The translations under genes and the position numbers were made by a program. Below, in pieces: positions 1-64,000 of a DNA stretch of 64,000 nt. The notes under the pieces are model-generated. The model ran no database searches. It was not told the DNA's origin and saw only the letters and a list, made by a program, of their open reading frames with translations. The DNA is from a virus. How positions within the stretch are numbered: the stretch's first letter is position 1; the number at the start of each line of letters is the position of its first letter. The stretch lies in IMG/VR virus record IMGVR_UViG_3300011113_000396, positions 32,001-96,000 of that record; one strand, 5' to 3'.

Positions 1-13
1 AAAGCTTTATACG

Positions 14-493
14 ATGATTCAAGGGTTTGCCTTAGCATATGCCTCTAGGGGATTGTCTAAAGAAAAAGCTCCAAAAGAAATCAAGCAGCTTAGAGTATTG
101 AGTTGTTTTGGGAATGAATCTTCTGGCGGCGAATTGCCTCCATGTCAACATCTAAAGCCATCCTCAACTGAAGGTAAGTTTTATTGCGGTGGCTGTGGAT
201 GTGGAGACAAAAAGGCCACTTGGCTCAATGGAACTGCCGAGGAATATTCAAAATTAGATTTTCCTTTCTTGTCTTGCCCGTTGGCCATGCCGGGATTCTC
301 AAATTATAAGCAGAGCAATCCAGACGAAGCAAACGAGCCTATAACAAGAAAGTTCTATATTGAAAATATGGACTTTACAGATGTACAAGAGGTTGAAGTT
401 ACACAACATGAATTTGACCCTGCCTCTTTAGGATTGTCAAAACAAGTAACTCAAGATGAACTAAAAAACATCTTTAAGAAAAAATCCGACTGA
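14..493 (+). CDS. Cys-rich hypothetical protein (possibly 5'-truncated at window edge)
   Basis: ORF with C..C, CGGCGC and CPL clusters; no family recognised. Confidence 0.55.
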   Translation: MIQGFALAYASRGLSKEKAPKEIKQLRVLSCFGNESSGGELPPCQHLKPSSTEGKFYCGGCGCGDKKATWLNGTAEEYSKLDFPFLSCPLAMPGFSNYKQSNPDEANEPITRKFYIENMDFTDVQEVEVTQHEFDPASLGLSKQVTQDELKNIFKKKSD

Positions 494-504
494 ATCTAAT
501 GCAG

Positions 505-512
505 CATACATA
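505..512 (+). promoter_or_regulatory. T4-type late promoter-like box (CATACATA)
   Basis: Variant of TATAAATA, 5 nt before the neck gene ATG; related boxes recur before late genes. Confidence 0.5.
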
Positions 513-517
513 ATAGT

Positions 518-1324
518 ATGCCAGCATTAAATTCCAGAGAATCTTTAATAGATTACGCTTTTAGAGCTTTAGGATCACCTGTAATCGAAATAAATGTCGA
601 TATGCAGCAAGCCTATGACAGGCTTGACGATGCGCTCCAGTTCTTTGCCGAGAGGCATTTTGACGGGGTGGATCGTTGCTATTTTGATTATGTTGTCACT
701 CAGCAAGACGTAGATCGTAAATATATCAATACGGATGCCTTTGGTCCCATGGTCGGGGCTGATGCGTCTGGCCGTCCAGATGGGCGAGATATATTATCGA
801 TAATTAGAATTTTTCCTTTCGGTACTCATAGTTCAAATAATTTTTTTGACATTCGCTACCAGCTAGCATTGAATGACTTCTTTGGTATTAATACCAATCT
901 TAACACAAGCGGTGCTGCTCCAGTAGCAACTTATGATATTGCCAAACGATATATCCGTCTGATCGAAATGATGTTTGATCCGGAAAGAGCTATTCGTTTT
1001 TCCAAGGTTACAAACAAGCTTCAAATCGAAACCGATTGGACAGAAATGAAGGCTGGAACCCATTTGGCGGTTGAAGCTTATGTCCTCTTAGACCCAGAAA
1101 GATACACAGAAATCTATAACGACATTCTTCTAAAGAAGTATGTAACGGCTCTTATCAAGAGACAATGGGGCGCAAATCTTTCAAAGTTTGATGGTGTTCA
1201 GCTTCCCGGTGGCATTGTCACCAGAGGATCCTCAATTTTTGGAGAAGCAATTCAGGAAATTGCAATACTTGAAGAACAAGTAAGATCCGCTTATGAGTAT
1301 CCACCTGACTTCATGACAGGATAA
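518..1324 (+). CDS. gp13: Neck protein (T4 gp13-like)
   Basis: LGSPVIEINVD, HFDG, KRQWGANLSKFDGVQLPGG and PPDFMTG motifs; start of the T4 neck-tail-head block. Confidence 0.9.
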   Translation: MPALNSRESLIDYAFRALGSPVIEINVDMQQAYDRLDDALQFFAERHFDGVDRCYFDYVVTQQDVDRKYINTDAFGPMVGADASGRPDGRDILSIIRIFPFGTHSSNNFFDIRYQLALNDFFGINTNLNTSGAAPVATYDIAKRYIRLIEMMFDPERAIRFSKVTNKLQIETDWTEMKAGTHLAVEAYVLLDPERYTEIYNDILLKKYVTALIKRQWGANLSKFDGVQLPGGIVTRGSSIFGEAIQEIAILEEQVRSAYEYPPDFMTG

Positions 1325-1326
1325 AA

Positions 1327-2244
1327 ATGGCAACTAATCCTTACTTCAGAGACAATTATTCTGGTGAGCAGAATGTAACCGAGTCCATCGTGATCGAAAC
1401 AATCAAGATGATGGGTAAAAATTGTTTCTACATTCCTAGAGAATATAACAACATCTCTGTTCTTTATGGAGAAGATCCTTTATCTTCCTTTACAAATAAA
1501 ATTGAGATAGAGATGTATCCCGCTACAGTCAATGGCTTCGGTGGTGCAGGCGATCTTGCCTCAAGATTTGGAATTGAAGTTAAGGATGACGTTACTTTAG
1601 TAGTTTCTAAAAAACGATTCACTAAAGAAGTAACTGAAAGATTCAATACAATCACACGCCCTAGAGAAGGGGATTTGATTTACTTTCCTTTATCTAAAAC
1701 ATTTTTTGAAATAAATTTTGTAGAACACGAAACGCCATTCTATCAACTAGGAAAGCTTTATACATTTACTTTATTCTGCGAAACCTTCGTCTTCTCACAC
1801 GAAGAATTCAATACAGATTCTCCATTGGATTCTATTATGGATCGCTCAAAGGAAACTTATTCATTGTTTATCAATGAAGCTGGTGGTACTTTCATGAATG
1901 AATTTACTATTGGCGATAAGCTTTACCAAAACGGATTTACATTTGGATCTTCGCCAAAGACTGCTGCTATTGTAAATTATAATACCAGAGTGAAACAACT
2001 TACGCTATCTCCGATTAAAGGAACATTTGTGTCGGGTGATATCGTGGTTTCTAATGAGTTTGGAATAACTGCTTCTATGACTGGGGCAACATCATCTAAT
2101 GTTGTCACATATTTCAATACAGAAACAGACAACATTTCTGATATTGATAATCCATTTGACATGCTTGTGCAAGATTATTACGCTGGAGTCACACCAAGTT
2201 TGATTGACTATAGTGAAGATAATCCGTTTTCAGAGGGTATTTAA
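1327..2244 (+). CDS. gp14: Neck/head completion protein (T4 gp14-like) with C-terminal extension
   Basis: NPYF, YIPRE, RPREGDLIYFP, FEINFVEHETPFYQLGK and terminal ENPF-like motifs. Confidence 0.9.
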   Translation: MATNPYFRDNYSGEQNVTESIVIETIKMMGKNCFYIPREYNNISVLYGEDPLSSFTNKIEIEMYPATVNGFGGAGDLASRFGIEVKDDVTLVVSKKRFTKEVTERFNTITRPREGDLIYFPLSKTFFEINFVEHETPFYQLGKLYTFTLFCETFVFSHEEFNTDSPLDSIMDRSKETYSLFINEAGGTFMNEFTIGDKLYQNGFTFGSSPKTAAIVNYNTRVKQLTLSPIKGTFVSGDIVVSNEFGITASMTGATSSNVVTYFNTETDNISDIDNPFDMLVQDYYAGVTPSLIDYSEDNPFSEGI

Positions 2245-2661
2245 ATGTCTGATATAACAAACAAAGAACAACTCAATAATTTTCTAGAAATAACTAATCC
2301 AAAAACTTTGAAGCAAGAATCTTCTATAGTGAAGAAAAATGTAGAAGATGACTATGAATATGCTAGAGATAACATTAGAGAGATTCTAGAGAAGGGCAAA
2401 ATGGCTTTAGATGGCATTCTTCAGGTTGCTCAGGATGGAGACTCCCCCAGAGCATACGAAGTCGCTACAAATATGCTCAAGGCTCTCTCAGAGATCAATA
2501 AAGATCTCATGGATGTCCATGTTAAGGTCAAGGATAGTGAAAAAACCACAATTAAGCAAACCAATAACGCTATTTTTGTGGGTTCTACCTTAGATCTTCA
2601 AGACATGATAAATAAAGAAAGAAGCTCAAAGAAAGCGATAATACAGGACAACAATGTTTGA
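2245..2661 (+). CDS. gp16: Terminase small subunit (T4 gp16-like)
   Basis: DYEYARDN, PRAYEV and NNAIFVGST..LQ motifs. Confidence 0.88.
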   Translation: MSDITNKEQLNNFLEITNPKTLKQESSIVKKNVEDDYEYARDNIREILEKGKMALDGILQVAQDGDSPRAYEVATNMLKALSEINKDLMDVHVKVKDSEKTTIKQTNNAIFVGSTLDLQDMINKERSSKKAIIQDNNV

Positions 2662-5600
2662 TTCATTTTATAACGATTGCATTAAAAAGAACACGATAGC
2701 ATTTGCTTCGTTATTTAACAACATCTATGTGAATAGAGAGGACACAGAGGAATCTAAAAAAATAAAAGTACCTCTAGTATATGGCGGTAAGGAAAAGTAT
2801 GTAAGTCGCCTTCAAAATCCGTCTAGTATTTCTGAAAAAGATAAGCTTCAAATAACTCTTCCCATGATGAGTTTTGATATGTCTAATCTGCAATACGATA
2901 CGCAGAGACATAGAAACAAACTTGAATTCAACAAGCTTTTTTATCAAGAAGAAGGTGAGACTAAAGCCAAAATTAAAATAGGCGAATATCCTTGCTTGAT
3001 GCAATTTAATCTTGCAATTTACACTCGTAATATTGAAGAAAATTTTCAAATTATTGAGCAAATTGCACCCTATTTCACGCCTGAATATATTCTTACTCTA
3101 GATTTTGATAAGACTTTGACTAGAGGTATTGATATTCCGATTAATCTAGTTGCATCAAAGATCGGAAATGACTATGAAGGTGGATTTGGCAATCGTAGAG
3201 CTGTAGTAAGTACCTTACAATTTGTAATGCGTACCTATTTGTTTGGTCCTGAGCGAGAAGCAACGCCAATTCTTACAACTGATTTTAATCTTAATACCCA
3301 AGACAGCTTTTTACAATTTATTACAGATGTTCAAGTCAATGATGACTTATATCTTAACAATCAATCTATTACAGTTACTTGGAGGCAGGGAGGTATTTTC
3401 CCCAGAAATCCAACTATCGTAATTACAAATCTTACAAACTACACCCAAGAAATAGTCTACGATCCAGAAACATTTGACGTTGGCGATGGAACTAATAGTG
3501 TTACATTTCCTATACCAGCTTCTGCTCCTTTGCTACAACAGTTATATGTAAGAGTATTTTTGGGCACAGTATCAGATAATTCGCCAGCATTTGAAATTAG
3601 ATCAGCTGCTGGAAATATTTCCTTGTTACGGTTGGCTAATTTTTCTGGGACAACTTTTAATGATTTGATGTCATCCAACCACTATTTCTTTACTCAAAGT
3701 GGTGTGACACAATTTCCAAGAGGCAACAATCTTGTCTTGGCTTATAATTATGGCTCATATAGCGATCTTAACATTAAAACGCCCGGATTACTTGAATATT
3801 ATCGTGCATTTGGCTTAACATTTAGAGCAAATACAATTGACAATCCACAAATTCCATTTGGTAGCGTTATACACAACGGCATGTGGGCTGGTATAAGTTA
3901 TGATCAGAACAGAGTTTTGCCTTGTTTAACAATTTACATGAGACCCGGAGCCAATGTAAATTTATATGCAAACCAAGGTGATGGGGTGTTCGGCACAACA
4001 CAAGGATCATTAGCAAATAGAAGAACAAGTGAGGATATGTTCCAAGCAACATATGGTTCTCAATCTTATTATATTAATGGATTTTGGGGATGGAATGGAA
4101 CTACAAGTACTATAAGTATTGGATCATATCCAACAGCTGGCATTACAATAGAGAGTGGTTTTAGTGGATATATTTTTGACAAAAATAATCAAAATAGATA
4201 TCCCGACACCGGAAAATATTCAACTGGTGTAACTCATTCTCAAGCAGGCCCATCAATAAGAACATTATTTGATCCAACATTTACTCAAAAGTTATATCCA
4301 AATCGTGGGGCAACAGGTCTAAGAGCTTGGCAAATTACTGCCTTTGGTAGTAATAATCCAGCTGATTTATTTTTTGATTCAAATGTAATTTCTGGTTCGA
4401 CTCTACCGATTTTTACTGCCAATCCCAATTTGTCCGGTTCTGATTTTAATTATCTTGATAACAATGATAAGATGAGATTTGGAACGTATATGGACTGTTA
4501 TAGAATAGCCCATAATGGAAACACATATTTGATTCCATCTCCATTTACTGCAAATCTTGTTACAGATATGCTTGGGTTTACTGCATATAAATCGACTGGA
4601 TTTACAGGCAGAGAAGAATTTGCTGGTAAGTTTGGAACAACCTATGTGGGAGGATGGAATAAATTATTTGATTTTGTTTATGCTGGAAAAAATATAAATG
4701 GTGTTACGTTTACCCCACCCACTCCATGCGTGGATATTATTTTCAATGATCATGAACTTAGATGGGGACTGGGTTTGGGTGCTGATGCCTTGATGATATG
4801 GAGATTCATGCTTTTGGTTGATGGGTTGACAACTGCTTGGATCAATAGAGTCAAACAAGATGAATTCTGGCCAAATCTTCAGGCCAAATATGCAGAATAT
4901 CCCGGCCTGTCTTTTGACAGAATCTTTGATAATATGAAAAATTCATTTATTCAGTTTACATCAGGACCTTTATCGAGAAAAGGTCTTCATGGAGGAATTC
5001 AGTTTTCTACTGATGCATTGCCATTGAATGAATTTTATGACAATGAGGTTAGAAAATATTGGTATGGACTTCAGGAAACAAGCGAAAGAAGAAGTCCGGG
5101 ATGCAAATTTGCTCCAGTTCATGTAAACAGAATTCCTAAATTAAAATCAGCTGCTCGTTTTAATGATGTAACAATTCAGAGCTTTTCTCAAGGAGTAACA
5201 TTACCATACGAATTAATATATCATTATCCTTATGGTTATCCTTATACTTTCTCAAATTATCAGGGAAGATATAGAAGAACAGGTTATGGCCCTACACCAT
5301 CTAATCCAATAGCATTACAAGGTGTAACAAATATAGTCATAAATCTAAATCCAACGGTACAACAAGTAAATATATCATCTGATAAGCTTGTTCCTTGGTT
5401 TATTGAGGACTCCGTTGGACAAACTGGTACAGCTTTTAATGTAGGTATTTCATATAATCAAACATATTTTGAAACAAACCAATTACCTACTACATTGGGG
5501 AACGGTACTTTTGTATCTTTCTTTGGTAAATATCAAGAACCTTCACTCTGGCCTACGGCGGGAAGATCTTTATCAGAAAAATATGAACCATTTTTTGCAA

Positions 5601-6724
5601 TAAAACACGAATCAAAAGAAATTCGTGGCGTAATTGAAGAAAATATGAGTCATGGGGTTTCTGGAATATTCATCTATAATAATATTTTATTTAATAGAGT
5701 AACATATCATGTTCCACATGGATATGAAAACAGTTGGTTTATGGATAGTTTACCTTCAGTTGCAAATAATTTTGCTAGAGGATTTACTTATAATGATCCT
5801 GCAATATTTTCAAAAACAGATTTTAGTGGGGTTGATCAAAGACAAAATCCAAATTACCAACCGATAAATTTTTATCATTCTTATAACGAAAATATATTCA
5901 TATCAAAATTATTAACACCGCTTCCACTTAATATTTTAAATCAAGCTGTAATTTTCCAAGGACCTATAACAAATGAAAATGATTCTAGTGCTGGGTATTA
6001 CGGAATTCACCCTAAATCTTGGAACAATTTTAAATACAATGATGAGATTTTATTAAATCATATTTTATGGGATATAGAAGTTGCTACCCATGGAAGAACA
6101 TATGAATATCTTTCTTCATCTGATGATATTTCAATGGAAGAAGCTTTAAGATATGAGGTTGGAGGATTTAATATCTCTAAATTGAATCCGGCTTTAGTTA
6201 GCAAAGTTAGATTGTTGGGTGTTACTGGGTCTGATCAAAATTTAATCTTACACAGAATTACTCTACCAATTCCATATATTTTAACAACTGATTATGCAAA
6301 ACCAGAACAGGGTTCATATTACGATAATTGGTATAATAATCATTTTGCTCAAAATGTTTTAGCCACAAGTGTCGATCCTTCCACTGGAACAACCCTTGAT
6401 AACATTAATCTTATCACGACTGGAAATAGAGATTTAGACTTCTATACTAAGTCTGTTGTAACAGAATCAAACGGTTCTCACTCATGGAGTACACTTAGAA
6501 CTGATAATAACATCAGACGTTTCAGTGTTGATGTTTTTGCTGGGACTCAATTAGTTGGAAACTTAGTACCAAGCAAATACTATCCAATGGGTGTTTGGTT
6601 GGTTACTGATGAAGTATCAATATTACCAGACGGAACCACGTTTAATAATTACAACTTAACTTTCCAATATCGTGATGCTGGTCCAATGGTTGATGGAATT
6701 ACTACTGCACCTTATAGAACATGA
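2654..6724 (+). CDS. gp15: Tail sheath stabiliser/tail terminator (T4 gp15-like, first ~215 aa) fused to a ~1100-aa extension of unknown function
   Basis: N-terminal FY...KK..AF.SLFNNI, KVPLVYG.KEK, LPMMSF and QIIEQIAPYFTP motifs; remainder G/T/N/F/Y-rich. Confidence 0.8.
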   Translation: MFDSFYNDCIKKNTIAFASLFNNIYVNREDTEESKKIKVPLVYGGKEKYVSRLQNPSSISEKDKLQITLPMMSFDMSNLQYDTQRHRNKLEFNKLFYQEEGETKAKIKIGEYPCLMQFNLAIYTRNIEENFQIIEQIAPYFTPEYILTLDFDKTLTRGIDIPINLVASKIGNDYEGGFGNRRAVVSTLQFVMRTYLFGPEREATPILTTDFNLNTQDSFLQFITDVQVNDDLYLNNQSITVTWRQGGIFPRNPTIVITNLTNYTQEIVYDPETFDVGDGTNSVTFPIPASAPLLQQLYVRVFLGTVSDNSPAFEIRSAAGNISLLRLANFSGTTFNDLMSSNHYFFTQSGVTQFPRGNNLVLAYNYGSYSDLNIKTPGLLEYYRAFGLTFRANTIDNPQIPFGSVIHNGMWAGISYDQNRVLPCLTIYMRPGANVNLYANQGDGVFGTTQGSLANRRTSEDMFQATYGSQSYYINGFWGWNGTTSTISIGSYPTAGITIESGFSGYIFDKNNQNRYPDTGKYSTGVTHSQAGPSIRTLFDPTFTQKLYPNRGATGLRAWQITAFGSNNPADLFFDSNVISGSTLPIFTANPNLSGSDFNYLDNNDKMRFGTYMDCYRIAHNGNTYLIPSPFTANLVTDMLGFTAYKSTGFTGREEFAGKFGTTYVGGWNKLFDFVYAGKNINGVTFTPPTPCVDIIFNDHELRWGLGLGADALMIWRFMLLVDGLTTAWINRVKQDEFWPNLQAKYAEYPGLSFDRIFDNMKNSFIQFTSGPLSRKGLHGGIQFSTDALPLNEFYDNEVRKYWYGLQETSERRSPGCKFAPVHVNRIPKLKSAARFNDVTIQSFSQGVTLPYELIYHYPYGYPYTFSNYQGRYRRTGYGPTPSNPIALQGVTNIVINLNPTVQQVNISSDKLVPWFIEDSVGQTGTAFNVGISYNQTYFETNQLPTTLGNGTFVSFFGKYQEPSLWPTAGRSLSEKYEPFFAIKHESKEIRGVIEENMSHGVSGIFIYNNILFNRVTYHVPHGYENSWFMDSLPSVANNFARGFTYNDPAIFSKTDFSGVDQRQNPNYQPINFYHSYNENIFISKLLTPLPLNILNQAVIFQGPITNENDSSAGYYGIHPKSWNNFKYNDEILLNHILWDIEVATHGRTYEYLSSSDDISMEEALRYEVGGFNISKLNPALVSKVRLLGVTGSDQNLILHRITLPIPYILTTDYAKPEQGSYYDNWYNNHFAQNVLATSVDPSTGTTLDNINLITTGNRDLDFYTKSVVTESNGSHSWSTLRTDNNIRRFSVDVFAGTQLVGNLVPSKYYPMGVWLVTDEVSILPDGTTFNNYNLTFQYRDAGPMVDGITTAPYRT

Positions 6725-8355
6725 GTAAAAAACATAAAGGTTATTTAGGTAATTCAAACCTCAAAGAGGCTGGAATCCATATCGATTATACCCCTGAACA
6801 AGTTCAGGAGTATATTAAATGTGCAAAAGATCCAATTTATTTCATCAAAAACTATATTAAAATCGTTTCACTTGATAAGGGTTTAGTACCTTTTGATCTT
6901 TATGATTATCAGGAAGATATTGTTCAAAAAATGCACGATAACAGATTTATCATCGCAAAGCTTCCTCGTCAGTCAGGTAAATCTACCACAATGGTATCAT
7001 ACATTTTACATTATATTCTGTTTAATCAGAGTATGAATGTGGCTATTCTGGCAAATAAAGGCTCAACTGCTAGAGAAATTCTCAGTAGACTCCAATTAGC
7101 ATATGAGTATCTTCCAAAGTGGTTGCAGCAAGGCGTAGTAGAATGGAATAAAGGATCGTTAAAATTAGAAAACGGATCTAAAATTATCGCATCCACTACC
7201 TCTGCCTCAGCAATTCGTGGTGGATCGTTTAACATGATCTTTTTAGACGAATTTGCTCACGTTCCAAATAATGTTGCTGAAGAATTCTTTAGTTCAGTCT
7301 TCCCAACTGTAACTTCAGGCCAAACAACCAAAGTATTAATGGTCAGTACTCCAAATGGTATGAATATGTTCTACCATTTCTGGAAGAACGCTATTAAGAA
7401 GGACGGAGAGCCGGGTAAGAACGAGTATGTGCCCATTGAAGTAAACTGGAGGCAGATACCCCTTTATCCCGGAGGACCGATGAGAGGGGCTGAATGGCGG
7501 CAGCAAATGATCGATCAGACTAGCGAGATGCAGTTTGAAAGTGAATTTGAATGTTCTTTCTTAGGTTCATCAAACACTCTTATTTCGACATATAAACTCA
7601 ATACGCTAGTTTACAACCAGCCATTTGAGCGCAGACCCGGTGGCCTTAGCATTTACAAACCGCCCCATGAAGACGGTATTTACTTCTGTGTTGTGGATAC
7701 ATCTAGAGGTCAGGGGCACGATTATAGTGCTTTTGTGATTATAGATGGAAACACAAAGCCATTTGAGGTGGTAGCTGTTTATAGAAATAATGTAATTTCT
7801 CCTTTCGATTTTCCTATCGAAGTTTACAACGCTTGTACAGAATATGGTAATGCCCATTGTTTAGTTGAAATTAATGATGTTGGATCTCAGGTAACAGAAA
7901 TTTTACACAGAGATTATGAATACGAAAACCTAATTTCAACCCAATATATGGGTCGAGCTGGTCAAAAAATCTCTTTAGGATTCGGTAGAGGTCAAAAACA
8001 ATTTGGTGTTAGAACTAGCACAGCACTTAAAAAGATCGGGTGTGCTGCTCTTAAAAATTTAATTGAATGTGATAAATTGGTATTTTCAGATCAGGACATG
8101 GTTTCTGAGCTTTATACCTTTATCTCAAAGGCAAACTCATACCAAGCTGATGATGGCTACAACGATGACTTAGTCATGTGTTTAGTTTTATTTGGATGGC
8201 TAACAAGACAGGTTTACTTCGAAGATTTGCTGGATTTAAAGAACAAGAAAATAATAAATACAGAGGAACAACAAGAAAATCATATGTTCGTTGCAGATAT
8301 GGATGAGAGGGAAGATATGAAATTTGGTGGCGACTTATGGTTTGAGGTAAAATAA
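6721..8355 (+). CDS. gp17: Terminase large subunit (T4 gp17-like)
   Basis: YLGN.NLK, Walker A PRQSGKST, Walker B IFLDEFAH, STPNG, nuclease DTSRG..DYS and DDLVM motifs. Confidence 0.97.
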   Translation: MSKKHKGYLGNSNLKEAGIHIDYTPEQVQEYIKCAKDPIYFIKNYIKIVSLDKGLVPFDLYDYQEDIVQKMHDNRFIIAKLPRQSGKSTTMVSYILHYILFNQSMNVAILANKGSTAREILSRLQLAYEYLPKWLQQGVVEWNKGSLKLENGSKIIASTTSASAIRGGSFNMIFLDEFAHVPNNVAEEFFSSVFPTVTSGQTTKVLMVSTPNGMNMFYHFWKNAIKKDGEPGKNEYVPIEVNWRQIPLYPGGPMRGAEWRQQMIDQTSEMQFESEFECSFLGSSNTLISTYKLNTLVYNQPFERRPGGLSIYKPPHEDGIYFCVVDTSRGQGHDYSAFVIIDGNTKPFEVVAVYRNNVISPFDFPIEVYNACTEYGNAHCLVEINDVGSQVTEILHRDYEYENLISTQYMGRAGQKISLGFGRGQKQFGVRTSTALKKIGCAALKNLIECDKLVFSDQDMVSELYTFISKANSYQADDGYNDDLVMCLVLFGWLTRQVYFEDLLDLKNKKIINTEEQQENHMFVADMDEREDMKFGGDLWFEVK

Positions 8356-11300
8356 ATGGCTGAATTAACACACTCACATAACATTAGCGGAACTCTTATA
8401 GGCCTTACACCCGGAAGTGCTCCTTTAACCGTTGGATTAACCTTTTCTGTTGATGGTGTGTCATTCTCCTCTGTAAATTTTGATCTTCGCATTGATGTAG
8501 ATACTTTTGATTTAAGTGTTCCTTATACTTCTATTGATACTTTTAGAGAATTAAATGGAAGTTCAGAAGTTCTAATTGCAAATAATTCAAATGGACTTAT
8601 TGTTAGTAACACTGGAACTACATGGAACCATTTTATTGGAATTACATTATATTCCCCGCAACAAAATATTTTTAATGCCGGATTAGCAAATCAAATGCTA
8701 GCTGGTGATTTACATTATCGAACAAGAGCAAATAATTTTTCTTTAAAATATGGAGCGTTTGGTCAAACAGGAAGTGGCCAAATAGCAGAAGTCGCATCAT
8801 CAACAAGAGGCGAAACACTTTCATTTAGACCATTTAATATTGTTTCGGCTACAAATGGAGTTGCAGGATCCACTCTCGGATTAACTTTACAATCTGCTAA
8901 TATTCAAAGATATTATGTTGGTATTGGTACTGGTGCAACATTTTTTGGTATTGTTTCATTACTAGGATGCACCAATGGTATTAATTTAAATTCTTCTAAT
9001 TTAACATCTACACAAATTTCAGAAATAAATGCTGATTACTTAGATCCTAATATTTCTGGTACTGATTCAAAATTCAATACACTCAGAAGAATTATTGATA
9101 ATTCTGGTACAACAATATTCAATACTTCTTATACAGAATTTGTAGTGCCAAAACATATTCCGACTGGAAGTTATTATTTAATGCCAATCCCAAATTCATT
9201 TTTTGGACTTCCGGCATTTAGCAATGACGAATCCTTTACAGCTTCGGGACAAAATATTAATTTATCACAAACAAATATTAATATTACAAATAATATATCT
9301 TCTGGGTTGACTGGAGTTTATAGTTTATCATCTGGTGTAACGCATTTTACAACGGCAATATCAACAAGACTTCCAATTGTATCACAAGCCTTTTCTAATG
9401 TAGATTTTGCTGATAAAACTTTTTCGATATTTGATCCAATAACATTTAATTTAGTTACATCTCCCTATGGAATTACAAATAATTTAACAGGAAATACGTT
9501 TCATAAGTTAGATTATGGCTTTAATAATAGAGGAACAACTAACTATGGAGGTGCTTTAACGGATAATCCTGTATCTCATGTACCACCATTATTTGGATTT
9601 ATTCCTATTGGATTAACTATTGGAAATACTCTAACTGTATTATTAGATGGTATTACATTTTACGAAAAAATTTATAATCCATATAATGTTAATTTTAATA
9701 ATACATCACTTGCACATTTTTATACAAGTGAAAGTACTATACAAAATAATAAACGTTTTATACGTTTAATAAATGAATCTGGCGATTTAGCTGCTAAAAG
9801 AAATTTAAATCACATCAATAGAGCATTTTATAGAGTTGATTTTAATAATCATGCTAATCCTTGGGGATTTACTGGATTTACTTTTGGTCAAGGATCTACA
9901 CAAAGCCAATTAAAGGTATTTTACGGTAATCCTGCAAATGGTATATCATTTATTCTACCAATAAATACAGGCTCACCAGCAGACTTTTACTCGTTAACCG
10001 GGCAAGACGTTTTTATTCCGATTCAAGGCACTGCTAGTGGATCTACATTGACCCCGGGAGCTTCTGTTGAAATACACTATCAAAATAGACCACTTGGGTA
10101 TCTAGAAAAATTAAATTTATATAATGCATCTGGTAATTTTGCTTTAGGAATTACTATTGCGGATAATAGAACCTTTATTCCAAAAAACACAACTGAATTG
10201 GGATATATAAGAAAAAACTTTGATCAATCTAATGTTGAAACTTTTATTGTCCCAAATTTAAATAGTGTTGGATCTACTGGAACTGCAAGAATATCATTTA
10301 TTAGAGGGGATGGAGTAAGTTTTGAATTTGGCTCAACTCCGATCACAACTCCATTTAGAACATTTTCACCTATACACACGATAGGAAATATTTCTGGACT
10401 GACGTTAATCGCAACTGGGGTTACACAATCAACAAGCCCAACAAGCTTTACAAGATTTATTGCTCCTGCTGTTGATTTAATGCGAATAACTGTAAATCAT
10501 GGCCTAACAAATCTTGAGTCCGGAATAATTGGAAGAAATAATATCCACAGTAGATATTATATGCAATCAAATGTTGATAATTTTTTAACTGATGGTAGTT
10601 TCTATAGAGGTTATTTGAGTTTTATACTTGATTCTGTCGGTCCAGAAAATGTTGTAAATAATGGTATTAGTGTTACAAATCGTACATTGCGTTCTTTTAG
10701 AGAAGCTGCTTTAGAACGTGCTAATAACATAAATGCTATAAATGGCATTTCTTTGAGTATTCCTTTGAGAAATTTTCAAGGTGTTATCACTGAAGGTTGG
10801 CCATTCGATACAATTGAAGGTAATAGTTCATTAACTCAATTGATGAACTATTTTAATGGCCCACCATTGACCGAGGCTCAATTATCAGCAGTTGCAGACA
10901 CATTTAATTATCCTCAATATGATACCGGGTTTACACTTATGTTTGATCAGGGTGACAGTCCGGATGAGACTTTTAATAACGGGGAATGGTTTCTTGCAAA
11001 TCCTCAATCGTTCTTAAGATATTCCAGTGGCAGCACGTTCTTCCCATCAACTGCATTTAGTTTTGATAATACCACGATAAGCTTTCCACACTACATTTTC
11101 TATGACTATAGAATTACTGGTGTGACTTTATCATCTACATCTTCTGTTCAATCGCAACAATCATTAACAACAACAATAACTGTACAAGATTTACCTCACG
11201 CATCAATTTTTGATGGATTAAGACTATCAGTTCTTAATGGTACTTCTGAAGTGTTTACAAAAAATTTATTATATACAACTTCTAGCAGTAATGATTATAG

Positions 11301-12738
11301 AATACCCGGTTATTCTGGGTTAGGTGTAACAAATTATGCTGCTTATTATACAACTACTCCAAGGGCAATAACTGGTATTTTTGTAGGTAGTGGAGTTACG
11401 TTAGGGGGAATAACTATTAGTCCCCCAGCAACTGGTTGGCCAGCTTCTGCGACTCTTACTGTAAGAGTAAGTCCAATATTTAAATCATTTATTAATATTA
11501 CAAGTGATGTTGATGTTTTACGGACTAATTCTTATGTTAGAGATACATCATTCTCAACTGCTGCTCAACCAACAACTGGTGGGGGTGGTGGTGGATCGTC
11601 TAGTGGATCCGTAAGCGTATCAGAATCTGTTGTTACTGGTGTCGCTTTCACCTCAACCGAAAACGATTTCTATGCAGGATTCCTCTGTGGTACTACTGCT
11701 TATAATATTATTACAAATAATAGTACTGCTTCGTATTCAGTACTAACCAGTAGCAGCACAGCCTACGCCAACGCCAAGGCTGCGTTTGATGCTGGAACTC
11801 TAACGTCAAACACTTCAACAGACATTGAAATTCATTCTTTACTTAACTATATGGATTACGGTGGAAACATAATTGTTGCCCCAACAATTGATGGATTGTT
11901 AGGAAGCAATTATGAATATGATGTAGTATTTGCTGAAGACAATAAGAGATATGGTGAATTGATGCGTATTGGTTCTGAAAAGAATCATGCAATTGTTATT
12001 GTTGGAACCTCCCTTGAAGAGGATGCAGCCTCATTTGCAGCTCCAGCATATACTAATCTCAATTCAGCAGGGCTTGTTGATGGATTGACCTATATGACAA
12101 CTGCAAATAAGGGTGAATATGTGTTCTCAGTGCTAGGATACAAGAATAGAACCCGTTTCTATGGTTCCGGAACTGATACTGTTCGCCTTTATCTGTCCTC
12201 TGATGTTGCAGGCGCATATGCTCGTTCGTATGTAGAGAATAAATACCACTTATCAAGCTCTGGTTCGATTAGAGGCGGAATCAAAACTTATTCAAATATT
12301 ACTCCAACTATTGTAGATCGTGATCTCTCTGGCTATTACACCAGAGGTATCAACCCAATCTACATTCCAAGCGGTACAAACAGAGCTGCTATTTGGGGAG
12401 ATGCCACTGGTATTACTACAGGAAACGAAGTATATAGAAAGTCGGCTTCAATCTCCAAGAACACTAGCACAATTAAGAGAGAATTCAAGAAGATCTTTGA
12501 AGACTTCCAATTTGAACAAAATAATGCTGGTACAAGAGCACAATTCGTTTCAAGAGCAACTACTGTTCTTGATAAGTTGCAATCTGTTGGTGGCCTTGCT
12601 TCTTACACGTTAATTTGCAATGAAACAAACAATACCCCAACTGTAATTGCACAGAAGAGATTGGTTGTTGACTTGACAATAGTACCTAATAATTCAATCG
12701 AATCTATAGTCTTGAATTTTGTTCTTAATCAAATCTAA
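8356..12738 (+). CDS. Tail sheath-like protein 1 (gp18 domain in last ~380 aa) with ~1080-aa N-terminal extension
   Basis: C-terminal RGINPI..WGD, FEQNNAGTR, ICNETNNTP and LVVDLTIVP..SIESIVLNF; GGGGGGSSSGS linker before the sheath domain. Confidence 0.75.
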   Translation: MAELTHSHNISGTLIGLTPGSAPLTVGLTFSVDGVSFSSVNFDLRIDVDTFDLSVPYTSIDTFRELNGSSEVLIANNSNGLIVSNTGTTWNHFIGITLYSPQQNIFNAGLANQMLAGDLHYRTRANNFSLKYGAFGQTGSGQIAEVASSTRGETLSFRPFNIVSATNGVAGSTLGLTLQSANIQRYYVGIGTGATFFGIVSLLGCTNGINLNSSNLTSTQISEINADYLDPNISGTDSKFNTLRRIIDNSGTTIFNTSYTEFVVPKHIPTGSYYLMPIPNSFFGLPAFSNDESFTASGQNINLSQTNINITNNISSGLTGVYSLSSGVTHFTTAISTRLPIVSQAFSNVDFADKTFSIFDPITFNLVTSPYGITNNLTGNTFHKLDYGFNNRGTTNYGGALTDNPVSHVPPLFGFIPIGLTIGNTLTVLLDGITFYEKIYNPYNVNFNNTSLAHFYTSESTIQNNKRFIRLINESGDLAAKRNLNHINRAFYRVDFNNHANPWGFTGFTFGQGSTQSQLKVFYGNPANGISFILPINTGSPADFYSLTGQDVFIPIQGTASGSTLTPGASVEIHYQNRPLGYLEKLNLYNASGNFALGITIADNRTFIPKNTTELGYIRKNFDQSNVETFIVPNLNSVGSTGTARISFIRGDGVSFEFGSTPITTPFRTFSPIHTIGNISGLTLIATGVTQSTSPTSFTRFIAPAVDLMRITVNHGLTNLESGIIGRNNIHSRYYMQSNVDNFLTDGSFYRGYLSFILDSVGPENVVNNGISVTNRTLRSFREAALERANNINAINGISLSIPLRNFQGVITEGWPFDTIEGNSSLTQLMNYFNGPPLTEAQLSAVADTFNYPQYDTGFTLMFDQGDSPDETFNNGEWFLANPQSFLRYSSGSTFFPSTAFSFDNTTISFPHYIFYDYRITGVTLSSTSSVQSQQSLTTTITVQDLPHASIFDGLRLSVLNGTSEVFTKNLLYTTSSSNDYRIPGYSGLGVTNYAAYYTTTPRAITGIFVGSGVTLGGITISPPATGWPASATLTVRVSPIFKSFINITSDVDVLRTNSYVRDTSFSTAAQPTTGGGGGGSSSGSVSVSESVVTGVAFTSTENDFYAGFLCGTTAYNIITNNSTASYSVLTSSSTAYANAKAAFDAGTLTSNTSTDIEIHSLLNYMDYGGNIIVAPTIDGLLGSNYEYDVVFAEDNKRYGELMRIGSEKNHAIVIVGTSLEEDAASFAAPAYTNLNSAGLVDGLTYMTTANKGEYVFSVLGYKNRTRFYGSGTDTVRLYLSSDVAGAYARSYVENKYHLSSSGSIRGGIKTYSNITPTIVDRDLSGYYTRGINPIYIPSGTNRAAIWGDATGITTGNEVYRKSASISKNTSTIKREFKKIFEDFQFEQNNAGTRAQFVSRATTVLDKLQSVGGLASYTLICNETNNTPTVIAQKRLVVDLTIVPNNSIESIVLNFVLNQI

Positions 12739-12744
12739 TAAATA
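12737..12744 (+). promoter_or_regulatory. Late promoter-like box (AATAAATA)
   Basis: TATAAATA variant 4 nt before ATG 12749. Confidence 0.5.
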
Positions 12745-12748
12745 GTAT

Positions 12749-13882
12749 ATGCCGATTACCACAACCACACAATCAAACACATTTAACATCACCCCAGTAT
12801 CTGCTACAGATCACTATACTGGGTTTTTGTGTTCCACATCGACATATAATTTATTAGGAACAACTGCTGATTCATTTACGAATCTTGAAACTATTTCAGA
12901 CTCTATTTCTACATTAGCGGGAAGAACAAGCTATACCAGTATTACCACAAATAGTCTAGTTGACAGAGAAATCCATTCAATATTTAATTGCATGGAATAT
13001 GGTGGTAAAATGGTTATTTCTGGGACTACTGCTGGACTAGCCTTATCGTCAGCTAAAATTTCAGAAGTTATAGCCGAGGATACCTCTAGATACAGCGACG
13101 TAATTAGTGTAGCCAAAGCTAGACTGAATTGCAATGCAATTATTGGTTCTGACAGAGATCAGAGTGGGGACTACACCACTCCTGATCAAGCATCAATTAT
13201 ATCCTCAGTATCAACTCAATTGGGGTCTACTGGCACAACAGCAATTTCTTATCTCGCAGCCACAATTATTGGTTATAAGGAAAGGCCAAGATTCTACACA
13301 GGTAGTTCATCCTCTACAAGCGCAATTACAATTTTCCTTGTGTCTGATGCTGCTGGAGCAAATGCTAGAGCGTCAGCACAATCAAAACCATATTTAACCT
13401 CTGCTGGTGTTTATAGAGGAGAACTTTTAAATTATACAAATGTTACCCCTAAGCTCTCGTTTACATCATCAACAACACTAGCCTCAAGAGGAATTAATTA
13501 TTATAATTATCTCCAATCAAAGGGTAAATATTATCTTTGGGGCGATGAAACAGGATTTAGAGATAGCACAAGTGCTAAAAGTTCTTATGGTTTCTCCAAA
13601 GCATTCCTTTATATTAACCGCGAAGTAACTTCCATATTGGATGATTATGTCTTTGAATTTAATGATGCTACCACTAGGTCAGCAATCAAATCAAAGATGC
13701 AGAATATACTTGATCCGATGATTTCAAGCGGTTCTTTGGTAAGTTATACTTTGATTTGCGACGAAACTAATAATCCACAAACAGTAATCAATCAGAGACA
13801 GCTTAAAGTAGATCTAACAATAGTACCAAATCTACCAGTTAAGAGCATTACTTTAAGCTTTAGCATATCTCTGTTATCATGA
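12749..13882 (+). CDS. Tail sheath-like protein 2 (minimal gp18-like)
   Basis: RGINY..LWGDET, FEFNDATTR, ICDETNNP and LKVDLTIVP; collinear with the C-terminal part of the upstream ORF. Confidence 0.78.
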   Translation: MPITTTTQSNTFNITPVSATDHYTGFLCSTSTYNLLGTTADSFTNLETISDSISTLAGRTSYTSITTNSLVDREIHSIFNCMEYGGKMVISGTTAGLALSSAKISEVIAEDTSRYSDVISVAKARLNCNAIIGSDRDQSGDYTTPDQASIISSVSTQLGSTGTTAISYLAATIIGYKERPRFYTGSSSSTSAITIFLVSDAAGANARASAQSKPYLTSAGVYRGELLNYTNVTPKLSFTSSTTLASRGINYYNYLQSKGKYYLWGDETGFRDSTSAKSSYGFSKAFLYINREVTSILDDYVFEFNDATTRSAIKSKMQNILDPMISSGSLVSYTLICDETNNPQTVINQRQLKVDLTIVPNLPVKSITLSFSISLLS

Positions 13883-15291
13883 ACATAGTTAACTACGGAC
13901 AAACTACAGTACCAAGCGATTTTAAAATTCTCGCTTTTGTATCTCCATTAACGCAAAGTGTTTTGTCCGGAATAACTACTTCAAGTCTTGGGTCTGATCA
14001 ATTAACATATGTAGAGTCGTTAGAAGATTTTGTAGATACTTTATTTGGTTATACTGCTATAACTTTTCAAGCTGGATCAGGAGCAACTGCTGAGAAAATA
14101 ACGGATGTGGAGTTACATGGCATAATGACGATGCTTGAATATGGAGCATCTGTATATGTTATGAATACTACTGGTTTAACAGAATCAGGTGCATATACAA
14201 CAAAAAATATTCAAAGCGTTATTAACTCGACAGGTGCAGGGTGCATTGTTAACAATGTATTTGATGGATTGACTGGTTCTGGGTTTACTGGAATACAAGA
14301 TACTCCAATAATAATTCAAAATACAGATTTTGAACAAAGATTATTAAATTATTTTATCACAGAAGTTAATGATCCCGGAAATACAGCTGGAACCCCCTTT
14401 ACATATAACGATCAGCTGGGCGAAATATATGCCAATTTTCAAGATGACATTCAGCCATCTGATACATTTACAGAATTATTTCCTTCATTAGGTAAGTTTG
14501 CTTATGATACATTTCCATCGGCAGTTTATGGAACTTCAGAATATAATAATTTTATCGTATCCAACGGAAAATTAATCGATCAAAATATTATAGAGCTTTT
14601 GGGTATTAAGATAAGAAATAGATGTATCAATCCAGAGACAAACCCAGAATCTACAAGTGAACTTTGGACTAAAATTCCGGTTCCGATGGTTTATGATCTA
14701 GCTGGTCAGTTTTCAAGGCTTAATTTAGCCGGAACTCCATGGAGCAGCACATCAAATTTCTTGGTAGGTCCATTGCTTAATATTGTTCAAGACGATGGTG
14801 AATATGTTTTGCCGTTTTCGGATAGCAATTCAGTGGCTGAGTTTAAAAATACCATCACCGGACTTATCAATAATAGAATAAATTATGCAACTTTCTATAG
14901 TTTTGACGGAATTTATGGTTGCTATTTCTTAAGTGATCTGACTTGCGAATCTCAAACTGATAATTCGGCTCCATTTACGCTGGCTCAAAGCGAAAAAAGC
15001 GTTTATTTTGTAAACATTACAAAGTATATTAAAACTAAAATTTCATCAATTTGTGAAAATTATGTGTTTGAACTAAACAATGAGATAACTCGTTTACAGT
15101 TAACATCTGAAATATTAACCTTCATGAATGGATTGCTGTCTGACGGAGCTATTAATAACTTTAATATTGTTGCGGATGATACAAATAACACATTTGAAGA
15201 TCGTATAAATAGAAGGTTGAGGGTAGATGTATCCTATACAACTAATCCAACAAATGATTTTGTGGAGCAATCAATAATTATCATACCTTAA
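13879..15291 (+). CDS. Tail sheath-like protein 3 (divergent gp18-like)
   Basis: NRINY, YVFELNNEITR, ADDTNNT and RLRVDVSY..P motifs. Confidence 0.7.
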   Translation: MNIVNYGQTTVPSDFKILAFVSPLTQSVLSGITTSSLGSDQLTYVESLEDFVDTLFGYTAITFQAGSGATAEKITDVELHGIMTMLEYGASVYVMNTTGLTESGAYTTKNIQSVINSTGAGCIVNNVFDGLTGSGFTGIQDTPIIIQNTDFEQRLLNYFITEVNDPGNTAGTPFTYNDQLGEIYANFQDDIQPSDTFTELFPSLGKFAYDTFPSAVYGTSEYNNFIVSNGKLIDQNIIELLGIKIRNRCINPETNPESTSELWTKIPVPMVYDLAGQFSRLNLAGTPWSSTSNFLVGPLLNIVQDDGEYVLPFSDSNSVAEFKNTITGLINNRINYATFYSFDGIYGCYFLSDLTCESQTDNSAPFTLAQSEKSVYFVNITKYIKTKISSICENYVFELNNEITRLQLTSEILTFMNGLLSDGAINNFNIVADDTNNTFEDRINRRLRVDVSYTTNPTNDFVEQSIIIIP

Positions 15292-15318
15292 AATACATAG
15301 ATAATAGGGTAGAAAACG

Positions 15319-15852
15319 ATGAGCAACGCAAATTCACTAAGTTATTTTAAACAAAAATTCAACGGTGGTACTCGCCAAAATCGATTTGAGGTTGAGGGAC
15401 AATGGCCGAATATTTCGGAAAATCCCAAAACATGCTTTCATATTGTTTCTGCAAGTATGCCACAGTCAGATGTTGGCATAATTCAAATTCCTTACAGAGG
15501 AAGAGTTTTAAATATAGCTGGAGATAGAGAATATGAAGCTTGGAACTTAGTGATTTATGATGACACAGGTACTAATTCTTTATGGAAAGCATTTACAAGT
15601 TGGTCTAACATAATTAATAAAATTTCTGGAAATACCATAAATCCTCAAAATGTAAATTTTAGAAATGTAAAAACTAATTGGAAAGTAAGACAACTTAATA
15701 CAACTAACAATGGAACTATTCGTGAACTTGAGTTGTTGGGTTGTTGGCCAGCTTCTGTAGGAGCTTTAAATTTCAATGCTTCAAATGTTAATCCTGTTGT
15801 TTTTAATGTAACTATGAATTACGATCAATTTAGGATAACAAAATACTCATGA
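15319..15852 (+). CDS. gp19: Tail tube protein 1 (T4 gp19-like)
   Basis: GGTRQNRFEV, PYRGRVLNIAGDR..W, GCWP..VG and F.VT..YD motifs. Confidence 0.88.
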   Translation: MSNANSLSYFKQKFNGGTRQNRFEVEGQWPNISENPKTCFHIVSASMPQSDVGIIQIPYRGRVLNIAGDREYEAWNLVIYDDTGTNSLWKAFTSWSNIINKISGNTINPQNVNFRNVKTNWKVRQLNTTNNGTIRELELLGCWPASVGALNFNASNVNPVVFNVTMNYDQFRITKYS

Positions 15853-16424
15853 GCTGCGATAGCAAAATTTCAACTTTCAGAGATGCATTCGCATCATTCC
15901 CAAGAGGAAACAGATATTCCATTTCAGGTCAAATTCCCAATTCAAATAATGGATGGGGTAATGATAATACTGGTGGATTTCATATTCATGCTTTGGCATT
16001 GAATGTTCCTCCAGCAAATCTTACAACTCTTCGATACAATTATAGAGGTAGAACCCTCAAAAATCCCGGAGATAGACTATTTCCATTTTGGAATGTCACT
16101 ATTTTGGACGATACAGGGACTGATACCGTGTGGGAAGCGTTCCACAAATGGAGTAACAGTATCAATGATCATGATTCAAATTTAAGAACTACCTCCGCTT
16201 CAAGCTATGATTCTTATAAGCAGAATGGATGGATAGTTAAGCAATTAGGTCTCAACGGAGATACGATTAAAAGCGTAACTCTTGACGGTTGCTTTCCTTA
16301 CATTGTTGGACCAATTGAGCTTGATATGAATCAAAAAAATACCGTTTGTCAATTTAGCATGGTAATAGCATACGATAGCGTGGTTGATGTGTTTACAAAA
16401 GACGGAACAATTAATATTAATTAA
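15849..16424 (+). CDS. Tail tube protein 2 (gp19 paralogue)
   Basis: YRGRTLKNPGDR.F..W.VTILDD, FHKW and GCFP..VGPIEL; paralogous to the upstream ORF. Confidence 0.82.
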   Translation: MSCDSKISTFRDAFASFPRGNRYSISGQIPNSNNGWGNDNTGGFHIHALALNVPPANLTTLRYNYRGRTLKNPGDRLFPFWNVTILDDTGTDTVWEAFHKWSNSINDHDSNLRTTSASSYDSYKQNGWIVKQLGLNGDTIKSVTLDGCFPYIVGPIELDMNQKNTVCQFSMVIAYDSVVDVFTKDGTININ

Positions 16425-16435
16425 TAGGATTTATT

Positions 16436-17977
16436 ATGGCACTATCTGATATTTTAGGTTTTAGTTTTGGTAAGAAGAAAGGCAAAGAGGTTGAAGGTGA
16501 TCAGTCGATTGCTTCCCCGATGCCACCAGAAGATTATGATGGCAGTTATCTAGTAGAAACTGGTGGGGTTTATGGTACTTACATTGACTTCACTGGTAAT
16601 GCGAGAGATGATGGTGCATTTATTGCCCAATATAGAAACATGTCTCTCTACCCAGAAGTTGATACGGCAATTGATGAAATTGTAAATGAGACTATCGTAT
16701 TAGGAACAGATCGTAAACCTATTAAATTACAGCTTGATAAGCTTAATCTTTCAGATAGCATCAAATCAAAGATTCACAAAGAATTCGATCACCTTTTAAA
16801 GATTTTAGATTTCAAAGGCAAGTGCTATGAAATTTTTCGTAGATGGTATATCGATGGAAAAATTTATTATTACATTGAAATCGATAACGATAATCCACAA
16901 CAAGGTATAAGAAAGCTTATACCACTTGATCCAATCAAAATCAAGAAGATCAAGAATCTAAAGAAAAATCAAAAACGAGTTGGTTCTGCTATAGTTCCTC
17001 TTATTCAGGAAGTAGAGGAATATTATCTTTATACAGATACTAACAAAGATTCTTTGATATCAACAGGACCAACAGGCCTTAGATTATCTACGGATTCTAT
17101 TTGCTATGCCCACTCTGGTTTAGTTGACATGAACACCAAGAGAGTTGTCGGCTACCTACAAAAGGCAATTCGAACAATGAACATGTTGCGTCAGCTAGAA
17201 GACGCAATCGTTGTTTATAGAATTTCACGCGCACCAGAACGTCGTATCTTTTATATCGATGTCGGTAATTTGCCAAAGCAAAAGGCAGAACAATATGTCC
17301 GTGAATTGATGAATAGATATCGCAATCGAATGATCTACAATCAGGCCACTGGTGAAATCAAGGATGACCGTAATCATATGGCCATGCTTGAAGATTACTG
17401 GATGCCAAGAAGAGAGGGTGGTAGAGGCACGGAAATCTCTACCCTTGATGGCGGTCAGAACCTCGGTGAAATGACCGATGTTGAATATTTTAAGCGTAAA
17501 CTATATCAATCATTAAATATTCCTGCATCAAGATTAGCTGGCGACAACCAGTTTAACATGGGTCGATCTGCTGAAATCACAAGAGATGAAGTAAAATTCT
17601 TCAAGTTCATCGAAAGAATCCGTTTACGCTTCTCGGTTCTATTCTTGAATTTACTAAAGGTACAGTTGGTTCTCAAAGGAATTATTACTGTAGAAGATTG
17701 GGATGACATGTATTCTGATATTGAGTTTGAATTCAATACAGATTCATATTTTAATGATATCAAGGATGCAGAAGTTCTTGCTAGCAGATTGGATCTTGTA
17801 GCAGCCGCCGAGCAATACATTGGTAAATATTTTTCTACCGATTACATTCGTAAAAATATTTTGAAGCAATCTGATGAAGAAATTGAACTCATAAATACTC
17901 AGATGCAGTTTGATATTTTGAAGATGCAACAAGCTGCGGCAGCTCAACAACAGCAAATGCAACAGGAGCAACAATGA
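16436..17977 (+). CDS. gp20: Portal protein (T4 gp20-like)
   Basis: YRISRAPERRIFYIDVGNLPK.KAEQY, EDYWMPRREGGRGTEI and EITRDE.KF motifs. Confidence 0.97.
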   Translation: MALSDILGFSFGKKKGKEVEGDQSIASPMPPEDYDGSYLVETGGVYGTYIDFTGNARDDGAFIAQYRNMSLYPEVDTAIDEIVNETIVLGTDRKPIKLQLDKLNLSDSIKSKIHKEFDHLLKILDFKGKCYEIFRRWYIDGKIYYYIEIDNDNPQQGIRKLIPLDPIKIKKIKNLKKNQKRVGSAIVPLIQEVEEYYLYTDTNKDSLISTGPTGLRLSTDSICYAHSGLVDMNTKRVVGYLQKAIRTMNMLRQLEDAIVVYRISRAPERRIFYIDVGNLPKQKAEQYVRELMNRYRNRMIYNQATGEIKDDRNHMAMLEDYWMPRREGGRGTEISTLDGGQNLGEMTDVEYFKRKLYQSLNIPASRLAGDNQFNMGRSAEITRDEVKFFKFIERIRLRFSVLFLNLLKVQLVLKGIITVEDWDDMYSDIEFEFNTDSYFNDIKDAEVLASRLDLVAAAEQYIGKYFSTDYIRKNILKQSDEEIELINTQMQFDILKMQQAAAAQQQQMQQEQQ

Positions 17978-18375
17978 AGCATAGACTAAAAAAGATTGTT
18001 TTTGAGTCCTTGGACAAGAACAAACTCCAATTTAATATTAAAAATGAGCTTTCTTTTAGAGTTAGCCAATTAATAAACGAAAAAATGCTTTTTGAGCAGA
18101 ACAGAATGCTACAAAAATGCACTCCAAAAGTTTCGACCGATTCTATGGTTAGATTTGTTTCTGTAATTAAGGAATCCCTACAATCCAAATATCCTATAGA
18201 CATTAAATTAAACAACGGCGAAAATATAACTATTAATAGCAAAGAAGGGCAGAAGTTGGCTATTTTGTTTGATAATCTAAATGAAAATAACCGTGTCAAA
18301 ATGACTTCTTCGCTATTTGAGAATAGCAAAAACTACAAAAATATTTTAGATTTCAGCAAAAATATAAGGAAATAA
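17974..18375 (+). CDS. Hypothetical protein, prohead-core position
   Basis: ATGA overlap with gp20; lies between portal and protease. Confidence 0.55.
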   Translation: MKHRLKKIVFESLDKNKLQFNIKNELSFRVSQLINEKMLFEQNRMLQKCTPKVSTDSMVRFVSVIKESLQSKYPIDIKLNNGENITINSKEGQKLAILFDNLNENNRVKMTSSLFENSKNYKNILDFSKNIRK

Positions 18376-18376
18376 A

Positions 18377-18685
18377 ATGTCATCAAAGAAAATTTTCAAA
18401 CAAATCCTTGAAGAGAATGTAGTCGGAGCTAGAAACTCCGTCCGTGAAATGCTTTATTCTAAGCTAAAACAAAGACTCAATGAAAAGTATATTGAAGTAT
18501 CAAGAACATATTTCAATGAAGGTAAAATGGAAGATGTTGATGGCGATGGTCAGGTCGGTAATGATACCGAAGACGCTATTGCTACCAAGTTCATGAAGAT
18601 GGGAATGCCTCAAGATAAAGCAGTTGCAAAGGCAAAGAGCATAACTGCTAAAAAGGGCAGCAAAGATAAGAAGAACAAAAAATGA
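18377..18685 (+). CDS. Hypothetical prohead-core-like protein
   Basis: Position of T4 gp67/68; basic C-terminus; DVDGDG motif. Confidence 0.55.
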   Translation: MSSKKIFKQILEENVVGARNSVREMLYSKLKQRLNEKYIEVSRTYFNEGKMEDVDGDGQVGNDTEDAIATKFMKMGMPQDKAVAKAKSITAKKGSKDKKNKK

Positions 18686-19329
18686 AGTTAATCACCGAAA
18701 CAATTGAAAATGTTCGTGTAATAACTGAAAGCGTCGATGGAAATAACAAGAATTATTTCATCGAAGGTATCTTCATGCAAGCTGATACCAAGAATAGAAA
18801 TGGTAGAACTTACCCCAAGCCTATTCTTATGAATGAAGTTAGACGTTATATCAACGAACATGTCAATAATAAGAGAGCCTTCGGTGAACTAAACCATCCA
18901 ACTGGTCCTTCTGTCAATCTAGACAGAGTCTCACATCTTATCACAGAACTCCACGAACGTGGAAATGATGTTTATGGTAAGGCTAAAATTCTTGATACCC
19001 CAACCGGAAAAATTGTTAAGAGTCTTTTAGGAGAAGGCGTTCAGCTTGGAGTTTCTTCAAGAGGAATGGGTTCTCTAAAGAAGACCAAAGAAGGTGTCAA
19101 TCAAGTACAAGAAGACTTCATGCTTGCTGCGGTTGACATTGTAGCAGATCCTTCTGCTCCACATGCGTTTGTCAACGGCATAATGGAAGGTAAAGAATGG
19201 GTATGGAGTAATGGTGTTCTTAAAGAACAGACCATCTCCAACTATAAGAAAGAAATTCTAAAGACTCCAAGCAAGCAACTTCAAGAAAAAGTTCTTAAGA
19301 CATTTGAACACTTTTTAAGAAATCTATGA
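18682..19329 (+). CDS. gp21: Prohead core protease (T4 gp21-like)
   Basis: IEGIFMQA..KNRNGR.YP, GELNHP, GVSSRGMGS and DIVADPSAP.AFV motifs. Confidence 0.96.
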   Translation: MKLITETIENVRVITESVDGNNKNYFIEGIFMQADTKNRNGRTYPKPILMNEVRRYINEHVNNKRAFGELNHPTGPSVNLDRVSHLITELHERGNDVYGKAKILDTPTGKIVKSLLGEGVQLGVSSRGMGSLKKTKEGVNQVQEDFMLAAVDIVADPSAPHAFVNGIMEGKEWVWSNGVLKEQTISNYKKEILKTPSKQLQEKVLKTFEHFLRNL

Positions 19330-19817
19330 ATTACTTAGAGCAAACATATTTAAAACAAATCAATCAACTTCAAGAAGAGTTGAATGTTTTAAAACATCAA
19401 GAAAAAACATTGTCTGAACAATCTACATTTGAATCACAAGCAGATGTAGAAACTTATGCAAAAACTGCACTCGATTCTTTAAGTCCAGAAAACTTAGTTC
19501 GTGATGCCGCAAGTGCATTAGTAGGATCAATGGCAGTTAAAAATGTATTAGGTCAAGTAAATTTAAAGCAAATTCTTCAAAAAAATATGCAAGATTTTAT
19601 GAGAGGAACTTTAGAATATAGTTTAGGCGATATTGGAAATTCGCTCGCAAATACTTTAGTCAACGCTGCTGGTAGGAATCCTTTCCAACTTGCTAAGGCA
19701 ATTAGCGTGACTCGTTACAATCCATATGCAATTTTTGATCCCACAGAAAGAAATGATGGTACGCGAAGAGCTAATCCACAAAATATAGATTCATTGTTAG
19801 CTAATGAATCAGATTAA
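19326..19817 (+). CDS. Hypothetical protein between gp21 and gp22
   Basis: ATGA overlap with gp21; coiled-coil-like N-terminus. Confidence 0.55.
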   Translation: MNYLEQTYLKQINQLQEELNVLKHQEKTLSEQSTFESQADVETYAKTALDSLSPENLVRDAASALVGSMAVKNVLGQVNLKQILQKNMQDFMRGTLEYSLGDIGNSLANTLVNAAGRNPFQLAKAISVTRYNPYAIFDPTERNDGTRRANPQNIDSLLANESD

Positions 19818-19837
19818 TAAATAATTTAGGAGAAAAT

Positions 19838-20890
19838 ATGAGAAACAGAAAAAAATATATCGAAGATGAAATTCTAAGCGAAGAGATGGAAGATGAGACT
19901 GAGGAAGAAGAAATGGATGATTCCGAGGAACAAATGGATGATGATTCCGAAGATGAAGATACTTCTTCTAACCCCGGCAAAAAGGCAGCTGGATTCGTTG
20001 ACTTTGATGTTAACGGAATGGGCAGCATGGATGCTAATGGCGGTAGAGTATTCATTCAAACAGATCCAAGAATGGATCCAAACATGGCCAATCTTGCTCC
20101 CTACAACCAAATGACTATTGCTACCCCCAAGGTATCACCTGTTCAGATGAAGGAAGCATTTGACGCAATCTTTGCGGATGCTGCTCTTTCAGAAGAAGTT
20201 GTAAACAAGCTACAGACCGTATTTGTTGCTGCACTCAACGAAAAAGTTGAAGAGCACGCTAAGAACACAACCAAGATTCTTGCCGAGCAATACGAAAAGA
20301 ATCTTGAAATCATGGCAGGAACATTGGCTGAAAAGCTTGATGAGTATCTTGGCTATGTCGTTGAAGAATGGATGGACGAGAACAAGGTTGAAGTAGAACG
20401 CGGCATTAAGACTCAGGTTGCTGAAAATTTCATTCGTGGTCTAAAAAATCTATTCGAAGCACATTACATTGATGTTCCAGAAGAGAAGTACAACCTTGTC
20501 GATGAACTATTTGAACAGAATGATGAATTGACAAGAACCATGAACAAGGTCATTAATGAAAACATGAACCTCAAGAAGGAAAGTGTTGCCAATAAGATCT
20601 CAAGCATCTTCCTAGAAGAATGCCATGGATTAACCGATACACAAGTCGAAAAACTAGGCTCGCTTGCTAAGGGTCTCGATTTTGATGGAGAAAATTCATT
20701 TAGAGGTAAGCTACAATCGCTCAAGGAAGCTTATTTCTTCAGAAAACAAGAAGCCAGACCAGCTCCAGTAGCTCCAGTAGCTAGTCCAGTAATGGATCTA
20801 CATGAGATGGTTCAGCCGACTGCGCCAACTATAGACAATGAAACCGTCGCTCAAGTGGCTAGAGCAATGAGTAGACATATTAAGAAATAA
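19838..20890 (+). CDS. gp22: Prohead core scaffold (T4 gp22-like)
   Basis: Acidic N-terminus, KLDEYL.YVVEEWM.EN, F..GLK.LFE.HYIDVPEEK; AGGAG RBS; precedes gp23. Confidence 0.92.
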   Translation: MRNRKKYIEDEILSEEMEDETEEEEMDDSEEQMDDDSEDEDTSSNPGKKAAGFVDFDVNGMGSMDANGGRVFIQTDPRMDPNMANLAPYNQMTIATPKVSPVQMKEAFDAIFADAALSEEVVNKLQTVFVAALNEKVEEHAKNTTKILAEQYEKNLEIMAGTLAEKLDEYLGYVVEEWMDENKVEVERGIKTQVAENFIRGLKNLFEAHYIDVPEEKYNLVDELFEQNDELTRTMNKVINENMNLKKESVANKISSIFLEECHGLTDTQVEKLGSLAKGLDFDGENSFRGKLQSLKEAYFFRKQEARPAPVAPVASPVMDLHEMVQPTAPTIDNETVAQVARAMSRHIKK

Positions 20891-20901
20891 TAAGGATTTA
20901 A

Positions 20902-20909
20902 CCTAAATA
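20902..20909 (+). promoter_or_regulatory. Late promoter-like box (CCTAAATA) for the major capsid gene
   Basis: Followed by AGGAG RBS and ATG 20929. Confidence 0.55.
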
Positions 20910-20928
20910 ACACAGGAGAAAAATAAAA

Positions 20929-22332
20929 ATGTTCGAAGATTCAACACCGTATGATATTTTAACTGAAAAGTGGAACCCCGTCCTAAATCACGACGCAGTT
21001 CCCGCTATTGAAGATGTATACAAGAAGAAAGTAACCGCAGTCCTTCTTGAGAACCAAGAAGCTGCTATGCGTCAGCAGTATCTAACCGAAACTTCAGCCA
21101 ATGCTATTGGTGGTGGTTTCGCTCTTAACACCAATGCCAATCCCAACACCAATCTAGCTGGTTATGACCCAATCCTAATCAGCCTCGTTCGCCGCGCCAT
21201 GCCAAACCTCATGGCCTACGACATCGCTGGTGTTCAGCCCATGACCGCTCCTACTGGACTCATTTTTGCAATGAGATCTAAGTATGACGGTCAGGGCGGA
21301 AATGAAGCTCTATTCGCTGAACCATTTGCTAAGTTCAGCGGTTCAGGTGCAACCTCAGCTGGTGCTGCAACTGATACAGATCCAACTGCTGGTGTAGCTC
21401 CAGTAAGTTTCTCTGGACTAACTGTTACTAAGGCTTCAATTTTTGGACATGAGTTCCAAGCATTAAACACAGCTAGAGCTGAAGGTTTAGGAGAATCTGC
21501 TTCTAATGTATTTAAAGAAATGGCATTTGCTATCGACCGTATTGCCGTAACTGCTAAGACTCGCGCTCTAAAGGCAGAGTATACCACTGAGCTTGCTCAG
21601 GACCTTAAGGCTGTTCACGGACTTGACGCTGAAACCGAACTCGCCAACATCCTAAGCACTGAAATTCTTGCTGAAATGAACCGCGAGCTTATCCGCAACA
21701 TTTATCACGTTGCCAAGCTTGGTTGCCAGCAGTCAGATCTTTTCTACAAGTCATCATCACCCGGTACTGGTGGTGCATATGACCTAGCTCTCGACTCAGA
21801 CGGTCGTTGGAGCGCAGAACGCTTCCGTGGCCTCATGTTCCAGATTGAACGTGAAGCTAACCTAATTGCTAAGGACACTCGTCGCGGTAAGGGTAACTTC
21901 ATCGTCTGCTCATCAGACGTTGCTTCAGCCCTCACCATGGGTGGCTTCCTCCAGTTGACCCCAGCTCCTGCTACCCAGCTTGAAGTTGATGATACTGGAA
22001 ACACCTTCGCTGGTATTCTAGCTGGTAAGATGCGCGTTTACATTGACCCCTACAGCAGCGCAACCCAGAACTTTGTCTGCGTTGGCTATAGAGGTGCAAG
22101 CCCCTACGACGCTGGTCTCTTCTACTGCCCATACGTTCCACTCCAGATGGTTCGTGCAGTCGATCCTGACACCTTCCAGCCCAAGATTGGCTTCAAGACC
22201 CGCTACGGCATGGTCCAGAACCCATTCGTCCGCGTTTCTGGTTCACCAGACGGCGCAAACATGTCCGAAGGTAAGAATCAGTACTATAGACTCTTCGCAG
22301 TCACCAACCTCCACGGTAACACTGGTAACTGA
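20929..22332 (+). CDS. gp23: Major capsid protein (T4 gp23-like)
   Basis: LLENQE, DPILISLVRR.MP, GVQPMT.PTGLIFAMR, ELAQDLKAVHGLDAE and YCPYVPLQM..FQPKIGFKTRYG; strong C-ending codon bias. Confidence 0.98.
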   Translation: MFEDSTPYDILTEKWNPVLNHDAVPAIEDVYKKKVTAVLLENQEAAMRQQYLTETSANAIGGGFALNTNANPNTNLAGYDPILISLVRRAMPNLMAYDIAGVQPMTAPTGLIFAMRSKYDGQGGNEALFAEPFAKFSGSGATSAGAATDTDPTAGVAPVSFSGLTVTKASIFGHEFQALNTARAEGLGESASNVFKEMAFAIDRIAVTAKTRALKAEYTTELAQDLKAVHGLDAETELANILSTEILAEMNRELIRNIYHVAKLGCQQSDLFYKSSSPGTGGAYDLALDSDGRWSAERFRGLMFQIEREANLIAKDTRRGKGNFIVCSSDVASALTMGGFLQLTPAPATQLEVDDTGNTFAGILAGKMRVYIDPYSSATQNFVCVGYRGASPYDAGLFYCPYVPLQMVRAVDPDTFQPKIGFKTRYGMVQNPFVRVSGSPDGANMSEGKNQYYRLFAVTNLHGNTGN

Positions 22333-22356
22333 TAAGTTTCTATAAAAGGAAATGAG

Positions 22357-22385
22357 AAGGGAGAGGAGAAATCCTCTCCCTTTTT
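22357..22385 (+). terminator. Rho-independent terminator after gp23
   Basis: AAGGGAGAGGA-GAAA-TCCTCTCCCTT stem-loop running into a T tract. Confidence 0.85.
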
Positions 22386-22400
22386 CATTATACATACATT

Positions 22401-22922
22401 ATGGCGCAAGCTGATTATCCAGTTAATATTAGTCAACTTAATAGAAATTTTTATACCTTTAAGTTGTCTAGAATACCTACTACAACCTTCTTTTTACAGA
22501 AGGTTACTTTGCCGGGTATTCTATCCCCAAATTTTGATCAGCCAACCACATTAGGTGTTCCAGTAAAAAGACCACTTGGAACCTATAATTTCGCAAATCT
22601 TGATATTGAATTTATTGTAGATGAAAATATGACTAACTGGTTGGAGATTTATAGATGGATGAGAAATATAGGTAATCTTGATTCGGATTGCACTTATAAT
22701 ATTCCCGAAAATAAATTTACATCAACTGGAACTCTTATCATTCAGAAGAGTTCATATACAGCAAATATTACTACCACCTTCTTTGATATATTTCCTATAT
22801 CATTGGGGGGAATTGGCTTTGATACTACACTTCCAGCATCCGAGCCAGCAAGAGTAAGTGCATCATTTGCCTATACATACTATAGCTTTAGTCCAGATCC
22901 GGGAAATACTACTTTAGATTGA
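22401..22922 (+). CDS. gp3: Tail tube terminator (T4 gp3-like)
   Basis: FFLQ.V.LPG, FIVDENM.NW.EIY.WM, FPISL and F.YTYY motifs; position after gp23. Confidence 0.82.
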   Translation: MAQADYPVNISQLNRNFYTFKLSRIPTTTFFLQKVTLPGILSPNFDQPTTLGVPVKRPLGTYNFANLDIEFIVDENMTNWLEIYRWMRNIGNLDSDCTYNIPENKFTSTGTLIIQKSSYTANITTTFFDIFPISLGGIGFDTTLPASEPARVSASFAYTYYSFSPDPGNTTLD

Positions 22923-22945
22923 TTTTATTTATATTTGTGTATACT
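22919..22945 (+). promoter_or_regulatory. Sigma70-like promoter TTGATT-15-TATACT
   Basis: -10 ends 6 nt before the uvsY ATG; spacer short. Confidence 0.45.
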
Positions 22946-22951
22946 TAAATT

Positions 22952-23386
22952 ATGAATTTTGATGAACTAAAAGAACAGGTCGAAAAAGATCTTAAGATCG
23001 ATATCACAGAACTTGCTCAAGAATCTGTAATAACACCGCAGATTCACAACAAGTATTTGTTATTTTTCAAAAAATACAAAGAAGAACTTTCTGCCGATGA
23101 ACGAACCATGAAAGTATTAAGAAAATACAAATGGCTTTATTACATGGGAAAGTTGAGCAGAGAAGAATTACAGAATCTCAAATGGGAACCATTTGAATTA
23201 AATATTCTCAAGACAGACGTAGATAAGTTCATCGAAGCTGACGATGACATTATCAATCTTGAAGGAAAAATTGCAGAAAAGAAAGAAATGGTCAATTATC
23301 TTGATGGTGTCATTAAGATTGTAAATGGTCGCCAATGGAATATTAGATCCGCTATTGATTGGATTAAATTCACAAATGGACAATGA
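22952..23386 (+). CDS. uvsY: Recombination mediator UvsY
   Basis: DLKID..EL..ES, H.KYL, WLYY.GK and R.WNI..AI.W.KF motifs; upstream of uvsW. Confidence 0.88.
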   Translation: MNFDELKEQVEKDLKIDITELAQESVITPQIHNKYLLFFKKYKEELSADERTMKVLRKYKWLYYMGKLSREELQNLKWEPFELNILKTDVDKFIEADDDIINLEGKIAEKKEMVNYLDGVIKIVNGRQWNIRSAIDWIKFTNGQ

Positions 23387-24869
23387 AATTAAAATAGAAG
23401 CTGTTGATGATGCATTCATCAAGATACGATGTCCAAAGGATATCGCTAAAGAGCTTAATACCTATTTTACATTCACAGTTCCTAATCACAAATACAATCC
23501 ATCATTTAAAAAGAGATTATGGGATGGTAAGATTCGTCTTTATAACCTTGCTAGTCAGCGAATTTACAAGGGAATGCTTCCATATGTTAAAAAGTTCTTC
23601 GATGATCGGCATTATCCTTATAAAAATGAAATCATTGAAGACACTACTTACATTGAAGAAGATCACATCCGCAAATTCATAACCGATTATCTTAAGGTAT
23701 CAAGTGGCGGAAAAATTATAACTCCCCACGATTATCAAATTAATGCAGTAACTCATGGAATTAGAAACAAGAGAGCATTACTTCTTTCTCCAACTGGTTC
23801 CGGCAAATCATTAATAATTTATTCATTAATTCGATACTTTATTGATAATATGCCAAAGGATAAAAGTATCTTAATTGTTGTGCCTACCACAAGTCTGGTT
23901 GCTCAATTATATAATGACTTTGCAGACTACTCTAAATTAAATGGCTGGGATGTTAAGGCAAATGTTAAAAAGATATATGCTGGGGAGTCTAAAGTTATTG
24001 ACAAAAAAGTAATTATCTCTACATGGCAAAGTATCTTCAGAGAGAATGAAAAATTTTTTGATAACTTTCATGCTGTCATAGGCGACGAATGTCATTTATT
24101 CAAAGCAAAATCTCTTTCCATGATTATGGAAAAGATGAAAAACTGCCCAGTTCGTTTTGGTCTTTCGGGAACACTTGATAACACTAAAGTTCATAAATTT
24201 ATAATCGAAGGGCTATTTGGACCTCTTTATAGAGTTACTACTACTAAGTCTCTAATTGAGAAGGATGTATTAAGTAATATTAATATCAATTGCTTAATCT
24301 TTAAGTATCCTCTTGAAGAATGTAATAAGGTAAAAAGAGTAGATTACAGAGATGAATTAGATTTTATATTTTCAAGTGAAAAAAGATACAACATGATACA
24401 TCAGCTATGTAAATCCTTAAAGGGAAATACATTGGTACTTTTCAGTCATGTAGAAACGCATGGAAAAAAATTGTACGATATGATGAAGGATTTTGATAAG
24501 AGTGTTTTCTATATTTCAGGAGAAGTTCCTCTTGATGAGAGAGAATTTATACGACAAAAGATTGATACTCTTGAAGATAGCATTCTAATAGCATCATATG
24601 GTACATGTTCTACTGGCATTAATATTAAGAACATTCATAACATTGTTTTCTCGTCCCCATCGAAATCTGTTGTTCGTGTTCTTCAGTCTATTGGCCGAGG
24701 ATTGAGAAAAGCTGATAATAAAACACATATGACTTTATATGATTTGGTAGATGATTTGAGATATAAGAAATATACAAATCATACATTCAACCATTTCATT
24801 GAACGATTGAAGATTTATGAAAATGAAAAATTTCCTTTCAAGCTCATAAATCTCAATCAAGATTCATAA
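23376..24869 (+). CDS. uvsW: SF2 helicase UvsW
   Basis: WDGKIRL, SPTGSGKS, DECH, STGINI and QSIGRGLR; start set at ATG 23376 (MDNEIK). Confidence 0.95.
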   Translation: MDNEIKIEAVDDAFIKIRCPKDIAKELNTYFTFTVPNHKYNPSFKKRLWDGKIRLYNLASQRIYKGMLPYVKKFFDDRHYPYKNEIIEDTTYIEEDHIRKFITDYLKVSSGGKIITPHDYQINAVTHGIRNKRALLLSPTGSGKSLIIYSLIRYFIDNMPKDKSILIVVPTTSLVAQLYNDFADYSKLNGWDVKANVKKIYAGESKVIDKKVIISTWQSIFRENEKFFDNFHAVIGDECHLFKAKSLSMIMEKMKNCPVRFGLSGTLDNTKVHKFIIEGLFGPLYRVTTTKSLIEKDVLSNININCLIFKYPLEECNKVKRVDYRDELDFIFSSEKRYNMIHQLCKSLKGNTLVLFSHVETHGKKLYDMMKDFDKSVFYISGEVPLDEREFIRQKIDTLEDSILIASYGTCSTGINIKNIHNIVFSSPSKSVVRVLQSIGRGLRKADNKTHMTLYDLVDDLRYKKYTNHTFNHFIERLKIYENEKFPFKLINLNQDS

Positions 24870-24887
24870 ATACTAATGGAGGTCATT

Positions 24888-25604
24888 ATGGATTTAGACT
24901 ACAAGATCTTTAAGTTGAAAAGTGGTGAAGAAATAATTGGCTTGATCGATAGTCAGGATGATATGACCATAAAAATCAGTAGACCAATGGTGGTAAAGTC
25001 AGTTTTGATGGTTGATAAATCTGGCTATCCAAAAGAAGTTATGATTATGCGTAATTGGCTTGAATTAACAAATGAATTAGATGTTAAATTGCCAAAAGAT
25101 CACATTGCAACTACTTTAAATCCTGCAAAGGAAACTGTTTTTCTATACGAAAAGCAAAAAATACGCGAGGATCAAGAATATCTCTACAAGCAAATGATGG
25201 AAGATATTACTCCTCAACTTCCAAGTGATTTAGGATTTTCTGGAATGAATCCACAGATGATGAATATGATTCAAAAGAAAATGGAAGAAGAGCTTTTTGG
25301 CAAACAGCAAAAAAACGAAGAAGGAGATACTGCAACTCCAGAACAACCAGAAAAAAAACCAAATATGGTTGGAATGTTCTTGTTCTTTCCTCCCGATATT
25401 ATTGCAGATCTGATTGACACTGGAGTTTTAGATCCTGAGATGTTTGCTGAACTCGCTGAAGATGATGCTTTAATTCCTGAAATGGAAAGACTTTCAGAGA
25501 AAGAACTCAAAGAAATTGATTTGAGTGATTGGCCTGATGATCCAAGTAAGCTCATTCAGGATAGCTCTGAAGATAACTCTGAAGAAGACTCAGAGGATAC
25601 TTAA
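24888..25604 (+). CDS. Conserved-position hypothetical protein (Sm-like N-terminus, acidic tail)
   Basis: KLKSGEEII N-terminus typical of the gene between uvsW and gp55; GGAGG RBS before ATG 24888. Confidence 0.65.
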   Translation: MDLDYKIFKLKSGEEIIGLIDSQDDMTIKISRPMVVKSVLMVDKSGYPKEVMIMRNWLELTNELDVKLPKDHIATTLNPAKETVFLYEKQKIREDQEYLYKQMMEDITPQLPSDLGFSGMNPQMMNMIQKKMEEELFGKQQKNEEGDTATPEQPEKKPNMVGMFLFFPPDIIADLIDTGVLDPEMFAELAEDDALIPEMERLSEKELKEIDLSDWPDDPSKLIQDSSEDNSEEDSEDT

Positions 25605-25659
25605 AGTACTCTATAGTATCTAATAAGTATAATTTCCCTTGTCCATCGCGTACACGCTC

Positions 25660-25687
25660 ATTGTAGCAAGGAAAACAATTCTGTCAA
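25660..25687 (-). promoter_or_regulatory. Leftward near-consensus sigma70 promoter TTGACA-16-TACAAT (extended -10 TG)
   Basis: Reverse complement reads TTGACA gaattgttttccttgc TACAAT; no gene downstream. Confidence 0.6.
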
Positions 25688-25695
25688 TACCCCCC

Positions 25696-25723
25696 TTGCT
25701 CTTATGTTATTTGGACGTATAAT
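25696..25723 (+). promoter_or_regulatory. Sigma70-like promoter TTGCTC-16-TATAAT
   Basis: -10 ends 6 nt before the gp55 ATG. Confidence 0.6.
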
Positions 25724-25729
25724 GTAATT

Positions 25730-26386
25730 ATGAAGAAAACTAAACAAAAGAAGAAAAAAATCGAATTAGAAGAAGATGAAGATGATTTAGGGTTTGATGA
25801 TTTTGCTATTGAAATAGAACCAGAAGTCATAAAGCCTGCCACAAAAGGACATTACATCGATAACTCAAAGTTTAATGATGAAATGACAAAGTGGATCAAG
25901 AAAGTCAGAACGGCTGAAAAAAATGGTAAGGATAGACCTCCTGTAACTGACTATATTGCAGAATGTTTTTTAAAAATTGCGGAACATCTGTCCTACAGAC
26001 CAAATTTTATGAACTACCCCTATAGAGAAGAGATGGTGGGTGATGGAATTGAAAATTGTTTGATGTACGCACATAATTTCAACCCAGATAAGTCATCAAA
26101 CCCCTTTTCTTATTTTACCCAGATTATATACTATGCATTCCTTAGACGAATAGAGAAGGAAAAGAAGCAATCGTATGTAAAGTTTAAGATAATGGAAGAA
26201 AATGCCGATGATAAATTCTATAAGTGGTTTAAGGAAAACTACTTTGAGAAGGACGGTAAGCCAGAACTAGCTGATGTTTTTAATCTCACAGAACGAGATG
26301 TAGAAAGATTTGAAGAAAAAGCTGGTGGCGGAACCAAGAAAAAGACCAGAAAAAAGAAAAAGGTTATTAAAAGAGGTTTAATGTGA
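25730..26386 (+). CDS. gp55: Late transcription sigma factor (T4 gp55-like)
   Basis: HYIDN..F, IA.HLS..PNF.NY.YRE.M..DGIENC and NPF.YFTQI.YYAFLRRI.KEKKQ motifs. Confidence 0.96.
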   Translation: MKKTKQKKKKIELEEDEDDLGFDDFAIEIEPEVIKPATKGHYIDNSKFNDEMTKWIKKVRTAEKNGKDRPPVTDYIAECFLKIAEHLSYRPNFMNYPYREEMVGDGIENCLMYAHNFNPDKSSNPFSYFTQIIYYAFLRRIEKEKKQSYVKFKIMEENADDKFYKWFKENYFEKDGKPELADVFNLTERDVERFEEKAGGGTKKKTRKKKKVIKRGLM

Positions 26387-27432
26387 AAATAGCAGTCATT
26401 AATGACACCCACTTCGGAATCAGAAATGATTCCGAATTGTTTTTAAATTACTTCATAGATTTTTTTAAAGAACAATTCTTTCCATATCTCAAAGATAATA
26501 ATATCGATACGGTAATTCATCTTGGAGATTTCTTCGATAGAAGAAAATATATCAATTTTAACACATTAAACCGAGTTACTAATGAAATCCTTGTTCCCCT
26601 GAAAGAGATGGGAATTCAAGTACATTGTCTAGTCGGTAATCACGACACTTATTATAAAAATACTAATAGAGTAAATTCTGTATGTCAGCTACTTCCAGCG
26701 TTTGATAATATCAAAACTTATGGTGAATTCGATATTATCAATATCGATGGAACCGAAATCGCTATGGTTCCTTGGATCAACGATTCAAATGAAAAAGATA
26801 TAGTCAAGCAACTCAAGAAGTGCAAAGCAACGATTGCATGTGGCCACTTTGAACTAACAGGATATGAAGTTCTTCGTGGTGTAAAGTTTGATGGTGGAAT
26901 GTCAGATGAAGTTCTTGCCAAGTTTGAAATTGTTCTTTCTGGCCATTTTCATCTGAAATCATCCCATAAAAATATTTACTACTTGGGTACTCAATACCAA
27001 ATGCTTTTCTCCGATATTAATGAAGCAAAGGGCTTCCATGTCTTTGATCTAAAGTCTAGAGAATTGGAATATATCCAGAACAGAAATTGCATTTTTCATA
27101 GAATTTTTTACGATGACAGTGCAACACCCAAGATCGATAAGATGGATTTCTCTCAGTACGAGAATAAGCTCGTAAAGATTATAGTCCAAAGAAAAACTAA
27201 TCCTGCTACTTATGAAAAGTTTATTGATGGCATCAATTCTGCAAATGCTCATGAGATTTCTATAGTTGATGAGACATTTGTACCAGATGATTCAAACGAT
27301 GTTGCTGATTTGAGTGTTGATACACTTTCATTCATCGAAAAAGAAATCGATCAATTGATTGATGTCAAAAATAAAGACGAACTCAAGAAAATGGTTCATG
27401 ATATTTACTTTGAAAGTCTAGATAATGATTAA
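26383..27432 (+). CDS. gp47: Recombination endonuclease (gp47, Mre11/SbcD-like)
   Basis: DTHFG.R, HLGD.FDRR, GNHD.YYKNT and SGHFH motifs. Confidence 0.95.
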   Translation: MKIAVINDTHFGIRNDSELFLNYFIDFFKEQFFPYLKDNNIDTVIHLGDFFDRRKYINFNTLNRVTNEILVPLKEMGIQVHCLVGNHDTYYKNTNRVNSVCQLLPAFDNIKTYGEFDIINIDGTEIAMVPWINDSNEKDIVKQLKKCKATIACGHFELTGYEVLRGVKFDGGMSDEVLAKFEIVLSGHFHLKSSHKNIYYLGTQYQMLFSDINEAKGFHVFDLKSRELEYIQNRNCIFHRIFYDDSATPKIDKMDFSQYENKLVKIIVQRKTNPATYEKFIDGINSANAHEISIVDETFVPDDSNDVADLSVDTLSFIEKEIDQLIDVKNKDELKKMVHDIYFESLDND

Positions 27433-29134
27433 GTTTACCCAACTAAGATTCAAGAATTTTGGTTCATTCGGCAATAATTTTACTGAAATCGATTTTGGTA
27501 AAAAGGGAAATTATCTAGTTTCAGGCAAAAACGGAGATGGAAAGTCCTTTGCCTTTCTAGATGCTATTACTTTTGGTTTGTTTGGTGTTCCTTTTAGAAA
27601 TATCAATATTCCACAACTAGTCAATAGTGTAAATAAGAAAAACTGTGTGGTAGAGGTAGAATTTGATATTGGGTTGACCAAATACATGGTTAGGCGTGGC
27701 CTAGCCCCCAAGATCTTTGAAATTTACAAAGATGGCAAGTTGATAGAACAAGCCGCCAAGACTAAGGAATATCAGGAATATTTGGAAAAGAATATCCTTA
27801 AAATGGGATATAAGTCTTTTACTCAGGTTGTTATTCTTGGAAAGTCTTCTTTTGTCCCGTTTATGCAACTTACTGCGGCTGACAGACGAGAAGTCATTGA
27901 AAATGTTTTGGATATCGGTATTTTTAGCTCTATGAATTTAGTATTAAAGGGCAAGATTTCTCAGCAGAAAGAGTTTATTAAGCAAAAAAAGACCGATTTA
28001 TCCACAATTCAGGGCAAGGTAGATGTTTTGGATCGTAATCGCCAAGAATTGGAGAAGAAAAAGCAGGATATTGAAACTAAGCTACAAAATAGGCTTAACG
28101 AAATTGATGTTAGTATCACCCAATATAGAGATCCAATTGCCTCATTAGAGGCAGAACTAGCCGCCAAGGAGGCTGTTCTAGCCACTTTTGCCGAAACCAA
28201 GTATACGGGTATGCTTGAACTGAGGTCGAGCTTAAAAGCCAACCTAGAGTCATTAAAGGAAGACATTCAGTTTTATCAGGAAAATGAAGTGTGTCCTGCA
28301 TGTAAGCAGGCTATAACGGATAACCACAGGAACGAAATCTGTGCGACTAAGAATACCAAAAAAGACGAAATTGATACAGCCATTCAAAAATTGAATGAGA
28401 TGATCGAAGAACAAAAAAATAATGACAACTCCAAAAAGAATTTGGAAAGAGAAATATCAAATATTAAGAATGATATAAGACAAGCAAACCAAAAAATTGC
28501 CAATCTAGAAGAACAAAAGAAAATTTATGAAAAAGAAGCCAAAATTGATCTGGTGGATACTATCGAAAAAATTACAAACGACATTGCTACTTTTAAGAAG
28601 GAAGCTAAGGCACATCAACGAAGCTTGGATACACTTTACAATGAGAACGAAGATCTAGAAATACTTTCTGGGCTTCTGAAGGATAGTGGTATTAAAACCA
28701 AAATTATTCGCCATTATCTTCCATTGATGAATCAGATTGTGAATAAGTATCTTTCCAACATGAATTTCTTCGTCCATTTTTACTTGGATGACGAATTCAA
28801 GGAAACGATCAAAAGTCGCCACCGAGATGACTTTTCCTACATGAGCTTTAGTGAAGGTGAAAAGCTTAGGATTGACTTAGCATTGCTTTTAGCATGGAGA
28901 GAAGTCGCTAAACAGAAGAATAGTGTCAGTTGTAATCTATTGATTTTGGATGAAGTATTTGATTCTTCGCTAGATTCCGTGGGTACGGATGAATTGATGA
29001 AAATCCTAAATATATTAGGTAAGGAAACTAATGTGATTGTAATCAGTCACAAAACGGATCAGCTTACCGATAAGTTTAAGTACATTTACACGCTGGAGAA
29101 GAAGAATAACTTTAGCAAAATAAGCCTTACATAA
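27425..29134 (+). CDS. gp46: Recombination ATPase (gp46, Rad50/SbcC-like)
   Basis: GKNGDGKS, CPAC zinc hook, FSEGEK.RIDLA, LDEVFDSSLD and ISHK motifs. Confidence 0.96.
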   Translation: MIKFTQLRFKNFGSFGNNFTEIDFGKKGNYLVSGKNGDGKSFAFLDAITFGLFGVPFRNINIPQLVNSVNKKNCVVEVEFDIGLTKYMVRRGLAPKIFEIYKDGKLIEQAAKTKEYQEYLEKNILKMGYKSFTQVVILGKSSFVPFMQLTAADRREVIENVLDIGIFSSMNLVLKGKISQQKEFIKQKKTDLSTIQGKVDVLDRNRQELEKKKQDIETKLQNRLNEIDVSITQYRDPIASLEAELAAKEAVLATFAETKYTGMLELRSSLKANLESLKEDIQFYQENEVCPACKQAITDNHRNEICATKNTKKDEIDTAIQKLNEMIEEQKNNDNSKKNLEREISNIKNDIRQANQKIANLEEQKKIYEKEAKIDLVDTIEKITNDIATFKKEAKAHQRSLDTLYNENEDLEILSGLLKDSGIKTKIIRHYLPLMNQIVNKYLSNMNFFVHFYLDDEFKETIKSRHRDDFSYMSFSEGEKLRIDLALLLAWREVAKQKNSVSCNLLILDEVFDSSLDSVGTDELMKILNILGKETNVIVISHKTDQLTDKFKYIYTLEKKNNFSKISLT

Positions 29135-29437
29135 ATGTACAACTACCGAGGAAAATTTCGAATACTACAGCCAGATGGCAATATGACCGTCTATTCTCAA
29201 TATGATGTTGTCGAGAAGGAAGGCAAGCATTATATGGCTGTGTTTGATACCTATGGTTTCTCCCCCGAACACGGAGAACTTCGCGGTTGGAAAAAAATAA
29301 ACGGAACTGTTCCTGTTACCAGTAGCAGTGCCCCATCCAATCCCGATGTCGGACAGCAATGGCTCGATACTGTTTCTGGAATTCTATTCGAATATGTTGA
29401 CGATGGAAATTCTAAACAGTGGTTAGCCATTAGCTAG
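29135..29437 (+). CDS. Small hypothetical protein with fibre/decoration-like C-terminal motif
   Basis: PSNPDVGQQWLDT resembles [13 protein letters not shown] at the end of the collagen-like ORF. Confidence 0.55.
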   Translation: MYNYRGKFRILQPDGNMTVYSQYDVVEKEGKHYMAVFDTYGFSPEHGELRGWKKINGTVPVTSSSAPSNPDVGQQWLDTVSGILFEYVDDGNSKQWLAIS

Positions 29438-29444
29438 GAGACTT

Positions 29445-29630
29445 ATGGGATACTATTATGAAAAGAAGAAGAATAATAGTTGGAGAAGAAAATTTTACAG
29501 AGAATTGGCAAAGAAACAAAGGCGTTCTACGCGACATTATTTGAATAAACTTGTTCAAGATGTTTGCTCAGGAGCTATTGACTTTGATGAGTTCTTGGAT
29601 ATGATGCGTAGAAGAGGTAATATATTATGA
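29445..29630 (+). CDS. Small basic hypothetical protein
   Basis: AGGAG RBS; ATGA overlap with gp45. Confidence 0.5.
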   Translation: MGYYYEKKKNNSWRRKFYRELAKKQRRSTRHYLNKLVQDVCSGAIDFDEFLDMMRRRGNIL

Positions 29631-30325
29631 AGACTAAAAGTGCCACTAAGCTAAGTAAAGAGACTCTGCAAATTCTGAAGAACTTTGCATCCCTCAATTC
29701 CAATCTCCTTGTCAAGCCCGGTAATCGTCTTGTTACGGTTACTCCCTACAAGAATGTGATGGCCGAAGCCATTATTCAGGAGGAGTTTGATACTGAATTC
29801 GCTATCTGGGATCTGTCCAAGTTCCTTGGCATCGTGTCGATGTTCGAAGATCCTGACTTTATTTTCCACGACAAGTATGTGGAGATTGAAGGTAGCAATC
29901 ATTCTACCGTAAAGTATTTCTACTGTGATCCGAAGCTTATCACTTCTTATCCAACTAAGAATCTTGTCATGCCCCGTATTGTCCTAGAACTTGAGTTCTC
30001 GGAGCGTAAACTGACCGAACTGCAAAAGGCAGCATCGATTCTACAGATTCAGGATCTCAAGATCTTCTGTGACAGCGGTAGTATTATGGGTGAGATGTTC
30101 GATTCTAAGGACAGCACTACAAACACCTATAGCGTAGAGTTCCCATACGACGGCGAACTTGAGACTGATGAGTTTGAGTTCCACTTCAAGATTGAGAATC
30201 TGAAGTTTATTCCGGGAGCCTATAAGGCTCAATTCTCGGAAAATATTGTGTCTAAGTTTGTTTGCAATAATACTCCAATTTCTTATTGGGTTGCAATGGA
30301 ACCGTCTTCCAACTACGGAAAGTAA
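29627..30325 (+). CDS. gp45: Sliding clamp (T4 gp45-like)
   Basis: LS..TL.ILKNFAS.N, FAI.DL..FL, FK.ENLK.IPG.Y and YWVA.E motifs. Confidence 0.92.
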   Translation: MKTKSATKLSKETLQILKNFASLNSNLLVKPGNRLVTVTPYKNVMAEAIIQEEFDTEFAIWDLSKFLGIVSMFEDPDFIFHDKYVEIEGSNHSTVKYFYCDPKLITSYPTKNLVMPRIVLELEFSERKLTELQKAASILQIQDLKIFCDSGSIMGEMFDSKDSTTNTYSVEFPYDGELETDEFEFHFKIENLKFIPGAYKAQFSENIVSKFVCNNTPISYWVAMEPSSNYGK

Positions 30326-30329
30326 GTAA

Positions 30330-31277
30330 ATGAATATTGATCACTTTGTATGGGCGGAAAAATACCGCCCATCATCCATTTCTGAATGCATTCTTTCTAA
30401 GGAGAATGCAAATACATTCAATAGCATGGTGAAGCAAGGAGAGCCACAAAATCTTATGCTATCCGGCCCAGCCGGATGCGGTAAGACTACGGTTGCTAAG
30501 GCTCTTTGCAAGGATCTTGGATGCGATTACATTCTGATCAACTGCTCTGAAGATGGCAATATTGATACTCTTCGCACAAAGATTCGTGGATTTGCTAGCA
30601 CTGTATCATTGACTAGTGCCAAGAAGGTAGTTATTCTTGATGAATTTGATTATAGCAATGCAAATAGCATTCAACCCGCTCTGCGCGGGGCTATCGAAGA
30701 GTTTTCTTCTAATTGCAGATTCATTATGACTTGCAATTGGCCAAGTCGCATCATTGATCCTCTTCATTCCCGGTGTACGCACATCTCATTTGTGATTCCT
30801 TATGAGGAAAGATCTACGCTTGCGACTAATATGTTTAAGCGTGTGAAGCACATTCTTGATACCGAAAAGGTAAAGTATAACGATAGTGCTCTTGCTACTC
30901 TAGTAAACACCCATTTCCCAGACTTTAGGCGCATTATTAATGAATTGCAGAGATATTCTGTCTCTGGCGAGATTGACGTTGGTATTCTAAGCCAATGCAA
31001 GGAGATCGATCTCAAGAAGCTGGCTGGATATATGTCCAGTAAGAATTTTGCCGAGGTTCGGAAATGGGTCGTCAACAATCTTGAGAATAACAATACAGAT
31101 ATTTTTCGAAGGATCTATGATAATCTGACTGATATGCTACAGCCAGCCAGCATCCCACAAGCAGTCATGATTATTGCAGAATACCAATATAAGGCAGCAT
31201 TTGTCGCAGATCAAGAGATCAATATGACTGCATTCTTGGTAGAAATCATGATGCAATGTGAGTTTAAGAAGAAATGA
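30330..31277 (+). CDS. gp44: Clamp loader large subunit (gp44)
   Basis: W.EKYRP, GPAGCGKTT, ILDE.D, SRC and FPDFRR motifs. Confidence 0.96.
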   Translation: MNIDHFVWAEKYRPSSISECILSKENANTFNSMVKQGEPQNLMLSGPAGCGKTTVAKALCKDLGCDYILINCSEDGNIDTLRTKIRGFASTVSLTSAKKVVILDEFDYSNANSIQPALRGAIEEFSSNCRFIMTCNWPSRIIDPLHSRCTHISFVIPYEERSTLATNMFKRVKHILDTEKVKYNDSALATLVNTHFPDFRRIINELQRYSVSGEIDVGILSQCKEIDLKKLAGYMSSKNFAEVRKWVVNNLENNNTDIFRRIYDNLTDMLQPASIPQAVMIIAEYQYKAAFVADQEINMTAFLVEIMMQCEFKKK

Positions 31278-31645
31278 ACCTATCCAAGGTATTAGAAAGC
31301 ATCAACTATACAAAGGAAGATGCCCTTGTTGACAACGACAAGGATTATGTTCCATTTGTCGTAAATAGATCATTATCATATTTCATTGATACTATAGCCT
31401 ACGCCAATCAGATGAATCTATACCCTCATCTGAACAAGCGTCTTCAATATGATTATCTTAGAAATGCTATTCGCAAGAAGCGCAGATTCAGTAAATGGGC
31501 TAAGAAAGCCGAATACGACTGCCTAGAAGCTGTGTGCTTTTACTATGGATGTTCTAAGGTAAAGGCAATAGAAATCATCAACCTACTCTCCCAAGAGCAA
31601 AAATCACATATACAGTCAGAATACGAAAAACTCCAAAAAACCTAA
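31274..31645 (+). CDS. gp62: Clamp loader small subunit (gp62)
   Basis: YVPFVVNRSLSY..D and QYD.L...RKKRRFSKW motifs. Confidence 0.92.
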   Translation: MNLSKVLESINYTKEDALVDNDKDYVPFVVNRSLSYFIDTIAYANQMNLYPHLNKRLQYDYLRNAIRKKRRFSKWAKKAEYDCLEAVCFYYGCSKVKAIEIINLLSQEQKSHIQSEYEKLQKT

Positions 31646-31669
31646 ATAATTTGGTATTATGGAGTTTTT

Positions 31670-32074
31670 ATGGATAATAATGACATATTTGATGGTTTAG
31701 GTGTTGAAGTAACATTAAAAGATAAAGACGCATTCTTGAAGGTCCGAGAGACCCTAACAAGAATCGGCGTTTCTTCCAATCCAAACAAAAAGCTATATCA
31801 ATCTTGCCATATCTTGCACAAGAAGGGCAGATATGCTATAATGCATTTTAAAGAATTATTTGTTTTAGACGGATTGGATAGTGATATGGACGAAACCGAC
31901 TTGGCAAGAAGAAATACTATTGTAAAGCTTCTTGTCGAATGGGGTTTAGTCGATCCAGTAGATGAGAATAGATATAAGGGGCCTCAGCTTCCGCTGAACA
32001 AGCTCAAGATCATTCCCTTTAAGGAGAAGGGTGATTGGAATCTAGTTCCTAAGTACCATATTGGAAAGAAATAA
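31670..32074 (+). CDS. regA: Translational repressor RegA
   Basis: FLKVRETLTRIGV and LYQSCHILHK.GRY.I.HFKELF.LDG motifs. Confidence 0.96.
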   Translation: MDNNDIFDGLGVEVTLKDKDAFLKVRETLTRIGVSSNPNKKLYQSCHILHKKGRYAIMHFKELFVLDGLDSDMDETDLARRNTIVKLLVEWGLVDPVDENRYKGPQLPLNKLKIIPFKEKGDWNLVPKYHIGKK

Positions 32075-32364
32075 TGAATATTGTTAATGATTATGATTTG
32101 TATGATAAAGCAAGAAATATGCTTTATGAAGGTCTTGCTAAGTACGATATCAAAAAACCAATCTTCATTTATGTTGACAATGAAATTGGCGATGCAGTCT
32201 TTAATATAAAAAAAAATAAACAGAATTTTGAATTAGCTATTATTCTTAGTAATGAAGCTGTAAGTTTTGCTAAAGAAAATCTAATTGAAATTTTTAATAG
32301 ATTTGATATGATTATTACCGATGATCCAGTAATAAGTGAATATTCATTCTTTAGTAAAAAATAA
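32074..32364 (+). CDS. Hypothetical protein
   Basis: TAATG coupling to regA; first gene of the AT-rich island. Confidence 0.5.
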   Translation: MNIVNDYDLYDKARNMLYEGLAKYDIKKPIFIYVDNEIGDAVFNIKKNKQNFELAIILSNEAVSFAKENLIEIFNRFDMIITDDPVISEYSFFSKK

Positions 32365-32370
32365 TTTATT

Positions 32371-32985
32371 ATGATACCAAAAATTATACACCAAATATGG
32401 TTGGGGGATCAATCAAAACGTCCTTCCAACCTTATAGAAACATGGAAAAGTAAAAATCCATCATGGCAACATAAATTGTGGACCGATGATAATTTACCCA
32501 CATTGATATGCAAAAAACAATTTGAAGAATGTCCTTCGCTTCCCGGAAAAGCTGATATTTTAAGATATCAACTTCTTTACCAGCAAGGTGGGTTTTTTAT
32601 TGATGCAGATTCTGAATGTATTAATTCTTTAGATGATTGTTTATTGAATAATCATTGTTTTTGTTGCTGGGAAAACGAAACAGTCCGTAAAGGGCTTATG
32701 GCAAATGGATATTTAGCAGCAGAACGAGAGTGCGAATTGATGAAATTGATTATGAATAAGATTGATTCATATCCACATATGAATTATCCTCCTCTAGCCA
32801 CATGGGAAATAACGGGACCTTTATTACTAACTAATACAGCTTATCTCAATAAGTATCCAATCACAGTGTATCCTAGTTGGTATTTTATACCAAGACATTA
32901 CACTGGATTGGAATATAAGGGTGATGGTAAAATATACGCAAAACAATATTGGGGAACCACTCCAAACAGTGGTTATGATTATTAA
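32371..32985 (+). CDS. Glycosyltransferase, GT32/OCH1-like (DxD sugar-binding)
   Basis: MIPKIIHQIWLG, ADILRY..LY..GG.FIDAD and TGP.LLT motifs. Confidence 0.85.
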   Translation: MIPKIIHQIWLGDQSKRPSNLIETWKSKNPSWQHKLWTDDNLPTLICKKQFEECPSLPGKADILRYQLLYQQGGFFIDADSECINSLDDCLLNNHCFCCWENETVRKGLMANGYLAAERECELMKLIMNKIDSYPHMNYPPLATWEITGPLLLTNTAYLNKYPITVYPSWYFIPRHYTGLEYKGDGKIYAKQYWGTTPNSGYDY

Positions 32986-33740
32986 TGGAAACCGTATCTA
33001 TAGTTTTAAATTCATATCGAAGAACCAGATGGTTTATGGAACAATACCAAGCGATCAAAAATCAATCTGTTCCTATAAATGAAATCTATGTGTGGCAAAA
33101 TAAATCTGATTCCGAGCCAATAGACGCATCATATAAAAACGATGTAATATTTGCAGACTGCAATCAAAATTTAGGTGTTTGGGCAAGATTTGCATTAGCT
33201 TTAAATTGTAGATCAGATTACATTGCAATTTTTGACGATGACACAATTCCCGGATCAAAATGGATAGAGAATTGCTTGAACACACACAAAACTCATCCCG
33301 GATTGCTTGGTACTGTTGGTGTTATATTTGGTGACAAGTATTATACTTGGAACAAAGTGGAGCGTCTAGGTTGGTGTAACTCAAACGAAACAGTGAAACA
33401 AGTTGATATAGTAGGTCATTGTTGGTTTTTTCATAGAGATCTTCTTTCTGTTTTTTGGAGAGAACTTCCGAGCAAAAATCAAATACCAATTGTTGGCGAG
33501 GATATTCATTTTGCTAAAATGATACAAAAATATACTAATCAAGGGGTGTATGTTCCCCCCCATCCAACAAATGACAAGGAAATGTGGGGTAGTATAAAGG
33601 GAGAATCTTATGGACATAGTCAAGAGGCTATATCCATGAATTTGTATCAAGTTGGAAATATGAAACTTGCTGGTGGGCAGATGATGGCTATGGAACTTTC
33701 AAAAGCCGTTGATAATGGATTTAAATTACTAAGAGCATAA
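32985..33740 (+). CDS. Glycosyltransferase, GT-A/GT2-like
   Basis: SIVL..Y.R, IAIFDDD and GEDI motifs. Confidence 0.7.
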   Translation: METVSIVLNSYRRTRWFMEQYQAIKNQSVPINEIYVWQNKSDSEPIDASYKNDVIFADCNQNLGVWARFALALNCRSDYIAIFDDDTIPGSKWIENCLNTHKTHPGLLGTVGVIFGDKYYTWNKVERLGWCNSNETVKQVDIVGHCWFFHRDLLSVFWRELPSKNQIPIVGEDIHFAKMIQKYTNQGVYVPPHPTNDKEMWGSIKGESYGHSQEAISMNLYQVGNMKLAGGQMMAMELSKAVDNGFKLLRA

Positions 33741-33741
33741 G

Positions 33742-34737
33742 ATGATATCAATTTTTTATGGAACAAGACCAGAATATATAAAACTGTATAAACTTTATAC
33801 AGAAATGAAAAATAAAAATTTTAATTGTGAACTAGTAAAAGTAAATCAACACACTACATTAATTGAAGATTGTTTTTCCGATAGATCAGTAGATATTTTA
33901 ACTACTGATAATAATAGACTGAATTCAATTATCCAACAAGCTTTAAATAGTAAATTGTTTGGCTCAGATACAACACATGTAATTGTTCAGGGAGATACTG
34001 CAACTAGTTTTGGAATAGCTTTAAATGCATTTCATAATAAAATAAAAATAATACACATAGAAGCTGGCTTGAGAACTTGGGATAAAGAAAATCCATATCC
34101 AGAAGAAACATATAGAAAATGCATTTCTAGTATGGCTGATGTGCATTTTTGTGTTTCAACATTAAATAAAGAATGTTTACAAAACGAAAGAGTAAACGGT
34201 AAATTATATGTTGTCGGAAATACTGTTTTGGATAATTTAGATAATGAAAATATTTATTATGGAAATATTATTCCTATAACTCTTCATAGAAGAGAGAATA
34301 AAGATAGAATTGAAAAAGTATTAAGGGCAATAGATAATGCAGCTTTAAATTTCAATCATTTAAACTTTGTATATCTAAAACATCCATCTGTAAACATTAA
34401 TAATGAATTTAAAAATATCTTTGTTATGCCACCACAAACCTATTCAAGCATGATAAATATGTTAAAACAATCAAGGTTTGTTATAACTGATAGTGGTGGA
34501 ATTCAAGAAGAAGCATCTTTCTTTAAAAAAAGAACAATAGTTGTAAGAAAAGAAACAGAAAGAAAAGAGGGTCTTGGGGTATTTTCTGTTTTGGCTTTTG
34601 AGCCAATTAGTATAATAGAATCTATTAGAGAGTTTGATGAACATTATGAAATAAATGAACCTTGTCCATATGGCGATGGCAAAGCTGTTGAAAAAATTGT
34701 TACAGTGTTGGAGCAATATATAAATGAAATTATTTAA
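33742..34737 (+). CDS. wecB: UDP-N-acetylglucosamine 2-epimerase (non-hydrolysing)
   Basis: GTRPE, VQGDT, HIEAGLRT, PYPEE, TDSGGIQEEA and YGDG motifs. Confidence 0.92.
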   Translation: MISIFYGTRPEYIKLYKLYTEMKNKNFNCELVKVNQHTTLIEDCFSDRSVDILTTDNNRLNSIIQQALNSKLFGSDTTHVIVQGDTATSFGIALNAFHNKIKIIHIEAGLRTWDKENPYPEETYRKCISSMADVHFCVSTLNKECLQNERVNGKLYVVGNTVLDNLDNENIYYGNIIPITLHRRENKDRIEKVLRAIDNAALNFNHLNFVYLKHPSVNINNEFKNIFVMPPQTYSSMINMLKQSRFVITDSGGIQEEASFFKKRTIVVRKETERKEGLGVFSVLAFEPISIIESIREFDEHYEINEPCPYGDGKAVEKIVTVLEQYINEII

Positions 34738-35419
34738 AACTGAAATTGAAAAGTTATTTACACGATTAATTTCAAGAAAACCTTTTGCATTTAGCAAATA
34801 TGCAGATGGTGAATGGATGGCAATGAATCAATTTCCGGTGTTTAATGGGGAATTTAAATCGGATTCATCGGAAAAAACCTTAAACTCAATTAAACTTTTA
34901 AAAGAATCATTTGTTTATAGAGATCCTAATTATATTGTAGGAATCAGCTGTCCATGCTGCCAAGGCCAAGCACATGAACACATGAAAAAAGTTTCTGGTC
35001 AAGATGAAGAAAATCTTACATATGCAAATATATTTGTAAATTCAAATTATCAATATTATAAAGATAACTTTATCCCAGAGTATAAAAATTGGAATGTAAA
35101 TTTAGTAGCAAATGAAAATTCTAATATAGAAAAATTACCTTTTAATATAAAAAGGTTTTATCCAATCAAAGTTAATGCTTGGGTAGAAAATCTTGATTTA
35201 ATTGAAACATTAAAAGAACTTAATACCCATGATGAATTGTATTTATTCGCCGCAGGACCTTTTGGCAATATATTGACATATAAAATGTGGCAACATAATA
35301 AAAATAATACTTATATGGATATTGGTTCTACATTAAATCCTTGGCTTGGCTTTGAAGGATTTAAACGTGGTTACTTATACGGATCAGAAGATTTAAGCAA
35401 AGTTTGTATTTGGGGTTAA
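34724..35419 (+). CDS. Putative GT-D-fold (DUF1792-like) glycosyltransferase
   Basis: FSKYADGE (cf. R[FY]GDGE), AAGP and DIGS motifs; island context. Confidence 0.5.
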   Translation: MKLFKTEIEKLFTRLISRKPFAFSKYADGEWMAMNQFPVFNGEFKSDSSEKTLNSIKLLKESFVYRDPNYIVGISCPCCQGQAHEHMKKVSGQDEENLTYANIFVNSNYQYYKDNFIPEYKNWNVNLVANENSNIEKLPFNIKRFYPIKVNAWVENLDLIETLKELNTHDELYLFAAGPFGNILTYKMWQHNKNNTYMDIGSTLNPWLGFEGFKRGYLYGSEDLSKVCIWG

Positions 35420-35437
35420 ATATAAAATTAATTTATT

Positions 35438-36160
35438 ATGAATAATATTACATTATTTACATATACACATACTAACTGTAAAGATTTGTGGCCAATATAT
35501 TTTGATTTATTGGATAAACACGCTCCTTCATTTGACAGTATTGTGGCATCAAATCAAGTTTTTAATAGCTATAAAAATCATAAATTTGTAGAATATAAAG
35601 ATGAAAATTATTGCCAAGAAATTGCAAACATTGTTGAAAACAACATACAAACAGAATATATGATTTATATGCAAGAAGATTTTTTCTTGTATGATAATAT
35701 TAATACCGAAGAATTAAAATACATCACTGATTTTTTGGATGAAAATATAGTTTCGTGTGTTCGATTAATTAAATGTGGTCAAGTGACAGAAATTCCAATC
35801 AAAGAAAAAATTTATTGGATTCAAGAACCAAATACACTACACGATTCAGTAACATCAGTATCTTTCCAACCAACTATTTGGAAAACCAAGGATTACGTTG
35901 AACTTTATAGAAATACTGCTTACACTAAATTCCAAGAAGGAATTGAGTTTGCAAAAACCATGAATAAACTTAATTATCGTGCGGCATATTACTATAACAA
36001 AGAACCCAAAAGAGGTGGTATGCATTGGGATTCTTCCATATTTCCATACATAGCAACCGCTGTTGTCAAAGGAAAATGGAATTTCAGAGAATATACATCT
36101 GAACTTGATTTAATATTAAATCAATATAAAATAGATGCTGATGTCAGGGGCAAATGTTAA
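35438..36160 (+). CDS. Putative glycosyltransferase (GT-A-like)
   Basis: IYMQEDFFL, QPTIW and KGKW motifs; island context. Confidence 0.5.
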   Translation: MNNITLFTYTHTNCKDLWPIYFDLLDKHAPSFDSIVASNQVFNSYKNHKFVEYKDENYCQEIANIVENNIQTEYMIYMQEDFFLYDNINTEELKYITDFLDENIVSCVRLIKCGQVTEIPIKEKIYWIQEPNTLHDSVTSVSFQPTIWKTKDYVELYRNTAYTKFQEGIEFAKTMNKLNYRAAYYYNKEPKRGGMHWDSSIFPYIATAVVKGKWNFREYTSELDLILNQYKIDADVRGKC

Positions 36161-36960
36161 TGAATGCTGCAATTGTTTACTTAACACGACGACAAGATAT
36201 AAGTTTTCTTGTTAAAAGTTTAAATTTACTCAATGTTTTTTTTATAGACAAATTTCAATACCCAGTTATTATTTTAGAAGACGATTTAAATAATGTGGAT
36301 AAAGAGCAAATAAAATTATGTTTAAATAATTTAAAAATTAAAAATTTTATTCAATTTGAAAAGATTTCATTTAGTTTACCAGAATCTTTGTCTTTGGATT
36401 CAAATCGATATAATCCACCATTAGATGGTTTTAAGATGGGATACCGAAGCATGTGTCAGTTTTTTTCTGGAGAAATATTTAATTGTAAATTTTTAGAAAA
36501 ATATGATTGGATTTGGAGATTGGATTCTGATTCTTATATATTGAAACCTATAAACTACGATCCTTTTGCATATATGAAGGAAAATAACAAAGTTTATGCT
36601 TACATATCAGAATATATGAAAGATCAACCTTATGTAGTTGAAGGTCTTTTTGAAACGACAAAGCAGTTTATTGATCAAAATAAAATTAAACCTAATTTAA
36701 TTTTACAACAATCATTAATAAATGGTTGGAATTGTGAAATGTTTTACACAAATTTTGAAATTATGAATATTAAATTTATGAAAGAATCTGGATATATTGA
36801 CTATTATGAATTTTTAAATTCAACAAATAATATTTTTTATAAAAGATGGGGCGATGCTCCAATTCGCTGGCTCGGTGTAAATATGTTTGCACAAGAAAAT
36901 GACATATATTGCATAAAAGACATATCATATCAACACCAACATTGGATTAAAAACACATGA
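36154..36960 (+). CDS. Alpha-1,2-mannosyltransferase-like (GT15, Kre2/Mnt1 family)
   Basis: YR.MC.FFSG, YDW.WRLD.D, YDPF..M, FY.NFEI and RWGDAPI motifs. Confidence 0.8.
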   Translation: MLMNAAIVYLTRRQDISFLVKSLNLLNVFFIDKFQYPVIILEDDLNNVDKEQIKLCLNNLKIKNFIQFEKISFSLPESLSLDSNRYNPPLDGFKMGYRSMCQFFSGEIFNCKFLEKYDWIWRLDSDSYILKPINYDPFAYMKENNKVYAYISEYMKDQPYVVEGLFETTKQFIDQNKIKPNLILQQSLINGWNCEMFYTNFEIMNIKFMKESGYIDYYEFLNSTNNIFYKRWGDAPIRWLGVNMFAQENDIYCIKDISYQHQHWIKNT

Positions 36961-37862
36961 GTTGTGTAGTTTTATGCCAGCTCGGATCAAAATGCTTTGA
37001 TCCAAAATTGCAAAAATATTACGATCCTTGGGCATCACACATATGGAATGTTGCTCATCAAATAAGAAAATGGGATACTAATATTCCATTTTATTTTATA
37101 GTCGATGAACAAATTAAAAATATTTCAAACTATGAAAATTTTAATCTACTAAAAATTAATCCAGTCGAAACAAAAGATCTAGATCTGGAATTTGATCTAC
37201 AAAATTTAAATTATTTTCAGTCTCATCATGATCCATTGTGGAAAAATTCTTTACATAGATTTTTTTACATAAATTCTTTATTAAAAAATAAAAAGCTCGA
37301 AAACTGCATTACATTTGATAATGATGTTTTAGTTTATAACAATCTTACAGAGTTAAGCAATAAATTTAATGTTTTATACAAAAATTCATGTATAACACCA
37401 GTAATGTCGAATGAACTAGTATGTGGATTTTTTTGGATAAAAAATTCAAATGTTTTAAGTCGAATTAATGAAGGTTTAATTCATTATGCTAAAAATCCAT
37501 TTGATCATCATCCAACCGAAATGAAAATGCTGTATATGATACAGCAATCAAATCCAAATTTAATTGAAAATCTTCCAATTTGGCCGGATGGGAACAATTC
37601 TGAACATGCGGATTTAATTGGGGGTATCTTTGATCCATGCACGATTAGTCAATTTCTAGCAGGCTGCAATAATGGACAACCACCCGGTACAATTCTAATG
37701 CATCATCTTCTAGGTTCGGAATTACAAAAACATAAGTACACCATACGAGAGACAATTACAGATAATAAAAAAATATTTTACCTTATGGACAAAGAAGGTA
37801 TTATGACTCGTATAAATAACTTGCATATGCACAAAAAAAGTGCTATAAAAAACTATATTTAA
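36957..37862 (+). CDS. Putative glycosyltransferase
   Basis: RFF...FDNDVLVY DxD motif and IFDP; island context. Confidence 0.5.
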   Translation: MSCVVLCQLGSKCFDPKLQKYYDPWASHIWNVAHQIRKWDTNIPFYFIVDEQIKNISNYENFNLLKINPVETKDLDLEFDLQNLNYFQSHHDPLWKNSLHRFFYINSLLKNKKLENCITFDNDVLVYNNLTELSNKFNVLYKNSCITPVMSNELVCGFFWIKNSNVLSRINEGLIHYAKNPFDHHPTEMKMLYMIQQSNPNLIENLPIWPDGNNSEHADLIGGIFDPCTISQFLAGCNNGQPPGTILMHHLLGSELQKHKYTIRETITDNKKIFYLMDKEGIMTRINNLHMHKKSAIKNYI

Positions 37863-37864
37863 AA

Positions 37865-38626
37865 ATGAATTCTATATGTATCACAACTTTTTGTAATAAA
37901 AATTTCTTAAGTAGAACCGAAGAAACAATTCGGCAATTGAGAACAAATGGAAAATATTCGGGAACTATTGTCTTATTGGTGGGAGATGATCTAAAATATT
38001 ATAAAAATAATGATTCTAATTTAATAGTAAAATATTTTCCAACAATCGACAGATCTAAAGTATTACAACAACTTAATGGCGTTTCAACTTCTGATGGGAG
38101 AGATTTAAACAAACCTTTTCAATGGCATAAAATTTATACCTTCCATGATTATTTTCGCCAATGGAATAGCTGCATGTTGATTGATGGTGGAATGAAAATA
38201 TACAACCCAATACAAAAAATGCTGGATTTAGATTGTAGAAATACTTTTTTGGCTCACTGCGATGGCTATCCAACATATGAGTGGAAATTATCAGGACAAT
38301 TTGAATCAGAGCGATTTAAACATCTTTATAAAGAATTGTCTTCTTTGTACGATTTAAACATAGATTATTTTCAAACAGGAATGTATTTATTTGATACTTC
38401 TCTAATAGAAGATCAGACAATAAATCGGCTGTTGGAATTGGGAAACCGTTACATTAATACTAGAACAAATGAACAGGCAATAATGAATTTGTTATTTAAT
38501 TGTGAAAAACAAGTATGGAAACAGATTCAAATAAAAGATGACCAATTGCATTATTATGATTGTATGGAACGAAATGGGTTAAACTGTAAAAATTACATAA
38601 TGTTGAAGATGCCACAGACTTTATAA
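37865..38626 (+). CDS. Putative glycosyltransferase (GT8-like)
   Basis: QWHK..F, FQTG..LFD and NEQ..MNL motifs. Confidence 0.55.
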   Translation: MNSICITTFCNKNFLSRTEETIRQLRTNGKYSGTIVLLVGDDLKYYKNNDSNLIVKYFPTIDRSKVLQQLNGVSTSDGRDLNKPFQWHKIYTFHDYFRQWNSCMLIDGGMKIYNPIQKMLDLDCRNTFLAHCDGYPTYEWKLSGQFESERFKHLYKELSSLYDLNIDYFQTGMYLFDTSLIEDQTINRLLELGNRYINTRTNEQAIMNLLFNCEKQVWKQIQIKDDQLHYYDCMERNGLNCKNYIMLKMPQTL

Positions 38627-38627
38627 T

Positions 38628-39395
38628 ATGAATTACATTCAAGGTGAAAAATTTATTTGTTTGGCTGATGGAATACAGATTCATTACCAAGACACAGAAA
38701 ATGTAGATCGTTTTTTTGAAAATGAGGCACCAAACTATCCATTCATTTTAATAAGTCATAATGGAGATGGTGCAGTCCGGATGGAACGAGACTCGGCTTA
38801 TGATGCAAGTTTGTCTAAAGCACCACCAACTTTAATAAAGTGGTTTGCGCAAAATGTTTGCGTAAGAGATTCCAGAATGCAATCTATTCCAATAGGATTG
38901 GAAAATTCTAAATGGTTTCCAGAATTACAAAAGATAGAAAAATTAAAACAAATAATCAAAAATAATAAATGCAGATACAATAAAATTTATTGCAATTTTA
39001 ATATCGAAACAAATCCAACAGAAAGAATAAAAGCACATGCAATCGCATCTAATCTTTCTTATTGCACGACGAATTTAGGAAAAAATGGATTTGGTTATAA
39101 TGAATATGTTTCAAACTTATATCATCATGATTTTGTATTGTGTCCTGCTGGTAATGGAGAGGACACACATAGGTTATGGGAAACTCTTTATATTGGATCT
39201 ATTCCTATTGTAAAGAGATCCATAAATACAATGTATTACACAGACTTGCCTATTTGTTATGTCGATGATTGGGAAGAAATCAAGAATGAAAAATTTTTAA
39301 ATGACGAATATGAAAGAATTTTAGATAATAATTCTTGGAATATGGATAAATTAAATTTTAATTATTGGTCTAATTTTATACTTAAGGCGAAATAA
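38628..39395 (+). CDS. Exostosin-like (GT47-related) glycosyltransferase
   Basis: FVLCP.GNG.DTHR.WE.L..G.IPIV motif. Confidence 0.7.
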   Translation: MNYIQGEKFICLADGIQIHYQDTENVDRFFENEAPNYPFILISHNGDGAVRMERDSAYDASLSKAPPTLIKWFAQNVCVRDSRMQSIPIGLENSKWFPELQKIEKLKQIIKNNKCRYNKIYCNFNIETNPTERIKAHAIASNLSYCTTNLGKNGFGYNEYVSNLYHHDFVLCPAGNGEDTHRLWETLYIGSIPIVKRSINTMYYTDLPICYVDDWEEIKNEKFLNDEYERILDNNSWNMDKLNFNYWSNFILKAK

Positions 39396-39498
39396 ATGCT
39401 TAATAATGAGGAAATAGAAGAAATTTTTAATAAATTTGTTAAAATAAATTATACTCATGAGTACGACACACGATATCACAAATAAAAAAGGTCTAAAA

Positions 39499-40128
39499 AT
39501 GAAAAGAACTGAACAATTAGTAAATATATTAGAAGATTCCGATAAAAATTATTTATTTTCTAAATTACCTGAATCTATTTTTAAAATTCAAGGCATGTCT
39601 GGAAAATATTTTAAAAATGTTTTAAACAATATTTTATCTAACACCTTTATTAAAGAATATCTTGAAATAGGCGTATGGAAAGGTTCAACCTGTGTTGCAG
39701 GATTGTATGAAAATCAAAATAGATTAAATTACCATATTATTGATAATTTTTGTTCTTTCGGTGGACCAAAAGAAGAATTTGAAAAAAATTTTCAAACATT
39801 TTTGAATAAACCGTCAAATATAATTGATGCAGATTGTTTTTCAATTAAACCAAGTGAGCATGGAATAAAAAATATAGATGTGTATTTTTTTGATGGTCCA
39901 CATGAAAAAATAGATCAATATAATGCTCTCAAATATTATTATGAATATTTAAACGAATCATTTATTTTTATTGTAGATGATTGGAATTGGGAAATGGTTA
40001 GACAAGGCACATGGGATGCTATTAAAGATTTAAATTTAAATGTTCATAAAAATATAGAACATTTTACCGAAACACAGGATTCAAATACTTGGTGGAACGG
40101 GTGCAGTTTTTTTGTTTTGGAAAAATAA
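39499..40128 (+). CDS. Class I SAM-dependent methyltransferase
   Basis: YLEIGVWKGST, FFDGPH and IVDDW motifs; start set at ATG 39499. Confidence 0.75.
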   Translation: MKRTEQLVNILEDSDKNYLFSKLPESIFKIQGMSGKYFKNVLNNILSNTFIKEYLEIGVWKGSTCVAGLYENQNRLNYHIIDNFCSFGGPKEEFEKNFQTFLNKPSNIIDADCFSIKPSEHGIKNIDVYFFDGPHEKIDQYNALKYYYEYLNESFIFIVDDWNWEMVRQGTWDAIKDLNLNVHKNIEHFTETQDSNTWWNGCSFFVLEK

Positions 40129-40130
40129 AC

Positions 40131-40802
40131 ATGAACTTAGATATTTCAAATATTTTTATTTATATTATTCATTATAAAGGCGCAGTTGACAGAAAAACAT
40201 ATTTATCTGAATGGTTAGATCGCAACAGCTTAAAAGCAACATGGATGACAGATCCAGATCGTAACGATCTTACACAAGAAGTAATATCGCAATATTATAA
40301 TCAACATTGTACAAAAGAATGGTCTGATTATCCTCATCTCAATAGATCTTTGACCAAAGGCGAAATAGCATGTTCCATTGCCCACTTGAATGTTTATAAG
40401 GATGCAATAGAAAAAAATTATTCTAATATATTAGTTTTAGAAGATGACTGTACATTCGTACCAAATTTTATTTTAAAGTTTAATAAATTGATGGAAAAAA
40501 TTCCAGATGATTATGACGTTATCTCTTTAGGATCATGTTGTAATTTAAAACACGAAAAAGCCCATCTAGTAACAGAACCAACTTTATTTAAAAAAATACC
40601 GCCAGTTGGCAGATGTGCTTTTTCAAACCTTTTAAGTTTAAAAGGTTGTAAAAAAATCGTTGAAAGATGCATTCCATTTAGTTATCCAATGGATTGGCAA
40701 GCATTTGTGATAGCATCACAACATAATGAAGATCCGTTCAATTTTTATTGGGTAGAACCACCTATAACGATAGATGGTCAAAGTCCAACCACAGTAGGAT
40801 AA
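40131..40802 (+). CDS. Glycosyltransferase, GT25-like
   Basis: GEIAC..AH, LVLEDD and P.DW motifs; start set at ATG 40131. Confidence 0.8.
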   Translation: MNLDISNIFIYIIHYKGAVDRKTYLSEWLDRNSLKATWMTDPDRNDLTQEVISQYYNQHCTKEWSDYPHLNRSLTKGEIACSIAHLNVYKDAIEKNYSNILVLEDDCTFVPNFILKFNKLMEKIPDDYDVISLGSCCNLKHEKAHLVTEPTLFKKIPPVGRCAFSNLLSLKGCKKIVERCIPFSYPMDWQAFVIASQHNEDPFNFYWVEPPITIDGQSPTTVG

Positions 40803-40804
40803 AT

Positions 40805-41392
40805 ATGAACCAAAATTACTTAACTAATTTAATCGAAGATTGTTTATATGGCAAAACTGATATAAGCCAACATAGGCTGTTCTTATTTTCATTGGTGTGT
40901 GCAATGAAACCAAAAAAAATATTAGAACTTGGCGTCAGGGGTGGCCACTCAACGAGTGCGTTGTTATATGCATGTGACCTCATTGATTCGCAGCTAACAT
41001 CGGTCGATATATCAGACCACCATTTTAGTTGTCCCGAGGAATTGAAGCATAGGTGGTGGTTTACAAAAAGTGATGCAATAAAATTTTTAGAAACAACTTC
41101 CGAAACATATGATATGATTTTTATAGATGATTGGCACGCCGAGGAACACGTTTACAAAGAATTGACTTTACTAAAAGATAAAGTAAAGCCAAATAATCTT
41201 ATATTACTTCATGATCTCATGCATAGTTTTTCCCATCCAAACTATACAACACAGGTTTATCCGTCAGGGCATGAATTTGAGGGATTAGGTCCCTATGGTG
41301 GCGTTCTTAAATTTGTTAAAGAAAATGTAAATTTTGAGTTTGCCACCGTACCCACTAATCACGGAATGACCATTTTGAGAAAAACAATATGA
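40805..41392 (+). CDS. Class I SAM-dependent methyltransferase
   Basis: ILELGVRGG.ST, SVDI, IFIDD.H and LLHD motifs; start set at ATG 40805. Confidence 0.78.
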   Translation: MNQNYLTNLIEDCLYGKTDISQHRLFLFSLVCAMKPKKILELGVRGGHSTSALLYACDLIDSQLTSVDISDHHFSCPEELKHRWWFTKSDAIKFLETTSETYDMIFIDDWHAEEHVYKELTLLKDKVKPNNLILLHDLMHSFSHPNYTTQVYPSGHEFEGLGPYGGVLKFVKENVNFEFATVPTNHGMTILRKTI

Positions 41393-42216
41393 GACATTTA
41401 ATATTAGGTTCAAGTGGACAGATAGGCTCACATTTAGTTCCTTATTTAAAAACTAAAAACATTCAATCTATTGAATTTGACCTTGTCAACTCACCGTATC
41501 AAGATCTTAGAATAAATAATAATACTTTTCTTGAAAAATGTATAGATGAATCGGATTTTGTATATTTTTTGGCTTTTGATGTTGGTGGCTCACGATATCT
41601 CAAAACCTATCAAAATAGCTATTCTTTTATAGAAAATAATACAAAGTTGATGGACCAAACATTTGGGTTATTGAAAAAATACAATAAGCCGTTTCTATTT
41701 ACTTCCTCACAAATGTCAAATATGGACTATTCACCATACGGAACATTAAAACGATTGGGTGAATACTATACAAATTCTTTAAATGGTTTAGTTGTTAAAT
41801 TTTGGAATGTATATGGGATTGAACATGACGAAAATAAATCTCATGTGATAACTGATTTTATTAAAAAAGCATTAAAAAATAAAAAAATAGACATGCTTAC
41901 TGATGGTTCGGAGGAAAGACAATTTTTATACGCTGATGATTGCTCTGAGTGTCTTTTGACTTTGTCTCAAAAGCTTAATATTTTGGATAGAACAAAAGAA
42001 TATCACATTACAAATTTTAAATGGTCAAAAGTTATTGATGTGGCTAAAATTATTCAAAAAAATATCGATTGCGATATTGTACCAGCAACAACAAAAGACT
42101 CAATTCAATTGAATAAAAAAAATGAACCGGATACACACATATTGCAATATTGGAAACCAAGAACCACGTTAGAAGAAGGTATAAATAAAATGTGTTTTTA
42201 TTATAAGAAATTGTGA
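41389..42216 (+). CDS. NAD-dependent sugar epimerase/dehydratase (SDR)
   Basis: GSSGQIG, YGTLK (YxxxK), NVYG and RQFLY.DD motifs. Confidence 0.85.
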   Translation: MRHLILGSSGQIGSHLVPYLKTKNIQSIEFDLVNSPYQDLRINNNTFLEKCIDESDFVYFLAFDVGGSRYLKTYQNSYSFIENNTKLMDQTFGLLKKYNKPFLFTSSQMSNMDYSPYGTLKRLGEYYTNSLNGLVVKFWNVYGIEHDENKSHVITDFIKKALKNKKIDMLTDGSEERQFLYADDCSECLLTLSQKLNILDRTKEYHITNFKWSKVIDVAKIIQKNIDCDIVPATTKDSIQLNKKNEPDTHILQYWKPRTTLEEGINKMCFYYKKL

Positions 42217-42228
42217 AAGGAATAAAAA

Positions 42229-43206
42229 ATGAAAAAAGCTCTTGTGCTGGGTGCTGGTGGATTTATCGGAGGTCATTTAGTAACTCGTCTAAAGAATGAA
42301 GGCTATTGGGTTCGTGGCGTTGATATAAAAGAACACGAATACAAAAAAACAGATGCGGATGAGTTTTTTGTATTGGATCTGAGGATTCAAGAAAATGTTG
42401 CAAAATCACTTGCACTCACAAGTAATTCTGGATTTGATGAAATATATCAGTTAGCCGCAGATATGGGTGGTGCTGGTTACATTTTTACCGGTGATCACGA
42501 TGCAGATGTTATGCACAATTCAGCGTTGATTAATTTGCACGTTACACAGGAAGCAATAAAATATGCTAAACTACCTAAAGTATTCTATTCATCTTCAGCA
42601 TGCATGTATCCAGAATACAATCAACTAGATCCAGATAATCCAAAATGCTCAGAGGATTCTGCATACCCTGCTGCCCCCGATAGTGAATATGGCTGGGAAA
42701 AATTATTCAGCGAACGGTTATATTTGGCATATAATCGAAATTATGGTCTTCCTGTTCGTATTGGTCGTTTTCACAATATTTTTGGTCCATATGGATCATG
42801 GAATAATGGTAAGGAAAAAGCTCCAGCCGCAATATGCAGAAAAGTTGCTTTTTCTGAAAATGGTACAATAGAAATTTGGGGCGATGGAAAGCAAACAAGA
42901 TCGTTTTTATATATCGATGATTGTGTAGAAATAGTAAGACGATTTATGGAATCAGATTTTAATGGTCCTATGAATATAGGTTCAGAAGAAATGATATCTA
43001 TAAATGGTTTAGCTGAATTAGTAATGCATTTGGCAAATAAAAAATTAATAATCAAAAATATTTCTGGCCCTCAAGGAGTGCGTGGAAGAAATTCAGACAA
43101 CAAATTGATGCGCGATAAACTTAATTGGGAACCAAATCAACCATTATCCATCGGTTTAAAGAAAACTTATGACTGGATTTATAGCTTAAAAACTTGTCAA
43201 TATTAA
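42229..43206 (+). CDS. GDP-mannose 3,5-epimerase-like SDR
   Basis: GAGGFIG, LAADMGG.G, SSSAC.YP, YGWEKL, RFHNIFGP.G.W..GKEKAPAA.CRK and GV.GRNSDN motifs. Confidence 0.85.
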   Translation: MKKALVLGAGGFIGGHLVTRLKNEGYWVRGVDIKEHEYKKTDADEFFVLDLRIQENVAKSLALTSNSGFDEIYQLAADMGGAGYIFTGDHDADVMHNSALINLHVTQEAIKYAKLPKVFYSSSACMYPEYNQLDPDNPKCSEDSAYPAAPDSEYGWEKLFSERLYLAYNRNYGLPVRIGRFHNIFGPYGSWNNGKEKAPAAICRKVAFSENGTIEIWGDGKQTRSFLYIDDCVEIVRRFMESDFNGPMNIGSEEMISINGLAELVMHLANKKLIIKNISGPQGVRGRNSDNKLMRDKLNWEPNQPLSIGLKKTYDWIYSLKTCQY

Positions 43207-43221
43207 ATTAATTGGTATAAT
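43194..43221 (+). promoter_or_regulatory. Sigma70-like promoter TTGTCA-16-TATAAT (extended -10)
   Basis: -10 ends 6 nt before ATG 43228. Confidence 0.62.
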
Positions 43222-43227
43222 AAAATT

Positions 43228-44457
43228 ATGAACCCTACAATAACATTATGCATGATCGTTAAAAATGAATCCGCAGTGATTCTCCAGTGCCTTGAATCGA
43301 TGTACAAGTATGTTGATCGATACGACATCACGGATACTGGTTCTACTGACGGAACCCAAGACATTATCCGCAAGTTCTTTGCAGAAAAGGGAATCCCCGG
43401 TGAGATCTACCAGTCAGATTGGAAGGGATTCGGTGACCATGCTGGCCGCATTGGTTCTAGAACCGAGGCTTTCCGAAACTGCGACGGCAAGGCTGACTAT
43501 GTTTGGGTAATTGATGCAGATGATTATCTTGAAGGCGATTTCAAGTATCCCCCAAACATGAATGCTGCGGCCTATGCTCTTACATTTAAGAGAGATGATT
43601 TCACTTGGTGGAGAACTCAGATCTTCAAGAATGAACTTCTTTGGAGATATGTTGGTGTTCTTCATGAATATCCAGATACTGATAAGAAGCCATATGCTGT
43701 TGAAAAGATTCATGGCAATTATCATGTCACAGCCAGAACTGCTGGATTCGAAAGAAACGCAAACAAAACACTTGTTGAAAAGTATTCCAAGGATGCAGAA
43801 ACCCTTGTCAAGGCTCTGGAAGAAGATCCAACGAATGTTCGATATATGTTCTATCTTGGACAAAGCTATTTTGATTCGCAGCAATGGGGAAAGGCTGAAG
43901 ATGCTTACCTAAAGCGTTCCAAGATGGGTGATTGGGGTGAAGAAGTATTCTTTTCTCTTTACCGAGCGGCAATCTGCAAGATTCTACAAGCAAAGGCATG
44001 GCCAGAAATTTATGATGCCTTCCTTAACGCTTACGAATCACGCCCAACAAGAGCAGAACCATTATATCAACTCGCTAGGCTAAATCGCCTACATAATAGA
44101 CCAAGAACAGGATTTATCTATGCACAAATGGCAGCACAAATTCCATACCCTCAAGAAGACCTTCTTTTCGTTGATCACGGTATTTACAAGTGGGGTATTT
44201 TGGACGAAATTTCGTCAACTGCTTGGTATGCGGGTAAGCCCCACATCGGCTTTGAAGCCAGCCGCGTGCTGCTGCAAGAGAAAAGGTTGCCGCAAGACCA
44301 AACAGACAGAGTCACGAAGAACTTCTTAACTTATAAGGATCTGCTAGAAAAACTCCACACTCAGCAGCAGATGAATGTGGAAGCAGAAAAGGAGAAGGCA
44401 AAGCAACAAAAGAAACAGCAGAAAAAGATGAAAAGGATGCAAAAGTTAAGAAGGTGA
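43228..44457 (+). CDS. GT2 glycosyltransferase with C-terminal TPR-like repeats
   Basis: [27 protein letters not shown], then helical repeats (RY.FYL.QSY.D, RP.RAEPL). Confidence 0.85.
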
Positions 44458-44458
44458 C

Positions 44459-46186
44459 ATGAAATTCTCAGATATCTTTAAAAAAGAACAAAAAATAAAT
44501 CTTGCTGGCCTAACCAAGCAAGATGTTCTTTTATTAAAAGAAGATATTTCAGAATTTAAGACTGGTACTAAGTTTACTGTCAATCCCAAAAACAAGAGTG
44601 ATAAGTCCGTAGAAATAGGCGATGGTCTTACCGAATTGCATCTAGTTGATGAAAAAGGTAAAACTGTCCTATTTTCGGGAAATTACTCAAAAATTGCGTC
44701 ATTATTCACAATTTTAGAGGAAAAGACCCCCGAACCACAAATCATAGTTGTAGAAAAAACTATTGTCAATGAGATAAAAAAGAAACAAGTAATAGAAGGC
44801 AAAGAAGGTCCGATAGGGCCACAAGGCCCAAGAGGTGATATTGGAGCCAGAGGGGAACTAGGACCTGTTGGGGCTAAGGGAGAGCGCGGAGAACAGGGTG
44901 AGGTGGGCGAACAGGGTCCACAGGGCATTGCTGGCCCAATCGGGCCTAAAGGTCCAGTAGGACCGCAGGGGCCAAAGGGAGACAAGGGAGATAAAGGCGA
45001 TCAGGGAGTTCCCGGAGAACGAGGTCCTATAGGCCCAGAAGGTCCAAAGGGAGATCGCGGAGAAGCTGGAGAGCCGGGACTTGATGGATTGCAGGGAGAA
45101 CGAGGGCTAATTGGTCCGCAGGGTCCAAAGGGAGATATGGGAGAACCGGGTCTTCCCGGACCAAGAGGCCTAATGGGTCCACAAGGACCAAAGGGAGAGC
45201 GCGGAGAACCCGGAGAACAGGGTCCAGAAGGTCCTCAAGGTCCAATAGGACAAGACGGCCTTCCCGGTGAAAAGGGCGACAAGGGCGATCCCGGTGTCGT
45301 TTCTGCCAGTTTTCCATTAATCTACGACAAAAAATCGGCAAATCTAAGTTTTGACACTAAATTTTTGGACGATAAGATCACCAAGATAGCTGTAGATCCA
45401 CTTTTGGCTAGCGGTGGCAGTGGTCTGGGTGTCAAAGAAAACGGATCAATACTTGTCAAAACGGGTGTTGATTATTTGGATTTTAGAGGTTCTATTGATC
45501 TTACCAGACAAGGTAGAACTGTTATCGTTACAGGAACATCTTCAGGATCTGGTACTGGCATAACTGGCCCTACAGGTCCAACTGGTCCAGCGGGTGCAAC
45601 TGGTGCTGACGGATCGATTGGTCCTGTGGGTCCGACTGGTGTTACGGGAGTTACTGGTGCTGATGGTTCAATTGGCCCTATTGGTCCAACAGGTGCTACA
45701 GGCGTTACAGGAGCAGACGGTTCAATCGGCCCTATTGGTCCAACAGGTGCAACTGGAGTTACTGGTCCTATTGGACCTACTGGAGCTACAGGACCATCTG
45801 GTATAACCAATATTAATGGTATTACTTTATCCCCTGTAACTATAAGAGATGGAACTGGAATTTTAATAGCAAATAATATTCCAAATAGAGAAATAAGTAT
45901 TGAAAACGCTTGGGGAGAATTAGCAGATTCGAATTCAACCCTTGAACCGTATATTTTAGTTAGTTTAAATGGATTAATAGGTGCTCCATCATTATTTGCC
46001 GGAACAGGAATAACTCTCTCTGTCGGAACTCAAGGTATTACAATTTCATCCACTTTACCCAAGTTCACGGAAGGGACAACTGCCCCAGCAAATCCAATTG
46101 CAGGAGATAGGTGGTACAATACAGACGATGGTGTGATATACACATCAGTTACTAAATCAGGATCACAAATTTGGATAGTTGGATGA
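44459..46186 (+). CDS. Collagen-like (Gly-X-Y) virion fibre protein
   Basis: Charged G-X-Y tract then a GPT/GAT/GVT-rich tract. Confidence 0.85.
45549..45803 (+). repeat. Thr-rich collagen repeat including ~3 copies of GADGSIGP(I/V)GPTG(A/V)TGVT
   Basis: 54-nt periodic, synonymously diverged repeats. Confidence 0.75.
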
Positions 46187-46199
46187 GGATAAATAGAGT

Positions 46200-48755
46200 A
46201 TGCCGATAAATTTTCCCAATTCACCAAGCATTGGAGCTACCTACGACTACGAAGGTATTCATTATATTTACAATGGTATAGGCTGGGTCAACAAAAGCAT
46301 TTTTGGTATTTCAGCTGGAACTAATATTAGCTTTACTAATTATAATGGCACTGGTCCTCTAATTATTTCAGCGATAGATACTACTGGTATAACCAGCGCA
46401 GTAACATCATTCAATGGTAAAACAGGTGCGGTTCAGGGAGTATCTAGTTTTGCTGGGCTAACAGGAACAGTTGGTTCTGGAATAACCACAAACGGAATTT
46501 TATATTTTGATGGTTCTGACGTTCAAGGATCAGCACTCCTGACATTTAATGGTTCTGATATAGTTCTTGATACATCTGGTCATTTTGATGGGAATATACT
46601 TGGTAGATCTGAAGTCTATATTAAAGCAGATGAAGCAATAAACGAAGGAGATCCAGTTTATGTTACTGGTTCTGTTGGTGCGTCTGAGCGATTGACTGTT
46701 GCAAAAGCCGATTCAGCAATTTCTGCAAAAATGCCTGCTGCTGGTATAGCCGCTCAAAGTTTAGCTTCGAATGGTGAAGGAGTAATGATTATTAATGGCT
46801 GGGTCCGGAATTACGATACGACGGGGCTAACAGCAAATCAAATACTATTTGTTGCTTCTGGTGGTGGTTTGACCGCTACAAGACCAACATCTGCTGGAGT
46901 ATTGGTTCAGAACATAGCAAGAGTTGGCAGACCAAACCACGCAAACGGCTCAATCATTGTAACTGGAGCAAGTAGAGCAAATGATGTACCAAACACTATT
47001 CGCGTATATCAGTACATTGAGATGCCAGATGGATTTACGTTCAATACTGTTGTTTCTAGTTTCAATGGAAACACGGGAGCTGTTCAAGGAATATCAGCAG
47101 CTGTTGCGGGATCTGGTATCAGTGTTTCTGGTGCTACTGGATCTGTTACTATTACCAATACTGGTGTCTTGAGTTTTAATGGTAATACTGGAGCAATCCA
47201 AGGTGTATCTTCCATCAATGGAGCAACTGGTGCAATTACAAGTGTTGCGTTTACAAATGCAGCACAGACTTTTAGTGCTTTACAGAGTTTTAGTTCTGGT
47301 ATTTCTGCTAGTAGTGGGATTACTTTTGGAAATAATTTAACAATTAAAACTGGATCAGGGGATTTAACGATTGGTTCTAATTCAGGACCATTAAATACTC
47401 TTGTAATTGGGAATGCATCGTTAGCATCAAATAATACTATAGCTAACTCTATTATCATTGGCAAAAATGCAATGTCATCTTCTGGTGTAAATTCTGCTGA
47501 TTCTTTTGCAATAGGTTTAGGAGCGTTGAATTCCAATGATGCTACTTCAAATTTTGGTATTGGGGTAGCAGCAGGATATAGCACTACTTTAGGTGGTGAA
47601 AATTTCTTTATTGGAAATAATGCTGGTTATGATTGTGTTGAAGGTTCTGGAAATGTCGCCATAGGTCCAGCAGTATTACAAAATATTAATAATGGAACAG
47701 AAAATACAGGTATTGGATATTCGTGTTTATTTAGTTCTGTTGACACTAATTTCAATACTGCTGTTGGATCTGCTTCTTTACAAAATACATCATCTGGATC
47801 CGAAAATACTGCTATCGGATATGCATCTTTAGCAACTAACCTTACAGGAGCAGGAAACGTAGCACTTGGATATAATGCTGGTTTATATAGAGGCACAGCA
47901 TCATTATCAAGAACTACTGGTACTGGTGGAATTTATATTGGATATCAAGCAAGAGCATCAGCTAATGCAATGACCGATGAAATCGTCATCGGTAGAAATG
48001 CAGTTGGTCTTGGATCAAATACAGCAGTCATTGGTGCAACTGCACAATCATCTGCCACGATTTATGGAGTAATGAATCTTCCGGGTGGATTGAGTGCTTC
48101 TGGTGGAATTACTTTCAATAGTAACATACAAATCAATAATAAAGCAATTCTTGGATCTGCTGCTTTAGGAGCAGCAACTCCCGGTTGTATTGAATTTGAT
48201 GGAAATGTGGTTTATGCAGGAACTACCGCTGGTAGAGGAGTTGTAAGTACTCAACAAATATCAGTAATGACTGCGGCTACTAAATCTTTATTAAATGCTA
48301 CGGGAGATCAAAATATTTTTGATACTCCACAAGATGTAATAACATTGGCTGCAAATACGACATATCAGATTGAAGGTTATATTCTCCTTTCAACAGGTAC
48401 AACTACCCTTAGACATTTATCTTTGAGATTTACTCAAGGTATTGTTGCTAATCCTCCAACAATACATTTTGCGACAATAGGCGTTCCTACCACTAGTGGC
48501 GGAGCAGTAAGAGCACAAGACACAGCATTCTTCAACACTACCACTGGAGGAGTGATCACCCAAACTACTTTTAATACTAATAGCTACAATGTATTTATTA
48601 GAGGTTTAATAAAAACTGTAGATTCTGTTACTATAACACCACAAATAGCATTCAGTGCAGCACCGGGAGTCACAAATACTGTTAATTTCGGTACATATAT
48701 TTCATTCATTCCGATTGGAAATGGATCGATGGCATCTGTAGGGCCTTGGGCATAA
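46200..48755 (+). CDS. Tail fibre/adhesin-like protein
   Basis: INFPNSP..G N-terminus, five VxSxNGxTG-type repeats and YadA-head-like N(T/V)A(V/I/L)G repeats. Confidence 0.7.
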   Translation: MPINFPNSPSIGATYDYEGIHYIYNGIGWVNKSIFGISAGTNISFTNYNGTGPLIISAIDTTGITSAVTSFNGKTGAVQGVSSFAGLTGTVGSGITTNGILYFDGSDVQGSALLTFNGSDIVLDTSGHFDGNILGRSEVYIKADEAINEGDPVYVTGSVGASERLTVAKADSAISAKMPAAGIAAQSLASNGEGVMIINGWVRNYDTTGLTANQILFVASGGGLTATRPTSAGVLVQNIARVGRPNHANGSIIVTGASRANDVPNTIRVYQYIEMPDGFTFNTVVSSFNGNTGAVQGISAAVAGSGISVSGATGSVTITNTGVLSFNGNTGAIQGVSSINGATGAITSVAFTNAAQTFSALQSFSSGISASSGITFGNNLTIKTGSGDLTIGSNSGPLNTLVIGNASLASNNTIANSIIIGKNAMSSSGVNSADSFAIGLGALNSNDATSNFGIGVAAGYSTTLGGENFFIGNNAGYDCVEGSGNVAIGPAVLQNINNGTENTGIGYSCLFSSVDTNFNTAVGSASLQNTSSGSENTAIGYASLATNLTGAGNVALGYNAGLYRGTASLSRTTGTGGIYIGYQARASANAMTDEIVIGRNAVGLGSNTAVIGATAQSSATIYGVMNLPGGLSASGGITFNSNIQINNKAILGSAALGAATPGCIEFDGNVVYAGTTAGRGVVSTQQISVMTAATKSLLNATGDQNIFDTPQDVITLAANTTYQIEGYILLSTGTTTLRHLSLRFTQGIVANPPTIHFATIGVPTTSGGAVRAQDTAFFNTTTGGVITQTTFNTNSYNVFIRGLIKTVDSVTITPQIAFSAAPGVTNTVNFGTYISFIPIGNGSMASVGPWA

Positions 48756-48767
48756 TAGGAGATTAAT

Positions 48768-49067
48768 ATGGCATTAATAAAATCATTTCAAGCAGTCAAT
48801 GGCAACACATACACTTATTGGAGAATCGAAAAAATAGATCTTCAGCCAAAGCAAAACATTTGTGTAATTCGTGCTGTGGGTTACGCAGATCAAGCAGCAA
48901 GCACACAAGAAATGGCTCAAAGATATAACAAAATATTTGCAGTTGGTGATGATTACTCTACTTACTTTGATTATTCTATACTTGATATGTTAGGAGAAAA
49001 TCAGACACATCAAGCATATGAATTCTTAAAAACTCAATCATTCTTTTCCGGTTCTACAAACGCATAA
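48768..49067 (+). CDS. Hypothetical protein, possible fibre chaperone
   Basis: AGGAG RBS; follows the fibre gene; YWRI and QAY..LK motifs. Confidence 0.55.
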   Translation: MALIKSFQAVNGNTYTYWRIEKIDLQPKQNICVIRAVGYADQAASTQEMAQRYNKIFAVGDDYSTYFDYSILDMLGENQTHQAYEFLKTQSFFSGSTNA

Positions 49068-49078
49068 TAAATAATCAT

Positions 49079-49519
49079 ATGCCAGCAGGAAGATATGACA
49101 TCATCGCAGAACAAGGAGCCTCCTTCAAGATCCAATTTGATTATTTGTATGCTGGAGTCGGAGGAACTGGAATAAGCTTGAGTAATTATACTTGCAGAAT
49201 GCAAGTTAGAAAGTCTGCGTTAGACGAAAAAATTCTAATGGATCTTTCTATTTCTGGATTGACTTATGGCGGAACTACTGGTTTTTATCAACCCGGAGTC
49301 ATAACTGGATCTACAGGAGTTGGTGGAATTACTCTTAATAGAGATATAAATGGTTCTGTTAAGAATGGCGGTATTTTGATAACAGCATCTTCTACTGTAA
49401 CTAAATCGTTACCAGTAGGAAGACATCATTATGATCTTGAATTGACTAATACTGTCTCTGGTGATGTTTTAAGATTACTTGAAGGTACATTCGAAGTTAA
49501 TAGAGAGGTAACACGATAA
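49079..49519 (+). CDS. Virion structural protein (Ig-like/BppU-like)
   Basis: EQGA.F, Y..RMQVRK and YDLEL....V.RLLEG...V..EVTR motifs; late box 49066-49073. Confidence 0.6.
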   Translation: MPAGRYDIIAEQGASFKIQFDYLYAGVGGTGISLSNYTCRMQVRKSALDEKILMDLSISGLTYGGTTGFYQPGVITGSTGVGGITLNRDINGSVKNGGILITASSTVTKSLPVGRHHYDLELTNTVSGDVLRLLEGTFEVNREVTR

Positions 49520-49671
49520 TGCAGCTTGTTAATCTATACGGAGACATGGCAAGTACGGTATTGGTGGTAACTCCCACAAATTATTCTGCTGTAATAAAAG
49601 TAAACTATCCAGATTATCTAAATTATGCTACAGTACTAGTACCCGGACCATTCCTCTCCGATACAATTTAA
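49519..49671 (+). CDS. 50-aa hypothetical protein not in the ORF track
   Basis: TAATG coupling; MQLVNLYGDM...PFLSDTI* fills the gap before the dut promoter. Confidence 0.5.
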   Translation: MQLVNLYGDMASTVLVVTPTNYSAVIKVNYPDYLNYATVLVPGPFLSDTI

Positions 49672-49675
49672 TTTC

Positions 49676-49703
49676 TTGACTTTTACGCAATTTAGTGTAA
49701 ACT
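49676..49703 (+). promoter_or_regulatory. Sigma70-like promoter TTGACT-16-TAAACT
   Basis: -10 ends 6 nt before the dut ATG. Confidence 0.6.
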
Positions 49704-49709
49704 TTTACT

Positions 49710-50216
49710 ATGGAATCACTAGGAATTTATAAGCTTCATCCGACAGTACAATCACCAAGTCTTCAAACAGATAATTCGGCCTGTGCTGATGTATTTGCAT
49801 TCATTCAAGGCAAAGAAATTACTGTTTATGATCGATACAACAGCAAGAGTACCATCAAGACTGATGCGAATTCTGTTTCGATTCGAATCGGACCAAAGGA
49901 AAGAATTCTAGTTCCTACAGGAATCATTCTAGACATTCCAAAGCACTTCTCAGTGCGTATGCACCCTCGCTCTGGTCTTGCGATCAAGAAGGGCCTTGCT
50001 CTAGTCAACTGTGAAGGCGTAATCGACTCTGACTATGTGGAAGAACTCATGATTCCATTGGTCAACACAAGCGATATTTCGTATGATATCGGTCATCAAG
50101 AACGAGTTGCCCAAATGGAACTTGTTCGTACTGAACATTTTGTTTATAATCACATTTTTGAAAGACCTACACAGAAAACAAATAGAAGCGGTGGCTTCGG
50201 GAGCACAGGAGAATAG
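49710..50216 (+). CDS. dut: dUTPase (trimeric)
   Basis: LVPTG, PRSGLA, GVIDSDY, RVAQ and RSGGFGSTG motifs. Confidence 0.96.
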   Translation: MESLGIYKLHPTVQSPSLQTDNSACADVFAFIQGKEITVYDRYNSKSTIKTDANSVSIRIGPKERILVPTGIILDIPKHFSVRMHPRSGLAIKKGLALVNCEGVIDSDYVEELMIPLVNTSDISYDIGHQERVAQMELVRTEHFVYNHIFERPTQKTNRSGGFGSTGE

Positions 50217-50247
50217 TTGTCGAATATTCTAACTAATATATAGTTAG

Positions 50248-50841
50248 ATGAAAAAAAGAATACAATCAAGAGTTTACAGAAAAATATACGAAAACTATTA
50301 TGGGGTAAAAATTCCTAAAGGAATGCATATACACCATATAGACGGAAATAGAGAAAACAACGATCCTTTAAATTTAAAGTTGTTAACTCCAAAAGAACAT
50401 TTTGCTATACATTTAGAACAAGGCGATCCTATTTGTCAACATGGAAAATTTTTACAAGGAGCATCTGAAGCGGGTAAAAAAGGAGGAAGATCTACCTCGT
50501 TAAAAAAAGTAAAATGTTGTGCTGATAATATGAAAAAAAATAGAAGAGCCGATTTAGGAGCAAAAGCTTCTGTGGAGGCAAGAAAAAAAGCAAAAACATT
50601 TTTCTTTTCCGAAGACTATCAAAAACAACTCCAAAAAAGATTAAAAGAACAAAAAATTGGACCCTATTCAGATGAACATAAAGAAATGGTAAGCAAATTA
50701 GGTAAATCAAAAGGAAAAAAACCAATTTACGGAGATAAAACATGGGTTAGTTCTTACGAAGCTTCCGTAGAAACTAAGTTACCAGCAAGTACAATTAGAT
50801 ATCGTTGTAGAAATAATATTAAAGGATGGAGATATGAATAA
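50248..50841 (+). mobile_element. Free-standing HNH homing endonuclease
   Basis: HIHHIDGNRENNDPLNL...EH...H; C-terminal S..EA...L...TI..R HTH-like segment; AT-rich. Confidence 0.85.
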
Positions 50842-51157
50842 TATGAATAGAGAAGAACTTTTTAAGCATCATAGCGAATTATGTGAGAAAGCATTTGATA
50901 TTCTTGTTGCAAAAAATAACGATTATGCTTCAGGAAAAGATCCCTTTTCCAATTTCAGAAAAGGTGAAATATTTAATCTATGTTCGACGGAAGTTGGTAT
51001 TCTTTTAAGAATTACTGATAAGATGTCTCGTTTATCTACATTTGCCAAAGAAGGAAAACTTTCCGTAGAAAACGAAGGTTATCAGGACGCAATTCTAGAC
51101 ATCATGAACTATTGCGTTCTATTTTCGGCTTATGTAAAGTCTAAGGATGATGCTTGA
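50834..51157 (+). CDS. DUF1599/nucleotide-modification-associated domain 1-like protein
   Basis: KN.DY, GILLR..DK..RL and D...D..NY motifs. Confidence 0.7.
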   Translation: MNNMNREELFKHHSELCEKAFDILVAKNNDYASGKDPFSNFRKGEIFNLCSTEVGILLRITDKMSRLSTFAKEGKLSVENEGYQDAILDIMNYCVLFSAYVKSKDDA

Positions 51158-51181
51158 TTTGTGATCAACTGCCAGTATAAT
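51154..51181 (+). promoter_or_regulatory. Sigma70-like promoter TTGATT-16-TATAAT
   Basis: -10 ends 6 nt before ATG 51188. Confidence 0.62.
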
Positions 51182-51187
51182 TCACAC

Positions 51188-53737
51188 ATGAACTTTTACA
51201 CATGTGTTGAGATTCGTGGCAACAAGATTCTTTATAGAGGGGTGGAAGATGGGAGTCGGGTCTGTAGGGAAATTCCTTACAGGCCCACTCTTTATTCTTA
51301 TACCCACAAACCATCCGATTGGAAGACTCTTGATGGTAGGGCTGTAGAGCCAATCAAGCCCGGTACAATCACAGAGACTAGAGACTTTCTAGATCAGTAC
51401 GCCAATATTTCTGGTTTCTCTATCTTTGGGCAAACTGACTTCATCTACCAGTTTATTGGTGAAGAATTTCCCAATGACATTGATTATAAGGTAGATCAAA
51501 TTGTTACTGCCTTTATTGATATTGAAACCAAGTGTGAGGCTGGGTTTCCGAACATTGAAACTGCCAATGAACAGGTGATTGCGATCACCGTGCGGATCAA
51601 GAACAAGTCTTATGTCTATGGCTTAGGTACTTTCCACATTGACAATCCGAATGTTAGCTGTCATCAGTATGACAACGAAAATCAAATGCTTAAGGACTTT
51701 ATTGAGTTCTGGGAGCAGCAAAAGCCTGACATTGTAACTGGATGGAACGTCAGATTCTTCGATATTCCATATCTTTATAATCGAATTTCTTACCTGTTTG
51801 GAGAAGATACGGCCAATCGCCTATCTCCTTGGAAGAAAGTAATTAAGAAGAAGATCGACACCAAGTCATCTCGCGGAGAGCAAACCGCCTGTGATATTAT
51901 TGGCGTATCTACTCTAGACTACTACGAGTTGTATAAGAAGTTTACTTACACCAATCAGGAATCTTACCGATTGGATTATATTGCTTCTGTTGAACTCGGT
52001 GAAAAGAAACTGTCTTATGATGAATATGACAGCCTGAGAGAATTCTACAAGCAGGACTTCAATAAGTTCATTCACTATAACTTCCATGACGTAGAACTGG
52101 TCTTCAAATTGGATCAGAAGATGAAGTTGATTGAACTTGTTCTTGCTGTTGCATATTCAGCAAAGGTGAATCACGAAGATGTTTATAGCCAAGTTAGGAC
52201 TTGGGACACCATCATTTACCACGAACTCAGTAAGAAGAATATTGTTATTCCTCCAAAGAAGGAAGCAATTAAAGAGGCACAATATGCTGGGGCGTATGTA
52301 AAGGATCCAATTGTAGGGATGCATGAATGGGTAGTTTCATTTGACTTGAACAGTCTGTACCCACACTTGATCATGCAATATAACATCTCTCCAGAGACAA
52401 AGGCGGACTGTGGATCTTTGTTTGGCCGTGGTGTTGTAACCCCAGATATGATTTTGGATGATACCAACGATGCCAAGAAATTCACAGGACTTGCGAAGAA
52501 AGAAAACGTAAGTCTCGCCGCCAATGGTGTAGCATTTACCAAGAAGTTTCAGGGCTTTCTACCGAAGCTTATGGAGCAGATGTACGAAGAGCGAAGCCTG
52601 TACAAGAAGAAGATGATTGAGGCTCAGAAGACTCTTGAAAAGCTAGATCCTGATGCTCCGCAGAGCGTTAAGGAAGAGCTTGAATTCTTGATTGCCAAGT
52701 ACAATAATTTCCAGATGGCGCGTAAGATTCAGTTGAACTCTGCTTACGGTGCGATTGGAAACGAATACTTTCGGTACTATGACGAAGCCAACGCGGAAGC
52801 AATTACTATTTCAGGACAGCTTTCCATTCGCTGGATTCAGGGTAAGATCAATGTCTTGCTAAATGGAATGCTTAAGACTGATGACGATTATGTGATCGCA
52901 AGCGATACTGATTCAGTATATGTGAACATGGGTCCTATTGTTGACAAGTTCTGCGAAGGAAAGACCAAGGAACAGACAGTAGATTTCTTGGACAAGTCTT
53001 GCAAGGAACTGGTCGAGCCTTTCATCAAGAAGTGCTACGAAGAACTCGCCAACAAGATGAATGCTTATGGAAATAAAATGAGCATGAAGCGAGAATCTAT
53101 CGCGTCGAAGGGTATTTGGACAGCCAAGAAGCGATATGTGCTCCTAGTACACGATTCAGAAGGTGTTAGATACGCAAAGCCCAAGATTAAGATCATGGGC
53201 ATTGAAACTACTCGTTCATCCACACCACAAGTAGTCCGCGATGAACTGAAGAAGTGTATTGAAATCATTATGTTGCTCGACAACAATACTCTGCTCAATT
53301 ATATCGATGAATTTAGGAAGCGATTCAAGAAGCTTCCGGCTGAGGATGTTGCATTCCCCAGATCAGTCAATGGTATGAAAGACTATACTGATTCCCTGAA
53401 TATCTACAAGAAGGGAACCCCCATTGCCGTTAAGGGAGCACTGATTTACAACCATTATATCAAGAAGAACAAACTGGAGAAAAAGTATCAGTTGATTCGT
53501 GATGCTGACAAGATTAAGTTTGTATATCTAAAGACTCCGAATCCGATTGCTGGTTGCTTTGGCAAGGATCAGGTTATCTCCTTCTATTCGTCTTTGCCGA
53601 AAGAACTTGATTTATCGTCTTATATCGACTATGATACTCAGTTTGAGAAAGCGTTCTTGGATCCACTCAAGAGCATAATCGAAGCTATCGGGTGGAAGAC
53701 AGAAAACAGAAATACTCTGGAGTCATTATTTGCATAA
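51188..53737 (+). CDS. gp43: Family B DNA polymerase (T4 gp43-like)
   Basis: Exonuclease DIET and GWN..FDIPY; SFDLNSLYP, KIQLNSAYG, SDTDS and KKRY; start set at ATG 51188. Confidence 0.98.
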   Translation: MNFYTCVEIRGNKILYRGVEDGSRVCREIPYRPTLYSYTHKPSDWKTLDGRAVEPIKPGTITETRDFLDQYANISGFSIFGQTDFIYQFIGEEFPNDIDYKVDQIVTAFIDIETKCEAGFPNIETANEQVIAITVRIKNKSYVYGLGTFHIDNPNVSCHQYDNENQMLKDFIEFWEQQKPDIVTGWNVRFFDIPYLYNRISYLFGEDTANRLSPWKKVIKKKIDTKSSRGEQTACDIIGVSTLDYYELYKKFTYTNQESYRLDYIASVELGEKKLSYDEYDSLREFYKQDFNKFIHYNFHDVELVFKLDQKMKLIELVLAVAYSAKVNHEDVYSQVRTWDTIIYHELSKKNIVIPPKKEAIKEAQYAGAYVKDPIVGMHEWVVSFDLNSLYPHLIMQYNISPETKADCGSLFGRGVVTPDMILDDTNDAKKFTGLAKKENVSLAANGVAFTKKFQGFLPKLMEQMYEERSLYKKKMIEAQKTLEKLDPDAPQSVKEELEFLIAKYNNFQMARKIQLNSAYGAIGNEYFRYYDEANAEAITISGQLSIRWIQGKINVLLNGMLKTDDDYVIASDTDSVYVNMGPIVDKFCEGKTKEQTVDFLDKSCKELVEPFIKKCYEELANKMNAYGNKMSMKRESIASKGIWTAKKRYVLLVHDSEGVRYAKPKIKIMGIETTRSSTPQVVRDELKKCIEIIMLLDNNTLLNYIDEFRKRFKKLPAEDVAFPRSVNGMKDYTDSLNIYKKGTPIAVKGALIYNHYIKKNKLEKKYQLIRDADKIKFVYLKTPNPIAGCFGKDQVISFYSSLPKELDLSSYIDYDTQFEKAFLDPLKSIIEAIGWKTENRNTLESLFA

Positions 53738-54347
53738 TCTAAACATTAGTCAATTTTATTGCTTTCTTCGTAAGGAACATATGTACCAGCACCAAGACCA
53801 TATTGGTGAATTTGATAAGGTAATGGTATTTGGAATTCAATCTTGCTCAGGAAGCGCGATGACTTTCCATGTCATGACTGACTATGGATTGGTTAGAAGT
53901 AGAGTCCCAATCCACATGTTGTGCTGGAAACAAGATGCACCTCCTATGCCTCTGGATTATCTACAGCTGTGGGATTGCTTTCATGAAAATGTTTCTGTTG
54001 TAGAATATGATGCTTTATTTGATACAAGAGCAAAGGTTATTCTGAAAGATAAGTCAGAGCATTGGGGGGAATACGTTATGACATTTGATTGGTATCGAAA
54101 TTCTTATTCCGATGAACCATCTCAGTATAAATGTCTTCATATGATTGCTTTGGACAATGGCAACTACACTCTACAACCAAATAATAGAATCTATTGGAAG
54201 AATATGTCATTTGTAACTAAACCTTTTCCTACAAACCCGGATTTCAAGGTTGACAACAAGAGTTGGAGATGCGAGGGAGAAAGTGATCGCTGGATCATTG
54301 ACGGACACGACGATAATTACTATTATGATATCAAGGAGAATAAATAA
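53730..54347 (+). CDS. Hypothetical protein
   Basis: Fills the gp43-uvsX gap with coupled ends; LQLWDCF and QPNNR motifs; start codon uncertain (TTG). Confidence 0.6.
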
Positions 54348-55252
54348 TGGATTTTTTAAAGGAAATGATTAATGCGTCTGGTAACAAATTTGCTAGCAAA
54401 GTCGAAGACGGTCTTGACGGATCTGATGTTGGTGGGTATGTTGATACTGGGTCTTATGCTTTTAATGCTCTTCTTTCTGGCAGTCTTTTTGACGGTTTAC
54501 CTAATAACAAGATTACCTGTTTGGCTGGTGAGTCTGCTACTGGCAAGACTTACTTCAGCCTTGGTATCGTTGCACAGTTTCTTGCAGCCAACCCCGAAGG
54601 CGTAGTACTATACTTTGATACCGAACAGGCAGTAACTAGCGACATGTTTACAGAGCGCGGTGTGGATCCTACTCGCGTTGCTGTTTTCCCAGTAGAAACA
54701 GTTGAAGAGTTCCGCCACCAGTGCCTGACAATCGTTGACAAGGTTCTTGCGACAGACGAATCTGAGCGCAAGCCGATGATGATTGTCCTTGACTCACTGG
54801 GCATGTTGAGCACTGCCAAGGAAATGAATGATGTCGCTGAAGGTAAGAATACCCGCGACATGACACGCGCACAAGTCATCAAGGGAACCTTCCGTGTTCT
54901 TACGCTGAAGCTTGGCAAGGCCAAGATTCCCATGGTTATGACAAACCATACTTATGATGTCGTTGGTTGCCTATCAGACGATGTCAATGTCCTAATGGAA
55001 GATGGAACGGTGAAGAATATCTCTGATGTTGTGGTTGGAGACAGAGTGGAAACAATGGGCGGATCATCCTCAGTTACCAAACTATTTTCGTATGATGTGA
55101 ATGAAGTTATTGAAGTTGAACTAAGTGATGGTACAACTTTCTTTGCTACCCCAAATCACAAGTTTATGACAAGAGATGGTTCTTGGAAACCTATCTCAGA
55201 CATCGGGGAGGGTGAGGATATTCTTGCTGTCGAGGAGTTTGCGAAGTCGTGA
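54347..55252 (+). CDS. uvsX: UvsX/RecA N-terminal fragment (207 aa) + split intein N-half (94 aa)
   Basis: [26 protein letters not shown] and NHTY, then CLSDD... intein block A and TPNHKF block B, then stop. Confidence 0.93.
54968..55252 (+). mobile_element. Split intein N-fragment (UvsX)
   Basis: Cys1 ([21 protein letters not shown]) and TxxH block B; acidic. Confidence 0.9.
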
Positions 55253-55834
55253 ATAAGGAATACCAATACTCTTCGCTGCCCATCGAATGCTTGGATATGA
55301 AACTCCATTCACGACAACTTCCTTTGATCTTGGATCACATAGGGACTTCTTTAGTTTGTATGAATCTGATGTTACCGATTCCTTCCATTTTGTGGAGTTT
55401 CGTCTACCTTCAGATAATGCCTCTCCATCGTAGTTTTTTCGCAAAATGTCGGGGTCTATTGTCTTATATGTTCTACGACCTTCTGCATATGCTTGCTTCA
55501 AAGAAATGGATCTTTTGGTACGGGATTGTTCTGAATGGATTTTTCCCTTCAGAGAATCTGAAATGTTTTTCTTCCAATCAACCGAAGAGTCAGATTTTAT
55601 GAACTTTTGGAATCCATCTTTGGCTAGTTCTATTCGTGTCACTTCTGCTTCTTCGGTCTTTCCGGAAAGCATTTTCCAAGCCACAAAGTCTTCTTGTTTG
55701 CCGTGTTTCTCATATAGGAGTCTGTGTGCTTCTGCGTGTTCTTTAACAGAAAGAAGAACAAGATTTGATGGGTCATCAGTTCCACCCATGTGTCTTGGTA
55801 TTATATGATGTTTATGTTTTAAATTAATTTGCAT
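55196..55834 (-). mobile_element. HNH homing endonuclease inserted antisense between the uvsX halves
   Basis: HKHHIIPRHMGGTDDPSNL...EHAEAH; NUMOD3-like HSEQSR.K.S and NUMOD1-like GV.Y.SI..AA segments. Confidence 0.88.
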
Positions 55835-55867
55835 TACCCCATATGTATGGTTTAGGAGATTTAAACA

Positions 55868-56377
55868 ATGAGTATTCTACAAATAGTAAAAAAGACGGTA
55901 CACACTAATCGTCCAACCAAGGTTTATGATTTTACTGTCGAAAACGACCACCACTATATTCTTTCCAACGGAGTTATTTCCCACAACTCTTATGTTCCAA
56001 TGAAAGAACTAGGTGGTGGATCTGGTCTAAAATATGCGGCTTCTACTATCGTAACATTGTCCAAGAAGAAGGACAAGCAGGATGATGAAGTTGTAGGTAA
56101 TATCATTACTTGCAAGCTTTACAAGAGCCGACTAACCAAGGAAAACAAGATCGTTCAGGTTCAACTGAATTTCGATAGCGGTCTGAACCGTTACTACGGT
56201 CTTGTTGACCTTGCCTTGGATTACGGTATCTTCAAGAAGAACTCTACCAAGATTGAGCTTCCTGATGGTACAAAGGTGTTTGAGAAGCATATCAACGAAG
56301 AACCTGAGAAGTATTTCACTCAGGAGATTCTAAAGCAAATTGATGAGCGCGTTCAGGAGGATTTCAAGTATGGCTGA
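55868..56377 (+). CDS. uvsX: Split intein C-half (40 aa) + UvsX C-terminal fragment (129 aa)
   Basis: AGGAG RBS; [19 protein letters not shown] then S+1 [25 protein letters not shown] and GL.RYYGL. Confidence 0.93.
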
Positions 56378-56642
56378 TGTATTATTCTGTGACGGACATG
56401 ACAATGCATTTATGGGTCTTATGTGGAGATTCGGACATACTGCTCCAATCGCTGCATATAGTAGACCAACAATAATAAAGAATCTAATGTCAGAAGGTAT
56501 GACCCACGATGATGCTGAAGAATTTTTTGAATTCAATATAATCGGTGCATGGGTTGGAGAGGGTACTCCATGTTTCATTGAAACTATAGGAATTGATGAG
56601 GCAAAAGAAGTTGTAAAGGACTACAGCGATGAAGAAGTATAA
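56370..56642 (+). CDS. Hypothetical protein
   Basis: DG.D.A..G and A.EFFEFNI.GAWVGE.TP motifs; start set at ATG 56370. Confidence 0.6.
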
Positions 56643-56937
56643 CTTACGCCCCGACATGAATGCGGAGACCATGCCATTAGAAGTTGCTGATGGTAAATTT
56701 AAAGGTTACGTCTTCACTCTTGGTAAAATTCACATCAAGGAAGACAATGACCAGTTGCTTTTGGACTTCACTTATGATATTCTAGAGGGAGATATCACAG
56801 GCATTCCAAAGAAAGAATTTGATGTCATTGTAGGTGATATTGTTGTCCAATTACTTGAGGAAGAAGAAGCCCGTATAGGCAAGGAGCCAATTGATGTCGA
56901 TGGAGAAAATTATATTGAAGAATCTAGCGACGAATGA
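56629..56937 (+). CDS. Hypothetical acidic protein at the T4 gp40 position
   Basis: Lies between uvsX and gp41; the gp40 link is positional only. Confidence 0.5.
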   Translation: MKKYNLRPDMNAETMPLEVADGKFKGYVFTLGKIHIKEDNDQLLLDFTYDILEGDITGIPKKEFDVIVGDIVVQLLEEEEARIGKEPIDVDGENYIEESSDE

Positions 56938-58288
56938 GACTTACGCCAGAAAGGTTCATCCGTTCCTCAAGCAAGAATATTTTGGCAGCACTACTACAAA
57001 GACTGTCTTTGATCTAATCAATAACTTCATTTCGAAGTACAATAGCCTCCCCTCAAGGGAGGCTATGATTATTTCTCTTAACGAGATGGACATTGTTTCC
57101 GAGGATCAATACAAGGAAACACATGAATGTATCGAAGAAATTTTTTCTAATTCTGAGTCAAGTGAACTTACTTGGCTCGTAGAACAAACTGAAAACCATG
57201 TTAAGGACAAGGCTGTTTACAACGCAATCATGGATTCAATTCATATCATTGAAGGTAAGTCCAAGACATACACAAAGAACGCCATTCCTAGTATTCTTTC
57301 TAATGCATTGTCAGTATCCTTTGATAATCATATCGGCCACGATTATATTGATGATGCAGAGCGACGATTTGCCTTCTACCACCAAGTAGAAAAGCGGGTT
57401 CCATTTGATCTTGAGTTTTTCAATGCCATTACTGGTGGTGGTGTGCCATCCAAAACACTTAATATTGTCATGGCGGGTACAGGTGTAGGTAAATCACTAT
57501 TCCTTTGCCATCACGCAGCCAATTGCTTGATGCAGAATCTAAATGTACTTTACATTACATGCGAAATGGCTGAAGAGCGGATTGCAGAACGCATTGACGC
57601 AAATCTACTGGATATCACGATTGACGATCTCAAGACCCTGCCTAAGTCCATCTACGACAAGAAGATTGCAGATCTTCAATCTACGATCAAGTCCAAACTT
57701 ATTGTCAAGGAATATCCAACAGCATCAGCATCAGTCACTAACTTCAAACATCTACTGGATGAATTGAAGATTAAAAAGCGATTTGTGCCTGATGTTATTT
57801 TCATTGATTATTTGAATATCTGTGCATCTGCTCGGCTCAAGGCTGGTGCGAATGTGGGTAGCTATTACTACATTAAGGCTATTGCCGAAGAGATTCGTGG
57901 GTTGGCAGTGGAATACAATGTGCCAATCTTCTCTGCTACCCAAGTCAATCGTTCGGGATTTGCCAATAGTGATTTTGGTCTTGAGGACACATCTGAATCA
58001 TTCGGTCTACCAGCAACTGCGGATTTCTTTGTTGCACTTATCGCCACGGAAGAACTCGATGAACTTGACCAAATTATGGTCAAGCAGTTGAAGAATCGCT
58101 ATAATAGCGCAACGGTAAACAAGAAGTTCGTCCTTGGCATCAATCGGGCAAAGATGAAGCTCTTTGATGTCAAGCGCGAAGAACAGCAGAATATTTCTGA
58201 GTCAAATCAGAACAATCCTCATGGGTATGGGGATGGATTTGACGGTAAGAAGTTTAGCCGTGACTTTAGCGACTGGACGATTGAATGA
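56894..58288 (+). CDS. gp41: Replicative helicase (T4 gp41/DnaB-like)
   Basis: AGTGVGKS, EMAEERIAERID, IDYLNI, ATQ.NR, SESFGLP.TAD and KQLKNRY motifs. Confidence 0.96.
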   Translation: MSMEKIILKNLATNETYARKVHPFLKQEYFGSTTTKTVFDLINNFISKYNSLPSREAMIISLNEMDIVSEDQYKETHECIEEIFSNSESSELTWLVEQTENHVKDKAVYNAIMDSIHIIEGKSKTYTKNAIPSILSNALSVSFDNHIGHDYIDDAERRFAFYHQVEKRVPFDLEFFNAITGGGVPSKTLNIVMAGTGVGKSLFLCHHAANCLMQNLNVLYITCEMAEERIAERIDANLLDITIDDLKTLPKSIYDKKIADLQSTIKSKLIVKEYPTASASVTNFKHLLDELKIKKRFVPDVIFIDYLNICASARLKAGANVGSYYYIKAIAEEIRGLAVEYNVPIFSATQVNRSGFANSDFGLEDTSESFGLPATADFFVALIATEELDELDQIMVKQLKNRYNSATVNKKFVLGINRAKMKLFDVKREEQQNISESNQNNPHGYGDGFDGKKFSRDFSDWTIE

Positions 58289-59292
58289 GCGCATACATTG
58301 ACAAGATGTTCATTAACATGGTTTCCGACAACCTGAAAAGGTTTAAATGGAAGAAAGACAATCTTGCTAATTGTCGCTGTCCATTCTGCGGAGATTCCAA
58401 GAAGCGTAAGAACATTGCCCGGGGGTATTTCTACCAAAAGGGCAATGATTTCTTTTTCCGTTGCCATAACTGTGGATACGGCACTAATCTTTACAATTTC
58501 TTGGACAACATGAACCCAAATCTTGCCAAAGAATACGCTTTGCGTAGATTTACCTGTGGAGAAAATGGAAGATCCAATTACAAGAAACCAAAGAATGAAG
58601 AACTTTTTACCCCAAGCAAGAAAGTTGCTATATTCGAAAAGCCGATCAATAGCGTCAATGTTTGTGACCTTAGTCCTGATGATAAAGTCGTTCAGTATCT
58701 TGAAAGTCGTAAGATTCCCGATGAATCGCTGTGCTATTTTTATTACACCGAGGACTTCTCACAACTCGCCAAATACTTTGATCCCGAGCACAATCTCAAA
58801 CCAGAGCCGAGACTCGTCATTCCATTCTATAATGACTCAAAGGAACTCATTGGAGTCCAAGGTCGTGCGTTGGAAGCAGATTCCAAAATCCGCTATATTA
58901 CTCTCAAGAAGGATTCGGTGGAGAAATTATGGTATGGACTTTGGAGAGTGAATCCAGAGGAACCAATCTATATCACAGAAGGACCGATTGACAGCATCTT
59001 CCTACCTAACTCTCTTGCAATGGTTGGTGCTGCTGGGGACATGAAGCTTCCTGAGAAGATTGCAAAGAGTGAGGTAATCTATGTCTTTGATAACGAGAAG
59101 CGCAACAAACAGATATGTGCGTTTATGGAAACTGTCATTGAGAAAGGCCATAAGATTCTTATTTGGCCAGATGTTAAGGTCAAGGATATTAACGACTATG
59201 TTCTTGCGTTTGGTGATCCGATGGCTATGATACGCTCCAATACGCATTCAGGTCTTGAAGCAAAATTGAGGTTTATGAAATGGAAAAAGTAA
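58285..59292 (+). CDS. gp61: DNA primase (T4 gp61-like)
   Basis: RCPFCGDS..CHNC zinc finger, QGR, EGPIDS, DNE.RN and KDIND motifs. Confidence 0.95.
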   Translation: MSAYIDKMFINMVSDNLKRFKWKKDNLANCRCPFCGDSKKRKNIARGYFYQKGNDFFFRCHNCGYGTNLYNFLDNMNPNLAKEYALRRFTCGENGRSNYKKPKNEELFTPSKKVAIFEKPINSVNVCDLSPDDKVVQYLESRKIPDESLCYFYYTEDFSQLAKYFDPEHNLKPEPRLVIPFYNDSKELIGVQGRALEADSKIRYITLKKDSVEKLWYGLWRVNPEEPIYITEGPIDSIFLPNSLAMVGAAGDMKLPEKIAKSEVIYVFDNEKRNKQICAFMETVIEKGHKILIWPDVKVKDINDYVLAFGDPMAMIRSNTHSGLEAKLRFMKWKK

Positions 59293-59984
59293 ATGTACTT
59301 GATAAGGGTTTCGTTCGACTCATTGAAGTGATGGGTTCTGATTTGACTGTTGTAAATGCGGCCAGAGTCTCGTTCCACAAGGAATCATCTTGGGACGGAG
59401 AACAGCACTGGACCGGATCAATTACTGGTAAGACCCTACCAGACAAGGACAAGAAGCTTATTTCGTATCTGGCCAAGCACAAGCATTGGACCCCCTTTGC
59501 CCATCCCCAGATCATGCTCCATATCAAGGCCCCTATTTCGATTCGTACTCAGCTTTTTAAGCACAAGGTCGGATTCGTTGAAAATGAAATTTCTCGTCGG
59601 TATGTAACCGAAGAACCCGAAATTTACACTCCAAAATGGCGCACAAAGCCCACAAATGGGGCCAAACAGGGGTCAGAAGACTTTCTTACCAATGAAGACA
59701 CACTAGCGGCTGCTGAGGCCATGTATTTTGAGGTGGCTAGCGATGCCCTAAAGACCTACCAATGGCTCATTGGGGCGGGAATTGCCCCAGAACAGGCTCG
59801 GTTTGCCCTACCACAGGGTACATACACCGAATGGTACTGGACGGGTTCTCTGGCCGCTTATGCCCGTGTTTTTAAGCAAAGAATTGACCCCCACGCTCAA
59901 TGGGAGGTTCGGGAATACGCAAATGCCATGGGTAGTCTAATTCAACCTAATTTCCCAGTCTGTTGGGCAGAACTTACCAAGTAA
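59280..59984 (+). CDS. thyX: Flavin-dependent thymidylate synthase ThyX
   Basis: VNAARVSF, H.TPF, R.QL.KH....NEISRRY, EQAR..LP and HAQWE.R motifs. Confidence 0.93.
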   Translation: MEKVNVLDKGFVRLIEVMGSDLTVVNAARVSFHKESSWDGEQHWTGSITGKTLPDKDKKLISYLAKHKHWTPFAHPQIMLHIKAPISIRTQLFKHKVGFVENEISRRYVTEEPEIYTPKWRTKPTNGAKQGSEDFLTNEDTLAAAEAMYFEVASDALKTYQWLIGAGIAPEQARFALPQGTYTEWYWTGSLAAYARVFKQRIDPHAQWEVREYANAMGSLIQPNFPVCWAELTK

Positions 59985-60038
59985 ATATTGACTAAATACC
60001 CAACACGGCTAGAATGCCACAACAATAAGGAAAATTTA

Positions 60039-61802
60039 ATGCAATTACCGACCCCATACCAGAGTTTTATCCATTCTTCGCGTTATGCTCGTTGGATAGA
60101 GGCAGAATCGCGCAGAGAATCGTGGTCAGAGACTGTTTCTCGTTATTTTAATTTCTTCGAAGAACATTTGAAGAATAACTGCAACTACAAACTTCCCAAG
60201 GAACTACGAAAGGAACTTGAAGCTGCCGTGCTCAATCTAGAAGTCATGCCATCCATGCGTTGTCTCATGACCGCAGGAGAGGCACTTGAGCGCGATCATG
60301 TGGCTGGATATAATTGCTCATACGTTTCTACAAACAAAGTTCGTTCTTTTGATGAAATTTTATATATCCTTATGTGCGGAACCGGTGTCGGGTTTTCCGT
60401 AGAAAGGGAATTCGTTGAAAAACTTCCTACTATTGCTGAAGAATTTACAGATAGCGATTCACTCATTGTGGTTGAAGATTCTAAGATCGGTTGGGCTAAA
60501 GCCTACAAAGAACTATTCTCGCTACTTATTGGTGGTCAGATACCGCGATGGGACATTTCAAAAATTCGCCCTGCGGGAGCGAGACTTAAGACCTTTGGTG
60601 GACGAGCGTCAGGACCTGAACCTCTGGAAGACCTTTTCCGCTTTACCGTTGAAACCTTCCGTAAGGCAGCTGGTCGTAAACTCACGACGGTCGAATGCCA
60701 CGATATCGTATGCAAAATTGCTGAAATCGTCGTTGTAGGTGGCGTTCGTCGTTCTGCTCTCATCTCTCTATCGTCACTTGACGATGACCGTATGCGTAAT
60801 GCAAAGAGCGGTGCATGGTGGGAGAACAATGGTCAACGCGCACTAGCAAACAACTCTGCCTCATACAAGAGCAAGCCAGACATGGAAACCTTCATGGACG
60901 AATGGGTTGCACTTGTCAAGAGCAAGAGCGGTGAGCGTGGTATCTTCAATCGTCAGGCCGCAAAGAACCAGATCAAGCGTCTTGGTGATCGTCGCAATCC
61001 AAACTATGACTTCGGAACCAATCCTTGCTCAGAAATTATTTTGCGTGATCGTGAGTTCTGCAACCTATCTGAAGTCGTGATTCGTGCTGACGATACTCCA
61101 GATACTCTTGCTCGTAAGGTTCGTCTTGCTACCATTCTTGGTACATTCCAGTCAACTCTTACAAAGTTCCGCTACCTGTCAAGCGATTGGCAGAAGAACT
61201 GTGAAGAAGAGCGTCTGCTTGGTGTGTCTCTGACTGGTATCATGGATAACGAGATCACTAATGGTCGTGCGGGTGATCTACCAGATCTACTTGAGCATCT
61301 ACGCCATGTCGCGGTGGATACTAACAAGGAGTATGCTCATAAGCTAAAAATCAACGAGTCTGCTGCAATCACTTGCGTCAAACCTTCAGGGTGTGGAACT
61401 TTAGACACTAAAATTAAAACTACAAATGGTATTATGTCATTTGCTGAGATATTTGAATTCTGTGGAAAAGATCCAGAAAATCTATTAGAGGGATCGTGGG
61501 TACAACCACCTGTTGAATTGTTTGTATATGATCAAAACGACGATCTAAGAAAGGTTACAAATCTCTATGTAAAGGGTATGTCACCCGTATTTGAGATTGA
61601 AGATGAACACGGTAATGTTTATAAATTTTCACCAGAACATAAATTACTGACCAATAATGGTTGGAAGTGTATGCGAGAATTAACTACAGATGACTACATC
61701 ATGTCATTTGATCCTCTTGAAAATCTTAAAACACTATATACTAGTGGTGTATTAAACCAAGAGGAAGTTAATGAATCGAAAGAAAATAAGACGTTATTAT
61801 AA
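60039..61802 (+). CDS. nrdJ: Class II (B12-dependent) ribonucleotide reductase N-fragment (451 aa) + split intein N-half (136 aa)
   Basis: PSMR, YNCS, GTGVGF, GGVRRSA, TNPCSEI..FCNLSE and TCVKPSG, then CGTLDT.I intein block A and SPEHKL block B; start ATG 60039. Confidence 0.92.
   Translation: MQLPTPYQSFIHSSRYARWIEAESRRESWSETVSRYFNFFEEHLKNNCNYKLPKELRKELEAAVLNLEVMPSMRCLMTAGEALERDHVAGYNCSYVSTNKVRSFDEILYILMCGTGVGFSVEREFVEKLPTIAEEFTDSDSLIVVEDSKIGWAKAYKELFSLLIGGQIPRWDISKIRPAGARLKTFGGRASGPEPLEDLFRFTVETFRKAAGRKLTTVECHDIVCKIAEIVVVGGVRRSALISLSSLDDDRMRNAKSGAWWENNGQRALANNSASYKSKPDMETFMDEWVALVKSKSGERGIFNRQAAKNQIKRLGDRRNPNYDFGTNPCSEIILRDREFCNLSEVVIRADDTPDTLARKVRLATILGTFQSTLTKFRYLSSDWQKNCEEERLLGVSLTGIMDNEITNGRAGDLPDLLEHLRHVAVDTNKEYAHKLKINESAAITCVKPSGCGTLDTKIKTTNGIMSFAEIFEFCGKDPENLLEGSWVQPPVELFVYDQNDDLRKVTNLYVKGMSPVFEIEDEHGNVYKFSPEHKLLTNNGWKCMRELTTDDYIMSFDPLENLKTLYTSGVLNQEEVNESKENKTLL
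61392..61802 (+). mobile_element. Split intein N-fragment (NrdJ)
   Basis: Cys1 inserted in the conserved KPSG|T motif; F(S/T)xxH block B; GW....L...D.I. Confidence 0.85.
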
Positions 61803-62409
61803 GGAAAATAAAGGACCAATACCAAAAGGATATGAAATACATCACATAATTCCTCTTTACGAGGGAGGATCAAATGATATTTCAAATCTAATAGCACTTT
61901 CATTTGAAGATCATAAAAAAATACACCATGAAAGATATTTAAAAAATGGTAATGTTAGAGATTTGATGGCTAGTAAAATTGGAATATCATCTTCTCAACT
62001 AAAACTAGAAAAATGTAGATTGGGTGGTAAAAAAGGCGCAGAAACGCAAATAAAAAATAAAATTGGAATTCACTCTCAAACAAAAGAAGAAAGATTGATA
62101 TTAGCGTCCAAGGGTGGTAAACGAGGAGCATTTACTCAATCGAAATGGCAATCTGAATTTGGAAAACGGGGTGGAATCAAAAATAAAGGTTTTGTTTGGT
62201 TGACTAATGGTATTGATAATATTAAATATACAAAAAAACAACAACAATTAAAAAGCATAAAACAGTTCATTGAAGAAAATAAAGACTATAGAATAGGAAG
62301 AACAGAACCTAAACTCATCTGTTCTGTGTGTGGAAAACAATTAAACGCAAGAGCAATCGGAAGATTTCATAACGAAAGGTGTAAACATGGTAAAAATAAA
62401 ATCAATTAA
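61771..62409 (+). mobile_element. HNH homing endonuclease between the nrdJ halves
   Basis: EIHHIIPLYEGGSNDISNL...H...H; repeated GGK.G; C-terminal CSVC..H..RC; AT-rich; own RBS. Confidence 0.87.
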
Positions 62410-63064
62410 AAAACTTTCACCCGAATTTATGGTCGATATAGAGGTAGAGGGTACTCACTCATATCAACTATCCAACGGATGGATTTCTCACAATACAGTT
62501 TCGCAACTTGTGGATGCTGCTTCGGGTATTCATGCTCGTCACGCTAGTTATTACATTCGTCGTGTTCGCGCTGACCGTAAGGACCCAATCTGCCAGTTTA
62601 TGATTGACAAGGGATTCCCTGCCGAGCCATGCGTAATGAAGCCAAACCATACTATGGTCTTCTCATTCCCCATGAAGTCTCCTGAACATTGCATTACTCG
62701 TAATGACATGACCGCTCTTGAGCAGTTGCAACTCTGGCTAACATATCAACAGTACTGGTGCGAACATAAGCCAAGCGTTACCATCACTGTTCGTGATGAG
62801 GAGTGGATGGAAGTCGGGGCGTGGGTATATTCTCACTTCGATGAGATCAGCGGTATTTCGTTCCTTCCGCACTCAGATCATACTTATCGTCAGGCTCCCT
62901 ATGAAGATTGCACTAGAGAGCAATACGAGGCACTTTTGAATAAGATTCCATCAACAGTGGATTGGTCAGAACTGTCTAAGTATGAAAAGGAAGACAACAC
63001 CACTGGCACACAAACATTCAGTTGCACTGCTGGCTCATGTGAGCTAGTAGATTTGACTAAATAA
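62387..63064 (+). CDS. nrdJ: Split intein C-half (36 aa) + NrdJ C-terminal fragment (189 aa)
   Basis: MVKIKSIK..MVDIEVEGTHSY..NGWISHN then T+1 VSQL...SGIH, YIRRVR, W.EHKPS.T, QAPYE and terminal C..G.C. Confidence 0.92.
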   Translation: MVKIKSIKKLSPEFMVDIEVEGTHSYQLSNGWISHNTVSQLVDAASGIHARHASYYIRRVRADRKDPICQFMIDKGFPAEPCVMKPNHTMVFSFPMKSPEHCITRNDMTALEQLQLWLTYQQYWCEHKPSVTITVRDEEWMEVGAWVYSHFDEISGISFLPHSDHTYRQAPYEDCTREQYEALLNKIPSTVDWSELSKYEKEDNTTGTQTFSCTAGSCELVDLTK

Positions 63065-63088
63065 ATTACAATTTAATATTACGCACTG

Positions 63089-63124
63089 GCGACCCTATCG
63101 GTAAAACGATAGGGTCGCTTTTTT
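63089..63124 (+). terminator. Rho-independent terminator after nrdJ
   Basis: GCGACCCTATCG-gtaaaa-CGATAGGGTCGC, 12-bp stem followed by T6. Confidence 0.9.
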
Positions 63125-63137
63125 GCCTAAATAGTAT

Positions 63138-63698
63138 ATGATTGTAGCCGGAATTGATTATTCTTTAACGTGTCCGTGCATTTGCATCTATAATGACTTC
63201 AATAAAAAGAAGGTATTTAAATTTGAAGATTGCATGTTTTTCTTTTTGACAGACATCAAAAAATACGCTGATGTATTTTATAATAACATTCGCGGCGAGC
63301 TTTTTCCAAAATACGATAGCAGTTGCCAGAGGTACGATAGCATTTCAGATTGGGCGGTTGATTTGTTAATTGGATGTGATATGGTTGCAATTGAAGATTA
63401 TGCTTATAATGCTAAAGGAAGAGTATTTCATATAGCAGAAAATACTGGTATATTGAAATATAAACTGTATCAAAAAGCCATTCCAATCGAAGTTGTACAG
63501 CCTACCGTTGTTAAGAAGTTCGCAACAGGTAAAGGTAACTCAGATAAGAATAACATGTACAAGTTCTTTTTAATGGAAACGGCTGCTGATATCAAAGGAA
63601 TCATTACTCCCGGAAAAGACGAATCGACCAATCCGGTTAGTGATGTGGTCGATTCGTATTATATCTGTAAGCACTTATATAAAAGTATGATTACCTAA
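63138..63698 (+). CDS. RuvC-like Holliday junction resolvase/nuclease
   Basis: GIDYS, IEDY, KKFATGKGN..K and D..DSY motifs; late box CCTAAATA at 63126-63133. Confidence 0.75.
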   Translation: MIVAGIDYSLTCPCICIYNDFNKKKVFKFEDCMFFFLTDIKKYADVFYNNIRGELFPKYDSSCQRYDSISDWAVDLLIGCDMVAIEDYAYNAKGRVFHIAENTGILKYKLYQKAIPIEVVQPTVVKKFATGKGNSDKNNMYKFFLMETAADIKGIITPGKDESTNPVSDVVDSYYICKHLYKSMIT

Positions 63699-64000
63699 CC
63701 GTTGGTGGGTTAATCGGTGAAGGTGGAACGACTGGTGATGAAGGCTTTATCTGAGCTTTCTCTAATTGTTCTCTAGCTGCTTTCTGCATAGCTTCTAAGT
63801 ATGCTAATCTCGCTCTACCAGCAATTATGGCTGATTTTTGTATGTCAGTTTCTGATGTTAGTTCTCTACCTAAAAGACCAGCTTCTTCTAATTCATCGTA
63901 AAACTGTTTCTGGTATGAAGTTAAATCACCTGATGGTCTTACTTGAGCTGGCATTTTTGGTTGTTTTAGTAATCTTTCTGTATCAGCTCTCAATCGATCT
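63691..64000 (-). CDS. C-terminal part of a hypothetical protein entering from the right edge
   Basis: Open minus-strand frame converging on the RuvC-like gene. Confidence 0.5.
   Translation of the reverse strand, partial: DRLRADTERLLKQPKMPAQVRPSGDLTSYQKQFYDELEEAGLLGRELTSETDIQKSAIIAGRARLAYLEAMQKAAREQLEKAQIKPSSPVVPPSPINPPTVR

Follow-up and report, generated by a model that had tools for sequence, protein, structure and literature searches.

A Gly-x-Thr excess in virion proteins of uncultured marine T4-like phages and a candidate SgtA-like glycosyltransferase that may read it

GmaR, the flagellin O-GlcNAc transferase of Listeria monocytogenes (a GT2 + TPR protein), and SunS, a peptide S-glycosyltransferase, are both soluble and cytoplasmic, and they attach sugars to a structural protein or a peptide. 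GmaR doubles as an anti-repressor, and we know of no Gly-x-Thr (GxT)-type acceptor consensus for it. Among phages, mycobacteriophages reportedly encode glycosyltransferases that modify structural proteins of their own particles, and the work of Freeman and colleagues in 2023 is said to have located these glycans on the capsid and tail-tube subunits of siphoviruses of Actinobacteria, in the C-terminal extensions of those subunits. To our knowledge, no short sequon has been described across the virion proteome of mycobacteriophages, their enzymes are not known as GT2-TPR proteins, a few actinobacteriophages are the only phages for which glycosylation of particle proteins has been demonstrated, and an acceptor motif is known for no phage. 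T4-like cyanophages such as P-SSM2 reportedly carry "LPS"/glycan gene clusters (a 2005 report of Sullivan and colleagues), and the usual view is that such clusters serve to change the surface of the host. In Clostridioides difficile, SgtA, which consists of a GT-A domain and four TPRs, is encoded immediately upstream of bclA3, the gene for the collagen-like spore-surface glycoprotein BclA3; in vitro, it puts beta-O-GlcNAc on Thr of short GPT-repeat peptides and also accepts Ser peptides (PMC7157674).

The window analyzed here, i.e., the whole 64,000-nucleotide stretch of DNA from an uncultured marine T4-like phage, encodes a protein (GT2-TPR; Table 1) resembling enzymes of the GmaR/SunS/SgtA kind, which glycosylate proteins or peptides. 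PF00535, the N-terminal GT-A/GT2 catalytic domain, matched residues 7-104 and PF13431 (TPR) residues 195-224, and homologues carry several TPR families. The closest solved relatives were GmaR (E 3.4e-9) and SunS (E 8e-4), for the N-terminal domain only. The DTGSTD and IDADD motifs align with DTGSTD and IDADE of GmaR (the DxD/DAD motif is retained), and the TPR region of SunS aligned weakly at 183-231. Homologues are widespread, numbering 5394 in a large protein database and occurring at no fewer than 567 viral loci, and a tblastn search of the phage collection found no cyanophage or pelagiphage records.

The GT2-TPR gene is a conserved anchor at the 3' end of a variable glycan-building island, whose gene content is swapped wholesale among near-identical phages (L014 and L016). 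The island encodes GT32-like, GT2, GT15, RXYLT1/GT47-like, and GT25 proteins, a UDP-GlcNAc 2-epimerase, two methyltransferases, two NAD epimerase/dehydratases, and three ORFs without a family match. The figure of about ten glycosyltransferases in the initial annotation is therefore somewhat high: Pfam supports six clear cases (the five types above and GT2-TPR) and a weak seventh (GT-D), the rest being sugar-nucleotide enzymes, methyltransferases, and the three ORFs without a family. PHROGs and Pfam searches gave no match for several ORFs of the island and the baseplate region. A crude hydropathy scan found a hydrophobic 19-residue stretch in none of the ORFs at 32074-50216, so the membrane proteins of a lipid-carrier (Wzx/Wzy or ABC) route to O-antigen or capsule (an initiating phosphoglycosyl transferase, flippase, polymerase, or ligase) are missing from the island by this measure. 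Searches for a base hydroxymethylase or TET enzyme that would make the acceptor base for T4-type DNA glycosylation, in which hydroxymethyl bases are glucosylated (PF00303 and PF12851), gave no match in the contig, which is only ~62% complete, and PF12851 matched in none of the control genomes.

Table 1. Features of the window that bear on the GxT excess (GxT counts are observed vs expected)
Feature	Coordinates	Strand	Remarks
gp14 neck protein	1327..2244	+	5 GxT vs 2.1 expected (p 0.05)
gp15 tail-terminator lineage-specific extension, residues 231-1356	3344..6721	+	25 GxT vs 8.3 expected
Sheath-like protein 1, orphan N-terminal 1100 residues	8356..11655	+	35 GxT vs 11.9 expected
Sheath-like protein 1, conserved sheath domain	11656..12738	+	Pfam Phage_sheath_1C and PHROG tail sheath matches
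Sheath paralogue 3	13879..15291	+	8 GxT vs 3.4 expected (p 0.013)
Glycan-building island	32371..43206	+	Pfam matches; AT-rich, GC 0.28-0.30
GT2-TPR glycosyltransferase, proposed initiating protein O-glycosyltransferase	43228..44457	+	Pfam Glycos_transf_2 and TPR
Collagen-like fibre protein	44459..46186	+	Pfam Collagen; begins 1 nt past GT2-TPR gene
GxT-type collagen tract, residues 367-450 (GIT, GPT, GAT, GVT triplets)	45557..45808	+	BclA-like candidate acceptor
Fibre or virion protein with NGxTG-type repeats	46200..48755	+	18 GxT vs 13.6 expected, not significant
146-residue protein, G/T-rich central loop	49079..49519	+	6 GxT vs 2.2 expected (p 0.009)

Tail, neck, and baseplate proteins of this phage and its relatives contain two to three times too many GxT triplets, as determined from observed (O) counts and a composition-based expectation (E). 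The gp15 protein (2654-6724) contains 26 (8.9 expected; 2.9x) and sheath-like protein 1 (8356-12738) contains 38 (14.9 expected; 2.55x), counts that were reached in 0 of 5000 residue shuffles. The hand counts that first drew attention to the motif (about 25 in the gp15 extension and more than 35 in sheath-like protein 1, at two to three times expectation) were borne out, and the enrichment, which survives the shuffled control for composition, is stronger than had been claimed. Among ~200-400 spaced residue pairs, GxT ranked at the top in both proteins (z 5.7 and 6.0), the runner-up reaching z 2.4-2.7. The structural O/E was 2.1, and the excess is confined to lineage-specific parts of the virion proteins. 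In gp15, the match to Pfam T4-gp15_tss is limited to residues 5-225, and this conserved core is neutral (1 GxT vs 0.7 expected); the conserved sheath domain of sheath-like protein 1 is not enriched (3 vs 3.0). All five GxT of gp14 lie in its C-terminal tail, past the conserved domain, and all eight of sheath paralogue 3 are found in its first 170 residues, which precede the conserved sheath domain. Homologues of the gp15 extension, for which no relatives were found in cultured phages, keep a 2.5-3.1x enrichment. For the N-terminal region of sheath-like protein 1, a profile search of 1.84 billion representatives retrieved its own clade only, and no usable look-alike was found in the ESM Atlas.

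The nonstructural ORFs of the window are mildly depleted (31 GxT vs 36.5 expected; 0.85); the initial annotation had called the motif inconspicuous in the replication enzymes. The further structural examples in the initial annotation fared unevenly: those in sheath paralogue 3, the 146-residue protein, and gp14 held (the last at p 0.05), and those in the fibre and in the major capsid protein (4 vs 3.0, with SGATS and SGLTV both present) are not significant. The collagen-like protein has 24 GxT vs 9.7 expected, an excess mostly due to the periodicity of its GxT-type tract. This tract shows the BclA-type trait of GXY repeats with Thr at Y (GPT-type), and the first collagen tract (residues ~115-280) has zero Thr. 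In several relatives with a conserved GT2-TPR, the collagen genes are GxT-poor (1 vs 3.7 expected and similar), and the collagen tract is thus not a universal acceptor. The gene for the 146-residue protein directly follows that for GT2-TPR in relatives; its family (37 members) contains 203 GxT vs 75 expected, with one GxT conserved in 33 of the 37.

An artefact of statistics or composition, arising from G/T-rich patches, collagen periodicity, the NGxTG repeats present in fibres, or a DNA-level signal, is a most improbable source of the excess and is already largely refuted by the controls. Such an account would suit the collagen-like protein, with its mostly periodic excess, but GT, GxxT, GxxxT, TxG, GxS, GxV, NxT, and NxS have ratios around 1 or lower where GxT stands at 2.5-2.9x, and a 1.51x excess is left once collagen runs are masked and NGxTG is removed. 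Local G/T-rich composition was rejected on the adjacent spacings (GT, GxxT, and TxG), and a DNA-level cause was rejected on codon use, which at GxT is ordinary, as at other Gly and Thr codons. An N-glycosylation sequon (N-x-S/T) was likewise rejected, as NxT (O/E 0.80 and 1.02) and NxS (1.17 and 1.28) show no excess in the same gp15/sheath-like protein 1 set. A beta-solenoid repeat had been named at the outset as an alternative, and no sequence repeat explains GxT: the spacing between motifs is irregular, and window-profile searches of the two giant proteins against all genome proteins revealed no internal repeats (best E 0.007, uncorrected). That explanation was rejected for solenoids with periodic sequence repeats carrying GxT, a degenerate, repeat-less solenoid being possible. 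A domain common to the gp15 extension and the N-terminal region of sheath-like protein 1 was also rejected (hhalign probability 0.3%). Since the two proteins are nonhomologous and lack internal repeats, the GxT excess arose independently in each.

GxT ranked first or second in the virion proteins of all eight related genomes carrying the GT2-TPR gene. It is the rank-1 spaced pair in the window even after removal of the two giant proteins and the collagen-like protein (107 vs 62 expected; z 5.7), and also in the virion proteins of G001 (108 vs 66.4) and G002 (81 vs 38); the other ORFs of the window, G001, and G002 are neutral (74/76, 21/20, and 18/17.4 observed/expected, respectively). Five more long GT2-TPR contigs showed 1.41-1.56x in structural-protein homologues, with GxT at rank 1-2, and a pooled 0.85 in nonstructural homologues. 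The control phages yielded O/E values of 1.05 for T4 (rank 115), 1.06 for HTVC008M (rank 75), 1.06 for P-SSM4 (rank 89), and 1.23 for P-SSM2 (rank 9). The expected co-occurrence of the motif with the GT2-TPR gene was thus found, albeit among related genomes (portal identity to the window of 52-66%, vs 45-49% for marine controls), so it does not represent many independent events, and the correlation could come from shared ancestry.

We also analyzed 80 viral loci with GT2-TPR homologues, with collagen runs masked. Their downstream ORFs contain 1592 GxT vs 1009 expected (rank 1 of 400; z 18), and the excess falls from 2.18x in the first downstream ORF to 1.11x by the sixth, the island genes upstream of GT2-TPR being at 1.07. 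GxT was higher downstream than upstream of GT2-TPR in 40 of 47 loci (p 1e-6). In Tunturi_5, an unrelated soil jumbo phage, the gene of a GT2-TPR homologue lies at a distance of five genes from that of a fibre with (GPT/GAT)n tracts, which has 79 GxT vs 30 expected.

In the N-terminal region of sheath-like protein 1, 51% of the Thr residues in GxT are invariant vs 8.7% of other Thr, and the middle position is free to vary. Members of the clade thus keep G and T, with x variable; in distant lineages, GxT positions turn over and density is retained. Thr is replaced by Ser in only 7% of cells, which counts against glycosylation, given that SgtA takes Ser peptides in vitro. The +1 and +3 residues are mostly hydrophobic, with charged ones never found or rare, and the residue before the motif Gly is S, T, or N. 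The motifs had been expected in surface turns, and this context instead looks like a beta-strand; it fits a strand within a folded domain, whose Thr might be out of reach for a transferase. AlphaFold2 models of sheath-like protein 1 were poor for residues 1-1100 (10-row alignment; pLDDT 39.8) and for residues 545-800 (6 rows; pLDDT 49.5), so motif exposure could not be mapped on structure.

This context would suit a purely structural signature of the clade's beta-rich decoration domains, with Gly ending a turn or relieving crowding on a sheet face, a beta-branched Thr two residues on, no modification, and another role for the glycan island, e.g., altering the host surface. The better-modelled hairpins of sheath-like protein 1 place GxT inside or at the start of strands (at low confidence), approximately two-thirds of the motifs in its N-terminal region are conserved down to 38-46% identity, and T4 gp36 and gp37 have a mild GxT excess without such an enzyme. 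However, T4, HTVC008M, and P-SSM4 have large structural proteins that are likewise rich in beta structure and in G/T but lack an excess (1.05-1.06), the excess occurs in nonhomologous, repeat-free proteins, positions change across distant lineages as density is kept, and the excess is greatest in the gene beside GT2-TPR and declines with distance. We therefore regard a structural signature as unlikely, if still a serious contender.

A virion-specific excess in unrelated proteins, combined with position turnover, points to a shared recognition element, which might be read not by a glycosyltransferase but by another trans-acting factor of these phages, for instance a chaperone for assembly or an enzyme that makes some other modification; the three island ORFs and the 146-residue protein lack an assigned function. 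Yet no kinase or other protein-modifying enzyme was recognized in the window ORFs scanned (those outside the replication region), and GT2-TPR is the sole protein-modifying enzyme type found beside GxT-rich genes, which makes such a factor improbable.

The data establish the motif statistics and their confinement to virion proteins, the way the motif is conserved, its association with GT2-TPR in genomes, and the relatedness of that enzyme to known ones. The GxT excess and the presence of an enzyme like bacterial Thr-glycosylating ones suggest that the particles of these phages are probably sugar-coated. Enrichment beyond composition, virion specificity, the lack of a repeat origin, co-occurrence with the GT2-TPR gene, and enzyme kinship favor the original proposal that GxT marks O-glycosylation sites, against which stand the unenriched capsid and fibre examples, the strand-like context, and the mildness of the depletion outside virion proteins; on balance, it is plausible, with chances about even, that GxT is a short acceptor motif at which phage enzymes O-glycosylate virion proteins in the cytoplasm. 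We put forward more tentatively, at slightly less than even chances, the fuller reading of a virion-wide O-glycosylation sequon read by an SgtA-like GT2-TPR in an abundant marine T4-like phage clade, with strain-specific glycan coats on tail, neck, baseplate, and fibres. Under this glycosylation model, the soluble SgtA/GmaR-like GT2-TPR would add the first sugar to the Thr of G-x-T in freshly synthesized structural proteins, where the chain is extended or exposed at the surface. Its candidate substrates are the neighboring GxT collagen tract, the 146-residue protein, and decoration domains in gp15, the sheath paralogues, the neck, and the baseplate. Soluble proteins encoded in the strain-variable island downstream of regA (transferases, methyltransferases, and sugar-nucleotide enzymes) would then extend and decorate the glycan, forming a coat on the exterior of tail and fibres and giving each strain its own. 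The action of GT2-TPR on GxT threonines, the sugar transferred, and the purpose of the coat are what we infer from these data.

If this model is correct, it provides a sequence rule predicting the sugar-bearing virion proteins and residues in a widespread ocean phage group, names the likely initiating enzyme, and explains why these phages have large glycan islands whose content varies even among nearly identical strains. Sugars covering tails and fibres would matter for host recognition, for how well the phage withstands proteases and grazers, for its sticking to particles, and for the evolution of phage surface proteins. If it is wrong, the GxT excess remains an unexplained clade-specific feature of virion proteins.

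Like the cyanophage clusters, the locus is an AT-rich island of a marine T4-like phage that codes for glycosyltransferases and sugar-nucleotide enzymes, whereas P-SSM2 has no detectable GT2-TPR homologue and only a weak GxT excess. GmaR has DTGSTD and DxD in common with GT2-TPR; the alignment of GmaR and SunS to the phage enzyme is limited to the first ~100 residues, and, unlike for GmaR, nothing suggests an anti-repressor role. GT2-TPR is likened to SgtA by architecture and gene position, not by sequence. In contrast to SgtA/BclA3, phage GxT is also abundant outside collagen, in the beta-rich domains of many virion proteins, its middle position is mostly taken by V, L, I, T, S, or F instead of the Pro of GPT, and the enzyme gene closes a large glycan island that varies from strain to strain. 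Both enzymes have an N-terminal GT-A/GT2 domain and C-terminal TPRs in about 360-410 residues, and both are encoded directly upstream of a collagen-like gene. The SgtA/BclA3 acceptor is the Thr of G-x-T triplets, for which short linear peptides are enough in vitro, and this is the same triplet as the phage GxT.

The excess of Gly-x-Thr triplets (GxT) is real, specific and confined to virion proteins, and it is tied to a clade of phages encoding an SgtA/GmaR-like glycosyltransferase (GT2-TPR). Gene identities were assigned with Pfam and PHROGs, and all long ORFs of the window lie on the + strand. The parent contig (113 kb) is viral and about 62% complete; among cultured phages, marine T4-like cyanophages and pelagiphages come nearest, with matches limited to conserved cores.

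Features annotated in the window
Feature	Position	Strand	Basis or remark
gp14 neck protein	1327-2244	+	Pfam/PHROGs
gp15 tail terminator, 1356 residues; conserved domain = residues 5-225 only	2654-6724	+	Pfam/PHROGs
Large terminase	6721-8355	+	Pfam/PHROGs
Three sheath paralogues	8356-12738, 12749-13882, 13879-15291	+	Pfam/PHROGs
Two tube paralogues	within 8356-16424	+	Pfam/PHROGs
Portal	16436-17977	+	Pfam/PHROGs
Major capsid protein	20929-22332	+	Pfam/PHROGs
AT-rich island: glycosyltransferases, sugar-nucleotide enzymes, methyltransferases	32371-43206	+	Pfam/PHROGs
GT2-TPR glycosyltransferase, 409 residues	43228-44457	+	Pfam/PHROGs
Collagen-like gene	44459-46186	+	begins 1 nt past GT2-TPR; fibre gene next

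The initial annotation, which proposed GxT as a sequon for O-glycosylation of virion proteins, had counted the triplets by hand in two giant proteins, and its counts were accurate: the gp15 protein contains 26 (its own composition predicts 8.9) and sheath-like protein 1 (sheath-1) contains 38 (14.9 expected). The claimed enrichment beyond composition also held, with 0 of 5000 residue shuffles equalling the observed count in either protein. GxT was the top over-represented i, i+2 residue pair in both (z 5.7 and 6.0, respectively), the runners-up reaching z 2.4 to 2.7. This excess is limited to the lineage-specific parts, i.e., gp15 residues 231 to 1356 (25 versus 8.3 expected) and sheath-1 residues 1 to 1100 (35 versus 11.9); the conserved gp15 core (1 versus 0.7) and the conserved sheath core of sheath-1 (3 versus 3.0) have none. 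The orphan N-terminal region of sheath-1 (about 1075 to 1100 residues) leads through a conserved GGGGGGSSSGS linker to the sheath domain.

As the annotation had anticipated, structural and non-structural proteins differ: pooled structural proteins of the window contain 117 GxT versus 54.6 expected (2.14), and non-structural ORFs contain 31 versus 36.5 (0.85). Over the contig as a whole, the ORFs ranking next in enrichment lie upstream of the window, in the baseplate block near gp48-like and gp6-like genes. The excess in the collagen protein arises from an uncharged, GxT-type collagen tract (residues 367 to 450); its other tract (about residues 115 to 280) carries charges (GPQ/GPK/GER-type triplets) and lacks Thr entirely. 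The capsid-loop and fibre examples cited in the annotation are present but show no statistical enrichment. PxT ranks second among over-represented spaced pairs in the contig's structural ORFs (window -20746 to 49519) minus the giant proteins (50 versus 28.7, z 4.0), and in broader protein sets it is not enriched (0.89 to 1.03).

GT2-TPR is present in seven other long contigs (G001, G002 and G006 to G010), and the suggested co-occurrence with GxT excess was found in all of them. In structural proteins of G001 and G002, neither of which has the giant extensions, GxT ranks first (1.6-fold and 2.1-fold, respectively); in G006 to G010, whose portals are 52 to 61% identical to that of the window, it ranks first or second at 1.41- to 1.56-fold. 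G001 and G002 each have just two short sheath paralogues (389 to 436 residues), versus three in tandem in the window. The pooled non-structural homologues of G006 to G010 again stand at 0.85 (87 versus 102.8), and this mild deficit in replication and metabolic proteins could, marginally, reflect avoidance.

Local G/T-rich patches are ruled out as the cause, since GT, GxxT, GxxxT, TxG, GxS, AxT, SxT, NxT and NxS lie at 0.4 to 1.35 times expectation in the giant proteins, where GxV is depleted. A DNA-level signal is not the cause, because codon use at the motif matches that of other Gly and Thr residues. Nor does a repeat or beta-solenoid, the origin that the annotation had weighed against its own proposal, find sequence-level support: the gp15 protein and sheath-1 are not homologous (hhalign probability 0.3%), no 70-column profile window of either has a second copy among all of the genome's proteins (best E 0.007 before correction), and GxT spacing along them is irregular.

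The main rival explanation, that GxT is a structural habit of the clade's beta-rich domains involving no modification, seems to us rather unlikely. In its favour, the context around GxT is strand-like (S, T or N preceding Gly; hydrophobic residues at positions +1 and +3; charge almost absent), Thr is preferred over Ser, and the GxT-positive genomes are kin. If these segments are strands, Gly and Thr would occupy the face opposite the hydrophobics, with Thr exposed; both AlphaFold models of sheath-1 (residues 1 to 1100 and 545 to 800) are of low confidence (pLDDT 39.8 and 49.5). The control phages argue against such a habit, since the excess is not general to beta-rich phage structural proteins: O/E is 1.05 in T4 (rank 115 of 351), 1.06 in HTVC008M (75 of 286), 1.06 in P-SSM4 (89 of 326) and 1.23 in P-SSM2 (9 of 320), in sets that take in giant G/T-rich baseplate and fibre proteins.

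Turnover of GxT positions also tells against a structural habit. Homologues of both giant proteins are confined to one small clade of uncultured phages, and the excess is 2.2- to 3.1-fold in all of them. In clade relatives (L001 to L010, compared with window 2654 to 12738), genes neighbouring the giant proteins are 86 to 99% identical to those of the window, the gp15 extension is 65 to 94% identical and the sheath-1 N-terminal region is 47 to 88% identical; the latter two evolve fastest in these genomes and are thus decoration domains. Within sheath-1 residues 1 to 1100, Thr is invariant in 51% of GxT versus 8.7% for other Thr and Gly in 49% (other Gly, 38%), the middle position varies freely, polar residues included, and Thr is replaced by Ser in just 7% of alignment cells. 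Between the window and G001/G002, whose tail proteins share about 30 to 45% identity, most GxT positions differ and density is maintained: a baseplate protein of 242 residues carries 8, 7 and 7 GxT with 2 columns common to all three, and a 798-residue protein has 15, 10 and 7 with 22 columns found in one genome only. This pattern is expected of a short recognition motif, not of a fold requirement.

A GxT gradient around the GT2-TPR gene is likewise at odds with a structural habit. The family is large, with 5394 homologues among database metagenomic proteins and at least 567 IMG/VR loci. In the viral loci compared (16 close, 80 more distant), GT2-TPR closes a glycan island on its 3' side; next come a homologue of a 146-residue protein and/or collagen and fibre genes. 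With collagen runs masked, ORFs downstream of GT2-TPR in the 80 loci contain 1592 GxT versus 1009 expected (z 18, first among 400 pairs). No other spacing is enriched, and the excess falls from 2.18-fold in the first ORF to 1.11-fold in the sixth; it is still 1.51-fold after dropping a known NGxTG fibre repeat, and upstream island genes stand at 1.07. GxT is higher downstream than upstream in 40/47 loci (p 1e-6). In the 37 members of the 146-residue family, GxT number 203 versus 75 expected, and one of them, adjoining a variable G/T-rich loop, is kept in 33/37. The gene for this 141- to 146-residue protein directly follows GT2-TPR in most relatives (about 11215 to 11645 in L017 to L027), and the stop and start codons of the two genes often overlap; the window has it behind the fibre gene instead (49079-49519). 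[quoted passage not shown]"

The most economical reading, to which we give about an even chance, is that GxT is the acceptor motif of the GT2-TPR enzyme, the variable island building the remaining glycan. Some relatives keep GT2-TPR with GxT-poor collagens, so the collagen tract could not be the only acceptor. A crude hydropathy scan shows no membrane segment in any protein that the window's island encodes; hence, none of the membrane proteins required by a lipid-carrier pathway is encoded there. One island gene (36154-36960) strongly matches Glyco_transf_15 (E 1.5e-41), uncommon for a phage; these Kre2/Mnt1-type alpha-1,2-mannosyltransferases are best known for fungal protein mannosylation. 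In L014 and L016, core genes are 95 to 100% and GT2-TPR 97% identical to the window's, and the gene set upstream of GT2-TPR (1-9979, compared with window 32371-43206) is wholly different. Such wholesale swapping between strains resembles O-antigen loci.

The closest solved relatives of the GT2-TPR protein, which retains the DTGSTD and DxD motifs, are GmaR (E 3.4e-9), which transfers O-GlcNAc to Listeria flagellin, and the peptide S-glycosyltransferase SunS. A homologue (37% identity; L044:19998-21101) occurs in the unrelated soil jumbo Tunturiibacter phage Tunturi_5, directly downstream of a nucleotidyltransferase gene and five genes from ORF29 (L044:24810-29219), a 1469-residue tail fibre with 79 GxT versus 30. 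This fibre interleaves eight (GPT/GAT)n collagen tracts with globular repeats. Clostridioides difficile SgtA combines a GT-A domain with four TPRs, is encoded directly upstream of the collagen-like bclA3 and puts beta-O-GlcNAc on Thr when given short synthetic peptides of the GPT-repeat region (PMC7157674). The gene order in the window is the same: GT2-TPR, a 1-nt gap and then a collagen gene whose product contains a [12 protein letters not shown] tract.

Follow-up and report, generated by a model that had tools for sequence, protein, structure and literature searches.

A uvsX recombinase gene fractured around the two halves of a predicted split intein, with a homing-type HNH endonuclease gene on the opposite strand

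How does a phage make its UvsX recombinase when the gene is broken into two open reading frames (ORFs) with a third gene lying between them on the opposite strand? The question is raised by a locus from an uncultured T4-like phage, found in a 64,000-nt stretch (hereafter the window, meaning that whole stretch) of a 113-kb, 62% complete metagenome contig in IMG/VR (IMGVR_UViG_3300011113_000396). uvsX is a core gene, and its first half here is a 301-aa plus-strand ORF at 54347-55252, whose AGGAG ribosome-binding site, read directly from the sequence, lies at 54334-54338, 8 nt before ATG 54347. This ORF joins a 207-aa UvsX N-extein (54347-54967), which carries the P-loop GESATGKT and ends in NHTYDVVG, to a 94-aa intein N-half, IntN (54968-55252, including the stop codon at 55250-55252). 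The second half is a 169-aa plus-strand ORF at 55868-56377 with its own start codon and an AGGAG at 55854-55858, nine bases before ATG 55868, and it joins a 40-aa intein C-half, IntC (55868-55987), to a 129-aa UvsX C-extein plus stop codon (55988-56377). Between them a free-standing HNH gene of 212 aa occupies 55196-55834 on the minus strand, sharing 57 nt (55196-55252) with the IntN ORF in a tail-to-tail overlap and leaving a divergent spacer of 33 nt (55835-55867), which contains the AGGAG, between its start and that of IntC. A preliminary description made from the letters alone had given these ORFs and coordinates, a ribosome-binding site for the downstream ORF and a minus-strand HNH gene in the gap between the halves, and our ORF check of the window agrees with it on each. 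The overlap of the IntN and HNH ORFs was not part of that description; overlaps of a comparable kind are also seen in three related loci (L001, L007 and L056), and the arrangement is far beyond chance.

The two exteins make up one recombinase. Searched against phrog_97 (UvsX-like recombinase), the N half matches profile positions 21-227 (E 2e-60) and the C half covers positions 228-330, so that the family match, including the P-loop and the L2 region, is complete once the intein is removed. Removal of the cassette joins DVVG to SYVP as in uninterrupted uvsX and gives a predicted spliced protein of 336 aa and 37.2 kDa, and the break falls just where the L2 DNA-binding loop begins. The preliminary description had expected an intact 336-aa UvsX on joining and had proposed its alignment to uninterrupted UvsX and a search for intein-less relatives as checks; all three came out in its favor. 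The N- and C-extein matches abut without a gap in 74 IMG/VR loci with uninterrupted uvsX, where the junction is identical. One of these, L008, shares gene order with the window from gp43 through gp61 and is missing precisely positions 54975-55990 of the window; its intact uvsX is 95% (N) and 97% (C) identical to the window exteins in protein and 89.7% identical in DNA. This intact allele matches the solved UvsX structure 9gbg over residues 1-333 (E 2e-135), and 9gbg itself reads DVVGSYVPMKEMGGG, uninterrupted across the junction.

The source record being an incomplete, metagenome-derived contig, one could suspect that the assembly is chimeric or that uvsX is decaying and no longer functional, and a related database protein (P0035) is itself a deletion chimera. 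We regard this explanation as scarcely credible. Relatives' loci, gathered by a related-locus search and tblastn, include 20 independent contigs from different samples with the same three-part layout of IntN, antisense HNH and IntC. The three ORFs of the window are intact, and the dN/dS ratios between the window and the related locus L001 (0.06 for IntN, 0.12 for HNH and 0.04 for IntC) point to purifying selection on all three. No second uvsX copy was seen in the 113-kb record.

The identity of the intein halves was addressed with profile searches, which the preliminary description had put forward as a check, and both halves exceeded the curated NCBIfam cut-offs. IntN scored 26.7 bits against TIGR01445 (intein_Nterm, cut-off 24.5, residues 208-275), IntC scored 36.7 bits against TIGR01443 (intein_Cterm, cut-off 15.6), and the two halves cover complementary parts of the Pfam Intein_splicing profile (35-93 and 122-155). 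Among PDB sequences, IntN comes closest to split DnaE inteins (7qil, E 7e-7) and to that of gp41-1, with weaker intein similarity to PI-MtuI and the Pho RadA intein (E about 1e-3), while IntC matches Npu-type DnaE IntC chains. [quoted passage not shown] The Cys1 codon lies at 54968, a position invariant among 25 aligned relatives. The block B TxxH is TPNH in the window and TPNH, TGEH, TEEH or TPDH across all site-a loci. IntC, with blocks F and G, ends in GVISHN followed by Ser+1, and all site-a loci with the junction available read (S/T)HN|S. Across more than 20 diverged loci, none has lost any of the splicing residues (Cys1, TxxH, terminal HN and Ser+1). IntN carries 19 D/E and 7 K/R (net charge -12), while IntC opens with 20 residues that include 4 K/R but lack D/E; here the earlier hand count and the claim of a basic IntC start both survive recounting. 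At the level of sequence, every feature that a naturally split class-1 intein rebuilding UvsX would need is present.

Could UvsX nevertheless work as two non-covalent chains, the intein halves serving as dimerization handles that do not splice? The NrdA of phage Aeh1 provides such a case, since its gene is in pieces that work unligated with the HNH gene mobE between them (cited in PMC2677866; see also PMC3045599); moreover, the window HNH protein is a homologue of MobE. We find this reading improbable, as residues needed for splicing only are the ones retained in the diverged loci, with dN/dS of 0.04-0.06 in the two intein halves. In addition, because the break is at the start of the L2 loop, an unspliced Hint domain of 134 residues would be expected to occupy the DNA-binding face.

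A second alternative, removal of the insert at the RNA level by a group I or group II intron carrying an antisense endonuclease gene, draws on the fact that HNH-carrying introns often interrupt phage genes (PMC2988022). However, an Rfam search of the region returned no intron family even at E <= 1, at its edges the insert consists of in-frame intein halves recognized by curated models, and translation of the downstream half can begin at a ribosome-binding site and start codon of its own. We therefore give an intron hardly any credence.

With uvsX split into two genes around intein halves, the enzyme is therefore most likely joined at the protein level. In the pathway we propose, two precursors would be translated separately, an acidic UvsX(1-207)-IntN of 32.7 kDa and an IntC-UvsX(208-336) of 19.4 kDa, and the acidic IntN would associate with the basic start of IntC into one Hint fold. 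Class-1 trans-splicing would then proceed through an acyl shift at Cys1, transfer to Ser+1 and cyclization of the terminal Asn, yielding a 336-aa UvsX with its DNA-binding L2 loop restored.

The product of the antisense ORF was examined by sequence and predicted structure. It scores 25.0 bits against Pfam HNH (PF01844, gathering score 21.4), matches the homing endonuclease family phrog_655 (E 1e-23), and aligns with Aeh1 MobE over 88% of its length at 28.7% identity (E 7e-7). Its architecture comprises an N-terminal HNH motif, of which HHIxPxxxGGxxDxSN...EHxxxH is conserved among 13 homologues, and a C-terminal helix-turn-helix-like part that is putatively DNA-binding. This latter part is a conserved strand-strand-helix-helix unit (VxVNGVxYxSIRxAAK...), which weakly resembles the I-TevI DNA-binding domain (E 0.85) and, at E 1e-3, the C-terminal portion of TIGR01453. 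The AlphaFold2 model of the protein (pLDDT 83) places the HNH motif so that it superposes on colicin/pyocin DNases with an rmsd of 1.2-1.5 A over about 35 residues; a Foldseek search with the model gave local matches only and no global hit at E <= 0.001. A scan of IMG/VR with the HNH protein alone returned no contig beyond one already known. By these similarities, the ORF is a MobE-like HNH gene predicted to encode a homing endonuclease.

The distribution of the cassette and its divergence relative to the exteins are of a kind typical of a mobile element. Site a is common to the 20 metagenome contigs and about 35 protein clusters, and in the extein tree every site-a allele is sister to intact alleles. 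Compared with L001, the window is 76-90% identical in DNA across the cassette vs 64-68% in the exteins, with dS of 0.8-1.6 in the cassette and saturated dS in the exteins. The opposite holds for locus L091, whose exteins are 93-98% identical to those of the window and whose cassette is just 62-72% identical. As such, with close relatives having either no counterpart of the cassette (L008) or a different variant of it (L091), the cassette most likely moves as a unit, although this sporadic distribution can reflect repeated precise loss as well as gain. The flanks show a further pattern: window and L008 are 80-83% identical within 30 nt of the junction vs 94-100% further away, and distant intein-bearing alleles are 83-90% alike over the last 30 nt of the N-extein vs 57-73% further away, figures that come from few sequences and for which selection on residues near the splice site is an alternative cause. 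A locus with the endonuclease gene reduced to a 77-aa antisense remnant (L123) and a double-intein allele (L056) were found as well.

These comparisons also bear on whether the endonuclease gene alone is mobile, having inserted in reverse into a pre-existing contiguous mini-intein and divided it into halves that were then inherited vertically. Independent movement is known for free-standing endonuclease genes in T4-type phages (PMC2988022), the double-intein allele of L056 shows that contiguous mini-inteins exist nearby, and between the window and the clade of L056 and L099 the HNH protein is 50-54% identical vs 34-42% for IntN. In contrast, the identities of IntN, HNH and IntC vary in concert from locus to locus (89/82/85, 82/72/82, 72/62/65 and 63/58/68%), and it is the entire cassette, both intein halves included, that L008 lacks and that has been exchanged in L091. 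A contiguous site-a intein, for which the preliminary description had suggested looking, was not found at any length; the search among longer proteins returned unrelated hosts only, such as RpoB, and gave no contiguous or endonuclease-containing site-a intein in UvsX, which is weak negative evidence. Independent movement of the endonuclease gene thus seems to us an outside chance.

Taken as a whole, the locus is very probably a fractured uvsX gene that a selfish cassette both created and maintains, with trans-splicing and homing as the two predicted activities of the cassette. During co-infection, the MobE-like HNH enzyme would nick or cut intein-less uvsX alleles, and recombinational repair would copy the whole IntN-HNH-IntC cassette, along with a short flanking tract, into the recipient.

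The orientation of the endonuclease gene calls for its own explanation. The gene is on the minus strand in 20/20 metagenome contigs with this insertion site, and this layout persists between loci so diverged that IntN identity drops to about 35%. Because it is antisense, the gene can be neither reached by read-through from the uvsX promoter nor fused in frame to the intein, and it would have to use a promoter of its own. In the window region, promoter and terminator scans gave what shuffled sequence would give, no promoter emerged for the HNH gene, the Shine-Dalgarno sequence of the gene is weak, and the exact TATAAATA is absent from the locus; the spacer between HNH and IntC in the window's clade has no recognizable promoter consensus. 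In a sister clade, 11 loci have a minus-strand TATAAATA some 25-30 nt upstream of where the HNH gene starts, and in four of these it is the palindrome TATAAATATTTATA; this promoter candidate matches the T4 late-promoter consensus. It is possible, but on balance we doubt, that the antisense orientation is a selected design that uncouples the endonuclease from early/middle uvsX transcription through a late promoter of its own, damps expression by convergent transcription and locks the intein in its split form. Under such a design, the palindromic promoter of the sister clade could fire both ways and drive IntC-uvsX-C too, convergent transcripts overlapping the 3' end of IntN could damp either gene, and in-frame refusion into a bifunctional intein would be impossible, so that the intein would stay split. 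On this view, the cassette would time its own homing from within the very recombinase on which its spread depends.

Homing in T4-type phages needs UvsX (PMC2988022). If the proposed pathway holds, a biological loop would result, in which the recombinase needed for homing would exist only after the element's own intein has spliced. The collected loci offer natural examples for following a homing cycle: they comprise intein-less alleles, near-identical exteins carrying either of two cassette variants, a remnant of the endonuclease gene and a double-intein form. The site-a inteins make up a new and diverse family of naturally split inteins (94 + 40 aa, Cys1/Ser+1). A second, unrelated split-intein pair, that of nrdJ, is present in the same genome, and two unrelated pairs in one genome are of interest for orthogonal protein-ligation tools.

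Several known systems share parts of this arrangement. [quoted passage not shown] In M. leprae, the RecA intein lies at what we take to be the equivalent start of loop L2. Among the free-standing HNH homing endonucleases of the T4/Aeh1 MobE type, that of Aeh1 likewise sits inside a split essential gene, nrdA; however, the Aeh1 nrdA halves have no intein and are not ligated, and mobE there shares its strand with nrdA. Closer in host and overall layout are the fractured uvsX genes of cultured Straboviridae (Vibrio phage EniLVp02, Yersinia TG1, Salmonella SEA1, Proteus PM2, Pm5461 and others), which are annotated as two RecA-like proteins and for which our literature search found no describing paper. 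Their inteins are only distantly related to that of the window (IntN 32-38% identical), and they have site b and a same-strand endonuclease gene (GIY-YIG in TG1), in contrast to site a and an antisense HNH gene here. An HNH-family endonuclease gene inside a fractured gene is known from PolB of phage MIJ3 (PMC6892783), where the host gene is DNA polymerase B of a jumbo Pseudomonas phage and antisense orientation is not reported.

Also close is the set of fractured genes with the split inteins gp41-1, gp41-8, NrdJ-1, IMPDH-1 and NrdA-2, described from marine phage-like metagenome contigs (Dassa 2009, PMC2677866). As there, a conserved replication/repair gene is broken in place into two ORFs with order and locus kept, the intein halves complement each other in charge, the gene is carried by T4-like phages, and an endonuclease ORF (55196-55834 in the window) sits between the halves; an endonuclease-less version exists in both sets, as gp41-7 there and L123 here. 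In the 26 loci of that work all three ORFs share a strand, in contrast to the window and all 20 related loci, where the endonuclease gene is on the minus strand. Furthermore, the endonucleases in that set are GIY-YIG or Vsr-like rather than HNH with a tail-to-tail overlap of the IntN ORF, and uvsX appears merely as a neighbor of gp41 whereas here it is the host gene. The preliminary description had taken a UvsX host with an antisense HNH gene to be undescribed, which holds in part: our literature searches found no paper on uvsX as a split-intein host and no report of an opposite-strand endonuclease gene in split inteins, but fractured uvsX itself is present in cultured Straboviridae and an HNH gene in MIJ3 PolB. 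The fractured-gene concept is thereby extended to a new host gene, a new site at the start of L2 and a conserved opposite-strand layout, and the locus is a widespread form of a known arrangement that differs in host gene, site and orientation.

The locus consists of three ORFs, and their coordinates in our ORF calls agree exactly with those of the preliminary description. The N ORF (54347-55252, plus strand, 301 aa, ending at a stop codon) encodes the recombinase UvsX as far as ...NHTYDVVG, followed by a cysteine (54968) and 93 residues that include TPNH. The C ORF (55868-56377, plus strand, 169 aa), with an AGGAG nine bases 5' of its ATG, begins with 40 residues ending in ...GVISHN, after which the C-extein follows. 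Between the two, on the minus strand, lies an ORF of 212 aa with an HNH motif (55196-55834), whose 3' end shares 57 nt with that of the N ORF, a feature absent from the preliminary description. The acidic nature claimed for the intein N half (IntN; 19 D/E vs 7 K/R) and the basic start claimed for the C half (IntC; 4 K/R and no acidic residue in residues 1-20) were both borne out by the counts, and the joined exteins come to the predicted 336 aa.

The assignment of both halves to an intein also held, as each scores above its curated NCBIfam cut-off (intein_Nterm, 26.7 bits with a cut-off of 24.5; intein_Cterm, 36.7 bits with a cut-off of 15.6), and the two match complementary parts of the Pfam Intein_splicing profile. 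By sequence, the nearest solved entries to IntN are naturally split DnaE inteins (7qil, E 7e-7) and the gp41-1 intein, and those to IntC are Npu-type DnaE IntC chains. On the PHROG UvsX profile, the N half covers positions 21-227 and residues 40-168 of the C half cover positions 228-330, so that the join is seamless.

Uninterrupted uvsX alleles provide a reference for this join. A scan of IMG/VR with the N-half alignment yielded 80 uvsX loci, in 74 of which the N-extein and C-extein matches abut with a gap of 0. One related locus, L008, shares synteny with the window over the stretch between gp43 and gp61 and is missing exactly window positions 54975-55990; extein identity to the window is 95% and 97% in protein and 89.7% in DNA, and the L008 junction reads DVVG|AYVPTKELGGG. 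The solved phage UvsX 9gbg is uninterrupted as well (DVVGSYVPMKEMGGG). The UvsX that joining had been claimed to restore matches these alleles, and to judge from them the junction of the joined exteins is the natural one. The break itself falls where the L2 DNA-binding loop of the RecA fold begins.

The product of the minus-strand gene scores above the Pfam HNH threshold, matches the PHROG homing-endonuclease family phrog_655 (E 1e-23), and is homologous to MobE of phage Aeh1 and to homing endonucleases of T-even phages and cyanophages. In an AlphaFold model built with 13 homologues as input (pLDDT 83), a beta-beta-alpha motif at the N-terminus is followed by a long helical stretch and, at the C-terminus, by a strand-strand-helix-helix unit. 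Foldseek returned local matches only, to the HNH DNases of colicins and pyocins and, with weak similarity, to I-HmuI and the DNA-binding domain of I-TevI, which is consistent with an extended, multi-module homing endonuclease. An intron at the locus was considered and rejected, with 0 Rfam intron models matching the region.

The arrangement is widespread. The protein collection holds about 35 clusters of approximately 300-aa UvsX-N+IntN proteins broken at the same site as in the window (...DVVG|SYVP..., site a), and a scan of metagenome contigs with the IntN alignment retrieved 20 loci with this site. All 20 carry a MobE-like HNH gene (33-82% identity) on the minus strand between the halves, and all 20 keep Cys1, TxxH, and (S/T)HN|Ser. 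This recurrence of the antisense layout with its splicing motifs excludes an assembly error as the source of the window's arrangement. Between the window and the related locus L001, dN/dS is 0.06 for IntN, 0.12 for HNH, and 0.04 for IntC, low values which indicate that all three are functional genes. The search for relatives proposed in the preliminary description succeeded for intein-less alleles (e.g., L008), while protein searches at any length found no contiguous form of the site-a intein. At one locus (L123, 80-313, minus strand), all that remains between the uvsX halves is a 77-aa antisense endonuclease remnant, the C-terminal DNA-binding part without the HNH motif, which is a decay stage of the homing cycle.

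Two database proteins are of unusual composition. P0034, a UvsX piece of 367 aa, has at its N-terminus ~130 residues from a different Hint domain, which end in ...HHN and sit inside the P-loop (GESATG|KT position), and at its C-terminus the site-a IntN; this points to a uvsX that is either in three pieces or interrupted by a second intein. In P0035 (315 aa), IntN breaks off halfway and runs straight into the C-terminal ~70 residues of the UvsX C-extein; the protein resembles either a deletion product or an assembly chimera, in both cases from a close relative of the window.

Several comparisons bear on the mobility of the cassette, i.e., IntN, the HNH gene, and IntC. When the window is compared with L001, DNA identity is 76-90% across the cassette but only 64-68% across the uvsX flanks, and dS amounts to 0.8-1.6 for the cassette, whereas the exteins are saturated at synonymous sites. 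The cassette thus appears younger than its flanks, a sign of movement. L008 has no cassette though its exteins are 95-97% identical to the window's, and in L091 and L092, whose exteins are 93-98% identical to the window's, the cassette is of another variant, with 62-72% identity. In the UvsX extein tree, the site-a alleles each have intact alleles as their sisters; the window pairs with L008 at 100% support. Identities of IntN, HNH, and IntC co-vary across loci, so the three parts travel together. Window and L008 are 80-83% identical within 30 nt of the junction vs 94-100% beyond, and the last 30 nt of the N-extein are unusually alike among distant intein-bearing alleles; such a pattern would be expected from co-conversion, or from mutations that make empty sites resistant, the sample being small. 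Separately, L091 has ~1 kb of extra DNA directly 3' of uvsX (4427-5435) that the window is without (L091 4426 and 5436 correspond to window 56373 and 56379, respectively), which may be another inserted element.

Across loci, the starts of the HNH gene and IntC are divergent and 31-62 nt apart. In the spacer of the window's clade only the C-half Shine-Dalgarno is seen, and a promoter scan found no HNH-gene promoter there. A sister clade (L094-L105 and L056) has the T4 late-promoter consensus, TATAAATA, in this spacer: in 11 loci it lies on the minus strand, ~25-30 nt upstream of the HNH start (position 1430 in L095, 3911 in L099, L104, and L105, and 5008 in L056; also in L094, L097, and L100-L103). 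Four sister-clade loci have the perfect palindrome TATAAATATTTATA, in which the same late-promoter consensus also reads towards the C half. These sites suggest an independently transcribed late endonuclease gene in the sister clade, as it may also be in the window. A scan of the window found no terminator-like site between the N and C ORFs, so the C half could be transcribed by read-through.

A second fractured gene, that is, a host gene broken into two ORFs with split-intein halves at the break, lies 3.6 kb downstream (59988-63064) and encodes the class II ribonucleotide reductase NrdJ. It comprises nrdJ-N+IntN (59988-61802, break at KPSG|C), an HNH gene on the same strand as nrdJ (61771-62409), and IntC+nrdJ-C (62387-63064, ...ISHN|T). 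As the nrdJ and uvsX IntNs are only 26-29% identical, the two intein pairs are probably orthogonal. The 113-kb record holds only these two inteins and likewise only two HNH genes.

The observation of a fractured uvsX with a split intein and an antisense HNH gene is confirmed, and the sequence evidence supports its reading; trans-splicing and homing at uvsX are what we infer. The antisense design and possible bidirectional late promoter make the locus worth an experiment, as does the reliance of homing on UvsX, the protein that is itself split here.

Fractured genes were defined by Dassa et al. 2009 (PMC2677866) from 26 loci in which a single strand carries the three ORFs and the endonucleases are GIY-YIG or Vsr-like, and in which UvsX is mentioned only as a gp41 neighbour; in contrast, the window has an opposite-strand HNH gene and uvsX as host. 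An HNH gene within a fractured gene, as in the window, was already reported for PolB of phage MIJ3 (PMC6892783). Fractured uvsX genes are also carried by cultured Straboviridae, including Vibrio EniLVp02, Yersinia TG1, Salmonella SEA1, and Proteus PM2 and Pm5461, among others, but with the break 11 residues downstream (...MGGG|TG...) and a same-strand endonuclease gene rather than an antisense one at site a (L004 2311-4744, L005 2365-4943, and L006 2368-4703 for EniLVp02, TG1, and SEA1, respectively). Their halves are annotated as two RecA-like proteins, GenBank listing no intein feature for EniLVp02, TG1, and SEA1 and naming their halves as distinct recombinase, DNA-repair, or 'uvsX_1/uvsX_2' proteins, and we found no paper that discusses these loci. 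In L056 (3444-5943, on the same contig as L102) both sites are occupied, and 11 residues separate the two inteins: at ...DVIG|SYVP there is a split intein with its HNH gene antisense, then SYVPTKEMGGG, a contiguous mini-intein of ~130 aa, and SGLKYAAS. The principle is not new, and the locus turns up commonly in metagenomes; what is new here is uvsX as the host gene, the site, and the conserved opposite-strand endonuclease gene.
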